NCBI GenBank assembly: GCA_026397235.1
Contig: JAPLVG010000014.1
Span: 1 to 58,076, forward strand
Reading direction: 5' to 3'
Length of the DNA: 58,076 nucleotides
Source of the DNA: Candidatus Berkelbacteria bacterium
GTDB lineage: Bacteria > Patescibacteriota > UBA1384 > XYA2-FULL-43-10 > CAINNR01
Shown here: piece after piece, positions 1-58,076 of the stretch
How the letters are laid out: every line of letters begins with the position of its first letter
Position numbering within the stretch: position 1 is the first letter of the stretch
Notes under the pieces: model-generated
Seen by the model: only the letters and a program-made list of their open reading frames with translations
The model's database searches: none
What the model was told of the DNA's origin: nothing
Made by a program: the position numbers and the translations under genes

Positions 1-506
1 TCTCCACAGGCCCCGATGAGGTCGGCGAGGTCATACCTCGCCCCCAACGCTCCCGCCGACACGAACTCGCCGACCGGGGCCCAGCAACGCGGCCCGGCAA
101 CGGCGACATTGCTGAGCGCCATGAAGCCGGCCGGCACCGGCTGACGCTGCCACGGGTCCTCGTTGGTGTGGAGGCTGTTGATGACCCCGTATTTCTCAGG
201 GTCGCCTCCGTACCACGAACCACTGATGACAACAGGGCCGCTGGGCGTGGCCCAGATTGCGGCCGAATAGTCCTCCTCGACTCTTCGGCACTCGCCGACC
301 CAGCCCGACTCAGTCGCCAGGTACACAGTCCGCCGGTCGGCGCTGATGTAGCGCTTACCGACCGCGACCGGCTCTGGTGACTTCTCATACCACCAGTGGC
401 AAGGTTGCCCCTGATAGTTACAGATGCCGCACAACTGGCACGGCTCTGTATCGACCATTACGACGCCGATCTCCTCCGCCTTTTGCTTCGCTGCTACTGC
501 ATTCAT
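1..506 (-). CDS. hypothetical Cys-rich protein, N-terminal part only (ORF runs off the left edge); G+C-rich ORFan
   Basis: Own minus-strand translation: ATG at 506-504, GGGAGGTG SD at 513-520, and no in-frame stop down to position 3 (168 codons, MNAVAAKQKAEEIGVVMVDTEPCQLCGICNYQGQPCHWW...). It is absent from the ORF track because the window edge truncates it. No family recognised. Confidence 0.55.
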   Translation of the reverse strand, partial: MNAVAAKQKAEEIGVVMVDTEPCQLCGICNYQGQPCHWWYEKSPEPVAVGKRYISADRRTVYLATESGWVGECRRVEEDYSAAIWATPSGPVVISGSWYGGDPEKYGVINSLHTNEDPWQRQPVPAGFMALSNVAVAGPRCWAPVGEFVSAGALGARYDLADLIGACG

Positions 507-719
507 CCTAATCACCTCCCAAGGTGTTCCCCGAAGGGCGCGGTGCTAGGATAGTGCACCGTCTTTTAAGATTCTCCCGCAACGAAGGCGGGGTTGTTTC
601 TCTGTCTTTCGCCTCGAGTTAGACTCAAGACGAAGGAAAAGAAACATTTTTTTGGCATCAAGAAAATAGGCATCGGCAATGCTTTGGTTAATATTTATTT
701 TAAAAAAATCTAAGGTGAT

Positions 720-985
720 TGAGCTCCCGCCAAGGCGGCGGGAGCTCCGGAATGTTGATGTCGCGCGGGGAGTGCAGTTCAGATCGAGCCCATTGGCTCT
801 CACCTGGTCCAACTCCTTCAAAGAAGGGGCTGGACGACAGAGGATTGGAGTCCTCTTACACTCCCCGGCCGGCAAGACGCTGGTGCCGGAACCGTGACTG
901 CGCTGGCGTGCTTACTAGAGTAGCAGGCGATCCTCCAAGATCCCTGAAACCCGGAGTAAGTTCACCACAAGCCAAGCTGAAGTAA
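720..985 (-). ncRNA. candidate structured RNA or long 5' leader (unknown class), G+C-rich and ORF-poor
   Basis: 11-bp perfect hairpin GAGCTCCCGCC/GGCGGGAGCTC (721-747). 8-bp long-range helix 767-774/859-866 encloses nested stems. Track ORFs here look spurious. No RNase P, tmRNA or SRP motif found. Confidence 0.25.
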
Positions 986-1094
986 AATATTTACTGCAAT
1001 TTGGCTCGTAGAACCTTCGCGGTCTTTGCTGCCAACGTGATGAAGCGGAATATCCGCTCCATCTACGCTGACAACTATAAGGTGAATGTCCATC

Positions 1095-1313
1095 TCATGT
1101 CCTGGCGGCAATTATGGCGTTTGCTGATCTTTTACCCACGCACCACAACAAGTTAGGGTGCGGGGCATGACTCAGCAGCCAATAATTGTTTTCCCTCCAA
1201 ATAGGCATTTCAACAGACTTATCTAAATACTCCTGAAACTTGGATAAATCTACATTCTTAACTACACGGATCTGATACACAGATTGACACTGATCAACCC
1301 AGGAAAAAAACAT
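1095..1313 (-). CDS. hypothetical protein (72 aa)
   Basis: ORF track only; no recognisable motif or clear SD. Confidence 0.3.
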   Translation of the reverse strand: MFFSWVDQCQSVYQIRVVKNVDLSKFQEYLDKSVEMPIWRENNYWLLSHAPHPNLLWCVGKRSANAIIAART

Positions 1314-1321
1314 TTGTATGG

Positions 1322-1345
1322 ATTCCGGATCAAGTCCGGAATGAC
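1322..1345. repeat. hairpin-GAC repeat (ATTCCGGA-N5-TCCGGAAT-GAC)
   Basis: Same architecture as the ATTCCCGC-CTTC-GCGGGAAT-GAC copies at 9788-9815, 10530-10557, 26352-26378 and 56122-56148. Confidence 0.6.
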
Positions 1346-1383
1346 AATCGGGTATACGCCAGTTATGGCGTGTATTCTGGCGA

Positions 1384-1410
1384 GATCCTTCGCTAATCGC
1401 TCAGGATGAC
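1384..1410. repeat. degenerate hairpin-GAC repeat
   Basis: ATCC-N15-GGAT followed by GAC; weaker member of the same family. Confidence 0.4.
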
Positions 1411-1748
1411 ATTTGAGTGAGCTCAATGGGTTCATGGTTTTGACTCCTGATCAAAACTCCGGTCTTGCGAGCTCATTCGCGCCAGTTTAACTGCTATTGG
1501 CAGCTAAATGGTATTTATCTATATGTTGTTAAGGTGCGAAGGCGGTTGGCTGATGTCCTGGGTTTCTCTACCGCTCTTCATCGTACACAGGCATTATAGC
1601 ACAGGTCTTTTAAAATGTCAATAGTATAGTGACTAAATTAGCTTATTATATAAAGTTGACAAGTTGCTAATTATTCTTTATATAACGCTCGATGTTTCCA
1701 AAAACTGCATTATCAACTACATTTATTAAACAATGTGTATAAATCTAT

Positions 1749-1777
1749 TTGACAATATACTTAACATATGATAGAAT
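1749..1777 (+). promoter_or_regulatory. sigma70-type promoter with extended -10, predicting a leaderless trmB-like mRNA
   Basis: TTGACA 1749-1754, 17-nt spacer, TG at 1769-1770, TAGAAT 1772-1777. The ATG at 1784 lies 7 nt after the -10 and has no SD. Confidence 0.55.
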
Positions 1778-1783
1778 TAAACT

Positions 1784-2560
1784 ATGACAGAAAATAAATA
1801 TCAACAACTTTTCACCCAATTGGGTCTGACTGAAAATGAGGCTGTGATTTATGAAACACTCCTCAACCACGGCCAGCTTCCTATTATTGAGCTTCAAAAC
1901 TTTCATCCTGAGCTCAAGAGAACTAACCTCTATGCGCTTTTGTACTCACTTCGAGACAAGCAGTTAGTTGTTCAATCACAAAAAGGAGCGAAAACGGAGT
2001 TTCGCTTAAATGATCCTGGGCAGCTTCAATCCTTGATCTCAAAGCGCCAAGAGGAAATTGAGAGTCAAAAAGCCTTGCTAAACGCTTATCTTCCAAACTT
2101 GAACCAAACCTACCAACTCTCGAGTGAGAAACCGACTACTCGGATTCTTGAGGGCTATGAAGGCATAAAAGAGTTATATATGGATACTATTAGAGAGAAT
2201 AAACCAATTCTGTCATTTTTAGGTTTGGCTGAGGCTGATGCATCGGTTACTCGCTGGTTGCATCGTTACTACGTGGTAATGCGCAAAAAAGCAAAAATCC
2301 CTGCCAGAGTTATTGTTTCTGTTGATAAAATTGATCCGGAGACCGCAGCTTACATTAAGCGATCAAATGAGGGATTACGCCAGATTAAAATTGTGAAGAA
2401 AAAACAATTTCCTGCAGTTATAGAAGTTCAGATTTACGGCAATAAGGTTTCTTTTGCCAATTACAACAAAAAGAATGAGCTCGTCGGAGTTATTATAGAG
2501 AACAAATATATCGCTGAAACAATGCGGGGGCTATTCGAGCTCGGTTGGTCTAGTATCTGA
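1784..2560 (+). CDS. TrmB-family winged-helix transcriptional regulator
   Basis: N-terminal wHTH typical of TrmB-like regulators (LGLTENEAVIYETLLNHGQLPIIELQ...RTNLYALLYSLRDKQLV) plus a C-terminal ~150-aa domain. Confidence 0.6.
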   Translation: MTENKYQQLFTQLGLTENEAVIYETLLNHGQLPIIELQNFHPELKRTNLYALLYSLRDKQLVVQSQKGAKTEFRLNDPGQLQSLISKRQEEIESQKALLNAYLPNLNQTYQLSSEKPTTRILEGYEGIKELYMDTIRENKPILSFLGLAEADASVTRWLHRYYVVMRKKAKIPARVIVSVDKIDPETAAYIKRSNEGLRQIKIVKKKQFPAVIEVQIYGNKVSFANYNKKNELVGVIIENKYIAETMRGLFELGWSSI

Positions 2561-4081
2561 CTTTTGCATTTGCTGACTAACCATTTCTTCTAGTTGTTCT
2601 TTGGTGTGCGGTTTTTCGGCAACAAACATATTCTCTTTAATCACCAGCACCTCACCCTGCTCATTCTTAGCACTGACAAAATAGTTCTTTATTTTCAAAA
2701 AGGAGAACCCGGCTTCTTCCATGACTTGTTGGATTTCTCTATTACTCGGCAGGTAGCGGGGAACGGCGACTTCTTCGGAGTCGCTGGTGAGTGCACCTTC
2801 CTGTTTTGATGGAGCGTCAAACAAAGTTCCCAAAGGATACGGTTTATAGTTTGGATCCTGGCGTTTTTTCCCGAGTTCTGAAGCGTAATGGGCGGCGATT
2901 GCTTCAAAGTATGGCCCAAAATTGCGATCCGGCATTTCTATAATAATTCTGCCCCCGGGTTGAAGATTTTGGTAAATATTTTTCAGCACCTGAAGTTCTC
3001 CGTCGTGCGTTCCGGCAAAACCGAAGGTATGCCACATAATAATTGCTACATCAGCGGGTTCTGAGCCAAATCTTTTTTCATATTCCACTTGATCAAGTTC
3101 GAAGAAGTCTCCAACCGCGCCGTTTATGTGTTCGGGAATATTTTCCACATCCCGTTCGAAATCGTCGCTGATTGAATTGATTTTCTCAAATACCCCAATA
3201 CTGGTATTTAAAAGTGAGTTTGTCGTCGCTACTTTGCCGTGCTGGTGGATGGTACCGACTTGCTCAATGTAATCTTGAGAAAACCGCTCTGCTCTAGCCG
3301 CTAGGCCAGCGATCATCTTGTCAGAAATATCCAAAGCATTAACTTGGTGGCCAAGAGCGGCGAGAGGAATTGCCACCCTTCCGTCTCCGCAGCCAATATC
3401 CAGAACAGTCAAAGCATAATCCGGCTTTGTTTCGTATGCTTCAGGAATTAAGTTTTCCAATGCCGTTGCTGTGTTGGTGGTTTTGCCTTCATATTCTTGA
3501 AGGTTGATTTCACTCATTATCTTTTCTTGTCCGGCAGCAACTTCGCCCGGTTCAATTGGTCTATATTTAGTCGGATCAAAAACTTGTTCGTCGTAGTATG
3601 GGTTGCTAGTAAATCGATGGAGAATAAATTGACATTTAATAAAAGACTCAGGTATTCTAGGTGGTATAAGAACAAGCATTAATTCTCTATTAAATTCGCG
3701 CAAAATTGACCAGCGGCCTTTGGCAGTCAAATCCTCGTGATACTCGCCTGCAAAGATACCTCTGGTGATTTCATGAGATTGAGTCACAATGTTTTGAAAT
3801 ACTATCATCGCCTCATGGCTGGCTGATTGATTCGACAACATTTCCTCGATTGCTTGTCTCACCGCGCCCGCTAGTCTTCGCGACTCGGCCGATTCTCCGT
3901 TTAATCTTTCTCGCCAAAATTCCGAGTTTTCATCACTTTCGTCGTTTTCGAGTTTTTCAGTTTCTTGTAACCAACTCAAATAACTCCCTTTTACTTTTTC
4001 TGGAGAGAAATCATTGACGACTGGTTCGTCTTTTGGGTCTTCTATCTCCGTAGTATCAAATTTTGGTAATGCTTCACCCAT
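2531..4081 (-). CDS. class I SAM-dependent methyltransferase domain protein with a long N-terminal region
   Basis: Motif I VLDIGCGDGRVAIPLAALGH followed by ALDISDKM. The rest has no recognisable family. Confidence 0.65.
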   Translation of the reverse strand: MGEALPKFDTTEIEDPKDEPVVNDFSPEKVKGSYLSWLQETEKLENDESDENSEFWRERLNGESAESRRLAGAVRQAIEEMLSNQSASHEAMIVFQNIVTQSHEITRGIFAGEYHEDLTAKGRWSILREFNRELMLVLIPPRIPESFIKCQFILHRFTSNPYYDEQVFDPTKYRPIEPGEVAAGQEKIMSEINLQEYEGKTTNTATALENLIPEAYETKPDYALTVLDIGCGDGRVAIPLAALGHQVNALDISDKMIAGLAARAERFSQDYIEQVGTIHQHGKVATTNSLLNTSIGVFEKINSISDDFERDVENIPEHINGAVGDFFELDQVEYEKRFGSEPADVAIIMWHTFGFAGTHDGELQVLKNIYQNLQPGGRIIIEMPDRNFGPYFEAIAAHYASELGKKRQDPNYKPYPLGTLFDAPSKQEGALTSDSEEVAVPRYLPSNREIQQVMEEAGFSFLKIKNYFVSAKNEQGEVLVIKENMFVAEKPHTKEQLEEMVSQQMQKSDTRPTELE

Positions 4082-4151
4082 ATTTTTTGGAAAATTAATA
4101 TTTTTTCCATTATAACATTTTGAATTTTTTTAGTTATGATAAAATAGGAGT

Positions 4152-4634
4152 ATGAACGATTCAAACTTCACATTCAAAGGGCAGCGGTCGGATGAGAGGG
4201 TTTTTAATGTTGTTCGGCGCCATCCGATAGTTTTCTTTTGGCCGTTGTTGGAAGCAACACTAGCACTGGCAGTAGCTATTATCGTGCTGATTTATTTTGA
4301 TTTTGGTAACTTATTCTATATTGTTGGCGGATTGGCAATATTATTTATTTTCGCCGTCATTGCCAAGGTCTGGTTTATTTACTCGAACAGTTTTTGTCTA
4401 ATCACCAACCAAAGGGTGATAAATGTTGATCAGCGTAATTTTTTCGACCGGCGTATCACCGAAACCGAATACGCCAAAATTCAAGATGTAACAAACACAA
4501 CGACTGGAATGCTGGGAACGTCGCTAAATTTCGGCGAAATAGTCATCCAGACTGCGGGCAAAGAGAACAAACTGACAATCAAGTATATTCCTGATCCATA
4601 TCAAGTCCAGCAAGAAATTACTAAAAATATTTAG
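4152..4634 (+). CDS. membrane protein with bacterial PH (YdbS/YdbT-like) domain
   Basis: Two TM helices (VFFWPLLEATLALAVAIIVLIY, FYIVGGLAILFIFAVIAKVWFIY) followed by an ~80-aa soluble domain, the layout of bPH_2/DUF304 proteins. Confidence 0.45.
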   Translation: MNDSNFTFKGQRSDERVFNVVRRHPIVFFWPLLEATLALAVAIIVLIYFDFGNLFYIVGGLAILFIFAVIAKVWFIYSNSFCLITNQRVINVDQRNFFDRRITETEYAKIQDVTNTTTGMLGTSLNFGEIVIQTAGKENKLTIKYIPDPYQVQQEITKNI

Positions 4635-4642
4635 GAGCATTA

Positions 4643-5017
4643 ATGGTGAAAGTTGATATTGAATACTCGAATCTTTCAGGGCGAGATTTAGAAATGGCAG
4701 AGAATTTTTCCTCTGTCAGCCAAATGGGGGGGGCAGAAACCTCAGAAGAGGATCCCAAAGAATCGGATCCGAAAAATTTGTTGGCGGATTTTGAAAAATC
4801 TAAACCGCTAAAAAGTTTTATAAAGGACCGAATGCAATCGCTACCGGCTTTTAAGGGCAGAAAGAGATCGGAAATAGCCAATGAGGAAATTCAACAAGAG
4901 ATAGAATTTGCCAGAGAAACTGATGGTTATAAAAATTTATTGATGAAATATTTCCAAACAGAAGGTGATCCGCTGAAGAATTTATTGATGAGATTGAAGA
5001 TTATTGGGCATTTATAG
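4643..5017 (+). CDS. hypothetical acidic protein, possibly the 5' part of a frameshifted gene
   Basis: ORF track. A protein-like frame without a start codon overlaps its 3' end (next feature). Confidence 0.4.
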   Translation: MVKVDIEYSNLSGRDLEMAENFSSVSQMGGAETSEEDPKESDPKNLLADFEKSKPLKSFIKDRMQSLPAFKGRKRSEIANEEIQQEIEFARETDGYKNLLMKYFQTEGDPLKNLLMRLKIIGHL

Positions 5018-5244
5018 TTTATGAACGAAGAGTTTCTGATAAACATGGACCGGAAGTTAAACACGAAAATGATTTAGAGCGAAGCAGACGACATATGCGT
5101 GCTGCGAGACAACTTTGTAAAGATGGTGTTGCCCCAAATGATAAAATTGCCAGACTAATTGTCCACTTTTTATCAATAGATCAAGGATATGACGATTTAG
5201 ACTTCTTGCGTGATGAAAATCGTCGAGCTTTAACACTTCAATAA
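4969..5244 (+). pseudogene. open -1 frame continuing from 4643..5017 (possible frameshift or assembly indel)
   Basis: 92 sense codons (SAEEFIDEIEDYWAFIVYERRVSDKHGPEVKHENDLERSRRH...RRALTLQ*). No ATG/GTG/TTG before 5095. Overlaps the upstream ORF by 49 nt. Confidence 0.3.
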
Positions 5245-5291
5245 AAAGATTGCCGTGCTTTTCGCTTTACTTAATGGCTCGCAATGACAAT

Positions 5292-8200
5292 TCAAGAAAT
5301 ATTTTCTTTTCCAACTATCTCTTTTAATTTTCGCTTAACAACCGGGCTTATGTCAATGCGGTTTTTTATTTTGATTTCCTCCCAACCGGAACCATTTTTT
5401 GGTACTTTTATAATTACCGGACTTGTACCAGAGTGAAGCGCAAGTATGGCTTTAATGTCCTTTAAAATTTTTGGTTCTGAACCACGAGGTATGGTGATTT
5501 GCAGTGTCTCTGGTTTGATATCAATTGGGGAAGAAATTGTAGAATTGCTGAATTGTTGAATTGCTGGGTTCGCGTCGCGATTGTTTCCCCAATTATTCAA
5601 TTTTTTCTTGCCGCGTGGGACAAATTCCGGGATTTTATCATCTCCCACAGAGTCACCTGACGGAAGACCAACAGGGAATATCTCTTCAGCTAAAATCTTC
5701 AGTTCGCCATCTTTATTGCTGACATAACCATCAACAACGATAACTTGATCTGGGGTGAATATCGTTGGCGTGGCAGCAAATATCTTCGGAAAAACCAAAA
5801 CCTCAATATTCTTGGTTTGATCCTCGACTTTAATAAACGCCATTTTCTGGCTGTTTTTCTTAGTAATAATTTCCTGAACATTAGCAATAATTCCAGCAAT
5901 GCGGACAAATTGGTTCTCCATTTCGGCTGAAACTTCAATGATTTTTTTCTGCTGATGAGGTTCTATCAACGGCGCAATTTCTGACAGCGGATGTTCGGAA
6001 ACATACATACCCAAAAGCTCTCGCTCCCAAGCCAGGCGCTGTTTTTTGTCTGCCGGTTGGGTGGCTTCAAACTCAATTTTTGCCGTCTCAATAATGTCGG
6101 CGGCGAAAAGCGATGATTGATTCGTATCACGATTTTTTTTGACGCCAGCAGCAAACGCCAACATTCGCTCCATATTAAAAATCAACTCATTACGTTCAGC
6201 TAAATCATCAAGGGCACCGGCCATTGACAGCGCTTCGAGGGATTTTTTATTTATAACTTTCGGTCCCAACCGAGTGAGAAGTTCCGCAATGTCTTTATAT
6301 TTACCATTATTTTTGCGGTCTTCGACAATCTCTTCGGCAACTGCAGCACCGACATGTTTTATTGCCGAAAGACCAAAGCGGACATTGCCGGTTTCTTTAA
6401 CCACGCCAAAATCAACAAAGGATTCATTAACAGATGGTGGCAGAACGGCGATCCCCATCCGTTTGCACTCCTCAATTTCCATTGCCAATTTATCCAAGTC
6501 ATCTTTATTTGATGTCATTAGCGCTGACATATATTCCGGCGGAAAGTTGGATTTCAAATAAGCGGTTTGGTAGGCAACCAAGGCGTAACTAGCGGCGTGA
6601 GCCTTGTTAAAACCGTAACCAGCAAAGGTCTCTATTTGATTCCAAAGTTCGTTAGTTGTTGATTCGCTCATTCCGCGTTCAATAATTTGGCGGAAAAATT
6701 TATCTTTTTGCGCCGCCATTTCTTTGACGATTTTTTTACCAATGGCTTTGCGAAATTTGTCGACTTCTTCCCAGTTGTAGCCGGCAAGTTCAATGGCAAT
6801 CATTAAAACGTCATCTTGATAAACAATCAAGCCGAGCGATTGTTTGAGAACGGCTTCCAGTCTCGGGTCAGCATATTTTATTCGCCCGGGATTATGTTTT
6901 CTGGCCACATATTCGGGAATAAAGGACATTGGTCCGGGGCGGTAAAGTGCGACCATGGCCATGATGTCTAAAATGGTAGTTGGTCGCAACTCTTTGATAT
7001 TTTTCCTCATGCCTTCGGATTCCAGCTGGAAGACACCAATTGTTTCTCCTCGGGATAACATTTCGTAGGTTTTTTTATCGTCAAGCGGAATTTCATCCAA
7101 AATTACTTTAACCTCGCGGGTTTTGGCAACAATTTTAATCACATTTTGAATAATCGAAAGGTTTGCTAAGCCCAAAAAATCCATCTTAATTAAGCCAATC
7201 CCATCCTCTCCAACGGCGTGCATCTCGTATTGGGTAATCAACCGGCCGCCCTTGGCATCCATCATCACCGGCGTGTAGTTAGTAATTTCTTCTGGCGCAA
7301 TTACTACTCCGGCGGCATGAACTGATGCGTGACGAACAACACCCTCCAATTTTCTAGCAATATCGATGCATTGTTTTACCCGCGGATCGGAATCATATAA
7401 ATTCCGCAGTTCGGAAACTTCCTTCAAGGCTTTGTCCAAAGTAGTTTTTAGTGGTGGAATTAATTTAGCGATGATATCAACTTCGGAGTAACTCATACCC
7501 AAAACCCGGCCGACATCGCGAACTGCCATTCTGGCGGCCATGGTTCCAAAAGTGATAATTTGCGCCACGTGATCTTTGCCGTACTTGTTGGAAACATAGC
7601 GAATAATTTCGTCGCGGCCGGCATCAGCAATATCGGCGTCAATATCAGGCGCAGATGGACGATATGGATTTAAAAACCGCTCAAACGGCAAATTATAATC
7701 AAAAGGATTGAGTTGTTTACCAGTAATTCCCAGTGCGTAAGAAATAAAACAGCCGGCAGCCGAGCCCCTGGTGTTAGTTGGGATACCTTGCTGCTTGGCG
7801 AAGTGGAAGAAGTCCTGAACAATCAAAAAATATCCCAAATATCCTTTATCTTTTATAACCTTAAATTCATAATCAATTCTATCTTGTATTTCGGACGTTA
7901 TTTCTGGTACAACGTTTGGTAATCGTTCGTCGATTAGCTTTCGTAGATATGTTTCGTAGGTCTCACCCTCAGGTAATGGAAACTCCGGAAATTGAAATTT
8001 GCCCAGCTCAATTTTGACATCGCACTTTTCCATCACCTCCAGCGTGTTGGTTAAAACCTCCGGATGATCGGGAAAATTTGCTGACATTTGGGCCTGGGTT
8101 AGTAGTGAGTAATCATCACCGGTCATTGTCATACGGTTAGCGTCAGTTACCAATTTTCCGGTTTGCAAGCAAATTAGGGCGTCGTGGGCAATATTGTCAT

Positions 8201-8858
8201 CGGAATTAACATAATGTGGATCATTGGTAGCGACAACCTTTAGCCCGAACTCCTGCGCCAACTTGAAAATATTTTCATTGGCTTGTTTTTGCTCCGGAAC
8301 GGTATTCGGGTGATGTTGAACCTCCAAATAAAGATCATCCTTGGAAAAAATTTTCAGATACTCTTTGACTGCTTTCCGGCCTTCTTCTATATTTTCTAAC
8401 GATTTGCGTGGAATCTCACCCTGAACACAGGCGGAGCAGGCGATTAGTCCTTCGGAGTATTGTTTTAAAAGTTTTTTATCAACTCTTGGCTTGTAGTAAT
8501 AACCATCCAAGTGAGCAAACGATGTTAGCTTCATTAAATTGCGATAGCCGGTGTCGTTTTTGGCAAGTAAAATTAAATGATAAGCGGAGGAATCGACTCG
8601 TGGCTGCTTATCTTTCATAGACCGTGGCGCCACATATGCCTCCATCCCCAGGATCGGCTTAATGCCTTGTTTGGTGCACTGTTCATAAAATTCAACAATG
8701 CCGTGCATCACGCCGTGATCGGTCAGTGCCAGAGCTGGCTGTCCGTCGTTCTTAGCTTTGGCCACCAAATCAGGAATCTTACCCATGCCGTCGAGCATAG
8801 AAAAATGAGAGTGAACGTGGAGATGGACAAAATCTACTTTTAGTTTTTCTTCTGACAT
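5292..8858 (-). CDS. dnaE: DNA polymerase III alpha subunit
   Basis: PHP domain start MSEEKLKVDFVHLHVHSHFSMLDG, polymerase core and OB fold, plus a ~130-aa C-terminal extension. The start was moved to the internal ATG at 8858; the track start at 8945 adds 29 non-conserved residues. Confidence 0.95.
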   Translation of the reverse strand: MSEEKLKVDFVHLHVHSHFSMLDGMGKIPDLVAKAKNDGQPALALTDHGVMHGIVEFYEQCTKQGIKPILGMEAYVAPRSMKDKQPRVDSSAYHLILLAKNDTGYRNLMKLTSFAHLDGYYYKPRVDKKLLKQYSEGLIACSACVQGEIPRKSLENIEEGRKAVKEYLKIFSKDDLYLEVQHHPNTVPEQKQANENIFKLAQEFGLKVVATNDPHYVNSDDNIAHDALICLQTGKLVTDANRMTMTGDDYSLLTQAQMSANFPDHPEVLTNTLEVMEKCDVKIELGKFQFPEFPLPEGETYETYLRKLIDERLPNVVPEITSEIQDRIDYEFKVIKDKGYLGYFLIVQDFFHFAKQQGIPTNTRGSAAGCFISYALGITGKQLNPFDYNLPFERFLNPYRPSAPDIDADIADAGRDEIIRYVSNKYGKDHVAQIITFGTMAARMAVRDVGRVLGMSYSEVDIIAKLIPPLKTTLDKALKEVSELRNLYDSDPRVKQCIDIARKLEGVVRHASVHAAGVVIAPEEITNYTPVMMDAKGGRLITQYEMHAVGEDGIGLIKMDFLGLANLSIIQNVIKIVAKTREVKVILDEIPLDDKKTYEMLSRGETIGVFQLESEGMRKNIKELRPTTILDIMAMVALYRPGPMSFIPEYVARKHNPGRIKYADPRLEAVLKQSLGLIVYQDDVLMIAIELAGYNWEEVDKFRKAIGKKIVKEMAAQKDKFFRQIIERGMSESTTNELWNQIETFAGYGFNKAHAASYALVAYQTAYLKSNFPPEYMSALMTSNKDDLDKLAMEIEECKRMGIAVLPPSVNESFVDFGVVKETGNVRFGLSAIKHVGAAVAEEIVEDRKNNGKYKDIAELLTRLGPKVINKKSLEALSMAGALDDLAERNELIFNMERMLAFAAGVKKNRDTNQSSLFAADIIETAKIEFEATQPADKKQRLAWERELLGMYVSEHPLSEIAPLIEPHQQKKIIEVSAEMENQFVRIAGIIANVQEIITKKNSQKMAFIKVEDQTKNIEVLVFPKIFAATPTIFTPDQVIVVDGYVSNKDGELKILAEEIFPVGLPSGDSVGDDKIPEFVPRGKKKLNNWGNNRDANPAIQQFSNSTISSPIDIKPETLQITIPRGSEPKILKDIKAILALHSGTSPVIIKVPKNGSGWEEIKIKNRIDISPVVKRKLKEIVGKENIS

Positions 8859-8897
8859 AATGACAAAAATATCCTTTTCTGGTAATGTAAACGAGAT

Positions 8898-10196
8898 ATG
8901 GAAAGTTACTATTTTATTCTTGGTCGGGAAAATAAAATCAGCCAAACAGAACTTCAGTGCGTTTTGGCTAGTTTTGATTTTTATTTCGAAGAAATAACCC
9001 CTCGTAGCTCAAGCGAAGCGAAGAGCGAAGTGGGGTGTAAATCCATCTCTATCTTATCTGATCAAGTTTTAGAGATCAAACTTGTTGCAAGTAGAGATCA
9101 AGTCAAAAATTTAATAGATATCCTTGGCGGCACAGTGAAAATTTATCAGAAAATCGCTTCCAGCAATGAAAAAATTGAATCACTACTGTCCGGCGAAAAC
9201 AAATCATCAAAAATAATTTTTGGTCTTTCAAATTACTCTGGAGCGAAGCTTGATACTTTCAGAATGGCATTATCAGCCAAAAAAGCGGCGAAAAAATCAA
9301 TTCGGATTATCAATGGAAAAGAGGACGACAAACTTTCTAGCGCCCAATCATTTCAATACAAAATGGACATTGATAATGTTGAATATGGTGTATTTGAAAC
9401 TGGAATTGGCAAATTAATCGCAGTGCAAAATATTAACGAGTGGACTCGCCACGATTATGGCAAGCCAAAATCCGACGCTAAATCGGGGATGCTGCCGCCT
9501 AAATTGGCCAGAATGATGGTGAATTTGGCAATCGGGCAAGCCGGAATTAAGAATAATGAATCAGGAATTATGAATGAAAACCATAATTCAGCATTCGGTA
9601 TTCATAATTCATGCCTTGTTGTTGACCCTTTCTGTGGCTCGGGCAATGTCTTGATTGAGGCAATTTCTATCGGTTGTGAAGTTGTTGGTTCTGATTTGTC
9701 AGAAAAGGCAGTATCTGACTCAAAAGCTAATTTGGAATGGTTCCTTGACTGTCATTCCCGACCTGATCGGGAATCCACAAATAGTTTGGTAGATTCCCGC
9801 CTTCGCGGGAATGACATTGTTGTTGCTGATGCCACGAAATTTGATTTTTCCACCATCGACCAGGATTTTGTTATCGCGACGGAGCCGTTTTTGGGTCAAC
9901 CACGAAATTCAAAACTTAGGATTGAAGAGGAGAAAGAGGTTAAAGAAGATACAAAACGATTATATTTGGATTTTTTGAAGAATCTGCAAAGTGCCGGCAG
10001 TAAACTACAAACTATAGCAATAGTTTTTCCGCTCTTCGAACTGGCCAACGGGAAAAAATTGTCAATTTTTGACCATTGTGTTGACTTTATCCGTGATATC
10101 GGCTATACTCTGATATATCCGCCTATGGAATATGGGCGTGAATATCAGATCGTAAAGCGACAAATCGTTATATTAAAGCTATCAGCTGACAGCTAA
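8898..10196 (+). CDS. Trm11/UPF0020-like RNA (guanine-N2?) methyltransferase carrying an in-frame repeat insertion
   Basis: N-terminus YYFILGRENKISQTELQCVL resembles Trm11/THUMP-type MTases. Motif I is VVDPFCGSGNVLIEA and the motif IV-like segment is IATEPFLGQP. The 65-nt repeat at 9751-9815 lies between them and is read through (CHSRPDRESTNSLVDSRLRGND). Confidence 0.55.
   Translation: MESYYFILGRENKISQTELQCVLASFDFYFEEITPRSSSEAKSEVGCKSISILSDQVLEIKLVASRDQVKNLIDILGGTVKIYQKIASSNEKIESLLSGENKSSKIIFGLSNYSGAKLDTFRMALSAKKAAKKSIRIINGKEDDKLSSAQSFQYKMDIDNVEYGVFETGIGKLIAVQNINEWTRHDYGKPKSDAKSGMLPPKLARMMVNLAIGQAGIKNNESGIMNENHNSAFGIHNSCLVVDPFCGSGNVLIEAISIGCEVVGSDLSEKAVSDSKANLEWFLDCHSRPDRESTNSLVDSRLRGNDIVVADATKFDFSTIDQDFVIATEPFLGQPRNSKLRIEEEKEVKEDTKRLYLDFLKNLQSAGSKLQTIAIVFPLFELANGKKLSIFDHCVDFIRDIGYTLIYPPMEYGREYQIVKRQIVILKLSADS
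9751..9815 (+). repeat. 65-nt twin-hairpin element, intragenic copy
   Basis: 62/65 identical to 10493-10557. Hairpin 1 is ATTCCCGA-N5-TCGGGAAT; hairpin 2 is ATTCCCGC-CTTC-GCGGGAAT followed by GAC. Confidence 0.9.
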
Positions 10197-10217
10197 TAGC
10201 TATTAGCTTAAAGAAAA

Positions 10218-10490
10218 ATGGCACATAAGAAAGCTGGCGGTAGTACAAGTTTAGGACGGGATAGCGTCTCCAAGCGACTCGGAGTCAAGCTTTTTGGTGG
10301 TGAGAAAATTGTTGCGGGTAACATTATTATTCGACAAAAAGGCACCAAATATCTTGCTGGTGACAATGTCGGTGAGGGCAATGATCGAACGCTTTATGCC
10401 AAAAAAGATGGCGTTGTGAAATTTTCCGAAGTTAGAAAAAAGACTTTTTCCGGTTCCGGTGTCAAAAAAACCAAAGTGACAATTGTATAA
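10218..10490 (+). CDS. rpmA: 50S ribosomal protein L27
   Basis: [45 protein letters not shown] is a canonical L27 sequence. Confidence 0.95.
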
Positions 10491-10492
10491 TT

Positions 10493-10557
10493 GTCATTCC
10501 CGACTTGATCGGGAATCCGCAAATAGTTTAGTAGATTCCCGCCTTCGCGGGAATGAC
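10493..10557 (+). repeat. 65-nt twin-hairpin element, intergenic copy
   Basis: Starts 3 nt after the rpmA stop; 62/65 identical to 9751-9815. Confidence 0.9.
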
Positions 10558-10893
10558 GTGCCAGGTTTCTGACAAAAGGCATCCATTGCCTGTTTTTTGT
10601 CAGCAACCTATTTGGTTGGAAATCCTCCGAGGTTTTAGGAGGTAAAAATGATGAAGGAGGTTGTGTAAGAAAAAGTGGCATGCGTGTGCCACTTGCGGTG
10701 AGCGTTTTCAGTCGAGCGAAACTTCGCCGCAATGTCCAAAATGTCAGAGCCCGACAGCTTCGGAGGCGTAAGCCCTTGAACCGCGCGTTGGCGCGGTCAC
10801 TTTCCGGAAGGGCCAAATCCCATGATACAGGTAGATCACATCGCAGCACTTCCTAGTTCATGGGTAGGGGGCCCAAACTAGGAGACGTTTCAG

Positions 10894-11058
10894 ATGACGT
10901 ACGACGAAGTTCAAAAACTTCCACAGCCAGCCCCGGGTTTCAGGGAGCTGAACGGCAAGGCCGTTAGGGAGTCAATGCTGATTAGCACCGTTGCTGCCGA
11001 TGTTTCGGCGTTTTCGGCTGCAACCCGCGGCGGAGGCATCGAAGACGGACGCAGCTAG
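10894..11058 (+). CDS. possible small G+C-rich ORF (54 aa)
   Basis: Own translation MTYDEVQKLPQPAPGFRELNGKAVRESMLISTVAADVSAFSAATRGGGIEDGRS*, with AGGAGA 7 nt upstream. Below the track size cutoff. Confidence 0.25.
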   Translation: MTYDEVQKLPQPAPGFRELNGKAVRESMLISTVAADVSAFSAATRGGGIEDGRS

Positions 11059-11282
11059 CATTCTATGACAACTGCAGAGTTATCGACTGTGACAAAAGCC
11101 AGGCTGGTTTTTACCGGTCTGGATCGCCGTGAAAAACGGCACGAAGCAACTGGCAGAGTCGCGAGAGCCACTCTGCCACGTACTGATTATCGAAAAATAC
11201 CCGGTCGATGCATGCAGTTTGTGCATCGACCCGTTCCCTCTGGATTCAAATTATTAAATACAGAGAAAACGGAATTAATTAG

Positions 11283-11316
11283 ATTGCCGCGTCGCTCAGC
11301 CGCTCCTCGCAATGAC
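11283..11316. repeat. hairpin-GAC repeat variant (ATTGC...GCAAT-GAC)
   Basis: ATTGCCGCGTCGCTCAGCCGCTCCTCGCAATGAC; a similar unit lies at ~5250-5288. Confidence 0.4.
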
Positions 11317-11327
11317 AAAAGAACATT

Positions 11328-11861
11328 ATGCACAAAGTAAACCTGTCAAAATTCATGAAAAAGAATATCCCGGATATTAACACCGGCGATACTATTAAAG
11401 TTCATCAAAAAATCAAAGAAGGTGACAAAGAGCGCGTTCAGATTTTTGAAGGTTTGGTCATTGCTACTCATGGTGGGAAAAGCCTGGATGGTTCATTTAC
11501 CGTTCGTAAGGAATCATTTGGTGTTGGCGTTGAGAGAATTTTTCCAATTCATTCTCCACGCGTTGTCAAAGTTGAGCGGATTAAACAATCAAAAGTTCGT
11601 CGAAGCAAACTATATTTTATGCGCGAACTTTCCGGCAAAAATGCTAGGTTGAAAGAGTTAAATCGCGAATATGCAATGTGGGAAGAAAAAGGTGTTGAGG
11701 AAGAATTAGAAAAAATTGCCGAAGAAACCGCCAAGTTAGCTGAAGCTGCTGCTGCGGAAAAAGAAGCCGAGGAAGCCGAGCTAGAGAAAAAAGCTGAGAC
11801 TGCAATCAAAGCTCACAAAAAAGTTGAAGATTCAAAAATAGAGGGCAAAGAGGATAAATAA
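11328..11861 (+). CDS. rplS: 50S ribosomal protein L19 with a Lys/Glu/Ala-rich C-terminal extension
   Basis: GDTIKVHQKIKEGDKERVQIFEGLVIATHGG...FTVRKESFGVGVERIFPIHSPRV...RRSKLYFMREL. About 55 extra C-terminal residues. The start may be 11355. Confidence 0.93.
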   Translation: MHKVNLSKFMKKNIPDINTGDTIKVHQKIKEGDKERVQIFEGLVIATHGGKSLDGSFTVRKESFGVGVERIFPIHSPRVVKVERIKQSKVRRSKLYFMRELSGKNARLKELNREYAMWEEKGVEEELEKIAEETAKLAEAAAAEKEAEEAELEKKAETAIKAHKKVEDSKIEGKEDK

Positions 11862-12000
11862 AAAGTTAATTATTTTTCGCTTTTAGCTTTACATTTTGCA
11901 CTTGTAATACACCCCAGCGATGGTGGTGTTTTTTGATTGTGATATAATTTATTTGTTTTATTTGATATTATCCCTTTATTTTTGAGAAAAGGAGACGAAG

Positions 12001-12231
12001 ATGTTTAGTGAAACAAATCCTAACAGTGAATCAGAAATCGGAGAATCTCCAGAGGAGATGAAAAAAAGAAGACTCGCAGAGTTGCGCGAAGAAGGTCAAA
12101 ATGGTGGCACTGTTGATCATGACGCTGATCGACAGGTCAGACTTGTTGAGCATAATAAAGAAGTCCAAACTGAATTTCTGAACAATCATCCAGAACTTAT
12201 TAGAAAGCAAAAGCCAACTTCAGAAGAATAA
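12001..12231 (+). CDS. hypothetical acidic protein (76 aa)
   Basis: AAGGAGA SD 5-6 nt upstream of the ATG; no family recognised. Confidence 0.45.
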   Translation: MFSETNPNSESEIGESPEEMKKRRLAELREEGQNGGTVDHDADRQVRLVEHNKEVQTEFLNNHPELIRKQKPTSEE

Positions 12232-12262
12232 AAAACCGACCTGCATGGTGCGAGGCCGGATG

Positions 12263-12847
12263 CTACTTGAGATCAAAGGAGAATCCGACGGTGACGTGCG
12301 GATTGTTGGTAAACAATTTGACTTCAAGATGTTTGCCAACTTTTCTGACTACACCAATGCCAATGTCGTGTTCTCTTGGGTTCCATTGACCTCGTAGTAG
12401 AATCTTTGTTTCGGATCCCGCGGTCAATAGTTCCCATCGTTCTATTTCCACTGATGGAACTAATCCGGCGTGCGCCATCAATGGCTGGTAATAGCGCAAC
12501 GAGTTTCTACTTGTCAGATAGTGAATCTGAAAGTAGATTTCCTGCTCGCCGTGGCGAAACGGCGAAGATGGTTGTTTCTGGATTGCCATTAGCCCAAGTA
12601 AAACTGGTTTATGAAGGCAATCAGTACCACCTCCAATCACCCGCCAACTCATAGCGATTTCATCGAAGCCAGATAGATTGTGGCGGAAACGGAAGTTGGC
12701 TATGGTCATATCAAGCGTCACCGTAGCCAAATTCTGGCTAATTTCAGCATTGATAATGTTCGGCAGTTCCGGCCAGACTTCCTCTTTTTCCTCCGCCCAA
12801 AGGCTGGCGGAAAGAATCATTGCGACAAAAATCATTGCTATTCTCAC
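12263..12847 (-). CDS. secreted hypothetical protein (signal peptide), G+C-rich ORFan
   Basis: GTG start behind CTAGGAGGTGG. N-terminus is MRIAMIFVAMILSASLWAEEKE. TGC-TATAAT extended -10 (minus strand) at 12887-12895. Confidence 0.55.
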   Translation of the reverse strand: MRIAMIFVAMILSASLWAEEKEEVWPELPNIINAEISQNLATVTLDMTIANFRFRHNLSGFDEIAMSWRVIGGGTDCLHKPVLLGLMAIQKQPSSPFRHGEQEIYFQIHYLTSRNSLRYYQPLMAHAGLVPSVEIERWELLTAGSETKILLRGQWNPREHDIGIGVVRKVGKHLEVKLFTNNPHVTVGFSFDLK

Positions 12848-12908
12848 ATTGCCACCTCCTAGGGGTGGATATTTTGTCCTGTGGTGATTATAGCATTATA
12901 ATAGGTTT

Positions 12909-13256
12909 ATGGATAAAACAAAGAACAAATCCACCGGAAATTGGGGGGAGGATAGGGCGACAGGGTATCTGGAAAAAATCGGTTATGAAATTATTGAGCG
13001 GAATTTAAAATTATTTTGTGGCGAAATTGATATTTTGGCCCGGGATAAAAAAACTATCGTTGTAGTGGAGGTCAAAACGGTTTGGGGAAGCGGCTGGGGA
13101 ACGGCGATTGAACTTGTCAGGCGGAAAAAGGAGAAAAAACTGCGATTATTGGCGTCAGTAATTACTAAAGATTATCCAAAAGAAAATATTCGGGTTGATG
13201 TCATAGGTATTGATAGCGGGGTTCTAACACATATAAAAAATGCAGTCGGAGGTTGA
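12909..13256 (+). CDS. yraN: YraN-family (UPF0102) endonuclease-like protein
   Basis: GEDRATGYLEKIGYEIIERNLKLFCGEIDILARDKKTIVVVEVKT is the typical YraN core. Confidence 0.85.
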   Translation: MDKTKNKSTGNWGEDRATGYLEKIGYEIIERNLKLFCGEIDILARDKKTIVVVEVKTVWGSGWGTAIELVRRKKEKKLRLLASVITKDYPKENIRVDVIGIDSGVLTHIKNAVGG

Positions 13257-13441
13257 CAGGCGAAGAAAAATCAGCTATTTTTATGATTGATTGATCTGGT
13301 GATGAGACCCGGATCCTCAAAGCCAAGTCGATCGCCCCGCGGTTGATTATTGCCGCAGGGCTGCGTACCTGTGCGCCGGAGCCAGTCAAGGTTTCGGCGC
13401 ATTAGCTTTTTATTCGCAAAGTTTTCTGATAAATTAAAGCT

Positions 13442-14794
13442 ATGATTAAAACTCGTTTTGCTCCTAGCCCGACTGGGCAATTGCATATCGGCAGTGCCAG
13501 AACTGCGCTTTTTGCTTTTCTTTTTGCCAAACATAACGAAGGAGAATTTGCGCTCCGAATTGAGGATACCGACCAGGGACGCTCAACTAAAGAATTTGAA
13601 AAAAATATTCTCGAAGGACTTGATTGGTTGGGGATTAACCACGATGGTGAAATTTTGTATCAATCCAGCCGACTTGAGATATATAAATCGGCAGTTGAAA
13701 AGTTGGTTCAGAATGGTTTTGCTGTCGAAAAGGATGGGGCAATAGTTTTACAAGCCAAAGAAGCACTGGAAAAGTTAGGTATTCCTCTTGAACCAATAAA
13801 AACTTTTGTCGGATGGAGAGGTGAAAAAACGAGAGAGAATGGCGTCGCTTATTTTCTTAAAAATATTGGTGATGATTTGATTCATGGCAAAATTTCTGGA
13901 GCGATATCCGACACTGTTCTTTTGCGTTCCGATGGCACGCCAACTTTTCATTTGGCAGTTGTAATTGATGATGAGGAAATGGGAATTACTCATGTTGTGC
14001 GGGGCGATGACCACTTATCAAATACGCCTTTGCATATCATCTTACAAAAATTATTTAACTATAATATTCCAAAATATGCTCATATTCCGATGATTTTGGG
14101 AACCGACCGATCTAAACTTTCCAAGCGCCATGCCGCAACTGCGGTTTCAGATTATAAAAAAATGGGATATTTGCCAGAAGCGCTTGTAAACTTTATGGCG
14201 CTTCTTGGTTGGAATCCGAAAGATGATCGGGAAATATTTTCGCTTGATGATCTTATCCGTGAATTCAAACTGGAAAATGTAAATAAAAGTGGTGCGATTT
14301 TTGATATTGAAAAACTCAACTGGATGAACGGGGGATATATTCAAGTCGAAAGTCCAAAGGCCAAAGTCGAAAGCCTGAAGGATTTTGGTGTTGATGAGCT
14401 ATCAGTTGGTGAATCGGAATTGATCAGCCGCGGTGGATTTAAAACCTTGCAGGAAGCTGCTGATTACATTACTCAGCTACGAAAAACGCCGGAATATGAT
14501 TCGTCATTGTTAATTTTCAAAAAATCAGATAAAGAAAAAACCAATATCGGATTAAAAACTACTAGTGAAAAACTATCCAACGCTGATTGGTCGGAGGAAT
14601 TACTGCAAAAAGCATTGGAATCAGTCGTATCAGAGAAAAATTTAACGAACGGCGATGTATTTTGGCCGGTGCGAGTGGCACTATCAGGCGCGGAAAAATC
14701 GCCTAGCCCAGTAGAATTACTATTGGCATTAGGGAAAGACGAATCAATCAAACGAATTACAAAAGCTATAAATGGACTCGAAAACCAAAACTAA
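13442..14794 (+). CDS. gltX: glutamyl-tRNA synthetase
   Basis: HIGH motif (PSPTGQLHIGSART), KMSKS-like KLSKRH, and the class I GluRS layout. Confidence 0.95.
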   Translation: MIKTRFAPSPTGQLHIGSARTALFAFLFAKHNEGEFALRIEDTDQGRSTKEFEKNILEGLDWLGINHDGEILYQSSRLEIYKSAVEKLVQNGFAVEKDGAIVLQAKEALEKLGIPLEPIKTFVGWRGEKTRENGVAYFLKNIGDDLIHGKISGAISDTVLLRSDGTPTFHLAVVIDDEEMGITHVVRGDDHLSNTPLHIILQKLFNYNIPKYAHIPMILGTDRSKLSKRHAATAVSDYKKMGYLPEALVNFMALLGWNPKDDREIFSLDDLIREFKLENVNKSGAIFDIEKLNWMNGGYIQVESPKAKVESLKDFGVDELSVGESELISRGGFKTLQEAADYITQLRKTPEYDSSLLIFKKSDKEKTNIGLKTTSEKLSNADWSEELLQKALESVVSEKNLTNGDVFWPVRVALSGAEKSPSPVELLLALGKDESIKRITKAINGLENQN

Positions 14795-15887
14795 AATAAT
14801 CCAAGTTATTGCTGATTCGGCAATTGGTGGTGGGCCGAGGCATGTTTTGGGACTTCTAAATAATATCGATAAGGCAAAGTTTGACGTACTTCTGATCGCG
14901 CCGCGTGGCTGGTTAACAACAGAAGCGATGAAAATTAAGGATATCAAAGTAAAAATCGTCGAATTTGCCAGTAAATGGGATTTATCATCTTTCACAAAAC
15001 TCAAAAAAGATATCGCTGAATTTCGCAAAAGCGGTGATCCGTTTGCGCCAATAATTATCCATGCTCACGGGCCACGGGCTGGGTCATTTTGTCGGCTAGC
15101 CGTTCGTCATGGCGAGAAGCTTGTGTACACCGAACATATTTGGAGCGCTGATTACCATCTTAAAAATCCTATTAATTCAATTTTGCAAAGAGCTGGCTTG
15201 AAAGCGATTTATCATCGGTCCGATCTAGTAATAGCAGTATCGAAGTCGGTGAAAAGTTTTGCTAATAAGCTTGGAGTTGATGAAAGGAAAATTCGTGTCA
15301 TACCAAACGCAGTTCAGGTAGAGGACACAGAGAGAAAATCATCGCACGATGGGCTTTTGGTTGGAACAATTGGTTCTCTAAACCGACAAAAAGGTCATAT
15401 CTATCTTATAGAAGCGTTCAAGAGAGTCGTTGCTAGCTTGCCAAAATCTCGGTTAGAGATTGTTGGTGATGGGCCAGAGAAAGAAAAACTTCTAGCAAAA
15501 ATTCAGGAACTCGATTTAGAAAAGTACGTTCAGCTCTTGGGTAGAGATGATAAACCCAAAAAATATTTAGATAAGTGGGATTTATTTGTACTGCCATCGT
15601 TGTCGGAAACGTTTGGGCTGGTGATTTTGGAGGCTTTTCAGTCACGAGTACCAGTTGTTGCCACTAGGGTTGGTGGTATACCAGAATTAATTATTGACGA
15701 CAAAACTGGGTACTTGGTCCCGCCAGCTGACTCAGAAAAACTGGCCAAGGCTATTTCCTATCTTTTGGTGGAGAAAAAGAATCGGGAATCATTGGCCAAT
15801 GAAGCCTACGAGCTTTTGAAAAAAGACTATGACTGGAGTAAAATAATAAAGGTGATTGAAGTGGAATATCAGAAACTAACTAGGTAA
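14772..15887 (+). CDS. GT4-family (GT-B) glycosyltransferase
   Basis: C-terminal EX7E-type region (PSLSETFGLVILEAFQSRVPVVATRVGGIPELI). Overlaps the gltX 3' end by 23 nt. Confidence 0.8.
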   Translation: MDSKTKTKIIQVIADSAIGGGPRHVLGLLNNIDKAKFDVLLIAPRGWLTTEAMKIKDIKVKIVEFASKWDLSSFTKLKKDIAEFRKSGDPFAPIIIHAHGPRAGSFCRLAVRHGEKLVYTEHIWSADYHLKNPINSILQRAGLKAIYHRSDLVIAVSKSVKSFANKLGVDERKIRVIPNAVQVEDTERKSSHDGLLVGTIGSLNRQKGHIYLIEAFKRVVASLPKSRLEIVGDGPEKEKLLAKIQELDLEKYVQLLGRDDKPKKYLDKWDLFVLPSLSETFGLVILEAFQSRVPVVATRVGGIPELIIDDKTGYLVPPADSEKLAKAISYLLVEKKNRESLANEAYELLKKDYDWSKIIKVIEVEYQKLTR

Positions 15888-15899
15888 ACTAGGGGGAAA

Positions 15900-16658
15900 A
15901 TGTTTTGGCAGAAAGAGAAAAATCAGGACATTTGGGCGGCATACAGTGATGTCATGAAGATTCATTTAATTTCTCGTGTAACCGCTGATAGGGTTTTGGT
16001 ATTAGCGCCACACCCAGATGATGATGTTTTGGGTTGTGGCGGACTTCTGAAGTCTTTATCTGAGAGTGGATCTAATATTAAAATCATTTATTTTACTGAT
16101 GGATCACGTGGAAATCGCGAGGCTAAGTTTTCTGAAAATTTGATTGCGGAGCGGGAAAATGAAGCAATCGAAGCTGGCAAAGTTTTAAAGGTGTTTGAAC
16201 AAAAGTTTCTCCGCCTGCCACACAACGCCTTGAAATCCAGCATTGATTTGGCAGCGATTATTAGAAAAGAAATTGAATTTGATAAGCCGGACTTAATATT
16301 AGCACCGTCACTTGAGGAGCCGCATCCGGATCACTTAGCGGTTCTGGAAGCACTGAACATAAGCCTAAAAAATTATTCAGATGGCTTAAATATTTGGTTG
16401 TACGAAGTTTTTGGCACTGGTAGGTTGAACCGGCTTTTTATTATTGATGATTTTATAGAGACCAAAATTGAGGCGCTAAAGTGTCATAAAAGCCAATACA
16501 AAATCAAAGAATACGATGAGGCAATTTTGTCACTAAATAAATTCCGAGCGCTATCGGCTAATGTGGGAAAGTATGCCGAGGGCTATTATGCAACTGGCCC
16601 ACGCACATATACTAAGTTGTTTGATTTCTATCAACGGCATCACGAAAGCAAAATATGA
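15900..16658 (+). CDS. PIG-L/LmbE-family N-acetylglucosaminyl deacetylase
   Basis: APHPDDDVLGCGG and HPDH zinc-binding motifs. Confidence 0.8.
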   Translation: MFWQKEKNQDIWAAYSDVMKIHLISRVTADRVLVLAPHPDDDVLGCGGLLKSLSESGSNIKIIYFTDGSRGNREAKFSENLIAERENEAIEAGKVLKVFEQKFLRLPHNALKSSIDLAAIIRKEIEFDKPDLILAPSLEEPHPDHLAVLEALNISLKNYSDGLNIWLYEVFGTGRLNRLFIIDDFIETKIEALKCHKSQYKIKEYDEAILSLNKFRALSANVGKYAEGYYATGPRTYTKLFDFYQRHHESKI

Positions 16659-17413
16659 GCATAAAGAAGCGATTACTCTCAGCTTTTAGAGCTATGAATT
16701 TTGCTGCTGCGGAAGCTGGCTGGCAGGTTTTTGTCTCTGGCTGTGATTTTAAAGTTGTAGAGGATCTTCCGGAAACTGATATTTTAATTATCTCCCCACA
16801 CCCTGATGACGAGATTTTTGCTTGTTCCGGAGTAATATCTGGAGTAAATAAGAAGCGAAAAATTAAAATTACCTACATTTTCTCTGGAGACAAGCAATCA
16901 CAATCAGAGCGATCTAAAGTCAGAGAAGAAGAGTCAAAAAGTGCGGTGGAGCAGTCTGCAAATCTTGAGCAAATATTTTTTCGTCAGCCAGACAATTCAA
17001 TCATTACTAAGCAAACAATAGCCGATCTTTCAGCAGTTGTCTTGGAAATGAAGCCGGGGATTATTCTGATGCCGAGCTTTTCTTGCCCTAACGACGACCA
17101 CCGTGAGGCAACTCGAGCAGTTGCTGAAGCATTAAAATTGGCAAAGATAAAAGGCTTTGATCTCGGTAAAATTTCCATTTGGCTTTACGGTGTTTGGGGC
17201 CCACTACCATATTTCAATCGGTTACTAAAAGTTAATATGGCGGAAAAGGAGAAATCAATGGAGAAATTTTTTTCGCAGCACAAAGATCGAAATTATATTA
17301 AAGCAATTAAATCACTAGATGATTATTATGGTGAGGTTTACGGCCTGGCCTATCCAGCTGAGGCCTTTTTCGCCGGCCCAGCGGATTTGCTGCTCAAATT
17401 ATATAAAAAGTAA
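16655..17413 (+). CDS. PIG-L/LmbE-family deacetylase paralogue
   Basis: SPHPDDEIFACSG and NDDHREA motifs; 4-nt overlap with the upstream paralogue. Confidence 0.75.
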   Translation: MSIKKRLLSAFRAMNFAAAEAGWQVFVSGCDFKVVEDLPETDILIISPHPDDEIFACSGVISGVNKKRKIKITYIFSGDKQSQSERSKVREEESKSAVEQSANLEQIFFRQPDNSIITKQTIADLSAVVLEMKPGIILMPSFSCPNDDHREATRAVAEALKLAKIKGFDLGKISIWLYGVWGPLPYFNRLLKVNMAEKEKSMEKFFSQHKDRNYIKAIKSLDDYYGEVYGLAYPAEAFFAGPADLLLKLYKK

Positions 17414-17438
17414 TTATTTAAAATAACTAACAAAAAAA

Positions 17439-17463
17439 AGAGCATCACTTGCTCTATTTTTTT
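17439..17463 (+). terminator. rho-independent terminator (bidirectional shape)
   Basis: AGAGCA-N4-TGCTCT flanked by an A8 run and a T-run. Confidence 0.6.
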
Positions 17464-17481
17464 GGTTCCCGGGCTAGGGGT
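17463..17481. repeat. 19-nt direct repeat of the tRNA-Gln 3' end
   Basis: TGGTTCCCGGGCTAGGGGT is identical to 17629-17647. The 147 nt between the copies contain two perfect hairpins. Confidence 0.85.
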
Positions 17482-17628
17482 TTCACGCGCCACTCCATGG
17501 CTTTTCAAAACCCACGGTTTTGAATAATTTCCTTCCACGGGAAAACAACTGTTTTCCCGACCCCTTTCGTGTTCGACCACTTGCTATCGACCAATTTAAA
17601 AAAATCAGACAGGCTGATCCTTTTAAAT

Positions 17629-17702
17629 TGGTTCCCGGGCTAGGGGTCGAACCTAGATTAATGGAGCCAGAATCCACCGTACTGCCATTATACTACCCGG
17701 GA
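17629..17702 (-). tRNA. tRNA-Gln (anticodon CTG), CCA encoded
   Basis: Manual cloverleaf: acceptor TCCCGGG/CCCGGGA (U1-A72), D arm GTAT/GTAC, anticodon loop TTCTGGC, T arm CTAGG-TTCGACC-CCTAG, discriminator A, CCA. Confidence 0.9.
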
Positions 17703-17799
17703 ATAATTGAAATGGTAGCCTGAATGCACTTGGTATCGAACAACTTTTAGCCTGGCTGAATCAGCTGGTGGTCGCATATTCAAAAAAGGAAGATGAAAG

Positions 17800-18015
17800 T
17801 TAAAGGATGGTTTTGGACTTTATGCCTAAGGCCTTTTTAATACCTTGAATTTTCTCAAGCGTTGGGTTTTCTTCTCCACGTTCAATTCTAGCGTAATAGT
17901 TAACACTAACGCCAGCTTTCTCGGCAACATCTGCTTGCGTAAGCTTGGCAGCTTCGCGCCTTTGCTTCAACTCACTGCCGAATTGTTTTTGAATATTTTC
18001 TGGTGTCGTATCCAT
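17800..18015 (-). CDS. XRE-family helix-turn-helix transcriptional regulator
   Basis: LKQRREAAKLTQADVAEKAGVSVNYYARIERGEENPTLEKI is a classic Cro/C1 HTH. Alternative start at 18033. Confidence 0.75.
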   Translation of the reverse strand: MDTTPENIQKQFGSELKQRREAAKLTQADVAEKAGVSVNYYARIERGEENPTLEKIQGIKKALGIKSKTIL

Positions 18016-18073
18016 ATAGGGATAATATATCACATTTCATTCCAAAAGCAATCATGGTCTCTAGACGGGGCAC

Positions 18074-18108
<35 letters not shown>

Positions 18109-18175
18109 GAGATTAGAAACTAAAAATAATTAACTAATATCTTGGCTTTAGTTCAAGATAAAATTTGGAGGTAAA

Positions 18176-18523
18176 ATGGGAGTTGAGCAAGGCGGACCAA
18201 GCGAAGAAGATTTGAGAGTTAGAATAGAAGCAGGAGAGCCGGAGGGAAGAACGGACGATGTTGATTTGGCACACGATCGGGCATTAAAATCAGACCCGTA
18301 TAGAACAGATGCAAAACATTTGCGAGCGCAAGAACAAGCGTTTGTTGATGCGAAAGTGACGGATGACGCCGAAGGTCAGATTTTTAGGGAAAGTACTGCA
18401 AGATTTAACCAAGGTGAAATGCGAAAAGCTCGTGTAGTTGGGGATAAAGCTCTTCGTGCCGAAACTGCAGCAGATATGATTGAAAATGGTGCGCTAGATG
18501 AAAAACCAGCCGAAAAAGAATAG
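18176..18523 (+). CDS. small acidic hypothetical protein (115 aa)
   Basis: GGAGG SD. The N-terminus MGVEQGGPSEEDLRVRIEAGEPEGR is paralogous to that of 19835..20077. Confidence 0.5.
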   Translation: MGVEQGGPSEEDLRVRIEAGEPEGRTDDVDLAHDRALKSDPYRTDAKHLRAQEQAFVDAKVTDDAEGQIFRESTARFNQGEMRKARVVGDKALRAETAADMIENGALDEKPAEKE

Positions 18524-18604
18524 TAGTATAAATATACTATAGCTAAAACATTTTTATAGAAAAGTCGTCTCGAGAAGAGGCCGATTTTTCTACCTAGAAT
18601 GATT

Positions 18605-18632
18605 AAAGGCCGCGCAACTGCGCGGCCTTTTT
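18605..18632 (+). terminator. rho-independent terminator between convergent genes
   Basis: GGCCGCGC-AACT-GCGCGGCC followed by T5. Confidence 0.6.
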
Positions 18633-18655
18633 GTGGTATTACTTCACTGGCTTAG

Positions 18656-19069
18656 CTATTCCAGCTGGTTGAGGTCGAAGCCGACAGCCTTGAGTGCTGC
18701 GGTCAGTGTCGTGTGTGTCGTGTCGTCGCCCGAGACTCGGTAGACGTTGAACTTCCTCGGTGTACAGGCATGACCAGGAGAATTGTAGCGGCTGATGACA
18801 CGGTTGTCGCCACCATTCATCCGGATGCTGCGCTCCTTGTAATAGCTGAATTCCTTCACCATCATCTTGGCGTCGGCAATGATCCGCTCGTCGGTCATCT
18901 CATCGCCATTGGTGTAGCCGATCGCGCCGGCGTCACGCAACTTCGTCATGGACTCGATGATCTGCTCTTCCGTTTGCGTATGCGGAATCACTGCAGGATT
19001 ACCATCGTCGTCCATCGAGACGGACTGGGCGAATCGTGGGCAAAGCGAACTCATGCGCGGACTTTTCAT
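18656..19069 (-). CDS. hypothetical protein, G+C-rich ORFan inside the element
   Basis: AAGGAA SD 8 nt upstream of the ATG. Clearly higher G+C than its flanks. No family recognised. Confidence 0.5.
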   Translation of the reverse strand: MKSPRMSSLCPRFAQSVSMDDDGNPAVIPHTQTEEQIIESMTKLRDAGAIGYTNGDEMTDERIIADAKMMVKEFSYYKERSIRMNGGDNRVISRYNSPGHACTPRKFNVYRVSGDDTTHTTLTAALKAVGFDLNQLE

Positions 19070-19266
19070 GCTGAACGTTCCTTTCAGAGAGGTACAGCTT
19101 TTATATCACAAATGCTATAAGTTGTCCATCATATTCCGATGTTAACTGCAAGATTACTAGAGTACAGAGCCCTGAGATTTCGGCCACTTCGAGGGCTTTT
19201 TTTATTGGCTATTCCCATAGAATATACTAACGCAAAGAAAATCCCTCGTGACATTTTTTGGGGCAC

Positions 19267-19295
19267 TTGACTACTACTACTACTACTACTACTAT
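19267..19295 (+). promoter_or_regulatory. putative promoter with a 17-nt (ACT)8 spacer (predicted ON state)
   Basis: TTGACT 19267-19272, TACTAT 19290-19295, spacer exactly 17 nt. Confidence 0.5.
19270..19293 (+). repeat. (ACT)8 microsatellite
   Basis: Eight perfect units, in a ~105-nt duplicate (19260-19361) of 18067-18175. Confidence 0.95.
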
Positions 19296-19361
19296 GAGAT
19301 TAGAAACTAAAATAATTAACTAATATCTTGGCTTTAGTTCAAGATAAAATTTGGAGGTATT

Positions 19362-19781
19362 ATGCCTAATGGGCCAGAAGGTTATCAACCAAGCGAGGAT
19401 GAGATTAAATCAGCAGAAGAACACATGACGGAAAGAGAATCAATCGTGAGTGAAGCCAGAGAAGAGGCTCACAATGTTGTCGAGCACTTTCGGGACGAGG
19501 ATCGTAAAAATTATACAATTACTTGGTCAGATGCGAATTTTGCGAATATGAGAAAGTCTGATCCAGAGGGAGCTCAACAGCTTAAGGACTCGGTAGAACA
19601 AAGAGCACGAAGAATGATTAAGGAGAGTGGAATTAGCCCAAGAACAGTTGAAATTAGGTCAAAGTTCATAAAAGGAGAGGACTTCTCTAATAGTTTTGGC
19701 GGCCGGACGTCTGACCGTAACGAACGCAGTCTCCATGTTGTGGATGAACATGGTGAGGCTCACATGCTTGGCAAGCTTTAA
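19362..19781 (+). CDS. hypothetical acidic protein (139 aa)
   Basis: GGAGG SD in the duplicated leader; no family recognised. Confidence 0.5.
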   Translation: MPNGPEGYQPSEDEIKSAEEHMTERESIVSEAREEAHNVVEHFRDEDRKNYTITWSDANFANMRKSDPEGAQQLKDSVEQRARRMIKESGISPRTVEIRSKFIKGEDFSNSFGGRTSDRNERSLHVVDEHGEAHMLGKL

Positions 19782-19834
19782 TTCCCTTAATTATTCAGAG
19801 AAAATACAGTACACTATTAAAATTTGGAGGAAAA

Positions 19835-20077
19835 ATGGGAGCTGAACAAGACGGACCGGGTGAAGAAGCAATGAAAATTCGTCCTGGCGAACCAGAAACT
19901 CGAGAATCAGACACAAACAAAGCAGAATTTGATGCAAAATTATTAGAAGGCAGAATATCAGACCAAAAAGAACAAGTCCAGATTGCTCAATCACAACTTG
20001 AAAAGGCAAAGGCGGAGCTTGCTAGGTTGGAGCAGTTGAAGCAAGATGGCAATGTCGCCGATTATGAGGAAAATTAA
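19835..20077 (+). CDS. small acidic hypothetical protein (80 aa), paralogue of 18176..18523
   Basis: AAAATTTGGAGG SD context repeated; N-terminus MGAEQDGPGEEAMKIRPGEPETR; coiled-coil-like C-terminus. Confidence 0.5.
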   Translation: MGAEQDGPGEEAMKIRPGEPETRESDTNKAEFDAKLLEGRISDQKEQVQIAQSQLEKAKAELARLEQLKQDGNVADYEEN

Positions 20078-20220
20078 CGCCGAAATAAAAAACATTCCAA
20101 AAAATATTTGCCACGACGCGCACATGGTTGACTCAAGATAGTATTATCCAATAATGCATAGAATATAAGAGAAGCCGGTCTGATGACCGGTTTTTCATTA
20201 ATTATATTGCTGAGTCCGTC

Positions 20221-21003
20221 TTAAGGTGTTTCCCAAATCTCAGCGCCGATTCCTTGTTCTCGAATATTGTCATTAGTCGCAAACCAGGCATCGAAGTCTT
20301 CTGGTTCTTGATTATCATCGAGTAGCCATTTCATTGTTCGTTTGGCATAAATCATCAAGCCCAAAGTCTGGCAGGCGAAGAGAATAGTTGGAAATGGTTG
20401 TCCGGTATTTTCTTCCCACTCATTGGAAAAGAAAAACTCAATATAGGTCTTCATTTTCTTTTTGATCATGTACTTTGGTTGCGCGGAATCCAAAATAACT
20501 AATATGAATTGCTTAAATTCTGTTTTAGTTTTTTTAGTAAATATCAGCTGCTGGCTCAAATCTTCCATAAACTTGTATTGTTGATTTGAGGTGACACCCG
20601 CAGCTGTTTCAAATATGTAATTGATTTCGCCTTTAGCATTTATTGCTAACAAGCTCAAGCAAATATTAGCCAAAAATATTTGCTCATCAATAAAGCCCTG
20701 CGATCTTTCATTATCGCGGTAGAGCTTCTTGAGATACTTGTCATTATCTTGACCTAGGGATTTGTAGTACTTTATAGCATTTGCTCCAGCGTAGTAAATT
20801 GCCGGTTTAGTATTTTCACCCAGTTTATTTGAATAGATTCTGCCGAGGTATTCTTTTTGAGTTAAGTCTTTTAGCCAGTCGTTTATTCTTTTGTGATATT
20901 TATGATTTAGGAATGTTTGAATTTGTATTCTGTTTAGGAATCGGTATGTATATATTAGATTGAGTATCTCTATTTGTTTGTTGGTTATTTTTGGTAGTGT
21001 CAT
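20221..21003 (-). CDS. replication-relaxation-family-like protein (N-terminal wHTH)
   Basis: ITNKQIEILNLIYTYRFLNRIQIQTFLNHKYHKRINDWLKDLTQKEYLGRIY matches the N-terminal pattern of Replic_Relax proteins. Called from memory. Confidence 0.5.
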   Translation of the reverse strand: MTLPKITNKQIEILNLIYTYRFLNRIQIQTFLNHKYHKRINDWLKDLTQKEYLGRIYSNKLGENTKPAIYYAGANAIKYYKSLGQDNDKYLKKLYRDNERSQGFIDEQIFLANICLSLLAINAKGEINYIFETAAGVTSNQQYKFMEDLSQQLIFTKKTKTEFKQFILVILDSAQPKYMIKKKMKTYIEFFFSNEWEENTGQPFPTILFACQTLGLMIYAKRTMKWLLDDNQEPEDFDAWFATNDNIREQGIGAEIWETP

Positions 21004-21286
21004 TGTTTTGTTATTTTTAGTTGAAGTGAATTATCTTTTTCACCTAACCTACCTAACCATACATTATGTAAGGGTTAGTGCTAAAATATTTCTGGTTTTA
21101 GCCTCAAAAACCGCCATTTCTTGCCCCAGCGGCTGATACAAGCGCTGATACAATTTAATACCTGATTTGAGAGCCTGTCAAGGTGGTAATTTGACGGTCT
21201 TTTTAACCAGTAAATTGTGAAATCTGACTAGTGAATTTGTGCTCTCGGGGATTGAATATATTATTGTTATTCTTTGGTCTACGCTC

Positions 21287-21333
21287 TTGACACTATCCCT
21301 ATCGGGATACTATACTATCAATATAGGGATATA
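21287..21333 (+). promoter_or_regulatory. promoter with operator-like palindrome in the spacer
   Basis: TTGACA 21287-21292, 18-nt spacer, TATACT 21311-21316. Palindrome TATCCC-TATC-GGGATA at 21294-21309. TATAGGGATA at 21322-21331 recurs at 18015-18024 on the XRE start codon. Confidence 0.45.
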
Positions 21334-21346
21334 TATTGGAGGGTAG

Positions 21347-21661
21347 ATGTCACCGGAGCAAATAAAATTAGCGGGTAATCGGGATAGAGTTTCTGCTGTT
21401 AATAGCCCAGCACTGAATTTTAATTCTAGCCAGCAATCATCATTAGAATATGCCCTCAAAACAATTTTTCCTGAATCCAAGACGGAAACTCAACTTCAAA
21501 AAGCCAGGAGAATTCTCGGCGATATAGCTACTGATATGAGCGATGACGAGTTAATTGGTTGCCTGGCCCAATTTCAGTTTCTTTTAAATTCATGGTTGGA
21601 CGATTATGAAAAACAAATTTTCAACGAAAAACCTTTAGACCAATTATTAAAAGGAGGGTAA
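21347..21661 (+). CDS. hypothetical protein (104 aa) upstream of the recombinase
   Basis: GGAGGG SD. Its stop lies 1 nt before the recombinase ATG, suggesting an operon. Confidence 0.45.
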   Translation: MSPEQIKLAGNRDRVSAVNSPALNFNSSQQSSLEYALKTIFPESKTETQLQKARRILGDIATDMSDDELIGCLAQFQFLLNSWLDDYEKQIFNEKPLDQLLKGG

Positions 21662-21662
21662 C

Positions 21663-23240
21663 ATGGCTAATCTTGATTTTATGACGGCTCAAAAACAACG
21701 CAGTGCCGTAATTTATTTACGTGTATCGACCGAAGAACAATGCGATAATTATTCACTAGATACTCAAGAAGAGATTTGCAGAAAAGAAGCGGAGCGAAAA
21801 GAATTGGCAGTAACGGAAATCTTTCGAGAGGAAGGTCGTTCTGCTAAAACAATCAAAGGAAGGCCAACATTGATCGAAATGTTGGAGTTTTGTCGCAAAA
21901 ACAGAAAAGACATCGACGCGGTTATTATTTACCGACTTGACCGGATCTCGAGACAAACAGCCGACTATTTGGCTATCCGCAAGAAACTGGCGGAGTGCGA
22001 GATTAAACTAATTTCAGCGACGGAACCAACCGGCAATTCTCCAACTGAGAAATTTGTTGAAACAATGTTGGCTGGCTTTGCCCAAATGGACAATGATGTC
22101 CGAAGCGAAAGAACCAAAAATGGCATGAGGGCAAGACTACTGGCAGGACTCAACACTGGCTATGTGCCTTTGGGATATTTAAATCAAAACGGATATGCCA
22201 CCAAGGATCCTAAGACTTTTGATCAAATGAAAGTTGCTTGGGATGTAATGGCTGGTGGGACGACAACACTAAGGGAAATGGCAGATATTTTAAACAAGCA
22301 GGGGCTTCAAGCCGGAACACCGAGAATTAAACAATCCCCGCTGCGTCCACAAACTCTTAACAGGATATTCCGCAACAAGTTCTATGTTGGCAAAGTAGTT
22401 TCTAAAAAATATGGTCTAGAAATTCAAGGTCAACACACTCCGATGATTAGCGAAGAGCTATTTTATCGTGTCCAAGCTGTTATTGACGGTAGAAATACCA
22501 GCAAATTTATTGTCGCTACTCGAAGGAACCGAGATAATCCTGATTTCCCACTGCGTCGTATTGTCAAATGCGGACACTGCGGCAGATCGTTCACCGGCGC
22601 CAAGAGCAAGGGCAAGCAAGCTCGTTACGGCTATTACTTTTGTCCGAACCGATGCCATGAGGCCAACGAACCAATTGGAGCATTGGATACAGCAACTCAG
22701 GCTGAATTGGGCGGTATCAATTTGAAAGATAGGACAGTTGTTCTTTTAAATGCCTGGTTGCGCCGCTCATATTTTGAGCGAGTTGCCGGCTTGAGAAAAA
22801 GGCGAGAAGAATCGGAGTTTGAATTGAAAAAACTCTATGAATTTCGTCAGGCCTTAATTGAAAAAAATCTCGCGGGTATTTATTCCGACGAGATCTTTAA
22901 AGAACAGAACCGAATTGTTGAAGACAAAATCAAGACCTTGCAGATTACCAGAGACGATGAACTGATTAAACGGTACAACCTGGAAGAAATCTGCGACTTC
23001 GTTCAAGACAAACTGACCAATTTACCGAAAACTTACGAAACTTCAAGCCTGGATCAGAAGCGGACGCTCTTGTGTTCGATATACCCCTCTGGAATGGTAT
23101 GGAAGAATCATGCGTATTCGAACAACGTAATTCGTAAGTTCTACAGTGCCTTTTTAGACTTGCAAAAGGACTTTGTAACCTTTGGTAGCCCGGATGGGAG
23201 TCGAACCCATGATCTCTTGGATGAGAACCAAGTATCCTAG
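21663..23240 (+). CDS. large serine recombinase (integrase type)
   Basis: Resolvase catalytic domain (AVIYLRVSTEEQ...YSLDTQ), recombinase domain, zinc ribbon (CGHCGRSFTG...YYFCPNRCH) and coiled coil. The last 58 nt overlap tRNA-Glu on the opposite strand. Confidence 0.85.
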   Translation: MANLDFMTAQKQRSAVIYLRVSTEEQCDNYSLDTQEEICRKEAERKELAVTEIFREEGRSAKTIKGRPTLIEMLEFCRKNRKDIDAVIIYRLDRISRQTADYLAIRKKLAECEIKLISATEPTGNSPTEKFVETMLAGFAQMDNDVRSERTKNGMRARLLAGLNTGYVPLGYLNQNGYATKDPKTFDQMKVAWDVMAGGTTTLREMADILNKQGLQAGTPRIKQSPLRPQTLNRIFRNKFYVGKVVSKKYGLEIQGQHTPMISEELFYRVQAVIDGRNTSKFIVATRRNRDNPDFPLRRIVKCGHCGRSFTGAKSKGKQARYGYYFCPNRCHEANEPIGALDTATQAELGGINLKDRTVVLLNAWLRRSYFERVAGLRKRREESEFELKKLYEFRQALIEKNLAGIYSDEIFKEQNRIVEDKIKTLQITRDDELIKRYNLEEICDFVQDKLTNLPKTYETSSLDQKRTLLCSIYPSGMVWKNHAYSNNVIRKFYSAFLDLQKDFVTFGSPDGSRTHDLLDENQVS

Positions 23241-23259
23241 GCCACTAGACGACCGGGCC
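23183..23259 (-). tRNA. tRNA-Glu (anticodon CTC), CCA encoded
   Basis: GGCCCGGTCGTCTAGTGGCCTAGGATACTTGGTTCTCATCCAAGAGATCATGGGTTCGACTCCCATCCGGGCTACCA. Glu-type D arm and anticodon loop TTCTCAT. Position 1-72 is a G-U pair. Confidence 0.88.
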
Positions 23260-23387
23260 AAATTATTATTTGGACACAAAAACTATAGCACGAAGCGGGT
23301 GATTTTTAAAGCCTTGGATTGAATTTCTGCGACAAAAATGGTATAAAACTATTGATTCACCTAATTCACCCGAATTGAGGTGCGGAA

Positions 23388-23606
23388 ATGTTAGATGATG
23401 ATTTCGATTATCCCCCTTGGGCTTGGGTTTTGCTCCTAGTTCTGGTCGCCGTGATGGTGTTGGTGTCATGTTTTGCTGGTCCGCCTCCAGCTCAGCCAGT
23501 CGCTCAATTGCATCCCAGCCATCAGGGGCAGCAGGCGCCCAGTAAGCCGGCCGGTGGTGATGATGACCAGGATCGAAATGGTTCCTGGCTGTTATTCGGC
23601 CTTTGA
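23388..23606 (+). CDS. small membrane protein, G+C-rich ORFan (72 aa)
   Basis: GAGGTG SD, one TM helix (WAWVLLLVLVAVMVLVSCF), Pro/Gln-rich tail, own terminator. Confidence 0.5.
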   Translation: MLDDDFDYPPWAWVLLLVLVAVMVLVSCFAGPPPAQPVAQLHPSHQGQQAPSKPAGGDDDQDRNGSWLLFGL

Positions 23607-23617
23607 CCCAATTTCTG

Positions 23618-23647
23618 AAACCGCAGTTGTCCTGCGGTTTTTTTCTT
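23618..23647 (+). terminator. rho-independent terminator
   Basis: AAACCGCAG-TTGTC-CTGCGGTTT followed by a T-run. Confidence 0.7.
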
Positions 23648-23677
23648 TTTCAATCAATATGGTTTAAAATAGAATTA

Positions 23678-25183
23678 ATGAAACTTAAAATTCCTAAATT
23701 TTGGGAAAAGATTCCCAGCATTAAGAGTTGGCAGTTTTGGCTGAAGATTTTTTTAGTTGTGGTGATCATTCTTGCCGGGATTGTCGGAGTTTTGTTATTT
23801 AAAAGATATCAGGCAGTCGCACCGGTGTCAGAGAATAAAATTGCAGAAATTGCTCCGGTTATACCAACTGAGAATGCTAAAAAAGCGGTTATCGCAGCAC
23901 CGCCAAAGATAAAAACCTCGGGAAAAACTTCGGTTAAAACAAATTCTGACGGGTCAAAAACAGTTACGACTGCAACTGGGCCAACTAATTCGGCTGATAT
24001 AGCTGCTGCTGCCGCCGCTGGGCCATCGGCATCGATTTCCGGCATTCATTATATTGATCAAACAGGTAAACACTCGGAGCTTGGTGACCAATTGAAGTCC
24101 TATATGTCGTCGAATCTTTTGGTTAAGGGCGAAGTCACAAGCATGTATTCAATAATTCTCGAGAATGCCGGCGATACGGGCTGGGCTGGACTTTATTCCG
24201 GATCCTATAATCAGGACCAAAGTGGTCACATAACCTCCGCCTGGGGCTATATAACGTTAAATAGCTACTATTATGAAGGCAATGCCTACTTCACTGATTA
24301 CATGAAGCTGATTTTGTCGCATGAGTACGGTCATCATTATACTTTATATTATAAATGGATGGTTTGGCAGATTCCGGCCGGTCAGCGATTTCCAGATTCC
24401 TATTATGCCATCAGACCGTTGACTAAATCAGGGACGGCGCCTGACTATTCGCTTGGTTGGGGAAATTGTGATGCGGAAATTATGGCAGAGGATTACTCCT
24501 ATTTATATTCTGGTTACGGTTATCACGGCATGGCTGCAACCTACGGTTATCCTTCGGCAGCGACTAGGACTTGGCTTGTAAATGAACCTGGCGGATCTAG
24601 CGCCCCTGCTCCGGCATCAGATAGCGCACCAACAGTTTCAATTACCGCACCTGCCAGTGGCGCAACTGTATCTGGCACCATGCTGTTTACTGCCACTGCA
24701 GCTGACGACAATGGTGTAACCAAGGTTGGGTTTTATATCGATAATAATTTGTTGGTTGATGATTCCATCGCCCCGTACGAAACTACATTTAATTCTGCCA
24801 GCTACGGTAATGGCGCACATACTTTGCGTGCCAGGGCTTATGACACAGCTGGGCAAACGACTGATTCAACAATTTCCATCACTATCAACAATGCTGTTTC
24901 TGACAGTGAGAATCCAACGGTCACTATCACTGATCCAGCCGACAACCCGCACGCTTGGTCGTCGGGAACTTTGCATATTAGTGTTTCGGCCACCGACAAT
25001 GTCGCAGTGCAAAAAATTGAGATTTATATTAACGACCAATTAGCGCTAACCCAAAACTCATCATCCATCTCAGCAACCTGGAACTACAACAACGCCCCCG
25101 CCGGCACTTACACCTTGAAAGCAAAAGCCTACGATACTTCCGGCAACACCGCCGAAACAAGCATCGTCGTAAATAAAACTTAA
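23678..25183 (+). CDS. membrane-anchored protein with HExxH metallopeptidase-like motif and two Ig-like domains
   Basis: N-terminal TM helix, LSHEYGHHYT, and two ~90-aa repeats (APTVSITAPASGATVSGT...; NPTVTITDPADNP...). Start moved from 23603 because the terminator at 23618-23647 lies inside the track ORF. Confidence 0.55.
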   Translation: MKLKIPKFWEKIPSIKSWQFWLKIFLVVVIILAGIVGVLLFKRYQAVAPVSENKIAEIAPVIPTENAKKAVIAAPPKIKTSGKTSVKTNSDGSKTVTTATGPTNSADIAAAAAAGPSASISGIHYIDQTGKHSELGDQLKSYMSSNLLVKGEVTSMYSIILENAGDTGWAGLYSGSYNQDQSGHITSAWGYITLNSYYYEGNAYFTDYMKLILSHEYGHHYTLYYKWMVWQIPAGQRFPDSYYAIRPLTKSGTAPDYSLGWGNCDAEIMAEDYSYLYSGYGYHGMAATYGYPSAATRTWLVNEPGGSSAPAPASDSAPTVSITAPASGATVSGTMLFTATAADDNGVTKVGFYIDNNLLVDDSIAPYETTFNSASYGNGAHTLRARAYDTAGQTTDSTISITINNAVSDSENPTVTITDPADNPHAWSSGTLHISVSATDNVAVQKIEIYINDQLALTQNSSSISATWNYNNAPAGTYTLKAKAYDTSGNTAETSIVVNKT

Positions 25184-25216
25184 GAACAAAAGAACTTAGA
25201 GACTAAAGAACTAAAT

Positions 25217-25244
25217 AAAAAAAACCGCCCCAGACGTCGGGGCG
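25217..25244 (-). terminator. rho-independent terminator of the G+C-rich gene 25251..26111
   Basis: CGCCCC-N7-GGGGCG with an A8 run on the plus strand (U-run on the minus strand). Confidence 0.6.
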
Positions 25245-25250
25245 ATGGAT

Positions 25251-26111
25251 CTACTGTCCCATTCTTTGCAGGAACATCTCCTGGTAGTCGGCGATGAGCG
25301 AGACATTGTCGTAGAGCATGAGCATGTCCAAGGCTCGGCAAGCTTTCTCCTGCCTTGTGGTACCAGCCGAGTGATCGTGTCGCAGAACATTGAGTTCCAC
25401 TAGCACCTTGATCCGCTGCTCTCGGGTGGCCAAGGGTCTTTGATCGCGCAGTGCTTTCTTGACGGCGTCTTGAGTGTGCTTTGCCACGATCTTCGCAGTA
25501 TCCGGAAGGGCGTACTTGGTCAACGGTTGGGATAGACCTGATTCCGTCGCGAAGCTGACGAGTGCGCGAAAGGCTTGGCGTTGTTTTTGGTATCTTTCGC
25601 GTCCTGTCACAAGACGGATGTAGGTGTAGCGTTCGGCGTAGATGCCGAAGATGACATTGTCGCAGATCTTCTCGAGAATATCCCCTATGACCTTCAGGGT
25701 GTCGCGGACCTCGCGGTGGTGCCCCAGATCTTCGCTAGAATCCCAACGCTGATAAGCGGCGATCATTTTGTTGATCGTCGACGGATCAGCGTTGGCGATC
25801 AAGTCGTCTTGGACTTGCTGGGGGACAGACAGTATCTTGGACCCCAGGATCTCGATTGCCAGCAGTTGTTGGTTGCGAGCTTCACCGCCCTGCGGGCCGC
25901 CAACCAGCATTGGTAGGAGGCAATTGGCCCTCATCAACACCAGCTTCCAACTCATCTTGTTAGGGTCTTTCGGCACAAGGTGGGGTATTGCTCGCAGCAA
26001 CCTTATGGCTTCATCAGCCGAACGGACCCCCATCCACAGATCCTGGAAATCTTCCAAATAGTCCCGGCCGAGTGCACCAACATCTACTCCGCTAAGCGTA
26101 GTCGTGGACAT
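25251..26111 (-). CDS. hypothetical protein, G+C-rich ORFan (286 aa)
   Basis: TTTAGGAGGTGG SD 5 nt before the ATG at 26111; the track GTG at 26120 lies inside the SD. No family recognised. Confidence 0.55.
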   Translation of the reverse strand: MSTTTLSGVDVGALGRDYLEDFQDLWMGVRSADEAIRLLRAIPHLVPKDPNKMSWKLVLMRANCLLPMLVGGPQGGEARNQQLLAIEILGSKILSVPQQVQDDLIANADPSTINKMIAAYQRWDSSEDLGHHREVRDTLKVIGDILEKICDNVIFGIYAERYTYIRLVTGRERYQKQRQAFRALVSFATESGLSQPLTKYALPDTAKIVAKHTQDAVKKALRDQRPLATREQRIKVLVELNVLRHDHSAGTTRQEKACRALDMLMLYDNVSLIADYQEMFLQRMGQ

Positions 26112-26170
26112 TATGTCCACCTCCTAAAGCAGTGCTGCGGTATTGTTAGCCCCGCGCAATGGCTAACGCC

Positions 26171-26199
26171 AATATAGCAGAATTGTGAAAATCCGGCAA
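26171..26199 (-). promoter_or_regulatory. extended -10 promoter of 25251..26111
   Basis: Minus strand: TTGCCG, 17-nt spacer, TGC-TATATT. Confidence 0.45.
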
Positions 26200-26342
26200 T
26201 ACAAAAAGAGGGAGAGATATCTTCCCGCTTTTTTTATTTTTATTACTATTGCTAAATTGTAACGATCGATACAAAATATCAAAAAATAATCAGTAGATTT
26301 CCCTGCTTAGGTTCCGCCAAAGGCGGACAGGCGAAATGATAT

Positions 26343-26378
26343 TAGAAATTTGGTGGATTCCCGCCTTCGCGGGAATGA
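26343..26378 (+). repeat. half copy (second hairpin) of the 65-nt twin-hairpin element
   Basis: GTGGATTCCCGCCTTCGCGGGAATGAC. Confidence 0.7.
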
Positions 26379-26456
26379 CAAAACAGAGATCCTGAAAAGA
26401 TTTCAGGCTGCCATTTTTTTAGAAATTAGGTCAATTAGAAATTAGAAATTGAGTCC

Positions 26457-27461
26457 TTATTGTCCTTTGTAAACTACGTAATTGAATATGTCTAAAATTG
26501 TGCCGGTTTGGCGATCGACGTCAGCGGTAATTTGACGGGAGTTGCCGGCAAAATAACCAGTTGATTTTATTGTTGTTGTTAACCCTGAACTATATCTTTG
26601 ACCTGGCATACCTGGTGCGCCTTGAGTAAAACCGAAATAAATCCCGTCATTGGAACCGCCAACCGGTTTTAAAGTCATTTCAGTAATTGTTAATGCAGTT
26701 ATATTCATTTTGGTTTTTAGGCTACTCAGTGTATAGACGCCAATTATTCCACCGGGAGTGACAGTAGAATTTTCGGCATTTGTAATATTTGGACAGCCAA
26801 AACTTGGGTCTTGAAAAAGAGAGGTGTGCTCATTGCTTGCTGAGTCTTTAACTCTAACCTCCAGTGCTCGAGATTTTCCATTACAACTAGGCGTAATCCA
26901 CTTCCAAAAAAGATTAACATCGTTGGCGACGCCAGCGTTAATTGCGAAAGCTTTTGAGTCGTCTTTGGCGATTGTGTATTGACTATTTGTTGAATAATTT
27001 TTCAGATCGTTGCCGTCAACTAATCCGTTTGAGTCAACATCGTCTCCGGTGAAAGCTTGCTGATAGTAAACCCGGAGATCATAAACCTGAGTTCTATCAG
27101 CTAATGAATATGGCCCGGTAACGCCGGAATTATTTATCGGACTTCTCATTGGAGTCAAATTTAAATAATTGCGGTAGGCGTTAATTGGCTGGCGTTTCAG
27201 CAAATCGGAATTTGAGGTAGTGATATTGGCCGGAATCTCAATGTTCTTGTCATATTTAAAGTTTAGCAAACCCTGTTCCTCACCGGATTCGGCGGCGTAA
27301 AAAGCGGCCAAGCCATTATTGTAAGTTTCGGCGATGTTGACTTGGCGGAAGGCGATAGCGGTAACACCAATTGCGACTGATCCGATAATTGCCGCCAATA
27401 AAATCGCCACAACAAGTGCCGCTCCTTTGCGTTTTTGGCCATAGTTTTTGGTTTTTTTCAT
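26457..27461 (-). CDS. PilX-N-like pilus assembly or minor pilin-like protein
   Basis: N-terminus KGAALVVAILLAAIIGSVAIGVTAIAFRQVNIAETYNNGLAAFYAAESGEEQG matches the PilX N-terminal pattern. Confidence 0.5.
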   Translation of the reverse strand: MKKTKNYGQKRKGAALVVAILLAAIIGSVAIGVTAIAFRQVNIAETYNNGLAAFYAAESGEEQGLLNFKYDKNIEIPANITTSNSDLLKRQPINAYRNYLNLTPMRSPINNSGVTGPYSLADRTQVYDLRVYYQQAFTGDDVDSNGLVDGNDLKNYSTNSQYTIAKDDSKAFAINAGVANDVNLFWKWITPSCNGKSRALEVRVKDSASNEHTSLFQDPSFGCPNITNAENSTVTPGGIIGVYTLSSLKTKMNITALTITEMTLKPVGGSNDGIYFGFTQGAPGMPGQRYSSGLTTTIKSTGYFAGNSRQITADVDRQTGTILDIFNYVVYKGQ

Positions 27462-28216
27462 ACCCGCTGAATTATTAACTGGTCACCAAATTGAGTCAGT
27501 TGCCTTGATAATTTAATTCGGTCAGTGCCAAAAAGTAATAGTTCGCTTGATAGCCCAGCCAGTGATTCAATTTTTTGGACTATTACCGAGTGCGAGTCTT
27601 TTGGTAATGATCTCTCAGTTATCTGCTTATTTCCAGCAAAATAAAATAGTCGAGTTTGTGATTTGCCGGGGATAATTTCAAGTTTATCGGCATCAAAAGT
27701 TTTCATCAGAAAAAAGATTGATTTAACGAATTTTGAAATCGGAGATTTGTTATCGGTTAGATGATTTGTTGATTTACCGATAAAATTAACCTTAATTTCA
27801 TACGGGTTAGTTTGGTCAATAGGCGAGGATGCGATCTCTTCTTTTTGGTCGAAGATCACCGGGGTTTCAATCTCGTAAGAAGCGTGGCCAATCAATTTTT
27901 TATATTCTTCATCTGCCACTTCCTCTGACCCAGCCCGCACCCGAATTTTCCCTGATGGATGCCATTTAATTACATCGGTTGGCGGCATAAAAAATTCTTT
28001 ATTGTCGCCGCGCGGACTTTTAATCATTTTGGCGCCATATTTGATAATTTCAAAACTGCCAAAGTTTGATACAATCAATTTACGATCCTGGGTTAGACCT
28101 TCAACCATCGATTTAGAAAGGGCAATAATCAGTTTTTCGGCATTATCTGCATTAATTTTAAAACCCAATGTCCGCATCTCTTTCGCTAATTGTGCCGCAA
28201 ACTTTTCTTTGGTCAT
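27458..28216 (-). CDS. HU/IHF-like DNA-binding domain fused to a ~150-aa C-terminal domain
   Basis: HU signature (SNFGSFEIIKYGAKMIKSPRGDNKEFFMPPTDVIKWHPSGKIR). The C-terminus (DADKLEIIPGKSQTRLFYFAGNKQITERSLPKDSHSVIVQKIESLAGL) recalls the GspE/PilB N-terminal region. ATGA overlap with the pilX-like gene. Confidence 0.55.
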   Translation of the reverse strand: MTKEKFAAQLAKEMRTLGFKINADNAEKLIIALSKSMVEGLTQDRKLIVSNFGSFEIIKYGAKMIKSPRGDNKEFFMPPTDVIKWHPSGKIRVRAGSEEVADEEYKKLIGHASYEIETPVIFDQKEEIASSPIDQTNPYEIKVNFIGKSTNHLTDNKSPISKFVKSIFFLMKTFDADKLEIIPGKSQTRLFYFAGNKQITERSLPKDSHSVIVQKIESLAGLSSELLLFGTDRIKLSRQLTQFGDQLIIQRV

Positions 28217-28527
28217 CAGTCCTTACCAATTTACGAATCAAAACGAAATTACCAATAAATCCGTCTATAATGATTTTATCACAATTTTTTCTTATTCGTA
28301 ATTTCGTTCTTTGTTTTATTGGTAAATTAGTAAGAAGTGTTGATAAACCTGTTGATAAGCTGGGGACAGCAGAAAAAAATTTAAAATTTAAAATTTAAAA
28401 TTTGCAAAAATATCCAATGTCTAATTTCCGAATATCGCTTAGACCAATTAGATTAATTAGAACAACTAGATTAATTGTATCTTCACAACGCTAAATTGTT
28501 GTATGGTAAAAATAGAATCATTAAATG

Positions 28528-28616
28528 GAAGAAACCACACAGATACTTACACAGAAAAAGCGCAGAAAAAACAATTCTGTGTCCTGTCTGTGTCACAAGT
28601 CTGTGTAGTTTCTACA
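28528..28616. repeat. triple-word palindromic element (CACAGA x3 / TCTGTG x3)
   Basis: GAAACCACACAGA...CACAGA...GCAGAA mirrored by TTCTGTG...TCTGTG...TCTGTGTAGTTTC. Ends CTACAATATT directly before the dnaX ATG. Confidence 0.75.
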
Positions 28617-28621
28617 ATATT

Positions 28622-30238
28622 ATGTCCCTTTATCGCAAGTATCGGCCACAAAAATTTTCAGACCTAGTTGGTGAGGATCACATTCGCGACACCCTGCTTT
28701 TGGCTGTTTGCGAAAACCGAATTGGTCACGCCTACCTTTTTTCCGGACTTCGGGGGACTGGCAAGACTACTGTTGCCAGACTTTTGGCCAAATCAGCTAA
28801 TTGCCAGAATCGCGTCGAGCTAAATAAAGTCAAGAATGGTGAGCCATGCGGTGAATGTCGAAGCTGCAAAGAGATTACCCTGGGAAAATCTCTTGATATC
28901 ATTGAAATTGATGCTGCATCCAATCGGGGAATTGATGAAATTCGTGAGCTGCGTGACAAAGTAAAATTTGCCCCAGCAAACGGGGTATACAAAGTCTTTA
29001 TTATTGATGAAGTCCACATGTTGACGACGCCGGCATTCAATGCACTGCTAAAAACTTTGGAGGAGCCACCGAAACACGCAATTTTCATCTTGGCAACAAC
29101 AGAAGCTCATAAAATTCCGGCTACTATCCTATCCCGTGTTCAGCGCTTCGATTTCCGCCGGATCGGCAAGGCTGATATTATCAAAAATTTAAAAATGATT
29201 GCCCAGAAGGAAAAATTAAGTGTGACTAATGACGCATTGGAGGCAATAGCGGTTGCAGCTGATGGCAGCCATCGGGACTCAATTTCAATTTTAGAGCAAG
29301 TCGCTTCAAATTTGGCAGAAATATCAATAGAGAATGTTCGAAACTCACTGGGTCTGGCCAGAAGCGAAGAAATCATTGATTTAATCTCTTTGATTGCTGA
29401 AAACAAGCGCCAAGAAGCAATTAAAATCGTCGGTGAATTTATTGAAGTTGGTGTTGAGGCCAATCAAATCATTAGGGAAATTATTGAAATCCTGCGTCAG
29501 ACTTTACTGATTAAAATTTCATCTGGCGAAGTTAGTTTTGACCAAACGAAGGAAAGAATTGATGATCTTACCAATTTATCCAAGAAATTTTCTGCCCTAG
29601 AGCTGAATAAAATACTATCAATTTTCATCGAAGCTGGTCAGCTATTAAAAGATTCGCCAATTCGCACTCTGCCGATTGAGATGGGAATAATAGAGGCAGC
29701 AGAGTTGTTACAAGTGACAAGTAACAAGATACAAGATGCAAACAAATCCGAAATTCGAAATCCGAATGTCGAAGAAAATCCTAAGCCCAAAATCCAAATG
29801 TCAAGTGAAGTTCAAAATTCAAAACCTGAAATAAAGCCGAAAGAGATCATTGAAAAAAAGATTTCAAAACCGAAAATTGAGGCTGAGTCTGCAGGTGAAA
29901 TTAAAATACTAGACGAACAGTTATGGAAAAATATTCTAGAAAAAACCAAAGAGCATAATCACAGCTTAAATGCACTATTGAGAGATGCTAAACCGGAGGG
30001 AATTGCCGGTGATCAGATTTTTATTAGTGTGCGTTTTAAGTTTCATCATGATAAGATTATTGAAATTAAAAATCGGGAAATATTGGAGAAAATTGCTTCA
30101 GAAGTTTTGGGTTACAAATGTATCATCAAATGCCAGATACAGGAAAGGAAGCCAGCCAGTAAGATAATCAGCCAGCCAGCAAATCAGCAAGAGGATTTGG
30201 AAAGGGCTGCGAAAGAAATGTTCGAGGTGGAAAATTAA
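28622..30238 (+). CDS. dnaX: DNA polymerase III gamma/tau subunit
   Basis: MSLYRKYRPQKFSDLVGEDH, Walker A GLRGTGKTT, zinc module CGECRSC, DEVHML, SRVQRF. The track start at 28475 reads through the upstream repeat. Confidence 0.93.
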   Translation: MSLYRKYRPQKFSDLVGEDHIRDTLLLAVCENRIGHAYLFSGLRGTGKTTVARLLAKSANCQNRVELNKVKNGEPCGECRSCKEITLGKSLDIIEIDAASNRGIDEIRELRDKVKFAPANGVYKVFIIDEVHMLTTPAFNALLKTLEEPPKHAIFILATTEAHKIPATILSRVQRFDFRRIGKADIIKNLKMIAQKEKLSVTNDALEAIAVAADGSHRDSISILEQVASNLAEISIENVRNSLGLARSEEIIDLISLIAENKRQEAIKIVGEFIEVGVEANQIIREIIEILRQTLLIKISSGEVSFDQTKERIDDLTNLSKKFSALELNKILSIFIEAGQLLKDSPIRTLPIEMGIIEAAELLQVTSNKIQDANKSEIRNPNVEENPKPKIQMSSEVQNSKPEIKPKEIIEKKISKPKIEAESAGEIKILDEQLWKNILEKTKEHNHSLNALLRDAKPEGIAGDQIFISVRFKFHHDKIIEIKNREILEKIASEVLGYKCIIKCQIQERKPASKIISQPANQQEDLERAAKEMFEVEN

Positions 30239-30248
30239 GCGGAAATTC

Positions 30249-30326
30249 GTACACGGATTTATCACACGGATTTTCACGGACAAAACTTTCCAATCCGTGC
30301 TGTTCCGTGTAGTTGATCCGTGATAG
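30249..30326. repeat. triple-word palindromic element (CACGGA x3 / TCCGTG x3)
   Basis: Located between dnaX and dnaB. Same architecture as the CACAGA elements but with a different word. Confidence 0.7.
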
Positions 30327-30344
30327 AATCTCAATATAAATATT

Positions 30345-31736
30345 ATGCCAAAATCAAAAAAACAAAATCATATCGTTGGGGCCAAGTTGCCACCGCAAAA
30401 TCCGGAGGCGGAGAATGCTGTCGTTGGTGCACTTTTAATAGACAAAGATGCTATTTTATCAGTCGTTGAAATATTATCCGCTGATGATTTTTACGATGAT
30501 CGCAATGCAACTATCTATCGGGCAATTCTGGCATTATTCGAAAAACGAACGCCAATTGACATGGTGACGTTGACTGATCAACTGGAAAAAGAAAAAGAGC
30601 TAACTAACGTTGGTGGCTCGACCCACATTGTCTCAATCGTCAATTCAACGCCGTCGGCGGCCAATGTGACTCACTGGGCAAATATTGTCCGTAATAAGGC
30701 AATATTGCGTCGCTTGATTACTTCTGCGGTGACAATATCCGATCTCGGATTTGATGAAGAGGATGATGTTTCAGCCGTGTTAGATAAAGCTGAGCAATCA
30801 CTTTTTGCCGTGTCGCAGAAATTTTTCCGGCAGAAATTTATTCCGATTAAAGATGTTTTGACTGAAGCCTTCGATCGAATTGATAAAATTCACAAAGAAA
30901 AAGGCGCGTTGCGCGGAATTTCCACTGGTTTTCGTGATTTAGACGCCAAGCTTGCGGGTTTGCAGAAATCCGACCTGCTAATCATTGCTGCCAGGCCATC
31001 CATGGGCAAAACTTCACTGGCGTTAAATATCGCCGAGCAAATTTCTGTCGAAGATAAGATTCCGATAGCCTTCTTTTCACTGGAAATGTCAAAGGAACAG
31101 CTGGTTGATCGCTTGATCTCATCGCAAGCTGGTGTTGATTCCTGGAAACTGCGAACCGGAAATTTATCAGACGAAGATTTTCCCAAGATCGGCTACGCCA
31201 TGGGAACATTATCAGAAGCGCCGTTTTTCATTGATGATTCGCCGGGCTTAACTGTTACAGAAATTCGGGCCAAAGCCCGAAGATTACAAATGGAACAGAA
31301 TCTCGGCGTAATTTTTGTTGATTATTTGCAGTTAATTGAAGGCCGGTCAAAATCCGGCGATCCGAATCGCGTCCAAGAAATCTCCGAGATCTCAAGGTCG
31401 CTAAAAAATCTGGCCCGCGAACTGGACATTCCGGTGGTGGCACTATCGCAACTTTCCCGTGCCGTTGAACACAGGCCGGACAAACGGCCGCAACTTTCCG
31501 ACCTTCGTGAATCTGGATCCATTGAACAAGATGCAGACGTTGTAATGTTCATTTACCGCGACGATTATTATGATGAAAACTCGGACAAAAAAGGCGTGAC
31601 GGAAATTCTCATCCGCAAACACCGAAATGGTCCAATCGGCAATGTCGACTTATATTTCAACGCCGAACAAATGCGCTTTCGTGATTTAGCCCGAACACCA
31701 AAGAGCGGCCCAACCGACTTTGGCCCAGAAGATTGA
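30345..31736 (+). CDS. dnaB: replicative DNA helicase
   Basis: PPQNPEAENAVVGALL N-terminus, Walker A ARPSMGKTS, and the DnaB C-terminal RecA-like motifs. Confidence 0.95.
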   Translation: MPKSKKQNHIVGAKLPPQNPEAENAVVGALLIDKDAILSVVEILSADDFYDDRNATIYRAILALFEKRTPIDMVTLTDQLEKEKELTNVGGSTHIVSIVNSTPSAANVTHWANIVRNKAILRRLITSAVTISDLGFDEEDDVSAVLDKAEQSLFAVSQKFFRQKFIPIKDVLTEAFDRIDKIHKEKGALRGISTGFRDLDAKLAGLQKSDLLIIAARPSMGKTSLALNIAEQISVEDKIPIAFFSLEMSKEQLVDRLISSQAGVDSWKLRTGNLSDEDFPKIGYAMGTLSEAPFFIDDSPGLTVTEIRAKARRLQMEQNLGVIFVDYLQLIEGRSKSGDPNRVQEISEISRSLKNLARELDIPVVALSQLSRAVEHRPDKRPQLSDLRESGSIEQDADVVMFIYRDDYYDENSDKKGVTEILIRKHRNGPIGNVDLYFNAEQMRFRDLARTPKSGPTDFGPED

Positions 31737-31860
31737 GCAAAGTCGAAGTCTGCTGAAAGTGACCCTGTGGGGACTAATATCTAATTAACCTAATTCCTAA
31801 ATAGTATCGAATCTCTAAAAAAAGCGGCGGGCTAATTGCCTGTCGCTTGTGGATCGGTTG

Positions 31861-32076
31861 TCAGGGACGGGTAACATTTTTGAGCAGATATGCCACCCCT
31901 AACCCGAGTATAATAGTCCCGGAACCGAGAATACATGCACCTGACACCGTTTCGCCGTTGAAAAGGGCTACGGCTGCGATAGCAATTGCGACGATTCCCA
32001 TGACTATGGCGATGACTGCGAGTATGTATCCCCAGTCCGACTTGTCGAGTGGACGAGCGGTTGATTTGTCAAGCAT
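31861..32076 (-). CDS. small membrane protein, G+C-rich (71 aa from the internal ATG)
   Basis: GGAAGGAGA SD upstream of the ATG at 32076; two TM helices. Its start overlaps the stop of the upstream gene (ATGCTTGA). Confidence 0.45.
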   Translation of the reverse strand: MLDKSTARPLDKSDWGYILAVIAIVMGIVAIAIAAVALFNGETVSGACILGSGTIILGLGVAYLLKNVTRP

Positions 32077-32254
32077 TCGAAGCGTCTCCTTCCTCTCGTT
32101 GACGGGCACAGCCGCAACAAAACGTCACCCAGCCTGAGAAGATCAATCCCGCGCCAATGATTGGCTGGCTGATAAAGCAGACAAAGCCTATCACTGCTAC
32201 TACTAGGCCACTACAGATCATCATCCAATTCAGTGTGATTTGCACCTGTCTCAC
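32069..32254 (-). CDS. small membrane protein, G+C-rich (58-61 aa)
   Basis: GAGGTG SD before the second GTG (32245); two TM helices and a CCGC motif. Confidence 0.45.
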   Translation of the reverse strand: MRQVQITLNWMMICSGLVVAVIGFVCFISQPIIGAGLIFSGWVTFCCGCARQREEGDASNA

Positions 32255-32291
32255 CTCAGTGGTTTAGTACCAACTGATTATTTCTATCAGA

Positions 32292-33095
32292 TTATTTATT
32301 TTTTTGCAACAAAATATAGGGGGCGCGGATGATTTTCATCAACGCAGTTTGAAAACTGCTGTAATGTTTTTGCCAGTAGTAATCCTGGCTTTTGTAATAG
32401 AACTTTTTTTTCTCGAACGAAGTCGAACTCTGACCCTCGAAGTGAATGATTTTTGCCGTCGTCAGCACAGCATTTTTGTAGCCCAATTTCGTAATTCGGC
32501 GGCACAAATCATCGTCTTCAATGTACATGAAAAAGTTTTCGTCGAAACCGCTAATTTTTTCAAATAACTCTCTTTTTAGCATCATAGCCGCACCGGAAAC
32601 CATATCAACATAGAAAAAATCCTTTGACAAATCAACAGGAAGATTCCACCAGCGTTTGATTGTTATACCGGCGAGATGCTGGAAATTACCGAAAAAATTT
32701 CGCTGAAGTTTTTTATCCGGATGATATAACAAAGATGTCACTGCCCCAACCTCAGAGTGTTTGGCTAAAAAGTCGAGCATTTTTTCTATGGCATCATCGC
32801 AAACTTCAATGTCAGGGTTCAATAGTAGAAGATATTCTCCTTTGGCTTCTTTGGCACCGAGATTATTGCCGGCGCCGTAACCTTTATTTTCTTTGGCCTT
32901 AATAACTTTTACATTTTTAAATCTTTCAAATTCCTTTTGGAAAACTAATGCGTTATTATTCCCTGGATCGTTGTCTACAAGAATTATTTCAAATTTCAAA
33001 TGCTCAAGACGTTTTTCCAAGTCAAAAACAAGTGGGAGTGAGTACTTCTGGCTTTTATAGTCAACGATGATTATTGAGAGTTCTGGTTTGTCCAT
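32292..33095 (-). CDS. GT2-family glycosyltransferase
   Basis: LSIIIVDYKS, DNDPGN, GAGNNLG and YIEDDDLC motifs. Confidence 0.8.
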   Translation of the reverse strand: MDKPELSIIIVDYKSQKYSLPLVFDLEKRLEHLKFEIILVDNDPGNNNALVFQKEFERFKNVKVIKAKENKGYGAGNNLGAKEAKGEYLLLLNPDIEVCDDAIEKMLDFLAKHSEVGAVTSLLYHPDKKLQRNFFGNFQHLAGITIKRWWNLPVDLSKDFFYVDMVSGAAMMLKRELFEKISGFDENFFMYIEDDDLCRRITKLGYKNAVLTTAKIIHFEGQSSTSFEKKKFYYKSQDYYWQKHYSSFQTALMKIIRAPYILLQKNK

Positions 33096-34525
33096 TTATT
33101 TTTGATTGATGATAAATATTCTCGAATCAGCTCTTTTGGCATGGCGTCAATTTGGTAGGCAAGCAGTAGATAAAGCGAGGTGCTAACTATCATTGCCAAA
33201 ATGAAATAGACTCCGATTTGGCGAAGAAAGATTCCCAGCGTGATTGAAATTGCGGCGGAGAAAATTAGTTTGGCTATACGGAGGAGGTCAATTCTGATCG
33301 GAATAATTTTTTTAGTTTTAAAGTAACCGAGGCAAAATAGGAGAATTTCTGATGCCAGCGTTGTAGCGCCAGCGGCGTAAAAAGAGTAAAGCGGAATTAA
33401 AATAATATTGCTGACGACATTGAAAGTTAAAACGATTACCGCCATTAGCAACAAATATTTTCGGGAATCCTTGGCGATTAGAACTTCGCTTAGCATGGTA
33501 TTTAAATAAATAAAAATCGCGGCTATTGATAGGACGATAATCACCGGCGCACCGGATAAAAAAGTGCTATTTGAAAGAAAAATCATTATTTCTCGAGAAA
33601 ACGGCAGACAAATTGTGACTAAAACCAGTGCCATGGAAATCATGAAAGTTATGCCGCTCGAGGTCGCTCTGCCGGCTTTCTCTTTATCATTGTTTATTGT
33701 TGCGGATAGTAGCGGCTTTAGCGAATATGCCAAATAAGCGGCGGCGAACATTGTGGTTTCCAAAACCCGATAGGCGACGGCGTAGATTCCAACATCAGAA
33801 GCGCCTTTAAAATAGAAGAGAATTAGTGTGTCGACTTTGAAATAAAAATTATTGAGAATAAAAATCATTCCAAAAGGCAGTGAGAGTTTAATGATATCGC
33901 CGGCAATCTTCGGATCCCAGCCGAAGTGAGGAATTTCATCTGTTGTAGCCAAAAAATATTTAATTAGAATTGTGACGATTGTTGCCAGCGAAATGGTGGC
34001 AATTATCCAATTGAAATCAAGTTTGAAAATTACAACTGCGGTTAAGGCGGAAAGTGAGACAATCTTGGCGACAATTTCAGCAATGGTAACTTTTTTCATC
34101 TCTAATCTAGTCTGAAATATGATGTCAAAAATACTGCCGACCAAATTAAGAAACAGAAATAGGGAAGCGATCAAGACACCCTGTTTGATAATTGTCGGAT
34201 AGCCTGTTAGTTGGGCAATGATAACAGCGATAATTGTTATCGCCAGAGCGCTAATTAATCTAATTGTAAAAATATTATTTAGTAATGCTCGTCGCTTTTC
34301 CGGATATTTGGCGATTTCCCGAACGCCAATCGAAAAAAGACCAAAATCAGCGATGGTAATGAAAAACGACAGGTAGGTAATAATTGTATTGTAGTAACCA
34401 GTGCCTTCGGTGCCGACGTAGTTTGATATTAGTTTGATGGTAACCAAGGACATTATCAAAACAATCATCCGGCCGATGATTTGTACCACAACATTTCCGG
34501 CAATAGTATTTCGTTCGTTTTCCAT
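33071..34525 (-). CDS. Wzx-like oligosaccharide/polysaccharide flippase (MOP superfamily)
   Basis: About 12-14 TM helices with a typical N-terminus (NVVVQIIGRMIVLIMSLVTIKLISNYVGTEGTGYY). Confidence 0.75.
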   Translation of the reverse strand: MENERNTIAGNVVVQIIGRMIVLIMSLVTIKLISNYVGTEGTGYYNTIITYLSFFITIADFGLFSIGVREIAKYPEKRRALLNNIFTIRLISALAITIIAVIIAQLTGYPTIIKQGVLIASLFLFLNLVGSIFDIIFQTRLEMKKVTIAEIVAKIVSLSALTAVVIFKLDFNWIIATISLATIVTILIKYFLATTDEIPHFGWDPKIAGDIIKLSLPFGMIFILNNFYFKVDTLILFYFKGASDVGIYAVAYRVLETTMFAAAYLAYSLKPLLSATINNDKEKAGRATSSGITFMISMALVLVTICLPFSREIMIFLSNSTFLSGAPVIIVLSIAAIFIYLNTMLSEVLIAKDSRKYLLLMAVIVLTFNVVSNIILIPLYSFYAAGATTLASEILLFCLGYFKTKKIIPIRIDLLRIAKLIFSAAISITLGIFLRQIGVYFILAMIVSTSLYLLLAYQIDAMPKELIREYLSSIKNKWTNQNSQ

Positions 34526-34644
34526 TAGTTTTTTGTTAACTATTATTTACCAGTGAACTTTCCTTATTATGGCAATTTTCTGTTGATTTTTCAAGCTCCA
34601 CACTTTACATTTTGGTCGTTTAGCAGGTATTATAAAAATAATTT

Positions 34645-35877
34645 ATGGTAAAAAATCTAACAATAAAAAAAATCATTACTGTTTTGGTCACCCTCTTTTT
34701 TCTTTTTCTGCCATTCGAGCGACTCTTAACTTTCGAAATATTTGGTCTGACAGCCAAAATCTCTTTTTTAATTTTGATGCTTATCGTTTTGGTCTATTTT
34801 GTTTTGCGTCTTGGACCGACGTTGGCAACAGAAGATAAGATTTTATTGGCATTTTCAGCCTTATCATATCTTTCAGTTTTCTGGTCAATTGATCAGCTGC
34901 GATCATTAATTATCGCCACGATCTTTTCAGCCACTTTTTTAGGTTTTATCGCTCTTCGGCGTTTTTTGACTCCTCAAAATATAGAAATTGCCAAAACAAT
35001 TCTCATTTTTTGGGGTTTTGCTCTTTGTTTTTTTGCGCTCTGGCAATATTTTGGAGATCTGCATAATTTGCCGTTGACTTTTTTACGGGAGCGATATACA
35101 AAAATTGTGTTTGGTTTTCCCAGGCCGCAAGCAACATTTTTGGAACCGCTTTATTTTGCTAATTTCCTTTTTATGCCGATCTTTTTCAGTCTGGAGAGAT
35201 TTATAAAATCAGAAAAGATTAATTGGTTTTTGTCACTTAATATTTTTCTACTGCTGATGGTCGAAGTCCTGACCTTGTCGCGGGGTGCCTATTTTTCGCT
35301 GGCTTTTGCAATAATAATCCTTGTAATTTTTGTTGGTTTGAAGTTCAAAAAATATCTTAAACAGCTTTTGATTGCACTCGGGATAGGAGTTTTGGGTATA
35401 ATCGGAGCAGTATTCATTATTTATTCATCTGCCAGTCATCGTGACTTTCAAATATTTGTGCAACATGCCGGCGCTACTGATGTTGCTGGCGAGTCAACAG
35501 TTGCTCGTTTGAGCTATTCATCCATCGCTTGGAGCAATTTTAAGAAACAGCCATGGGGGATTGGTACCGGCGCTTTTGGCGCACTGCCGGAATTTTCTGA
35601 TAAATTATTAGCCGGTAACTATCAAACAGTTGGCAATTTATATTTAGAGATATTGGTTGAAGAGGGAATTATCGGGTTATTGCTATTTTTGTTTTTCCTA
35701 TTTATAAATCTGAAATATTTCTGGCAAAATATCAAAGTAAAAAAAATTGAAAGTCTAATTTTAATGGTTGTCTTTGTCGCGATATTTATTCAAGCGGTAT
35801 CGTTCTCTGCACTTTATATCATCCCAATCTGGGCCTTTCTGGCTCTGGCCCGGCCAACAAGAATGGATGACCAATGA
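34645..35877 (+). CDS. O-antigen ligase/polymerase-like (Wzy_C) membrane protein 1
   Basis: Polytopic protein; TLSRGAYFSLAFAIIIL loop motif. Confidence 0.7.
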   Translation: MVKNLTIKKIITVLVTLFFLFLPFERLLTFEIFGLTAKISFLILMLIVLVYFVLRLGPTLATEDKILLAFSALSYLSVFWSIDQLRSLIIATIFSATFLGFIALRRFLTPQNIEIAKTILIFWGFALCFFALWQYFGDLHNLPLTFLRERYTKIVFGFPRPQATFLEPLYFANFLFMPIFFSLERFIKSEKINWFLSLNIFLLLMVEVLTLSRGAYFSLAFAIIILVIFVGLKFKKYLKQLLIALGIGVLGIIGAVFIIYSSASHRDFQIFVQHAGATDVAGESTVARLSYSSIAWSNFKKQPWGIGTGAFGALPEFSDKLLAGNYQTVGNLYLEILVEEGIIGLLLFLFFLFINLKYFWQNIKVKKIESLILMVVFVAIFIQAVSFSALYIIPIWAFLALARPTRMDDQ

Positions 35878-35917
35878 GACGAATTGGTTCTTGGTAATTT
35901 TGTGCTAAAATATAGTT

Positions 35918-37180
35918 ATGGTCACATATTTGATCTATGTTTGTTTGTTTCTGATTCCGGCATATATTTTTAGGTTTTCAGTTTTTGGAATCCCGACGAA
36001 TTTTTTTGAAATTGCTGTCATTATTACTGCGCTGGTATTTATCATTGAAAGATTAGTCAGTTCCCGCCGGAGTTTCCCCCTTGCGGGCGGGAACGACGAT
36101 AAAAAATTTATCGTCGGATTTTGGCCGGCCTATATTTTGCTGCTGGCGGCAATTATCGGCACGACGATCGCGGCTGATAAAACGCTGGCACTAGGTATAT
36201 TAAAAGGCTGGTTTTTTATCCCAGCATTTTTATATTTAGGTATTATTAACTCGTTTGATAAAAAAAATATTCGCAGAATCACGATTCCACTTTTTATAAC
36301 TTTGATTTTAGTTTCTCTTTGGGCGATATTACAAAAATTAGGAGTCATCTCTACACTTTTTTACCAAGTCGGAGACGCCGGATTTACCGATTATCTCAAC
36401 CGATTTCGGGCTTTTGGGCCATTTGAGTCGCCGAATTATTTGGCGATGTTTGTCGTGCCAATGATGTTTATTACTTTGCCGATTATCGGCTATTTTCGAA
36501 GTACAACGGATAAAATTTTGATTTTATCATTTTATACTTTGCCACTTTTCGCCTTGTACGCTTCTCACTCTCTCGGCGGACTTTTAGCCTTTGGTTTTGG
36601 AATCATTTCACTCTTTGCCGTTCTTTTAGCTAAAACCTATCGGGCACATCTGGTGAACTCAGGAGTAAAAGTTACTGCTTTGGCAGTCGGTTTGGTTGTT
36701 GTTGCAGTCGCTTTTGCTTTTATCTTTTCGTCCATTGGCACTGAAACTTATTCCAATACTGTTAGAATAGATATTTACCGCTACTCAACAGAGTTAATCC
36801 AATTACACCCGATCTTTGGTGTCGGCTTGGGTGAATTTCAAAAGTCAGTCGGGCAAATTTCAATTAGCAATCTCGGATTTCAGACCTATGGTTTATCATA
36901 TGCTCTTCATCCGCATAATTTATTTTTAGCTTTTTGGCTTAATTTGGGTCTTTTGGGATTTCTAACATTTCTTTATCTTCTCGGCAGTTTTTTTTGGCGA
37001 CTCGGACGACGCAGCGGCGATATTTTAATTATCGCTTCAACTTTCGCTGCCATGGTAGCTATCCTGATTCACGGATTAGTTGACACGACTTATTTTAAAA
37101 ATGATTTATCAGCAATTTTTTGGCTGCTTTTGGCCATGGCCGTAATATTGGGTGTGAAAAATGGAACAAATAGTCAGTAA
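35918..37180 (+). CDS. O-antigen ligase/polymerase-like (Wzy_C) membrane protein 2
   Basis: Polytopic protein; SHSLGGLLAF and HPHNLFLAFWLNLGLLGF motifs. Confidence 0.7.
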   Translation: MVTYLIYVCLFLIPAYIFRFSVFGIPTNFFEIAVIITALVFIIERLVSSRRSFPLAGGNDDKKFIVGFWPAYILLLAAIIGTTIAADKTLALGILKGWFFIPAFLYLGIINSFDKKNIRRITIPLFITLILVSLWAILQKLGVISTLFYQVGDAGFTDYLNRFRAFGPFESPNYLAMFVVPMMFITLPIIGYFRSTTDKILILSFYTLPLFALYASHSLGGLLAFGFGIISLFAVLLAKTYRAHLVNSGVKVTALAVGLVVVAVAFAFIFSSIGTETYSNTVRIDIYRYSTELIQLHPIFGVGLGEFQKSVGQISISNLGFQTYGLSYALHPHNLFLAFWLNLGLLGFLTFLYLLGSFFWRLGRRSGDILIIASTFAAMVAILIHGLVDTTYFKNDLSAIFWLLLAMAVILGVKNGTNSQ

Positions 37181-38438
37181 TAATAAATTTGAAAATCTTT
37201 TGCAAAAAATTGGCGTAGTATTTTTGTATGTTTCAATTATTTATTTACCGCTTTATGAACTTATATTGCACATTCTTCAAAGTTATACTGGACTGTCTGA
37301 CCAGTTAATTTTTTGGTTAACGCATTTTTATGAACCGGTTATCGTTTTATTTATCCTCATATATCTGATTAAGTTTGCAATCCAGCGGCAATTACCCAAA
37401 TTTATCAAGGTAGATATTCTAGCTGCTGCAATTATGCTATTGGCTTTAGTTATGATCGCAATTTATCATAATGATTTGCAGCGCGGTTTGCAGGGTTTGC
37501 GTTTTCTGATTTTGCCCTTTGCTATCTATTTAACTACTAGATTTATTAACGATAAAAATCCTCATAAATTAATCAAAATATACTTAATTATCGCTTCACT
37601 TTTGGCTGTTATGGCAATTATTGAATATTTCTTTTTGCCTCGCGGCTATATGGATATTTACTATAATTTGGTTGGCTTTGGTTTTGGCCAGAACACTCTG
37701 ATAAGTACCACCCAGGCAACGGCAATTTTAGCCGGTCCAAATCAATTGGCGTCATATCTGATTTTTCCGTTTTTTTATTTGTTACATCGCTATTTTGCTG
37801 GCAAAAAAAGCATTCTAATGATGACTGACAGTTGTTTACTGATTCTTATCGCTTTGGCAATTGGCTTGACTTACTCGCGATCAGCGCTTATCGGTTTAAT
37901 TATCTCGGCAATTGCGATGTTTGCCTATGTCGGACGCGGACAGAGAGATAAGGTAATATATGCGATTTTGTTTATTGTTATCGCCGTGACTTTAGCTGCC
38001 ACCTATGCACTTCGAAACGGCGAACTTCCTCGAGATATTATTACTCATGGCGGATCAATGATTGGTCATCAAACTGCAATGGCGGAGAGCTTTAAAACCT
38101 TTTTTCACGGCGGGCTGCTCAAAATTCTTTTCGGCTTTGGTGTTGGTTCGGCCGGACCGGTTGCATTGAAACTTGGCGGAATAATTTCAGAAAACTATTA
38201 TCTTCAGATTTGTTTCGAGCTTGGAATCGTCGGCCTGATTATTTACATTTTATTTATTGCTGGATTGCTCAATAATATGTTTAGAAAATCAAAAACACTT
38301 TTTTTTGCTCTAATTGCGTTGCTAATTAATGCCTTTTTCCTTCACATTTTTTCTGACAACCCGGCAATGGCGGTTTCAGTATTTATTATTACTGCTTTTG
38401 TAATAAATCTGGAAGTCCAAAATAGCGGTAGTGTCTAG
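37161..38438 (+). CDS. O-antigen ligase/polymerase-like (Wzy_C) membrane protein 3
   Basis: Polytopic protein; TYSRSALIGLIISAIAM motif. 20-nt overlap with the preceding paralogue. Confidence 0.7.
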   Translation: MEQIVSNNKFENLLQKIGVVFLYVSIIYLPLYELILHILQSYTGLSDQLIFWLTHFYEPVIVLFILIYLIKFAIQRQLPKFIKVDILAAAIMLLALVMIAIYHNDLQRGLQGLRFLILPFAIYLTTRFINDKNPHKLIKIYLIIASLLAVMAIIEYFFLPRGYMDIYYNLVGFGFGQNTLISTTQATAILAGPNQLASYLIFPFFYLLHRYFAGKKSILMMTDSCLLILIALAIGLTYSRSALIGLIISAIAMFAYVGRGQRDKVIYAILFIVIAVTLAATYALRNGELPRDIITHGGSMIGHQTAMAESFKTFFHGGLLKILFGFGVGSAGPVALKLGGIISENYYLQICFELGIVGLIIYILFIAGLLNNMFRKSKTLFFALIALLINAFFLHIFSDNPAMAVSVFIITAFVINLEVQNSGSV

Positions 38439-38872
38439 CCACAAATTTATGCCACAAATTGACACAGATAATACATTAAATGAGTTGTCAAAGAAATTAA
38501 TTGGATTGGCTTTTGAGACTTATAACTTTCTCGGGGCGGGATATAGCGAAAGAATTTATCAAAATATGTTTGCAGAACTTTTAAAAGAATCGGAAGTCGG
38601 CTACATTCGTGAGAAATATTCTCAATTGATCATACATGGCAAACGAATAGGAGGTCATAAGGTTGATTTTTTGGTCGATGATAAAATTGTTGTCGAGATG
38701 AAATGCAGAAGTGAAATTTATCCAAAGGACATTGCACAAGTAATAAATTATCTAAAAGTTAATGCAGTTAAATTGGGATTAATATTTTGTTTTACTACAA
38801 AAGGTGTCAAGATTAAGCGCTTTGTGTATTAATTTGTGCTGATCTGTGGTATAAATTTGTGGCTAGACACTA
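38429..38872 (+). mobile_element. inverted-repeat-bounded GxxExxY gene cassette
   Basis: 28-nt terminal inverted repeats TAGTGTCTAGCCACAAATTTAT(G/A)CCACA at 38429-38456 and 38845-38872 (27/28 match) enclose the gene. An ORF-less relative lies at 53378-53465. Confidence 0.6.
38431..38832 (+). CDS. GxxExxY-family protein (PD-(D/E)XK-like, PDDEXK_3)
   Basis: GAGYSERIYQNMFAELL (GxxExxY), DFLVDDKIVVEMKC (D...E.K), and a C-terminus like other family members. The true start is probably the ATG at 38449. Confidence 0.8.
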   Translation: MSSHKFMPQIDTDNTLNELSKKLIGLAFETYNFLGAGYSERIYQNMFAELLKESEVGYIREKYSQLIIHGKRIGGHKVDFLVDDKIVVEMKCRSEIYPKDIAQVINYLKVNAVKLGLIFCFTTKGVKIKRFVY

Positions 38873-38891
38873 CTTATTATGTAAGAGGAAA

Positions 38892-40061
38892 ATGAGTAAA
38901 ATATTAGTTGACGGAAGATTTATCGGTGTCGGTGACTCCATTGGTCGCTATACTTTTGGTATACTTGAACATTTATTGGATATCGACAGCGAAAATCACT
39001 ATTCACTGCTAATCCGGCCGGCTGGCATTAAACAAGTTAAAGAACACGGTTTTTGGGATTCTGATCGAGTCAAGGTTGAGGTTCAAGATATTGCTCATTA
39101 CTCAATGGCCGAGCAAACAAAACTCCTTGTCTGGTTGAACAAGAAGCCCTATGACTTGGTTTATTTTACACAATTTAATCACCCAATATATTATCGCAAA
39201 CCGTATATCATAACAATTCATGATATGACGACCTTTGGTTACTTCGGATACCAGAATCCGCTTAGAGTTATTCCATTTAAAATGGCGATGAAATCGGCGG
39301 TGCGTGATTCGAAAAAAATTATTTCAGTCTCTAAAAAAACCGGAGATGAATTGGTTGATTATTATAAAGTTGATAAAAGAAAGATCGAGGTCATTTATTG
39401 TGGTATTGACCAGAACTATGTTCGAATTTCAAAAATGGATCAGGCGGACAGAGTTAAACTGGGCAATAAATTTAAAAAACACTATGAGCTTGAAAGTGAA
39501 TATTTGCTCTACACTGGGATGTGGAAGAAACATAAAAACCTAATGCGTTTGCTGCAAGCTTTTAAAAAAGTTAGGTCTGACGTTGGCTCAATTCAGCTGG
39601 TTCTGGCTGGCAAAGTTGATAAAGATGAACCGGAAATTGTGACTGAAATAGAAAATATTAATGGCCATGAAATTGATAAAACCATGAGCTCTGACCCGGT
39701 TTTTGTCGCTGGCTTCGTGCCGGAAGAGTTATTATCAGCTGCGTATGCAGGGGCTATTGCTTATACCCAGTCATCCCTAAACGAAGGATTTGGTTTGCCG
39801 CCATTGGAAGCAATGGCTTGCGGAGCACCGGTTGTGGCTTCAAATATCTCTGCTACGCCAGAAGTACTTGGTGACGCTGCCAGTTATTTTGACCCTGAAA
39901 ATGTTGATGATATGATGATGAAGATTGAAGAGGTGGTGATGAATCAACGGCTACGCCTCGACCTTCGAAAGAGGGGTTTGGAGAGAGTAAAATTATATTC
40001 ATGGAACGAGAATGCAAAAAAAACATTAAAAATTATTGAAGAGGTTCTAAAATCAAATTAG
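38892..40061 (+). CDS. GT4-family glycosyltransferase
   Basis: [28 protein letters not shown] region. AAGAGGAAA SD before the ATG at 38892; the track start at 38859 lies in the inverted repeat. Confidence 0.8.
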
Positions 40062-40107
40062 TCTAATTTGTCTTATTGGTCTCATTAGACCATTTTTAAT
40101 AGAAGAT

Positions 40108-40141
40108 AAAAAAGCGCCCGGCACCAATTGGCGCTGGGCGC
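40108..40141 (-). terminator. rho-independent terminator of 40166..40396
   Basis: GCGCCC...GGGCGC stem with an A6 run on the plus strand. Confidence 0.6.
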
Positions 40142-40165
40142 GAGACATGTGTTGCCGGGAGATTG

Positions 40166-40396
40166 TCAGGCGAATTGCCCGGTTCTGTCCACTTCCCGTC
40201 CGGAGCGGTCTGCGACATATGCCCCATCCACTTCGGAACATGAGACCAGGTCGAGGAAGTCATAAGCGATCTCCAAGGTCTCCTTGCCACCTGCCGGCTT
40301 GTTGCTCCAGGTTTGGCCTACGCGAAACTGCAGTCTTTTGGTTTCGTTACCAACTACCCTTACGACATAAAACGGCGGGCACGGTTGCTGAGCCAT
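40166..40396 (-). CDS. small hypothetical protein, G+C-rich ORFan (76 aa)
   Basis: GGGAGG SD; own TTGACT/17/TATAAA promoter (minus strand, ~40418-40446); own terminator. Confidence 0.5.
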   Translation of the reverse strand: MAQQPCPPFYVVRVVGNETKRLQFRVGQTWSNKPAGGKETLEIAYDFLDLVSCSEVDGAYVADRSGREVDRTGQFA

Positions 40397-40461
40397 TTCT
40401 ACCTCCCGAGTTTGATTTCATCGTAAGTAATTTATACTCTTAATGTCTATCATAGTCAAAT

Positions 40462-40495
40462 AAAAAAACGGCCTGCCCCGGAGTGGGGCGGACCG
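40462..40495 (-). terminator. rho-independent terminator of 40508..40894
   Basis: GCCCC-GGAGT-GGGGC extended stem with an A7 run on the plus strand. Confidence 0.6.
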
Positions 40496-40507
40496 TGATG
40501 TTTTTAT

Positions 40508-40894
40508 TCATCTACTGTCTGCCTCCCAATAAGCCTTCGGGAGGTTTGAGATTTGGCGGACGGTATTCCCGCATTTGTCGCAGCCGCGGACTTTGTAGGC
40601 TACGATGACTTCCGACAAGTCAAGTATCTTGCCGCAGCCGGTGCATTCGTAAGTTCCGCCGTCGTAGCGGAAAAGGCCGGCAAACATGGCGGCCAAAATA
40701 CAAATGAGCGCCATGACGCCGGCCATACTCAGTCCGGTACCAAGCCCGCAGTTCGGCACCGGCGCCCAAAATGCCGTGGCGCAACTGACGAGGAAGACAA
40801 GGACTGCTATCAATCTCTTGCCAATCGCCCAGCAGTACGCCCCAACTATCATCGCCACAAACGCAATTACTCCGTACCACTGATACCAGTGCAC
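40508..40894 (-). CDS. membrane protein with C-terminal zinc ribbon, G+C-rich ORFan (128 aa)
   Basis: GTG start behind AAGAGG; 3-4 TM helices; CTGCGK...CDKCG. Confidence 0.55.
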   Translation of the reverse strand: MHWYQWYGVIAFVAMIVGAYCWAIGKRLIAVLVFLVSCATAFWAPVPNCGLGTGLSMAGVMALICILAAMFAGLFRYDGGTYECTGCGKILDLSEVIVAYKVRGCDKCGNTVRQISNLPKAYWEADSR

Positions 40895-40932
40895 AGGAAT
40901 ACCTCTTTTCGTAAACTATTCTGCAACACCAA

Positions 40933-40961
40933 ATATTAGCACATCTGATATAATATGTCAA
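40933..40961 (-). promoter_or_regulatory. extended -10 promoter of 40508..40894
   Basis: Minus strand: TTGACA, 17-nt spacer, TGC-TAATAT. Confidence 0.5.
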
Positions 40962-41062
40962 GATTGTGGTGGAAAAAAATTTCTGCTAGGTTGAGAACAG
41001 AAATCATTATTAAATTGTTCTATTGTTTTATTGTTAAAAACAATTGAGCATCGAAAGGAAAT

Positions 41063-42634
41063 ATGCAAAATATTATTATGTTCTCGACTTTTGGGGTCTC
41101 TATTTTTACAATCGTTTACTCATTATTCTTGGCTTCTGGAATTTCTTTAAAGTCTGCTGGTTCGAAAAAATTGTTCGATATCTCGAAAATTATTGCTGAT
41201 GAACAAAAGAAAAAGGCGATAAAAAACATTAAAGATTTTGCCTTAGTTGCCGTAGTTCTATTCACTGGCATTATCTACGCTTTTGGTTGGCAGGCAGCGG
41301 TCAGTTTTCTGGCTGGAGCAGTTATATTCGCATTAATCGATCATTATCTAATGACTGTGTCGGCTAAAGTTTCAGTTCGATCGGCTGAAGCAGCTAAAAC
41401 AGATGCCGTTTTTGCTTACAAATTAAATTATATTTTAGCCGCAGTCGCGACGTATTTAATGGCTGGCAGCGGCCTTTTGATTTTTGCAATTATCAACTTC
41501 ATTTTAAAGGATTCGATTTGCTTAATCTCTCTGGCCCTAAGCGCAGTTGTTGTTTCAATTTTTACTTGGAGGGGCGGGAGACAAAACTATTTAGGTGCAT
41601 TTGTTGGGATACTGGCTGCAGTAATCGTTCTCACAAAATCAGGAATTTCCAGTTACAAAAATGTAGAACTTTTGCCACTAATGTTTGTCAGCTTCATTTT
41701 ACTCATTTCACTGGTAAGCAAGTTGTTGTCGGGAGTTAATTCAACAAAATTAAATGTTTCCTCGGCGATGAATCGGGCGGTAATTTTCGTTTCAATTTTG
41801 ACCTTAGCTGCTGCTTATTTCGGGCCGAGATATATTCTTGAAGTATCTGGCGCAAAATTGATTATAAAATTAGCGGCAACTTTAGTCCTCGGTTTAGTCC
41901 TTGGTTTGATAATCATTTACACCCGTCAATTTTCGAAAATTCTGCCGACAATTGCAGTGGCATTGACTGTTTTGATTGCAAATTATCTGGTTGGAAATTA
42001 TGGAATAACTTTGGCAGCACTTGGATTCTTGTCGCTTTGGCCACTACTGATGCTGGCTAATCTATTCTCCTATTCAATTAAAAACGCCGAAGCGATTGCA
42101 GTTGCAGCTGAAATACCACAGACCGCAGTGGAAAATATCAAGACTTTGGATTCGAGTAAAATTAGAACTTCGGGCTACTTTATAACTTTATTTGGGATTT
42201 TGGCCGTTACTATTTTGATTTATTATTTTGCCGGTCTTAGCAGTTTGAAGTTTTTGGCTACTGATCCGAAATTAATCTCTGGTTTGCTTTTCGGTGGTGC
42301 GGCATCATACATTTTAAGTTCTGAACTTTTTGTCGACAAAATATTGAAAATTGCTGTTGCTATTATTGGAGTTGTTATTGCCGGCGTAACTCTAGGGCCA
42401 ATTTTTCTCGCTGGCGTCATTGCCGGAGCTATTTTGATTGATCTGCTGGTTAGCCAGTCGGTCAGCTGTGAGGTGTTAATTATGGCAATTATTGCAGTAT
42501 TTTCATCAACTTTTATTGAAACGCAGTACAGCTTAATAATCCGCGGAATAATTGCTGGTGGAACAATTTTTTTGGTCGCAACCTATTTTATTATCAAAAT
42601 GCTCTATGCAAAACGAATCCAAGTCGGAAAATAA
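41063..42634 (+). CDS. polytopic membrane protein, divergent membrane pyrophosphatase (M-PPase) homologue lacking catalytic motifs
   Basis: WQAAVSFLAGAV...MTVSAKVSVRSAEAAKT aligns with M-PPase WQTGVAFLLGAV...MKMATRANVRVAEAART. No GGG(V/I)(Y/F)TKAAD or DNVGDNVGD motif. 523 aa versus ~700 aa. Confidence 0.5.
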   Translation: MQNIIMFSTFGVSIFTIVYSLFLASGISLKSAGSKKLFDISKIIADEQKKKAIKNIKDFALVAVVLFTGIIYAFGWQAAVSFLAGAVIFALIDHYLMTVSAKVSVRSAEAAKTDAVFAYKLNYILAAVATYLMAGSGLLIFAIINFILKDSICLISLALSAVVVSIFTWRGGRQNYLGAFVGILAAVIVLTKSGISSYKNVELLPLMFVSFILLISLVSKLLSGVNSTKLNVSSAMNRAVIFVSILTLAAAYFGPRYILEVSGAKLIIKLAATLVLGLVLGLIIIYTRQFSKILPTIAVALTVLIANYLVGNYGITLAALGFLSLWPLLMLANLFSYSIKNAEAIAVAAEIPQTAVENIKTLDSSKIRTSGYFITLFGILAVTILIYYFAGLSSLKFLATDPKLISGLLFGGAASYILSSELFVDKILKIAVAIIGVVIAGVTLGPIFLAGVIAGAILIDLLVSQSVSCEVLIMAIIAVFSSTFIETQYSLIIRGIIAGGTIFLVATYFIIKMLYAKRIQVGK

Positions 42635-42733
42635 ATCAAAATTGGCGGAGGAGTTCACAAACCTCATTGATTCGGGAACGAAGCTGAATAATGAAGCCGC
42701 TATAGTTTTGTTAAATCGCATATTGCAAAATAG

Positions 42734-44722
42734 TTGAGTGGTAAGTATTATAAAGCTGTGGCTAAAAAGAAAAGTAAAGAAGAAAAGTCTGAAGCTCGAA
42801 ATCCGAAATCCGAAACAAATCCGAAGTCGGAATCAAACAAGATCAAACAGACAAAGGAAAAGTTGAGAATTCTTCGGGAGCGGATTCAGTTGTGGAAACG
42901 GATAAAATGGCCGATAATTGGTATCGGCTCGTTTTTAGTTCTGTTTTTAATCGCTTTGGGCATATATTCAGTCGCTTACGGCAAAACGTCTTATCGCAAT
43001 GTTTATGTTGGCGACATTAATCTTGGCGGAAAAAGCAAAGCCGACATTACGCCGCTGTTGAAACCCACTAGCGATCAATTTCTAAAATCTGATATTGCAC
43101 TGAAATATCAGCCGGAAGCTGGAGATGCTAAAGAGTACAAAATATCGTCAGCTGATTTGGGTTTGTCATATGACGCCGATAAAACTGCCAATGACGTTTA
43201 TGCAGTTGGGCGTAACCACAATATCGCAGTTAGTTTTTATCAGCAATTAAAAACTTTGTTTATCAAATATCATGTTGATGCCAGTTTTGTTATCAATCAA
43301 GATGCGCTTGATAAGAAAATCGCAGATATTGCCGCCGAAGTTGATGTCCCAGAAAAAGATTTTGCTTTGAAATATGATGGCAATGGCGTTTTTGAGTTAA
43401 CTTCAGAGAAGCAAGAAGGACGACGGATTAATCAGGAAGATATAATCCGCAATGTCGAAATCCGAATATCGAATATCGAAATTAAAGAAATATCATTTAA
43501 ATCGGATACATTTGTGCCACAGATAACAGAGGCAAACGCGCAAATCGGTTTAGCCAACGCCAATAAAATTCTCGCCGCCGGACCATTAACTCTGGCCAAT
43601 GACGGTCAGAAATTCAGTCTTGATGTTGATACGATTGCCGGACTTATTGGTTCGCGGCCGAAAAAGAAGGAGATGGAAATTTACATCATCTCGGATAAAA
43701 ATACCAAGCAGGTTAGCGGAATTGCCGGGCAAATTGATAAGCCAGCCGGAAATGCAGTTTTAGCTGCCCAGGACGGCAAGGTTGTGGTGTCTGCTGATTC
43801 CCAATATGGCTCTCAGCTGGACCAAGACCAAGCGAAAATTGATATTGAAAACGCCTTAATGGCACGAATTGCTCCGGATTCAACTGTAAACACACTTGCT
43901 GTGGTGTTGAAAGTTAAAAAAGTCGCACCGGAAATTGATTCAGCCAAGCTGGCGTCATATGGTCTAACGGAATTGGTGGCTTCTGGAACGACGAATTTTG
44001 TTAAATCTCCGACTAATAGAGTACACAACATCAATGTTGGCGCAGCGGCAATAAGTGGCGCTTTGATTAGACCTGGCGATGAATTTTCCACTTTGGGGAA
44101 ACTCGGTAAAATTAATGCTTCAACAGGTTATTTGCCGGAACTAGTTATTAAAAATAATAAAACTGTTCCGGATTATGGCGGAGGACTTTGCCAAGTTTCC
44201 ACAACTTTGTTTAGAACTGCGCTTAATGCTGGGATGAAAATTACTGCCCGTCAAAATCACTCCTATCGAGTGTCATATTATGAGCCGCCAATTGGCATGG
44301 ATGCGACTATTTTTGACCCGGCGCCGGATTTTAAATTTGTAAATAATTATTCGAACTATATTTTTATTCAATCAAAGATTGTTGGAACAAAAATCACCTT
44401 TGAATTTTATGGCACCAAGGATAGCCGGGCGATCAATATCGGGCAGGCGGTAGGTTATGACTATGTTGAGCCACCAGCACCAGTTGAAACAGTTGACCCG
44501 GCATTGCCAGTAGGGACTAGAAATTTGGTTTCACACGCACACCAGGGTGCTTCGGCTAAATTTCATTATAAAGTTACCAGAGATGGCCAGATTTTGCAGG
44601 AAACTGACTTTTTGTCGAAATATGTGGCCTTGCCGGAAATGTGGCAAGTCGGCCCAGCGGAGACACCAGCCCCGCCGCCTGAAACGCCCGCTCCGGCTGT
44701 TGATACACCACCACCAGCCTAA
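42734..44722 (+). CDS. VanW-family protein with N-terminal TM anchor
   Basis: VanW core GGGLCQVSTTLFRTALNAGMKITARQNHSYRVSYY; TTG start; Pro-rich C-terminus. Confidence 0.8.
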   Translation: MSGKYYKAVAKKKSKEEKSEARNPKSETNPKSESNKIKQTKEKLRILRERIQLWKRIKWPIIGIGSFLVLFLIALGIYSVAYGKTSYRNVYVGDINLGGKSKADITPLLKPTSDQFLKSDIALKYQPEAGDAKEYKISSADLGLSYDADKTANDVYAVGRNHNIAVSFYQQLKTLFIKYHVDASFVINQDALDKKIADIAAEVDVPEKDFALKYDGNGVFELTSEKQEGRRINQEDIIRNVEIRISNIEIKEISFKSDTFVPQITEANAQIGLANANKILAAGPLTLANDGQKFSLDVDTIAGLIGSRPKKKEMEIYIISDKNTKQVSGIAGQIDKPAGNAVLAAQDGKVVVSADSQYGSQLDQDQAKIDIENALMARIAPDSTVNTLAVVLKVKKVAPEIDSAKLASYGLTELVASGTTNFVKSPTNRVHNINVGAAAISGALIRPGDEFSTLGKLGKINASTGYLPELVIKNNKTVPDYGGGLCQVSTTLFRTALNAGMKITARQNHSYRVSYYEPPIGMDATIFDPAPDFKFVNNYSNYIFIQSKIVGTKITFEFYGTKDSRAINIGQAVGYDYVEPPAPVETVDPALPVGTRNLVSHAHQGASAKFHYKVTRDGQILQETDFLSKYVALPEMWQVGPAETPAPPPETPAPAVDTPPPA

Positions 44723-44776
44723 TAGTATTGGTCGAATTGGACCAATTTGTCCAATGGGTCAAATTTATTTTTTAAA

Positions 44777-45115
44777 TAAAAATGACCGGCTCAGGGTGAG
44801 CCGGCACTACGGGTGATGATTACGACGCTAATGCGTGCTGCGGAGGATGTGCGCGGGGGTATGATGGAGATGAAACCGCGCAGTATGGCTTGGTGTAGAA
44901 ATGCATCCTTTTAGCTCAGCTCTCTGAGCGACATTGTGGCGCACTCTACACCGTGACACGGTCGAGACAGGTGGTTGTATATGCGGCTAAGCCGCCGTTA
45001 GACACTTTCGTGCCATTTTGTGAAGCCCACACTTGTTTTTCCTCTGGCTAGTAATCCGACGTCTGAAAGCAACAATCGGACACAGCAAGACCTGTCTCGG
45101 TAGTGTGTATATAAT
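44777..45115 (-). ncRNA. candidate structured RNA (unknown class) or decayed cassette downstream of pyrG
   Basis: About 330 nt, G+C-rich, with no ORF of 60 aa or more. Several tight hairpins, a 9-bp long-range helix CGAGACAGG/CCTGTCTCG, and a minus-strand terminator CCGGCTCA-GGG-TGAGCCGG plus U-run at 44777-44804. Confidence 0.25.
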
Positions 45116-45133
45116 GTATACCAGACTTATAAT

Positions 45134-46729
45134 TTATTTGTCAATACTTTTTGCGGTTTTGATAAATTCGCGAAATAGTGGATGAGGGCGATTTGGCCGC
45201 GACTTAAATTCCGGGTGAAATTGTGACGCGACAAAGAATGGGTGATTTTTGATCTCAATTATCTCAACCAAATTTTGTTCCGGGTTGATGCCGGCAACAA
45301 TTAATCCGGCTTTTTCCAACCTGGTTCTATATTTATTATTAAATTCAAAGCGATGGCGATGGCGTTCAGAAATCATCGACTGGCCATAGGCTTTTGCGGC
45401 AATTGTGCCTGGGGTTAATTTGCATTTATAAACTCCAAGGCGCATTGTTCCGCCTTTTTCTTTGATTTTTGTTTGTGAGTTCATCAAATGAATTACCGGA
45501 TTTTTGGTTTTCGGATTGAATTCCTCGGAGTTGCAATCAGCTGTGCCTAAAACATGGCGACAGAACTCAATTGTAGCGATTTGCATTCCCAAGCAAAGCC
45601 CCAAGTAGGGAATATTATTTTCTCTGGCATATTTTGCTGTGGCAATTTTGCCTTCGATTCCACGGTTGCCAAAGCCACCGGGGACAACAATTCCGGTATA
45701 ATCTTTGAGTAGTTTTTCAGCACCCTGTTTTTCAATCTTCTCCGAATCAATCCAGCCGAGTTCCAAATCCAGATCATTCCACCAGCAAGCTGACTTTAAG
45801 GCTTCGGTAACGGAGATGTAGGTGTCGCGCATATCCATATATTTACCAACGATAGCAATTTTAATTTTCGGCTTATCAGCTTCAATTTTATCGACTAATT
45901 TTTGCCACTCGTCGTCGGATTTTTCCAATTTCAGATTCAGCTTCCTGGAAACTACGGCTCCAAGGTGAAATTTCTCCAGCAGCATCGGGACTTCGTAAAC
46001 ACAGGCCAAGGTTTCCACCGGAATTACCGCGTCCTCGTCTATACCGCAGAAAACCGATATTTTTTCTAATTGTTTTCTATCAATTGGGTGGTCGGCGCGA
46101 CAAAACACGATATCAGGTGTTATGCCATAAGTTGCAAGGTCACGGATTGAGTTTTGCATTGGTTTAGTCTTTAATTCCTGCGTAGTTTCCATCCAAGGAA
46201 AAAATCCAACATGTAAGTAGAGTGTATTTTCGGCCCCGAAATCACGACGCATTTGGCGGATTCCTTCAAGAAAATGAGCACCTTCGTAATCACCAATTGT
46301 GCCGCCAATTTCAACAATGACAATGTCCGCCTTTGATTTCTTGGCTGCTTCTAGCATTCGCTTTTTCACTTCATCGGTAACGTGCGGAATCATTTGAATC
46401 GTTTTGCCCAAATAATCGCCGCGGCGTTCATTTTCCAAAATTGCCTGATAAATTTGCCCTGACATGACCGAACTTTGGCGGCTTAAACTTTGATCGATAA
46501 ACCGTTCATAATGGCCCAAATCGAGATCGGTTTCGGCTCCATCATCAGTTACAAAACATTCGCCGTGTTCAGTTGGATTGATCGTTCCGGCATCGACATT
46601 ATAATACTGGTCGAATTTCATAATAAAAACTTTTTTGCCGTGACGCTTTAAAATATTGCCAACAGATGCGGCAATAATTCCTTTGCCCAAACCAGAAAGA
46701 ACACCACCAGTAACGAAGATGAATTTCAT
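45134..46729 (-). CDS. pyrG: CTP synthase
   Basis: MKFIFVTGGVLSGLGKGI N-terminus; GATase domain with GLCLGMQ and HRHRFEFN. Confidence 0.96.
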   Translation of the reverse strand: MKFIFVTGGVLSGLGKGIIAASVGNILKRHGKKVFIMKFDQYYNVDAGTINPTEHGECFVTDDGAETDLDLGHYERFIDQSLSRQSSVMSGQIYQAILENERRGDYLGKTIQMIPHVTDEVKKRMLEAAKKSKADIVIVEIGGTIGDYEGAHFLEGIRQMRRDFGAENTLYLHVGFFPWMETTQELKTKPMQNSIRDLATYGITPDIVFCRADHPIDRKQLEKISVFCGIDEDAVIPVETLACVYEVPMLLEKFHLGAVVSRKLNLKLEKSDDEWQKLVDKIEADKPKIKIAIVGKYMDMRDTYISVTEALKSACWWNDLDLELGWIDSEKIEKQGAEKLLKDYTGIVVPGGFGNRGIEGKIATAKYARENNIPYLGLCLGMQIATIEFCRHVLGTADCNSEEFNPKTKNPVIHLMNSQTKIKEKGGTMRLGVYKCKLTPGTIAAKAYGQSMISERHRHRFEFNNKYRTRLEKAGLIVAGINPEQNLVEIIEIKNHPFFVASQFHPEFKSRPNRPHPLFREFIKTAKSIDK

Positions 46730-46906
46730 TTTCCTCCTAAGTTACTTAGGTTACTTAAGATGCTTAAGCAACTATTAAAACGCAAAAACTCCCAGTTAGG
46801 CGCGAAAAAGTCAGGAGTTTTTTTTATTCAAACTATTCTATTATTATTTCCACAATAATATATCCTTGATAGCTTTTCAATTTTTTTTCTGCTAACTTGT
46901 GAGTTA

Positions 46907-47569
46907 ATGTTTGCCAAATTGAATTTTTTTGAAAAAAGGCTAAAAAGACTAACTGGTTTGGGCTATCTCTTGCAGCTGGCCCCTTTTGTCAAAGCGGTCA
47001 TACTAACTGGGTCAATGACAAGGGGGGATGATTCACTAGCCTCGGATATTGATCTGTTAATTATTACCTCACCGAAGCGCCTGTACACTGCCAGATTTTT
47101 TGCGACGTTCTGGACAGCCTTGACTGGTTGGCGGAGAAAACCACTGGATAAAAATCCGGCTGGGAAATTCTGTCTTAACTACTATTTATCATCCGATAAC
47201 TTAGATATCAAACCGCGCACTGCCAATTGTGCAAGACACCACCGACATCTTATTCGCATTTGGGATAGAGGTGGCGAATTAGAAAAAATCTATCGTCAGA
47301 ATTTTTGGCTTTATAACCACAACATTGAGATCGTCGATAAGGAGAAAGTTAGTAAATTAAAAAAGGTTTTTCCGCTTGACCGACTGCTAACTTTTTCTAT
47401 TCTCCGTCGACCCTGGGAGTGGATATTATCAGGTCGTATTGGTGGCAAGCTAGAGCGAGTAATGTCTAACTGGCAAATGAAAAAAATTACCAATTCAGAG
47501 CAGCATAAAGCGAACAAAAAGACAATAATCGTTCTGCCAAATGAACTGCGATCGCATCCAAAAAAATAG
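46907..47569 (+). CDS. nucleotidyltransferase (Pol-beta/MNT fold) domain protein
   Basis: LTGSMTRGDDSLASDIDLLIIT motif. Confidence 0.6.
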   Translation: MFAKLNFFEKRLKRLTGLGYLLQLAPFVKAVILTGSMTRGDDSLASDIDLLIITSPKRLYTARFFATFWTALTGWRRKPLDKNPAGKFCLNYYLSSDNLDIKPRTANCARHHRHLIRIWDRGGELEKIYRQNFWLYNHNIEIVDKEKVSKLKKVFPLDRLLTFSILRRPWEWILSGRIGGKLERVMSNWQMKKITNSEQHKANKKTIIVLPNELRSHPKK

Positions 47570-47758
47570 GATTAAGTGGCTATTTTTTAGCTTGTCCCGC
47601 ACCAGAACAAGTTCGATGCGGGACTGCGCTCGCCTGCGGCTTCGCTTGACTTTTTGAGCTCAGTTTAGTAAGTTAGATATGGCGGCACGGTTCCCCCTTC
47701 CGAGCCGCCAACTTTTCCGCCAGCTTGCACTGAACAAAGTGAAGTGGCGGTTTTTTGA

Positions 47759-47787
47759 TTGACAAAAATTGGTTTTGCTGATATTTT
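47759..47787 (+). promoter_or_regulatory. extended -10 promoter of 47819..48478
   Basis: TTGACA 47759-47764, 17-nt spacer, TG-A-TATTTT 47779-47787. Confidence 0.45.
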
Positions 47788-47818
47788 TGCAGAAGCTAGA
47801 AAAAGGGAAGTGATTACA

Positions 47819-48478
47819 ATGCCGGAGTGTCGAGTCGCTTTGCTGATCGGTGACATCTACGAAGTAAACCTGCCGGAACCGTTCACGCGGATGGCTGATG
47901 TTTTTCAGTACAAGGAGTGTAGCGATGTTGAGGAAGAGGTCTTGGTTTCAGCTGATGACAGTCTGGTGCTGAAAATCAAGGCGTTTTCTTTCAGTCAAGC
48001 TGGCGAGATTGTTCAGAAGTACATGAGCGATAACACCGACTCCTTCGTCCTCGCTAATGCGGAAAGTACGGAACAGCAGTATTCGCGAGTGGTCCGCCGG
48101 CTTGTTCGTGAAAAGCGTGGGTTGATCGTTGACCCGATCATCAACTTTAAACCGCATATCCTGGTCGCCGGCCAAACGGTGTTCTTCGAGGAACTGGTTG
48201 TGGCTGTAGCCAATGGGTCCAGTTGCGGTGCTCCCCAAGTGATTCGTTTTTCCAGCTTTTATGGTGAGTCGAAAGGATACACCAACAGAACTGCATCGGA
48301 CGTCGGATACGGTTTCGACATGATCAAAGATCTGGATATGCTGGCGGAGTTGGTTCTCGATGCTGAGGTTCTCCGATCAGCAATTTCTGGATACGAGACT
48401 TTTGCCGATGCGATTGATCGATTCAACCAAGACTTGATTGGGTCCGGTAGCAAACCGATAACCACAGTCGTACCATAA
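47819..48478 (+). CDS. hypothetical protein, G+C-rich ORFan (219 aa)
   Basis: AAGGGAAG SD before the ATG at 47819; the track TTG start at 47759 coincides with the -35 box. No family recognised. Confidence 0.5.
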   Translation: MPECRVALLIGDIYEVNLPEPFTRMADVFQYKECSDVEEEVLVSADDSLVLKIKAFSFSQAGEIVQKYMSDNTDSFVLANAESTEQQYSRVVRRLVREKRGLIVDPIINFKPHILVAGQTVFFEELVVAVANGSSCGAPQVIRFSSFYGESKGYTNRTASDVGYGFDMIKDLDMLAELVLDAEVLRSAISGYETFADAIDRFNQDLIGSGSKPITTVVP

Positions 48479-48494
48479 GTGCCCGCTAGGCTGA

Positions 48495-48526
48495 AAGGTG
48501 ATCAACTTGATCACCTTGTTTTTTTT
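48495..48526 (+). terminator. rho-independent terminator
   Basis: AAGGTGATC-AACTT-GATCACCTT followed by T8. Confidence 0.7.
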
Positions 48527-48580
48527 GGGAAGTTGCGATACAATCAAATTAGAAATGAGGAGGAAACTCCTTTTTTTGTC

Positions 48581-48629
48581 CAAGAATGGATGACGAATAT
48601 CCTAATGACTAATAACGAATAGACCAATC
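48581..48629 (+). repeat. ~47-nt repeat D, copy 1
   Basis: CAAGAATGGATGACGAATATCCTAATGACTAATAACGAATAGACCAAT; about 90% identical to 54794-54841. Confidence 0.7.
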
Positions 48630-48630
48630 G

Positions 48631-48664
48631 TAATCCGTGCCCATCCGTGTAAATAATCCGTGTA
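48631..48664. repeat. half triple-word element (TCCGTG x3)
   Basis: TAATCCGTGCCCATCCGTGTAAATAATCCGTG; a right arm only, upstream of groES. Confidence 0.5.
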
Positions 48665-48700
48665 AGAATATCATTATTAATAATTTTTTGGAGAAAAATT

Positions 48701-48976
48701 ATGTTGAAGCCACTTGGGAACAAAGTTCTGATTGAACCGTTGGAAGCGGAGGAAGTTACAAAATCAGGCATCATTTTACCTGACAGCGCCAAAGAAGAAC
48801 GAAGCGAAGGCAAAGTTATCGCCATTGGATCGGGTTTGGTTGAAGGCAAGGAGTATAAATTTTCAGTTAAAGTTGGCGACAAAGTTTTATATGGAAAATA
48901 TTCCGGTGAGGAAGTGAAAATCGACAAAAAAGATTACAAGGTTGTTAAAGAAGATGAAATTTTAGGGGTTTTATAA
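48701..48976 (+). CDS. groES: co-chaperonin GroES
   Basis: MLKPLGNKVLIEPLEAEEVTKSGIILPDSAKE...GKVIAIG. Confidence 0.95.
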   Translation: MLKPLGNKVLIEPLEAEEVTKSGIILPDSAKEERSEGKVIAIGSGLVEGKEYKFSVKVGDKVLYGKYSGEEVKIDKKDYKVVKEDEILGVL

Positions 48977-50720
<1,744 letters not shown>

Positions 50721-50756
50721 GTCCACAGATCTTTGACACAGATTGGGCACAGATAA
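50721..50756. repeat. half triple-word element (CACAGAT x3)
   Basis: GTCCACAGATCTTTGACACAGATTGGGCACAGAT; a left arm only, directly after the groEL stop. Confidence 0.5.
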
Positions 50757-50792
50757 AAAAAATCCCTTTGGAGAAATCTGAGGGGATTTTTT
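50755..50792. terminator. bidirectional terminator-like repeat F, copy 1
   Basis: A8-TCCCTTTGGAGAAATCTGAGGGGA-T6; about 85% identical, including the loop, to 51744-51780. Confidence 0.65.
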
Positions 50793-50797
50793 GTGAT

Positions 50798-50827
50798 AAA
50801 AATGACCCGAAGTTTCACCTTCGGGTC
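50798..50827 (-). terminator. rho-independent terminator of 50836..51648
   Basis: GACCCGAAG-N6-CTTCGGGTC with an A5 run on the plus strand. Confidence 0.65.
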
Positions 50828-50835
50828 ACGGACAT

Positions 50836-51648
50836 CTATTTGCAGTATGGGCAGGTTACATCGTTGTAAATTCTGGCGCAGTGGTCGCAGAGTTTTTCGT
50901 TTGGTTTCATCCAAGCCAGAACCCAGAGTTTGCCATTAGGCATCCGTTTTATCACGCCAACCCGGCGGTCAGGGGCAAACCGACCAGCGGAAATCTGGTG
51001 TTGTGATTCAGCACCATTAACACCTTCCATCCGTCGATGGAAAATGGTGGTGTCAGCAATAAAACCTTGCCGAATATTCTCCATCTCAACCAGATACTGC
51101 TGGCGTTCTTCGACCAGGTTTCCCATCCGGGCGATGAAATCACTTGCTAGTGCCGAACTGTCCTCGTAGTTTTGAACAAAATCTTGGACTTCGACATCAT
51201 CAATCCGGATTTCTTTCGGTAACTGGATTCCGCCGCAATTTAGGCTTTTTATTTCGATCTTAATCCATTTTTTCTTGGATGTCAGACCAATCATCAGCCG
51301 ATTATCAGGCGGATTACCTTCTTGAAACCAACCAAATTCTGGTTGGAAAATGCCGAAAAATTGGAACTCTTTCGGGTTCGGCATCTCGTTTCCGTTGACG
51401 AAAAGTGAAAATTCCCATTGCGGGTCAAACTCCATTGCCTCGGCGATTGAAATCCCAAACCATCTATTTGGGTGGTTGTATTTGAACTTCTTGCAGGAGC
51501 CAAGACATTCAACGTCAAACAGCTGGTCTAGTTTGATCTTGTCAAAGAGATGTCGTATTCTTTGCGGCCACTCTTCGAACCACCCAATCATCTCTGCACG
51601 CGACACTGGCTGATACGTCGTAGCATTTGGCGAGGGCATTCCCTCCAC
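50836..51648 (-). CDS. hypothetical protein with C-terminal zinc ribbon, G+C-rich ORFan (270 aa)
   Basis: TTTAGGAGGTGGAGGG SD; C-terminus CDHCARIYNDVTCPYCK. No family recognised. Confidence 0.55.
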   Translation of the reverse strand: MEGMPSPNATTYQPVSRAEMIGWFEEWPQRIRHLFDKIKLDQLFDVECLGSCKKFKYNHPNRWFGISIAEAMEFDPQWEFSLFVNGNEMPNPKEFQFFGIFQPEFGWFQEGNPPDNRLMIGLTSKKKWIKIEIKSLNCGGIQLPKEIRIDDVEVQDFVQNYEDSSALASDFIARMGNLVEERQQYLVEMENIRQGFIADTTIFHRRMEGVNGAESQHQISAGRFAPDRRVGVIKRMPNGKLWVLAWMKPNEKLCDHCARIYNDVTCPYCK

Positions 51649-51688
51649 CTCCTAAAGATTTCCTCGGGGCATTCCCCTTGGTGGCAAA

Positions 51689-51717
51689 ACCATAGCAGAA
51701 ATTTTCAGCTGATTCAA
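51689..51717 (-). promoter_or_regulatory. extended -10 promoter of 50836..51648
   Basis: Minus strand: TTGAAT, 17-nt spacer, TGC-TATGGT. Confidence 0.5.
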
Positions 51718-51743
51718 GCATTTTTTGCTTTGATGAAGAAATT

Positions 51744-51780
51744 AAAAAATCTCCAAAGAGAAATCTGCGGGGATTTTTTT
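51744..51780. terminator. bidirectional terminator-like repeat F, copy 2
   Basis: A6-TCTCCAAAGAGAAATCTGCGGGGA-T7; lies downstream of the efp/PRC-barrel operon. Confidence 0.65.
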
Positions 51781-51818
51781 GTTAGCAATAGAACAATTTA
51801 ACAATAAAGCAATGTTTT

Positions 51819-52337
51819 TTATGCCAATTCGGCGTGAGCACCAGTTGGAATCGGTTCCGGTTTAACCATTTCAAAATTGTCTTTGACGATTATTTTATGC
51901 TGTTCGATTTTAACGATTGCCGATGAGTGGATGATTCGCTGGTCGAAAAGTTTTTTCAGATAGATTCGTGTGATAGAAAGCGAGGAATTTTCAATCACAT
52001 AGTCAAAAACCGTACCTAAAAATTCACCTTTTTTAGTGTAAACTTTTTCGCCAACAATTTTTGCTCGTTTTTTAGATTTTTTGTGCAGCCTTATCATTTC
52101 TTTTGGTTCAACCAAACTTTCCACGTCTTGAATTATGAGTGCAGCCTTGGAAATATCAATAACCTCTTTGGCTGAAATATATTTTTGATGATGGATTAGA
52201 CCGTCAGTTTTGGCAATCACAGCTTCGACTTTGGTCTCATCGTCATCAATAAAAAAGTCCACAAGTTCGGCAACCCGCAACTGATTTTCTAGCTCAAAAA
52301 TTGGTAATCCAACTAGATTGGATTTTTCAATTAACAT
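51819..52337 (-). CDS. PRC-barrel domain protein (two repeats)
   Basis: LVGLPIFELENQLRVAELVDFFID and IVGEKVYTKKGEFLGTVFDYVIE resemble YlmC/YmxH-type PRC barrels. Confidence 0.45.
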   Translation of the reverse strand: MLIEKSNLVGLPIFELENQLRVAELVDFFIDDDETKVEAVIAKTDGLIHHQKYISAKEVIDISKAALIIQDVESLVEPKEMIRLHKKSKKRAKIVGEKVYTKKGEFLGTVFDYVIENSSLSITRIYLKKLFDQRIIHSSAIVKIEQHKIIVKDNFEMVKPEPIPTGAHAELA

Positions 52338-52361
52338 GGCTAAATTATACCATTTATAAAA

Positions 52362-52450
52362 GGAAGAAACTACACAGAAAGTTACACAGAAGAAACACAG
52401 AATTGTATTTTCTGTGCCATGTCTGTGTTGAGGTCTGGGTGGTTTCTACA
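52362..52450. repeat. triple-word palindromic element (CACAGA/TCTGTG)
   Basis: Located between efp and the PRC-barrel gene; termini GGAAGAAACTACACAGA ... GGTCTGGGTGGTTTCTAC. Confidence 0.75.
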
Positions 52451-52452
52451 AT

Positions 52453-53037
52453 TTAATTTGCCCGTTCAATATATGAGTTCGTTCTGGTATCAATAACAAT
52501 TTTGTCGCCGGCTTTAATGAAAAGGGGAACAGCAACTTGGCCGCCAGTCGAGATTGTTGCCATTTTTGTTACGGTTCCGGCGCTGTTTCCTTTTATCCCC
52601 GGAGGCGCATCGGTGACTTCGAAGGTCATTTTGATTGGCAGTTCAAGGCTGATTGGTTTACCTGCCCCGAGCGGAGTCGAGGGGTCCTGAAAATAAAGAA
52701 TTTCTATTGCCGAGTTTTCGGCCAAATATCCAATTTGATCGGCCAGTTGTGCTACCGGCAATTCAAATTGCTCGAAGTTTGTATTATCCATAAAAAAAGC
52801 ATTTTCATCGTCAGAGTACAAAAATTGGGCTGATTTATGCGACAGTTCAGCCGGCTCGATTTTGTCAGAACCCTGGAAGGTTTTATCGATTGTGCCAGCA
52901 GTGATTAAATTCTTCAGTTTTGTTCGCATCACGGCGCCGGAGCGACCCTGTTTTGAGTGCTGAGAAAAAGTCACGACGTACGGGTCGCCTTCAATAATAA
53001 CCTTAGTGCCAACTTTTAGGTCGGTGATTGAATACAT
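52453..53037 (-). CDS. efp: elongation factor P
   Basis: MYSITDLKVGTKVIIEGDPYVVTFSQHSKQGRSGAVMRTKLKNL; three-domain length. The tip of the modification loop is Arg (KQGRSGA). Confidence 0.93.
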   Translation of the reverse strand: MYSITDLKVGTKVIIEGDPYVVTFSQHSKQGRSGAVMRTKLKNLITAGTIDKTFQGSDKIEPAELSHKSAQFLYSDDENAFFMDNTNFEQFELPVAQLADQIGYLAENSAIEILYFQDPSTPLGAGKPISLELPIKMTFEVTDAPPGIKGNSAGTVTKMATISTGGQVAVPLFIKAGDKIVIDTRTNSYIERAN

Positions 53038-53042
53038 AATAA

Positions 53043-53132
53043 TGTAGAAACTACACAGATATTAACACAGACGAAACTCAGAAAAATCAATTCCGTGTCC
53101 AATTCTGTGTAACTATCTGTGTGGTTTCTTCA
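53043..53132. repeat. triple-word palindromic element (CACAGA/TCTGTG)
   Basis: Located between rpsR and efp; TGTAGAAACTACACAGAT ... ATCTGTGTGGTTTCTTCA. Confidence 0.75.
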
Positions 53133-53134
53133 AT

Positions 53135-53356
53135 TTATCTGCTGACGTATGGTAGTAACGCAATTTGTCTTGCTCGTTTGATCGCAGATCCAAGCTGTCG
53201 TTGATGTTTGGCGCAAACGCCGGTGCGGGAAGCCGGATCGATTTTTGACCAACGATTAATATAACGCGACAAGGTCGAGACATCTTTGTAGTCAATTTCA
53301 GCAATTTTAGTTTTGCAGAAATAGCATTTTTTCTTGTTGTGGAATCCTTCGTTCAT
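53135..53356 (-). CDS. rpsR: 30S ribosomal protein S18
   Basis: [63 protein letters not shown]. Start moved to the ATG at 53356; the track start lies in the upstream repeat. Confidence 0.9.
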
Positions 53357-53377
53357 GTAAATCCTTATTATAATGAT

Positions 53378-53465
53378 GTGTATAGCCACAAATCTATACC
53401 ACAGATCAACACCAATGGATTCAATTTGTGAAAATTTGTGATAAAAATCTGTGGCTAGACACTAC
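53378..53465. mobile_element. ORF-less miniature (MITE-like) relative of the 38429-38872 cassette
   Basis: Termini GTGTATAGCCACAAATCTATACCACAGAT ... ATCTGTGGCTAGACACTAC match the cassette inverted repeats (GGCTAGACACTAC identical). No coding capacity. Confidence 0.55.
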
Positions 53466-53474
53466 ATTTATTTG

Positions 53475-53960
53475 TTAAAACGGTATCTCATCGATGTCTA
53501 TCTCCTCTGTCTCAGGTTTTACATCATTTTCATCTGATTTTTTTTCAGTTTTGGCAATTTCTTCAACCGGATTTTCCTGACTGTCGGCCGGCATGTCATC
53601 AGACGTTGCTGGTTTCGATCCACCACCGCGACTGCCAAGAAGAATAAAGTTTTCGGCAACGATTTCAGTTTTCTGTCTCTTGGCTCCGTCCTGGCCTTCC
53701 CATGACCGAGTTTGCAGGCGGCCTTCAACATAAACCGGCGCACCTTTTTTCAGATATTGACTGGCAGTTTCAGCCATTTTGCCCCAGAGGACAACTTCAT
53801 GAAACTCGACTTGCTCTTGCATCTCACCCGATTCTTTATTGGTCCAGCGTCTGTTGGTGGCGACCGAAAATGAAGTGACGGCTTGACCGTTGGGTGTATA
53901 GCGCATTTCCGGGTCTTTAGTTGCATTGCCGATAACCATTGCCCTGTTGAGTGAAAACAT
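53475..53960 (-). CDS. ssb: single-stranded DNA-binding protein
   Basis: OB fold (MFSLNRAMVIGNATKDPEMRYTPNGQAVTSFSVATNRRW) and acidic tail ending DIDEIPF. Confidence 0.93.
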   Translation of the reverse strand: MFSLNRAMVIGNATKDPEMRYTPNGQAVTSFSVATNRRWTNKESGEMQEQVEFHEVVLWGKMAETASQYLKKGAPVYVEGRLQTRSWEGQDGAKRQKTEIVAENFILLGSRGGGSKPATSDDMPADSQENPVEEIAKTEKKSDENDVKPETEEIDIDEIPF

Positions 53961-53983
53961 CTTACTCCTTTGACTTTAATGCT

Positions 53984-54664
53984 TTAAAGATCATCGCCTA
54001 AAAGTTCATCTAACTTTTCGTCGAGCTTTTTCATTCTTTCACTTTCATCTTCCGCCTTGGACTTATCCGTGTCAATCTGAGTGTCTTTTGTCCGTGCAGT
54101 TGAGTCTTCTTTGGATTCAACCGGTTTCTCGATTTTTTTAGCCTTGGTGATTTTCTTTTCGGGCTTCGATTTAATTTCTTCAGTTTCTGGTTTTTCTTCT
54201 TTTGTTTCGACATTCGGATTTCGGATTTCGGATTTTTCCTCTATCTCTCTGACTGCCATCAAATTTTTGGATGCTTCGGTTTCGCCCTCGACAACCTCAA
54301 AGCTTTTTTCACCAATGACTTCCTCAACAGCAGCGGCATCAACGATATCTTCCTTGGTAACTTTTAGAACTTCAGCTCGCTCAACTTTTAAGGTTGTTAG
54401 GTGACGGATAACTTGTGGAAAAACCCGGAGTTCATGATCGAGTTCGGCCAGTTTTGTTGCTTCCATTTCAAACCAAATAGTAATATAGGTCGCAAAATTT
54501 AGCTTCAAAATTGGATAGGCGAGCTTGCGTCGGCCCCAAGATTCCTCTTTGCTGACTTTCCCACCGCCGGCAACAATAAAACCAGCAACTTTGTCGGTAA
54601 TTTTTTTCAAATCAGCTTCTGCAACATCATCAGAAACTAAATAAGTAAGTTCGTACTCTCTCAT
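53984..54664 (-). CDS. rpsF: 30S ribosomal protein S6 with a ~115-aa Lys/Glu-rich C-terminal extension
   Basis: MREYELTYLVS...ESWGRRKLAYPI core. The extension contains the 30-nt repeat at 54206-54235 (SEIRNPNVE). Confidence 0.9.
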   Translation of the reverse strand: MREYELTYLVSDDVAEADLKKITDKVAGFIVAGGGKVSKEESWGRRKLAYPILKLNFATYITIWFEMEATKLAELDHELRVFPQVIRHLTTLKVERAEVLKVTKEDIVDAAAVEEVIGEKSFEVVEGETEASKNLMAVREIEEKSEIRNPNVETKEEKPETEEIKSKPEKKITKAKKIEKPVESKEDSTARTKDTQIDTDKSKAEDESERMKKLDEKLDELLGDDL

Positions 54665-54793
54665 TTTCTCCTTATGGTACTGGTTTAATTGCCCAATTAG
54701 ATCGAGCGCCAGCCCCGCAAGCGCGGGAAGTAATAATTAAATTGTGTTTTGATAATATCAAAGTCATTTACAAAAGTCAAGCGCATTCGCTCC

Positions 54794-54841
54794 ATGAATG
54801 GATGACTAATAACCAAATGACTAATAACGAATAAAACCAAT
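54794..54841 (+). repeat. ~47-nt repeat D, copy 2
   Basis: ATGAATGGATGACTAATAACCAAATGACTAATAACGAATAAAACCAAT. Confidence 0.7.
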
Positions 54842-54847
54842 ATGGGA

Positions 54848-54876
54848 TTGAAATTTTAATCCATTTCTGCTATATT
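54848..54876 (+). promoter_or_regulatory. extended -10 promoter of 54886..55362
   Basis: TTGAAA 54848-54853, 17-nt spacer, TGC-TATATT 54868-54876. Confidence 0.55.
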
Positions 54877-54885
54877 CTTGGCGAG

Positions 54886-55362
54886 GTGATGGAAATGAAG
54901 CCGAAAATCAAACCACGGCGATCAAATACGCCGCGCAAGACGAAGAAGCATGAGAGTTTCCAGATGTCGCCCTGGGTTCCCGAAAAGGGCAAGTACGAAA
55001 CGAATATTGGTACCTATCCGGTTGGCGACGACGAGCATTATGTCTACCCGATTTATGTCTGCGGACAATACAAACCGGAGCGGACGGGATTTTTTCTCCG
55101 AATCAGTCCGAGTCTGAGGGTTTTCTTTCACCACCAGTTCGGCTCAGTGGAGCTAAAGAAGCTGCCGCTGAATTTGGCTGACACTGTAGAGTTCTTGGTT
55201 GATGGCGTCGCCAGGGCATCGACAACCTTGCTTGGCAAGTTGACGCTGATGACGACCAACCGCGACGACAACATTGTATACATTGTCGCGGAAAAAATCC
55301 CAGTGCCGCCGGTAATGACCGGTTTGAAGCCAGCTAGCCAGCTGACATTATTGCCGGCCTAA
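54886..55362 (+). CDS. hypothetical basic-N-terminus protein, G+C-rich ORFan (about 155 aa)
   Basis: GAGGTG SD. Possible starts GTG 54886, ATG 54889 or ATG 54895. No family recognised. Confidence 0.5.
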   Translation: MMEMKPKIKPRRSNTPRKTKKHESFQMSPWVPEKGKYETNIGTYPVGDDEHYVYPIYVCGQYKPERTGFFLRISPSLRVFFHHQFGSVELKKLPLNLADTVEFLVDGVARASTTLLGKLTLMTTNRDDNIVYIVAEKIPVPPVMTGLKPASQLTLLPA

Positions 55363-55375
55363 ATGAAATCCTCTC

Positions 55376-55402
55376 GCGCCCAGTAGTTTGGGCGCTTTTT
55401 TT
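55376..55402 (+). terminator. rho-independent terminator
   Basis: GCGCCCA-N6-TGGGCGC followed by T7. Confidence 0.7.
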
Positions 55403-55410
55403 ATGGCGAA

Positions 55411-55483
55411 CAAACTTTAGTTTGCGAAAAAACACGCTGAAGCGTGGTCTCCAGAAGTTTTTAGATAACAGACTTTAGTTTGC
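55411..55483 (+). repeat. ~72-nt direct repeat E, copy 1
   Basis: CAAACTTTAGTTTGCGAAAAAACACGCTGAAGCGTGGTCTCCAGAA...GACTTTAGTTTGC, i.e. three small hairpins. About 90% identical to 56196-56265 over the first 45 nt. Confidence 0.75.
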
Positions 55484-55558
55484 TGAATTATTGACTTTAA
55501 AAATATTTTTGCTAAGCTGGCAGTATCGCAAAGATCAAACGAAACAGGTGAAGTTTTG

Positions 55559-56122
55559 ATGAAAAATGATATTTGTCGTCAGGGGCGTTGTGAAATCAAT
55601 CTCGAAGAAGCACTGGCGATTTGCCGATTGATGGATGTGTGTAGAAAGCCACTGGAACACGTCCTTACCCAAAAGGGAATTCAAGAAGTTGGGTCAATCA
55701 GCCATGTTTTTGTGGACATCTCAATGGAACCACTTTCCCCGGTTGGCACTTTTTGCCAGAGTCAGTATTATCCGGATTTGATCCGGGCGGTCAAACAGCC
55801 ACCAACGGTTTGGACATGTACCAAGTTGCCGAACATGAAGATGCTGTCGGAACTGATCGAGGCGATGGAGTCTGGACTAAAATGTACCATCGAGACAACT
55901 GATTTGGGCGTTACTATCTCAATGAATGTTGACGGTGGTCGTGGGCGCTTGGTTTTGGAGGGTGTTGGTTCCATTGGTTGGAGCGAACAACTTCAATTAA
56001 GGTCAAGATTTTTTTCAGAAACCACCGCTGCTTTAACAATGTATCTGACCGACGTCGTGGTGCGTCTCAACCGTTTCCTGCCTTGGCTGATCAAGTTGGC
56101 TGGCGGGAAAGTCACAATTTAG
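55559..56122 (+). CDS. hypothetical Cys-rich protein, G+C-rich ORFan (187 aa)
   Basis: AGGTGA SD 7 nt before the ATG at 55559. TTGACT/16/TGC-TAAGCT promoter at 55491-55518. No family recognised. Confidence 0.5.
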   Translation: MKNDICRQGRCEINLEEALAICRLMDVCRKPLEHVLTQKGIQEVGSISHVFVDISMEPLSPVGTFCQSQYYPDLIRAVKQPPTVWTCTKLPNMKMLSELIEAMESGLKCTIETTDLGVTISMNVDGGRGRLVLEGVGSIGWSEQLQLRSRFFSETTAALTMYLTDVVVRLNRFLPWLIKLAGGKVTI

Positions 56123-56148
56123 TAGATTCCCGCCTCCGCGGGAATGAC
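56122..56148 (+). repeat. half copy (second hairpin) of the twin-hairpin element
   Basis: GTAGATTCCCGCCTCCGCGGGAATGAC; begins at the last base of the stop codon of 55559..56122. Confidence 0.7.
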
Positions 56149-56158
56149 AAACAACTTC

Positions 56159-56187
56159 GCGTCCCGAAACTTCGGGACGCTTTTTTT
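56159..56187 (+). terminator. rho-independent terminator
   Basis: GCGTCCCGAA-AC-TTCGGGACGC followed by T7. Same layout as 55376-55402 but a different stem sequence. Confidence 0.65.
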
Positions 56188-56195
56188 ATTGAGTT

Positions 56196-56265
56196 CAAAC
56201 TTTAGTTTGCGAAAAAACACGCTGAAGCGTGATCTCCAGAAAACGGAGTACAAACTTTAGTTTGC
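56196..56265 (+). repeat. ~72-nt direct repeat E, copy 2
   Basis: CAAACTTTAGTTTGCGAAAAAACACGCTGAAGCGTGATCTCCAGAA...CAAACTTTAGTTTGC. Confidence 0.75.
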
Positions 56266-56300
56266 TATTAACATGATAAATCATGGTCTCCAAAAATCGG

Positions 56301-57377
56301 CTATACATTAAATCGAAACAGTGTGACGTCACCGTCTTTAAAAATATAATTTTTACCTTCGGTTCGGACCATACCGTGAGAACGGGCACCGGTCCAACCA
56401 CCTTGGGCGTAGAGATCCTGCCAAGCAACAACTTCGGCGGCAATAAATCCACGTTCGAAATCAGTATGAATCACACTGGCTGCCTCGGGTGCCTTGGCAC
56501 CATTGCGAACGGTCCAAGCTCTGGTTTCCGGTTCACCGGAAGTAAAATATGTTATTAAATTTAGTGCTTTGTAGGCTTCTTTTATCAAGCGGTTGATGCC
56601 AGTATCGGCAATGCCAAGAGCTTCGAGGTATTCCTTTTTTTCCGCATCATTTAAATCATTTAGCTCTGACTCTATCTTTGCTGATATTGGAATTAAACTA
56701 ATTACTTCATTGTTCAACTGTTCAATTGTTCCATTGTTAATTAATTGATCCTCTGAACAGTTGGCAACGTACAAAACTGGTTTCATTGTCATTAACGCCA
56801 TTGATTTAATTAGCCGTATTTCATCCTCTGATAAGTCCGCTTCGCGGGCGTTTTTCCCATCGCAAAGTTTTTTGATAATTTTATCTAGCGCTTCTTTTTC
56901 TAGTTTAGCGTCCTTTGATCCACTTTTTATATCGCGGTCTAAATTGTATTGGCGTTTTTCGACTGTCGCAATGTCGGCAAGTTGTAGTTCGGTTTCAATT
57001 GTTTCAATGTCATCTTTTGGGTTAATTTTCCCCGCAACGTGAGTAACATTGTCGTCTTGAAAAAAGCGAACAACCATGGCTATGGCATCACATTCTCGAA
57101 TATGGGAAAGAAATTGGTTACCAAGCCCTTCGCCCTTTGACGCGCCACGAACTAAGCCGGCAATATCAACGAACTCAACGACAGTCGGAACAATTTTTTT
57201 AGATTTGGAAACTTTCGCCAAAGGTGCCAGTCTTTCGTCCGGAACTTCAACAATTCCAACATTGGGTTCAATGGTACAGAATGGGTAATTTGCCGCTTCT
57301 GCCTTTGAGCCCTTTACCAAGGCGTTGAAAAGAGTCGACTTTCCGACGTTGGGAAGACCAACAATAGCAATTTTCAT
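56301..57377 (-). CDS. ychF: ribosome-binding ATPase YchF
   Basis: MKIAIVGLPNVGKSTLFNAL, DIAGLV, and the TGS-like C-terminus (RAWTVRNGAKAPEAASVIHTDFERGFI). Confidence 0.95.
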   Translation of the reverse strand: MKIAIVGLPNVGKSTLFNALVKGSKAEAANYPFCTIEPNVGIVEVPDERLAPLAKVSKSKKIVPTVVEFVDIAGLVRGASKGEGLGNQFLSHIRECDAIAMVVRFFQDDNVTHVAGKINPKDDIETIETELQLADIATVEKRQYNLDRDIKSGSKDAKLEKEALDKIIKKLCDGKNAREADLSEDEIRLIKSMALMTMKPVLYVANCSEDQLINNGTIEQLNNEVISLIPISAKIESELNDLNDAEKKEYLEALGIADTGINRLIKEAYKALNLITYFTSGEPETRAWTVRNGAKAPEAASVIHTDFERGFIAAEVVAWQDLYAQGGWTGARSHGMVRTEGKNYIFKDGDVTLFRFNV

Positions 57378-57388
57378 AAAATCTCCTA

Positions 57389-57857
57389 CAAGAATGGACA
57401 GCGAACTAAAACTAATGGCGAAAAGCGAATGAAATCAATACAGATTAGGGATTCTTTTTGTCCTTACTCCAGTTTTTGTAAACCGATATATCATTCCTAA
57501 TTTTTTCTCACTGGTTTTTAAATAACGAAAAATTTGCGAACAAACCTGCTTGTAATTAGCGTCGTTAGCTTTCAGTTCAACGATAACTTTATTTTCGATC
57601 AGGAAATCGAAGAAATACTTCTTGACAACTTTTTCCTCCACTTTTATCGGAAAATATAATTCTCGCGAAAAATCAATATTTTCTTTCTCTAGCAAAATCG
57701 CAAAAGCATCAGCATAAACTTTTTCATTTTGACCATGACCGACTAAATCGTTAACTTTATAAGCGATGCCGGTGAGTTTATATGATAGATCTTTGAAAAT
57801 CAAGTCTGTCATTTTGTTGGTTGTTCGTTGTTAGTTTTAGTTCGCTGTCCATTCTTG
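57389..57857 (-). mobile_element. inverted-repeat-bounded GxxExxY gene cassette (second type)
   Basis: Perfect 27-bp inverted repeats CAAGAATGGACAGCGAACTAAAACTAA at 57389-57415 and 57831-57857 enclose the gene. The repeat sequence is unrelated to that of cassette 1. Confidence 0.6.
57435..57812 (-). CDS. GxxExxY-family protein (PD-(D/E)XK-like)
   Basis: GHGQNEKVYADAFAILL (GxxExxY), DFLIENKVIVELKA (D...E.K), 125 aa. Confidence 0.8.
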   Translation of the reverse strand: MTDLIFKDLSYKLTGIAYKVNDLVGHGQNEKVYADAFAILLEKENIDFSRELYFPIKVEEKVVKKYFFDFLIENKVIVELKANDANYKQVCSQIFRYLKTSEKKLGMIYRFTKTGVRTKRIPNLY

Positions 57858-57928
57858 ATATTATCCCAGATATGGCTGGAAGTAAAGAAAAAATTCTGAT
57901 ATTATTTTTGACAAAGAGGTGATAGCTG

Positions 57929-58076
57929 ATGGCCAAGGCCCAACTTTGGACGAAAACTAGAGAGGAGTTTCTTTCCCCACACGAAGAACCACACGAGTTG
58001 GGTCAACTGCCAAATCCGTCATCGGAAAATCGCCGAATCCGCGACAAACTGGGACGGTTTGTTCGTGGTACAAAAC
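57929..58076 (+). CDS. hypothetical protein, N-terminal part only (runs off the right edge), G+C-rich
   Basis: Own translation MAKAQLWTKTREEFLSPHEEPHELGQLPNPSSENRRIRDKLGRFVRGTK..., with AGAGGTGA SD 6 nt upstream. Open to the window end. Confidence 0.4.
   Translation, partial: MAKAQLWTKTREEFLSPHEEPHELGQLPNPSSENRRIRDKLGRFVRGTK

Follow-up and report, generated by a model that had tools for sequence, protein, structure and literature searches.

The GC-rich segments of this Candidatus Berkelbacteria chromosome are probably moron-like, fast-evolving accessory genes, which occupy fixed slots between operons, turn over by loss and replacement, and have their GC-richness actively maintained. To call them fresh foreign DNA would be too simple, because several of them kept high G+C through long evolution. 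The organism is a tiny, uncultured member of CPR, and the evidence comes from one stretch of 58,076 nucleotides (the window) and from fetched loci of relatives. The segments would be separately transcribed units of one gene, sometimes two, for small proteins restricted to Berkelbacteria, and about a dozen such genes would sit in a restricted number of gaps ("slots") that separate conserved housekeeping operons (Table 1).

Table 1. GC-rich units and related features of the window.
Feature	Position	Strand	ORFs and surroundings	Signals
ORFan_3	3..506	-	Cys/Trp-rich ORF, truncated by contig end; GC-richest unit of the window (GC 0.64, GC3 0.78)	SD GGAGGTGAT
GC-rich stretch upstream of ORFan_3	530..1000	.	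without convincing ORF; strongly structured, either strand	
Segment K	10560..11320	+	between rpmA and rplS; very structured; small ORFs 10661-10771 (36 codons, CxxC...CxxC zinc ribbon) and 10894-11058 (54 aa)	
Cassette A	12230..12895	-	194-aa ORF 12263-12847, N-terminus signal-peptide-like	-10 TGCTATAAT 12887-12895; SD AGGAGGTG; terminator 12230-12257
Terminator hairpin	13371..13402	+	3' of yraN	13 bp, GC-rich
Cassette B	18605..19069	-	137-aa ORF 18656-19069; GC 0.56, GC3 0.72; flanked by two paralogous genes, within 17.7-23.3 kb integrated element	terminator 18605-18630
Cassette C	23388..23641	+	72-aa ORF, single TM, Pro/Gln-rich; annotated as gene in independent assemblies	terminator 23617-23641
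Cassette D	25224..26199	-	286-aa ORF 25251-26111; GC3 0.66	promoter 26171-26199 (TTGCCG-N-TGCTATATT); hairpin leader; SD AGGAGGTG; terminator 25224-25246
Cassette E	31817..32245	-	between dnaB and GT2 gene; two overlapping ORFs for small membrane proteins, 32069-32245 (58 aa) and 31861-32076 (71 aa)	terminator 31817-31833
Cassette F	40108..40961	-	128-aa ORF 40508-40894 (three TM helices, zinc ribbon, GC3 0.67); 76-aa ORF 40166-40396	promoter 40933-40961; terminator after each ORF (40462-40495; 40108-40125)
Stretch 3' of pyrG	44777..45115	-	GC-rich, ORF-free; moderately structured (z -3.65)	ends in terminator 44785-44805
Cassette G	47759..48517	+	219-aa ORF 47819-48478	promoter 47759-47787 (TTGACA-N-TGATATTTT); terminator 48495-48517
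Cassette H	50756..51780	-	267-aa ORF 50836-51639, C-terminal zinc ribbon; between two copies (50756-50792, 51744-51780) of groEL/PRC bidirectional terminator hairpin (36 nt)	promoter 51689-51717; conserved leader and SD; terminator 50802-50829; transcribed
Cassette I	54848..55395	+	158-aa ORF 54886-55362; GC3 0.65	promoter 54848-54876 (TGCTATATT); terminator 55376-55395
Cassette J	55487..56180	+	188-aa ORF 55556-56122; between direct repeats of ~115 nt (55374-55490, 56157-56270)	promoter TTGACT...TGCTAAGCT; terminator 56159-56180

The G+C content of the window was 41.8%. The preliminary description had reported GC-rich segments amid an AT-rich core, and the calculation bears this out: the 15 segments pooled had 50.9% G+C (46-60% singly) against 40.1% outside. 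The lowest values were found at 12240-12900 (46.7%), 50795-51745 (46.0%) and 55490-56190 (46.1%), and a few unlisted core-gene stretches, such as Big_7 (24406-25012) and the 3' end of GroEL, reached ~49-50%. At the ORF level, GC was 0.46-0.64 in 11 family-less ORFs (mean 0.525; GC3 0.60) and 0.32-0.47 in the 45 other genes (mean 0.402; GC3 0.37), with p=4e-7 by Mann-Whitney test. In these 11 ORFs, each of the three codon positions was atypical, and so was amino-acid use. The dinucleotide signature of the cassettes differed from that of core genes (delta* 117; null 36 +/- 10), and 0 of 300 null sets were as high. The same distinctness is also expected of foreign DNA.

Judged from their signals, the GC-rich units are expressed independently of their neighbours, because they carry their own sigma-70-type promoter (in many cases TGn-extended at the -10), a short hairpin-containing leader, a long SD that can pair with the 16S 3' end, and a strong intrinsic terminator; for cassette H there is also RNA support. 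Complete -35/TGn -10 promoters were found upstream of D, F, G, H and I, while J has a variant with 16-nt spacing and A has TGCTATAAT. The -10 box TGCTATATT, earlier given for three places, is present at 26171-79 (-) and 54868-76 (+), but at 51689-97 the letters are TGCTATGGT. SDs of the AGGAGGTG type are located at 12851-60 and ~26115-26123, as described before, and a third one at ~51645-51655, slightly off its earlier position of 51652-65. The mean SD match was 6.1 nt in ORFans and 4.1 nt in other genes, and a strong hairpin with T-run was found 3' of 82% of ORFans versus 18% of other genes. Most of the family-less ORFs have a promoter, a long SD and a strong terminator of their own. That core genes mostly lack such signals holds, and it is expected, since they sit within operons. 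In three lake metatranscriptomes, RNA contigs were recovered only in H (50836-51639) and for no other window gene; this evidence consists of assembled contigs, not read counts, and concerns one cassette. Metatranscriptomics, suggested earlier as a check on expression, showed H as transcribed, and the other cassettes gave no RNA contigs.

The ORFs had been described as lacking a recognisable family, and indeed Pfam, PHROGs and PADLOC gave no match above the accepted thresholds for any ORFan. Comparison with each other indicated that they are not paralogues. Zinc ribbons or TM helices, also mentioned before for several ORFs, were recognised in five (3-506, 40508-40894, 50836-51639, 23388-23606 and 31861-32245). 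Because of these zinc ribbons and TM helices, the signal peptide, the fast evolution and the strong expression, the ORFans might have roles at the envelope or in interaction with a host or with phages.

The gene order NTase-groES-groEL-PRC-efp-rpsR-ssb-rpsF-ychF is conserved across loci. Three gaps of this order are 130-290 nt long in L007, L010, L012, L018, L035 and L037. In the window and in L001, L003, L004, L005, L006 and L009 the same three gaps measure 0.6-2.7 kb and differ in cargo. Relatives have either nothing in the cassette gaps or other genes, which are often GC-rich as well. Cassette D is missing in L087 and L088 (gap of 27 nt) and K in L013 (gap of 72 nt), which agrees with the earlier view of the cassettes as accessory insertions, variable among related genomes, in a conserved gene order. 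The gap of E holds in L088 another GC-rich cargo of 346 aa, and that of F holds in L003 an ORF of similar architecture, whose match to F is not significant.

Homologues in the same gap were identified for H (64% identity in L004, 30-34% in L167 and L168), G (59% in L170), I (46% in L004) and J (27-31% in L001). No homologue was found for D, A, B, C and ORFan_3, with exhaustive HMMER search applied to H only and word-indexed search able to miss relatives at ~30% identity. All homologies of slot ORFs between genomes stayed within one slot, and among the loci compared no slot family had a homologue in a second, different gap. When 26 loci were compared, genes whose GC3 exceeded the core median by more than 0.12 accounted for 29% of the genes unique to one locus and for 0% of those conserved widely. 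On the GroEL tree, H requires at least three gains or losses, so transfer between Berkelbacteria is as possible as repeated loss.

For the homologue pairs of G, H, I and J, dS was at least 2 or incalculable (saturated) and dN/dS was ~0.1-0.3. GC3 of these families stays at 0.51-0.68, with neighbours at 0.32-0.45, and the promoter, leader and start of H are conserved at 4/4 loci. By this divergence cassettes G, H, I and J, at least, are old residents under purifying selection and not recent. The saturated dS together with high GC3 means that a gene-specific force must sustain their G+C. It might be selection on mRNA or protein, biased gene conversion linked to frequent recombination, or repeated re-seeding out of an unsampled GC-rich gene pool. 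Slots would turn over by loss and replacement. New genes would come in through the conserved flanks, or else by illegitimate insertion into the terminators between operons, which would explain why terminator hairpins are doubled at H and J.

Three segments had been regarded as ORF-free and possibly decayed. Among them, 44777-45115 is without an ORF, and 13290-13400 is mostly hairpin, its short GC peak being due to the 13-bp terminator hairpin, but 10560-11320 has two small ORFs. Segments 10560-11320 and 530-1000 resemble small-ORF units or structured RNA more than decayed cassettes, and for 530-1000 a long leader or an RNA is conceivable. Structured ncRNAs or long structured leaders, instead of decayed protein cassettes, are a tentative reading for both, and perhaps for 44777-45115. 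It is favoured by folding z-scores of -7 to -9 (10560-11325), ~-6 (530-1000; -6.5 and -5.9) and -3.65 (44780-45133), compared with +1.1 to -3.1 for eight core-gene segments and an average of ~-2.4 for ORFan coding sequences. However, the z-scores are equal for both strands, Rfam gave no family match to the segments even at permissive thresholds, no RNA contigs fell in the ORF-poor segments, and plausible small ORFs with SDs exist within 10560-11320.

Recent, repeated acquisition of single genes from a higher-G+C donor, for example the host, with cassettes GC-rich as not yet ameliorated, had been proposed first, and as a general explanation we consider it unlikely. The part that stands is the accessory and variable nature of the insertions. 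In favour of the proposal, the nearest relatives are without the cassettes, codon positions, amino-acid use and dinucleotides are all atypical, GC3 of ORFan_3 is 0.78, and GC-rich slot genes of relatives include families that CPR could have acquired (PlsX, a PlsY fusion, a DUF1559-type pilin). But searches of 5.8e9 protein clusters and of 1.84e9 representatives gave no donor homologue. The only homologues of cassettes detected anywhere were in other Berkelbacteria, and among the 5.8e9 clusters ORFan_3 matched only itself. A search of IMG/VR gave no relatives of the cassettes, including ORFan_3 and A. Recent arrival fails for G, H, I and J because their divergent same-slot homologues remain GC-rich, and the promoter and leader of H are kept within the clade. 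D, A, B, C and ORFan_3 in particular may still be of recent foreign origin.

Under the amelioration model, as presented in PMC11293555 after Lawrence & Ochman 1997, atypical ORFans are read as recent transfers. The present ORFans resemble those in being atypical in composition, taxonomically restricted, short and fast-evolving. However, the G+C of orphan genes is generally equal to that of the genome or below it, phage-like ones being lower (PMC11293555), whereas the present ones are 12 points higher in GC and 22 points higher in GC3, and their families give no indication of having ameliorated although synonymous divergence is saturated.

An unrecognised cassette-capture process had also been considered. 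Such a capture or mobile-cassette system, whether like an integron or targeted to hairpins, would insert units of promoter, ORF and terminator, and it is very improbable. The 36-nt hairpin present twice at H, the ~115-nt repeats at J, the GGGAATGAC hairpin repeats adjoining K, D, J and the first segment, and a minor J-less joint exactly at repeat boundaries in one run would fit with it. But flanking repeats were not above chance in 10/12 units, cassette ends have no motif in common, no integron integrase or attC-like site was found, and no cassette family occurs in two slots. The sole recombinase is of the large serine type and belongs to an unrelated element whose G+C is ordinary, the duplicated hairpin at H is the native groEL/PRC terminator, which L004 has too, and the known selfish cassettes of the window (PDDEXK_3) are AT-rich (GC 0.32). 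Integron gene cassettes are likewise single-ORF units without known function gathered at defined sites, but the present units have no attC, IntI or common promoter Pc, carry their own promoter and terminator, and are dispersed and not arrayed.

An artefact of chimeric assembly or contamination, to which the sharp composition steps and the GC-richest piece (1-515) at the contig end could point, can practically be dismissed, because the junctions recur, evenly covered, in metagenome assemblies made independently: 50600-51900 is present in eight DNA runs of two studies (7/8 complete), groEL-H-PRC lies on one 3.2-kb contig of depth 13.3 (neighbour 12.9), I and J have the depth of their flanks in four runs, the D/Big_7 junction is identical in contigs of at least 14 samples, and like units occur in the same gaps of relatives. 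The assembly is sound, and for D, G, H, I and J a chimera is as good as refuted.

The favoured reading, slot-bound accessory genes, has its closest likeness in phage morons of the HK97/HK022 type ("The moron comes of age", PMC3594210), which are likewise single genes between conserved genes, present in one genome and missing at that position in relatives. Unlike these evident recent additions to phages, the present units lie in a cellular chromosome between housekeeping operons and not in a prophage, have no phage genes or PHROG matches with them, and several of them are old, keep to their slot and have stayed GC-rich. A further likeness is with the hotspots or "islets" reported from bacterial chromosomes, in which accessory genes turn over between flanking core genes; there too a few core-flanked intervals concentrate gain, loss and replacement of lineage-specific cargo. 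The slots differ in having one or two small genes each, no integrase or mobile-element genes, and families tied to one slot across deep divergence. Transferred genes are usually AT-richer, whereas the present cargo is GC-richer than the core. Non-coding DNA in the slots is only slightly GC-richer than other spacers (0.387 vs 0.324), and core-gene ends facing slots show a small rise of GC3 (+0.05, p=0.025, uncorrected).

The 15 segments that the preliminary description had marked as GC-rich among AT-richer core genes are indeed so: their pooled G+C content was 50.9%, compared with 40.1% in the rest of the window and 41.8% in the whole window. At gene level, the G+C of the ORFans (0.46-0.64, n=11) scarcely overlapped with that of the 45 other genes (0.32-0.47; Mann-Whitney p=4e-7). 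GC1, GC2 and GC3 were 0.56, 0.41 and 0.60 in the ORFans, and 0.49, 0.34 and 0.37 in the other genes. The ORFan proteins were also richer in arginine relative to lysine (Arg/(Arg+Lys) 0.53 versus 0.34), in Cys (2.1% versus 0.6%) and in Trp (1.9% versus 0.8%). The dinucleotide relative-abundance distance between ORFans and core genes was 117, while random core sets of equal size gave 36 +/- 10 and reached the observed value in 0 of 300 cases. No Pfam, PHROGs or PADLOC family was found above cut-offs for the 11 ORFans, the only weak hits being DUF2284 and DUF7129, and an all-against-all comparison revealed no paralogy among them.

Non-coding DNA in the slots, the gaps between conserved core operons, had a G+C of 0.387 against 0.324 in other spacers. 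The G+C excess lies mainly within the ORFs, which points to a gene-specific force. The ends of core genes facing the slots showed a small rise in GC3 (+0.05, p=0.025, uncorrected), which would fit recombination-linked biased conversion.

The core genes of the window are bacterial (DnaE, DnaX, DnaB, GltX, L27, L19, S6, S18, SSB, EF-P, GroES/EL, PyrG, YchF and a glycan operon), and the closest publicly available genomes are MAGs that carry the label Candidatus Berkelbacteria or Patescibacteria. Scanning with GroEL yielded 80 loci, across which the order NTase-groES-groEL-PRC-efp-rpsR-ssb-rpsF-ychF is kept. In L007, L010, L012, L018, L035 and L037 the NTase|groES, groEL|PRC and rpsF|ychF gaps are 130-290 nt, with little beyond a bidirectional terminator hairpin; in the window and in its closest relatives, L001, L003, L004, L005, L006 and L009, these three gaps span 0.6-2.7 kb, and their cargo varies and is often of 51-57% G+C. 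L001 shares 95% GroEL identity with the window, yet its slot content differs. The site of cassette D is only 27 nt in L087 and L088, the dnaB|GT2 gap of L088 holds GC-rich cargo unlike that of the window, and the rpmA-rplS gap is 72 nt in L013 as against the 760-nt segment K in the window. Synteny thus bears out the suspected variability of the cassettes, as the gaps are empty or otherwise filled in relatives. Over 26 loci, GC3 exceeded the local core median by more than 0.12 in 29% of the genes unique to a single locus and in no widely conserved gene. It means that the phenomenon is one of the clade and not of this genome alone.

Some GC-rich slot cargo in relatives belongs to known families: PlsX, a PlsY/Shikimate_DH-like fusion and a pilin (N_methyl motif plus DUF1559 domain). 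The PlsX and PlsY-fusion lipid genes had a GC of 0.55-0.57, and the adjoining GpsA gene 0.38. Because lipid-synthesis genes and a pilin are included, the GC-rich compartment does not consist of ORFans only.

Positions of the units and associated features (window coordinates unless a related locus is named)
Feature	Position	Remark
Unit A ORF	12263-12847	
Unit B ORF	18656-19069	
Unit C ORF	23388-23606	
Unit D ORF	25251-26111	
Unit E ORFs (two, overlapping)	31861-32076, 32069-32245	
Unit F ORF	40508-40894	
Unit G ORF	47819-48478	homologue in L170, 59% identity, directly after NTase gene; GC3 0.68 (NTase 0.45)
Unit H ORF	50836-51639	homologues: L004, 64% identity, groEL/PRC slot; P0004 (L167) and P0005 (L168), 30-34% identity, adjoin PRC, in L168 between PRC and groEL
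Unit I ORF	54886-55362	homologue in L004, 46% identity, same slot
Unit J ORF	55556-56122	homologue in L001, 27-31% identity, same slot
ORFan_3	3..506	contig end
Segment K	10560-11320	zinc-ribbon mini-ORF 10661-10771; 54-aa ORF with SD 10894-11058
RNA contigs in H	50976-51158, 51046-51254, 51496-51664	0-1 mismatch each
H leader	51640-51720; L004 7858-7945; L167 ~5940-6000; L168 ~2730-2790	
groEL/PRC terminator copies around H	50756-50792, 51744-51780	36 nt
Known-family GC-rich slot genes	L001 8502-10226; L004 12132-13199, 3313-4089; L167 1-679	
Double-hairpin repeat	1320-1348, 9750-9815, 10492-10557, 26281-26393, 56083-56148	
Element between tRNA-Gln and tRNA-Glu	17700-23300	~5.6 kb
Large serine recombinase	21663-23240	
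Replic_Relax protein	20221-21003	
PDDEXK_3 genes and repeat copies	38428-38873, 57389-57857, 53378-53473, 48579-48621, 54791-54833	
Heptamer arrays	28520-28628, 48957-49077, 52342-52462, 53034-53137	HU|dnaX, groES|groEL, PRC|efp, efp|rpsR
Element 3' of NTase	47645-47714	~70 nt

The uniform expression kit claimed for these ORFs is largely real in its promoters, SDs and terminators, but the sequence at 51689-97 is TGCTATGGT and the coordinates of some SDs were a few bases off. Consensus matches to a -35 box with a TGn-extended -10 were found upstream of D, F, G, H and I; the promoter of J is a variant with a 16-nt spacer, and the promoter element of A is TGCTATAAT. The SD matched the 16S 3' end over 6.1 nt on average in ORFans and 4.1 nt in other genes, and a strong hairpin with a T-run terminator followed 9 of 11 ORFans (82%) but 18% of other genes. 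That core genes are without their own signals says little, because operon-internal genes are expected to have none.

When three lake-water metatranscriptomes were compared with the whole window, all exact full-length RNA contigs of at least 150 nt fell within cassette H (Table). The remaining RNA matches were ~30-nt repeat hits and one 73-nt partial match in rplS. H is transcribed, since DNA carry-over would not have hit one and the same 0.8-kb stretch in all three data sets, and H shows no excess depth in the DNA. Its transcription is probably stronger than that of the nearby groEL or ribosomal protein genes, contig presence being a crude measure. At least one cassette seems to yield the most abundant transcript in the 58-kb region, groEL and ribosomal protein genes included. 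Each cassette forms its own transcription unit within a fixed gap between operons, as predicted from sequence for all of them and seen from transcripts for H.

D and ORFan_3 matched only themselves among 5.8e9 protein clusters, G as a query returned one relative, and exhaustive HMMER searching with H among 1.84e9 representatives returned four. In IMG/VR, H (as a profile), D, G, A and ORFan_3 had no relatives. The H homologues in L167 and L168, where GroEL is just 70% identical, had a GC of 0.52-0.53 and GC3 of 0.58-0.63, with neighbours at GC3 0.32-0.44. All cross-genome homologies between slot ORFs lay within one slot and none between two slots; the cassette families are slot-bound. A similarly built L003 ORF occupies the gap that holds F, but the two did not match significantly (E 0.1). 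Pairs of G, H, I and J had dS of at least 2 or incalculable, and dN/dS of ~0.1-0.35. The low dN/dS means that these four cassettes encode real proteins under purifying selection. Synonymous sites of the compared cassettes are fully turned over and GC3 is still high. Since GC-richness persists even where synonymous divergence is saturated, the cassettes must be shaped by some process that is not mutation-driven amelioration.

These data also bear on import from a GC-rich donor, the first explanation of the preliminary description. It stands in so far as the cassettes are accessory insertions with atypical G+C, but no plausible donor lineage of matching composition was found, the queries D, ORFan_3, G and H returning Berkelbacteria copies or nothing, and G, H, I and J are old. 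The recent arrival of these four is ruled out, since their homologues in the same slot share 27-64% identity and are saturated in dS.

In the H alignment, conserved motifs include a C-terminal CxxC...CPxC ribbon. The promoter, 5' leader hairpin, SD and first codons (MPSP) of H are much better conserved than its protein. Across loci whose proteins share only 30-64% identity, hardly any change is seen in the promoter, in the hairpin CCAAGGGG-AAUN-CCCC... of the leader, in the SD (AGGAGGTGGAGGGA) or in the MPSP codons. Pairing of the 5' CCACC of the leader with GGTGG of the SD could allow translational control. On the GroEL tree the presence of H requires at least three changes, either many losses or within-clade transfers. 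Its divergence tracks that of the species, with the window and L004 as the closest pair and L168 outside; this weak test fits descent with loss. A confident AlphaFold2 model of H (pLDDT 83, pTM 0.73) shows an alpha+beta domain along with a helical hairpin and, at the C-terminus, a ribbon; no significant match was found in PDB and BFVD, the best being weak and NTF2/cystatin-like (E ~0.05). Among the other units, several code for proteins that are membrane-bound, exported or of zinc-ribbon type, and the cassettes might have a role at the envelope or in host/phage interaction.

Flanking direct or inverted repeats were sought at about 12-13 units. They were significant only at H and J, the other ten units having none above chance, and a general insertion signature was therefore rejected. 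H sits between two copies of the groEL/PRC terminator hairpin, as in L004, and J is enclosed by ~115-nt repeats containing the terminator of I. No repeat family common to cassette ends, as an attC-like site would be, was found, the H and J repeats being duplicated local terminators. No IntI integrase was detected either; Pfam analysis of all larger window ORFs gave only a large serine recombinase, in a separate element. Since both a shared end motif and an integrase are absent, a dedicated capture system, the other explanation proposed at first, is unlikely, and families never occur in two slots. The units would insert at or beside an inter-operon terminator and later be lost or replaced, probably via recombination through the conserved flanks. 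Persistent high G+C might come from selection on mRNA or protein, biased gene conversion, or re-seeding from an unsampled GC-rich pool.

Phage morons are defined by their own promoter and terminator, deviant G+C and being extra DNA relative to relatives (PMC3594210). The cassettes are alike in their own putative promoter and terminator, deviant G+C and absence at the same site in relatives. They differ in lying in a cellular chromosome, flanked by rpmA/rplS, dnaB, groEL, efp, rpsF and ychF, and several of them are old. A prophage location was rejected, given the housekeeping flanks, no accepted PHROG match and no IMG/VR relatives. Unlike integron cassettes, the window units have neither attC nor an adjacent IntI with attI and Pc. 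They match core-flanked hotspots of accessory-gene turnover, but on a single-gene scale and with no mobile-element genes. Orphan genes generally match or fall below genome G+C (PMC11293555), and the cassettes run opposite. Their persistent GC3 is also against the expectation of the amelioration model. We found no published description of a persistently GC-rich slot-gene pattern in the literature.

The best reading of the units is that the clade as a whole has a compartment of accessory genes that resemble morons, evolve fast, stay GC-rich and lie in fixed slots. More tentatively, Berkelbacteria, and perhaps other CPR, may keep a separate compartment of small, fast-evolving, autonomously and strongly expressed slot genes, held at ~50-57% G+C (GC3 0.5-0.7) in ~40% G+C genomes by a gene-specific force. 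Candidate forces would be selection on the mRNA, for stability or to evade AU-directed cleavage, and GC-biased gene conversion where recombination has its hotspots. Atypical composition is routinely taken as a sign of recent horizontal transfer; if the compartment reading is true, this rule fails here. The cassettes, being small, lineage-specific and rapidly evolving, are good candidates for unexplored biology of CPR episymbionts, and the fixed slots, with their conserved promoter/leader modules, offer a tangible starting point for comparative and experimental studies.

Chimeric assembly, raised as a possible objection, is answered by even depth and by junctions reproduced at D, H, I and J. 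The region 50600-51900 was present in eight DNA runs from two studies and complete in seven of them. A single 3.2-kb contig covers groEL-H-PRC at a depth of 13.3 (adjacent contig 12.9), I and J had depth equal to their flanks in four further runs, and the D/Big_7 junction was identical across Logan contigs from at least 14 samples. In run X5, a minor contig joins 55373 to 56157, bypassing J and one ~115-nt repeat copy. This joint sits exactly at the repeats (depth 3.6, main form ~11-13) and, with an anchor of only 25 nt, may weakly indicate a J-less variant in the population.

The idea that all GC-rich segments are RNAs was rejected, because a window-wide folding scan revealed no general relation between G+C and structure (r = -0.16). 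Folding z was ~ -7 to -9 at 10560-11325 and ~ -6 at 530-1000, upstream of ORFan_3, in both cases equal on both strands, and +1.1 to -3.1 in control core-gene segments. The segment 44777-45115 (z -3.65) has a terminator at its end, 13290-13400 is one terminator hairpin, and ORFan coding regions were marginally more structured than core coding regions. Rfam at gathering and permissive thresholds gave two tRNAs only, with no match in ORF-poor segments. These segments may be small-ORF units, structured leaders or RNAs.

The element just 3' of NTase is 78-97% conserved in L001, L003, L004, L005, L007 and L009 and recognisable in L170, whether the groES-side gap is filled or not. It had a weak sub-threshold Rfam hit to CcsR1, and may be a small RNA or a regulatory/terminator element. 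A double-hairpin repeat, GTCATTCCCG...CGGGAATGAC, lies beside several GC-rich units and gave weak, spurious Rfam FtrB hits. Its copy at 56108-56174 had a summed metagenome contig depth of 141-2913 against ~6-24 in the flanks, so the element is common to many genomes in these communities. The element between tRNA-Gln and tRNA-Glu has ordinary G+C except for the embedded cassette B, and carries the serine recombinase, the Replic_Relax protein and paralogues preceded by (ACT)n-spacer promoters; at this site, L087 and L088 have just 1.6 kb. Two AT-rich PDDEXK_3 (GxxExxY-type) nuclease genes lie within inverted repeats, of which gene-less or solo copies adjoin slots G and I. Palindromic arrays of CACAGA-type heptamers are found at several junctions between core genes (Table).
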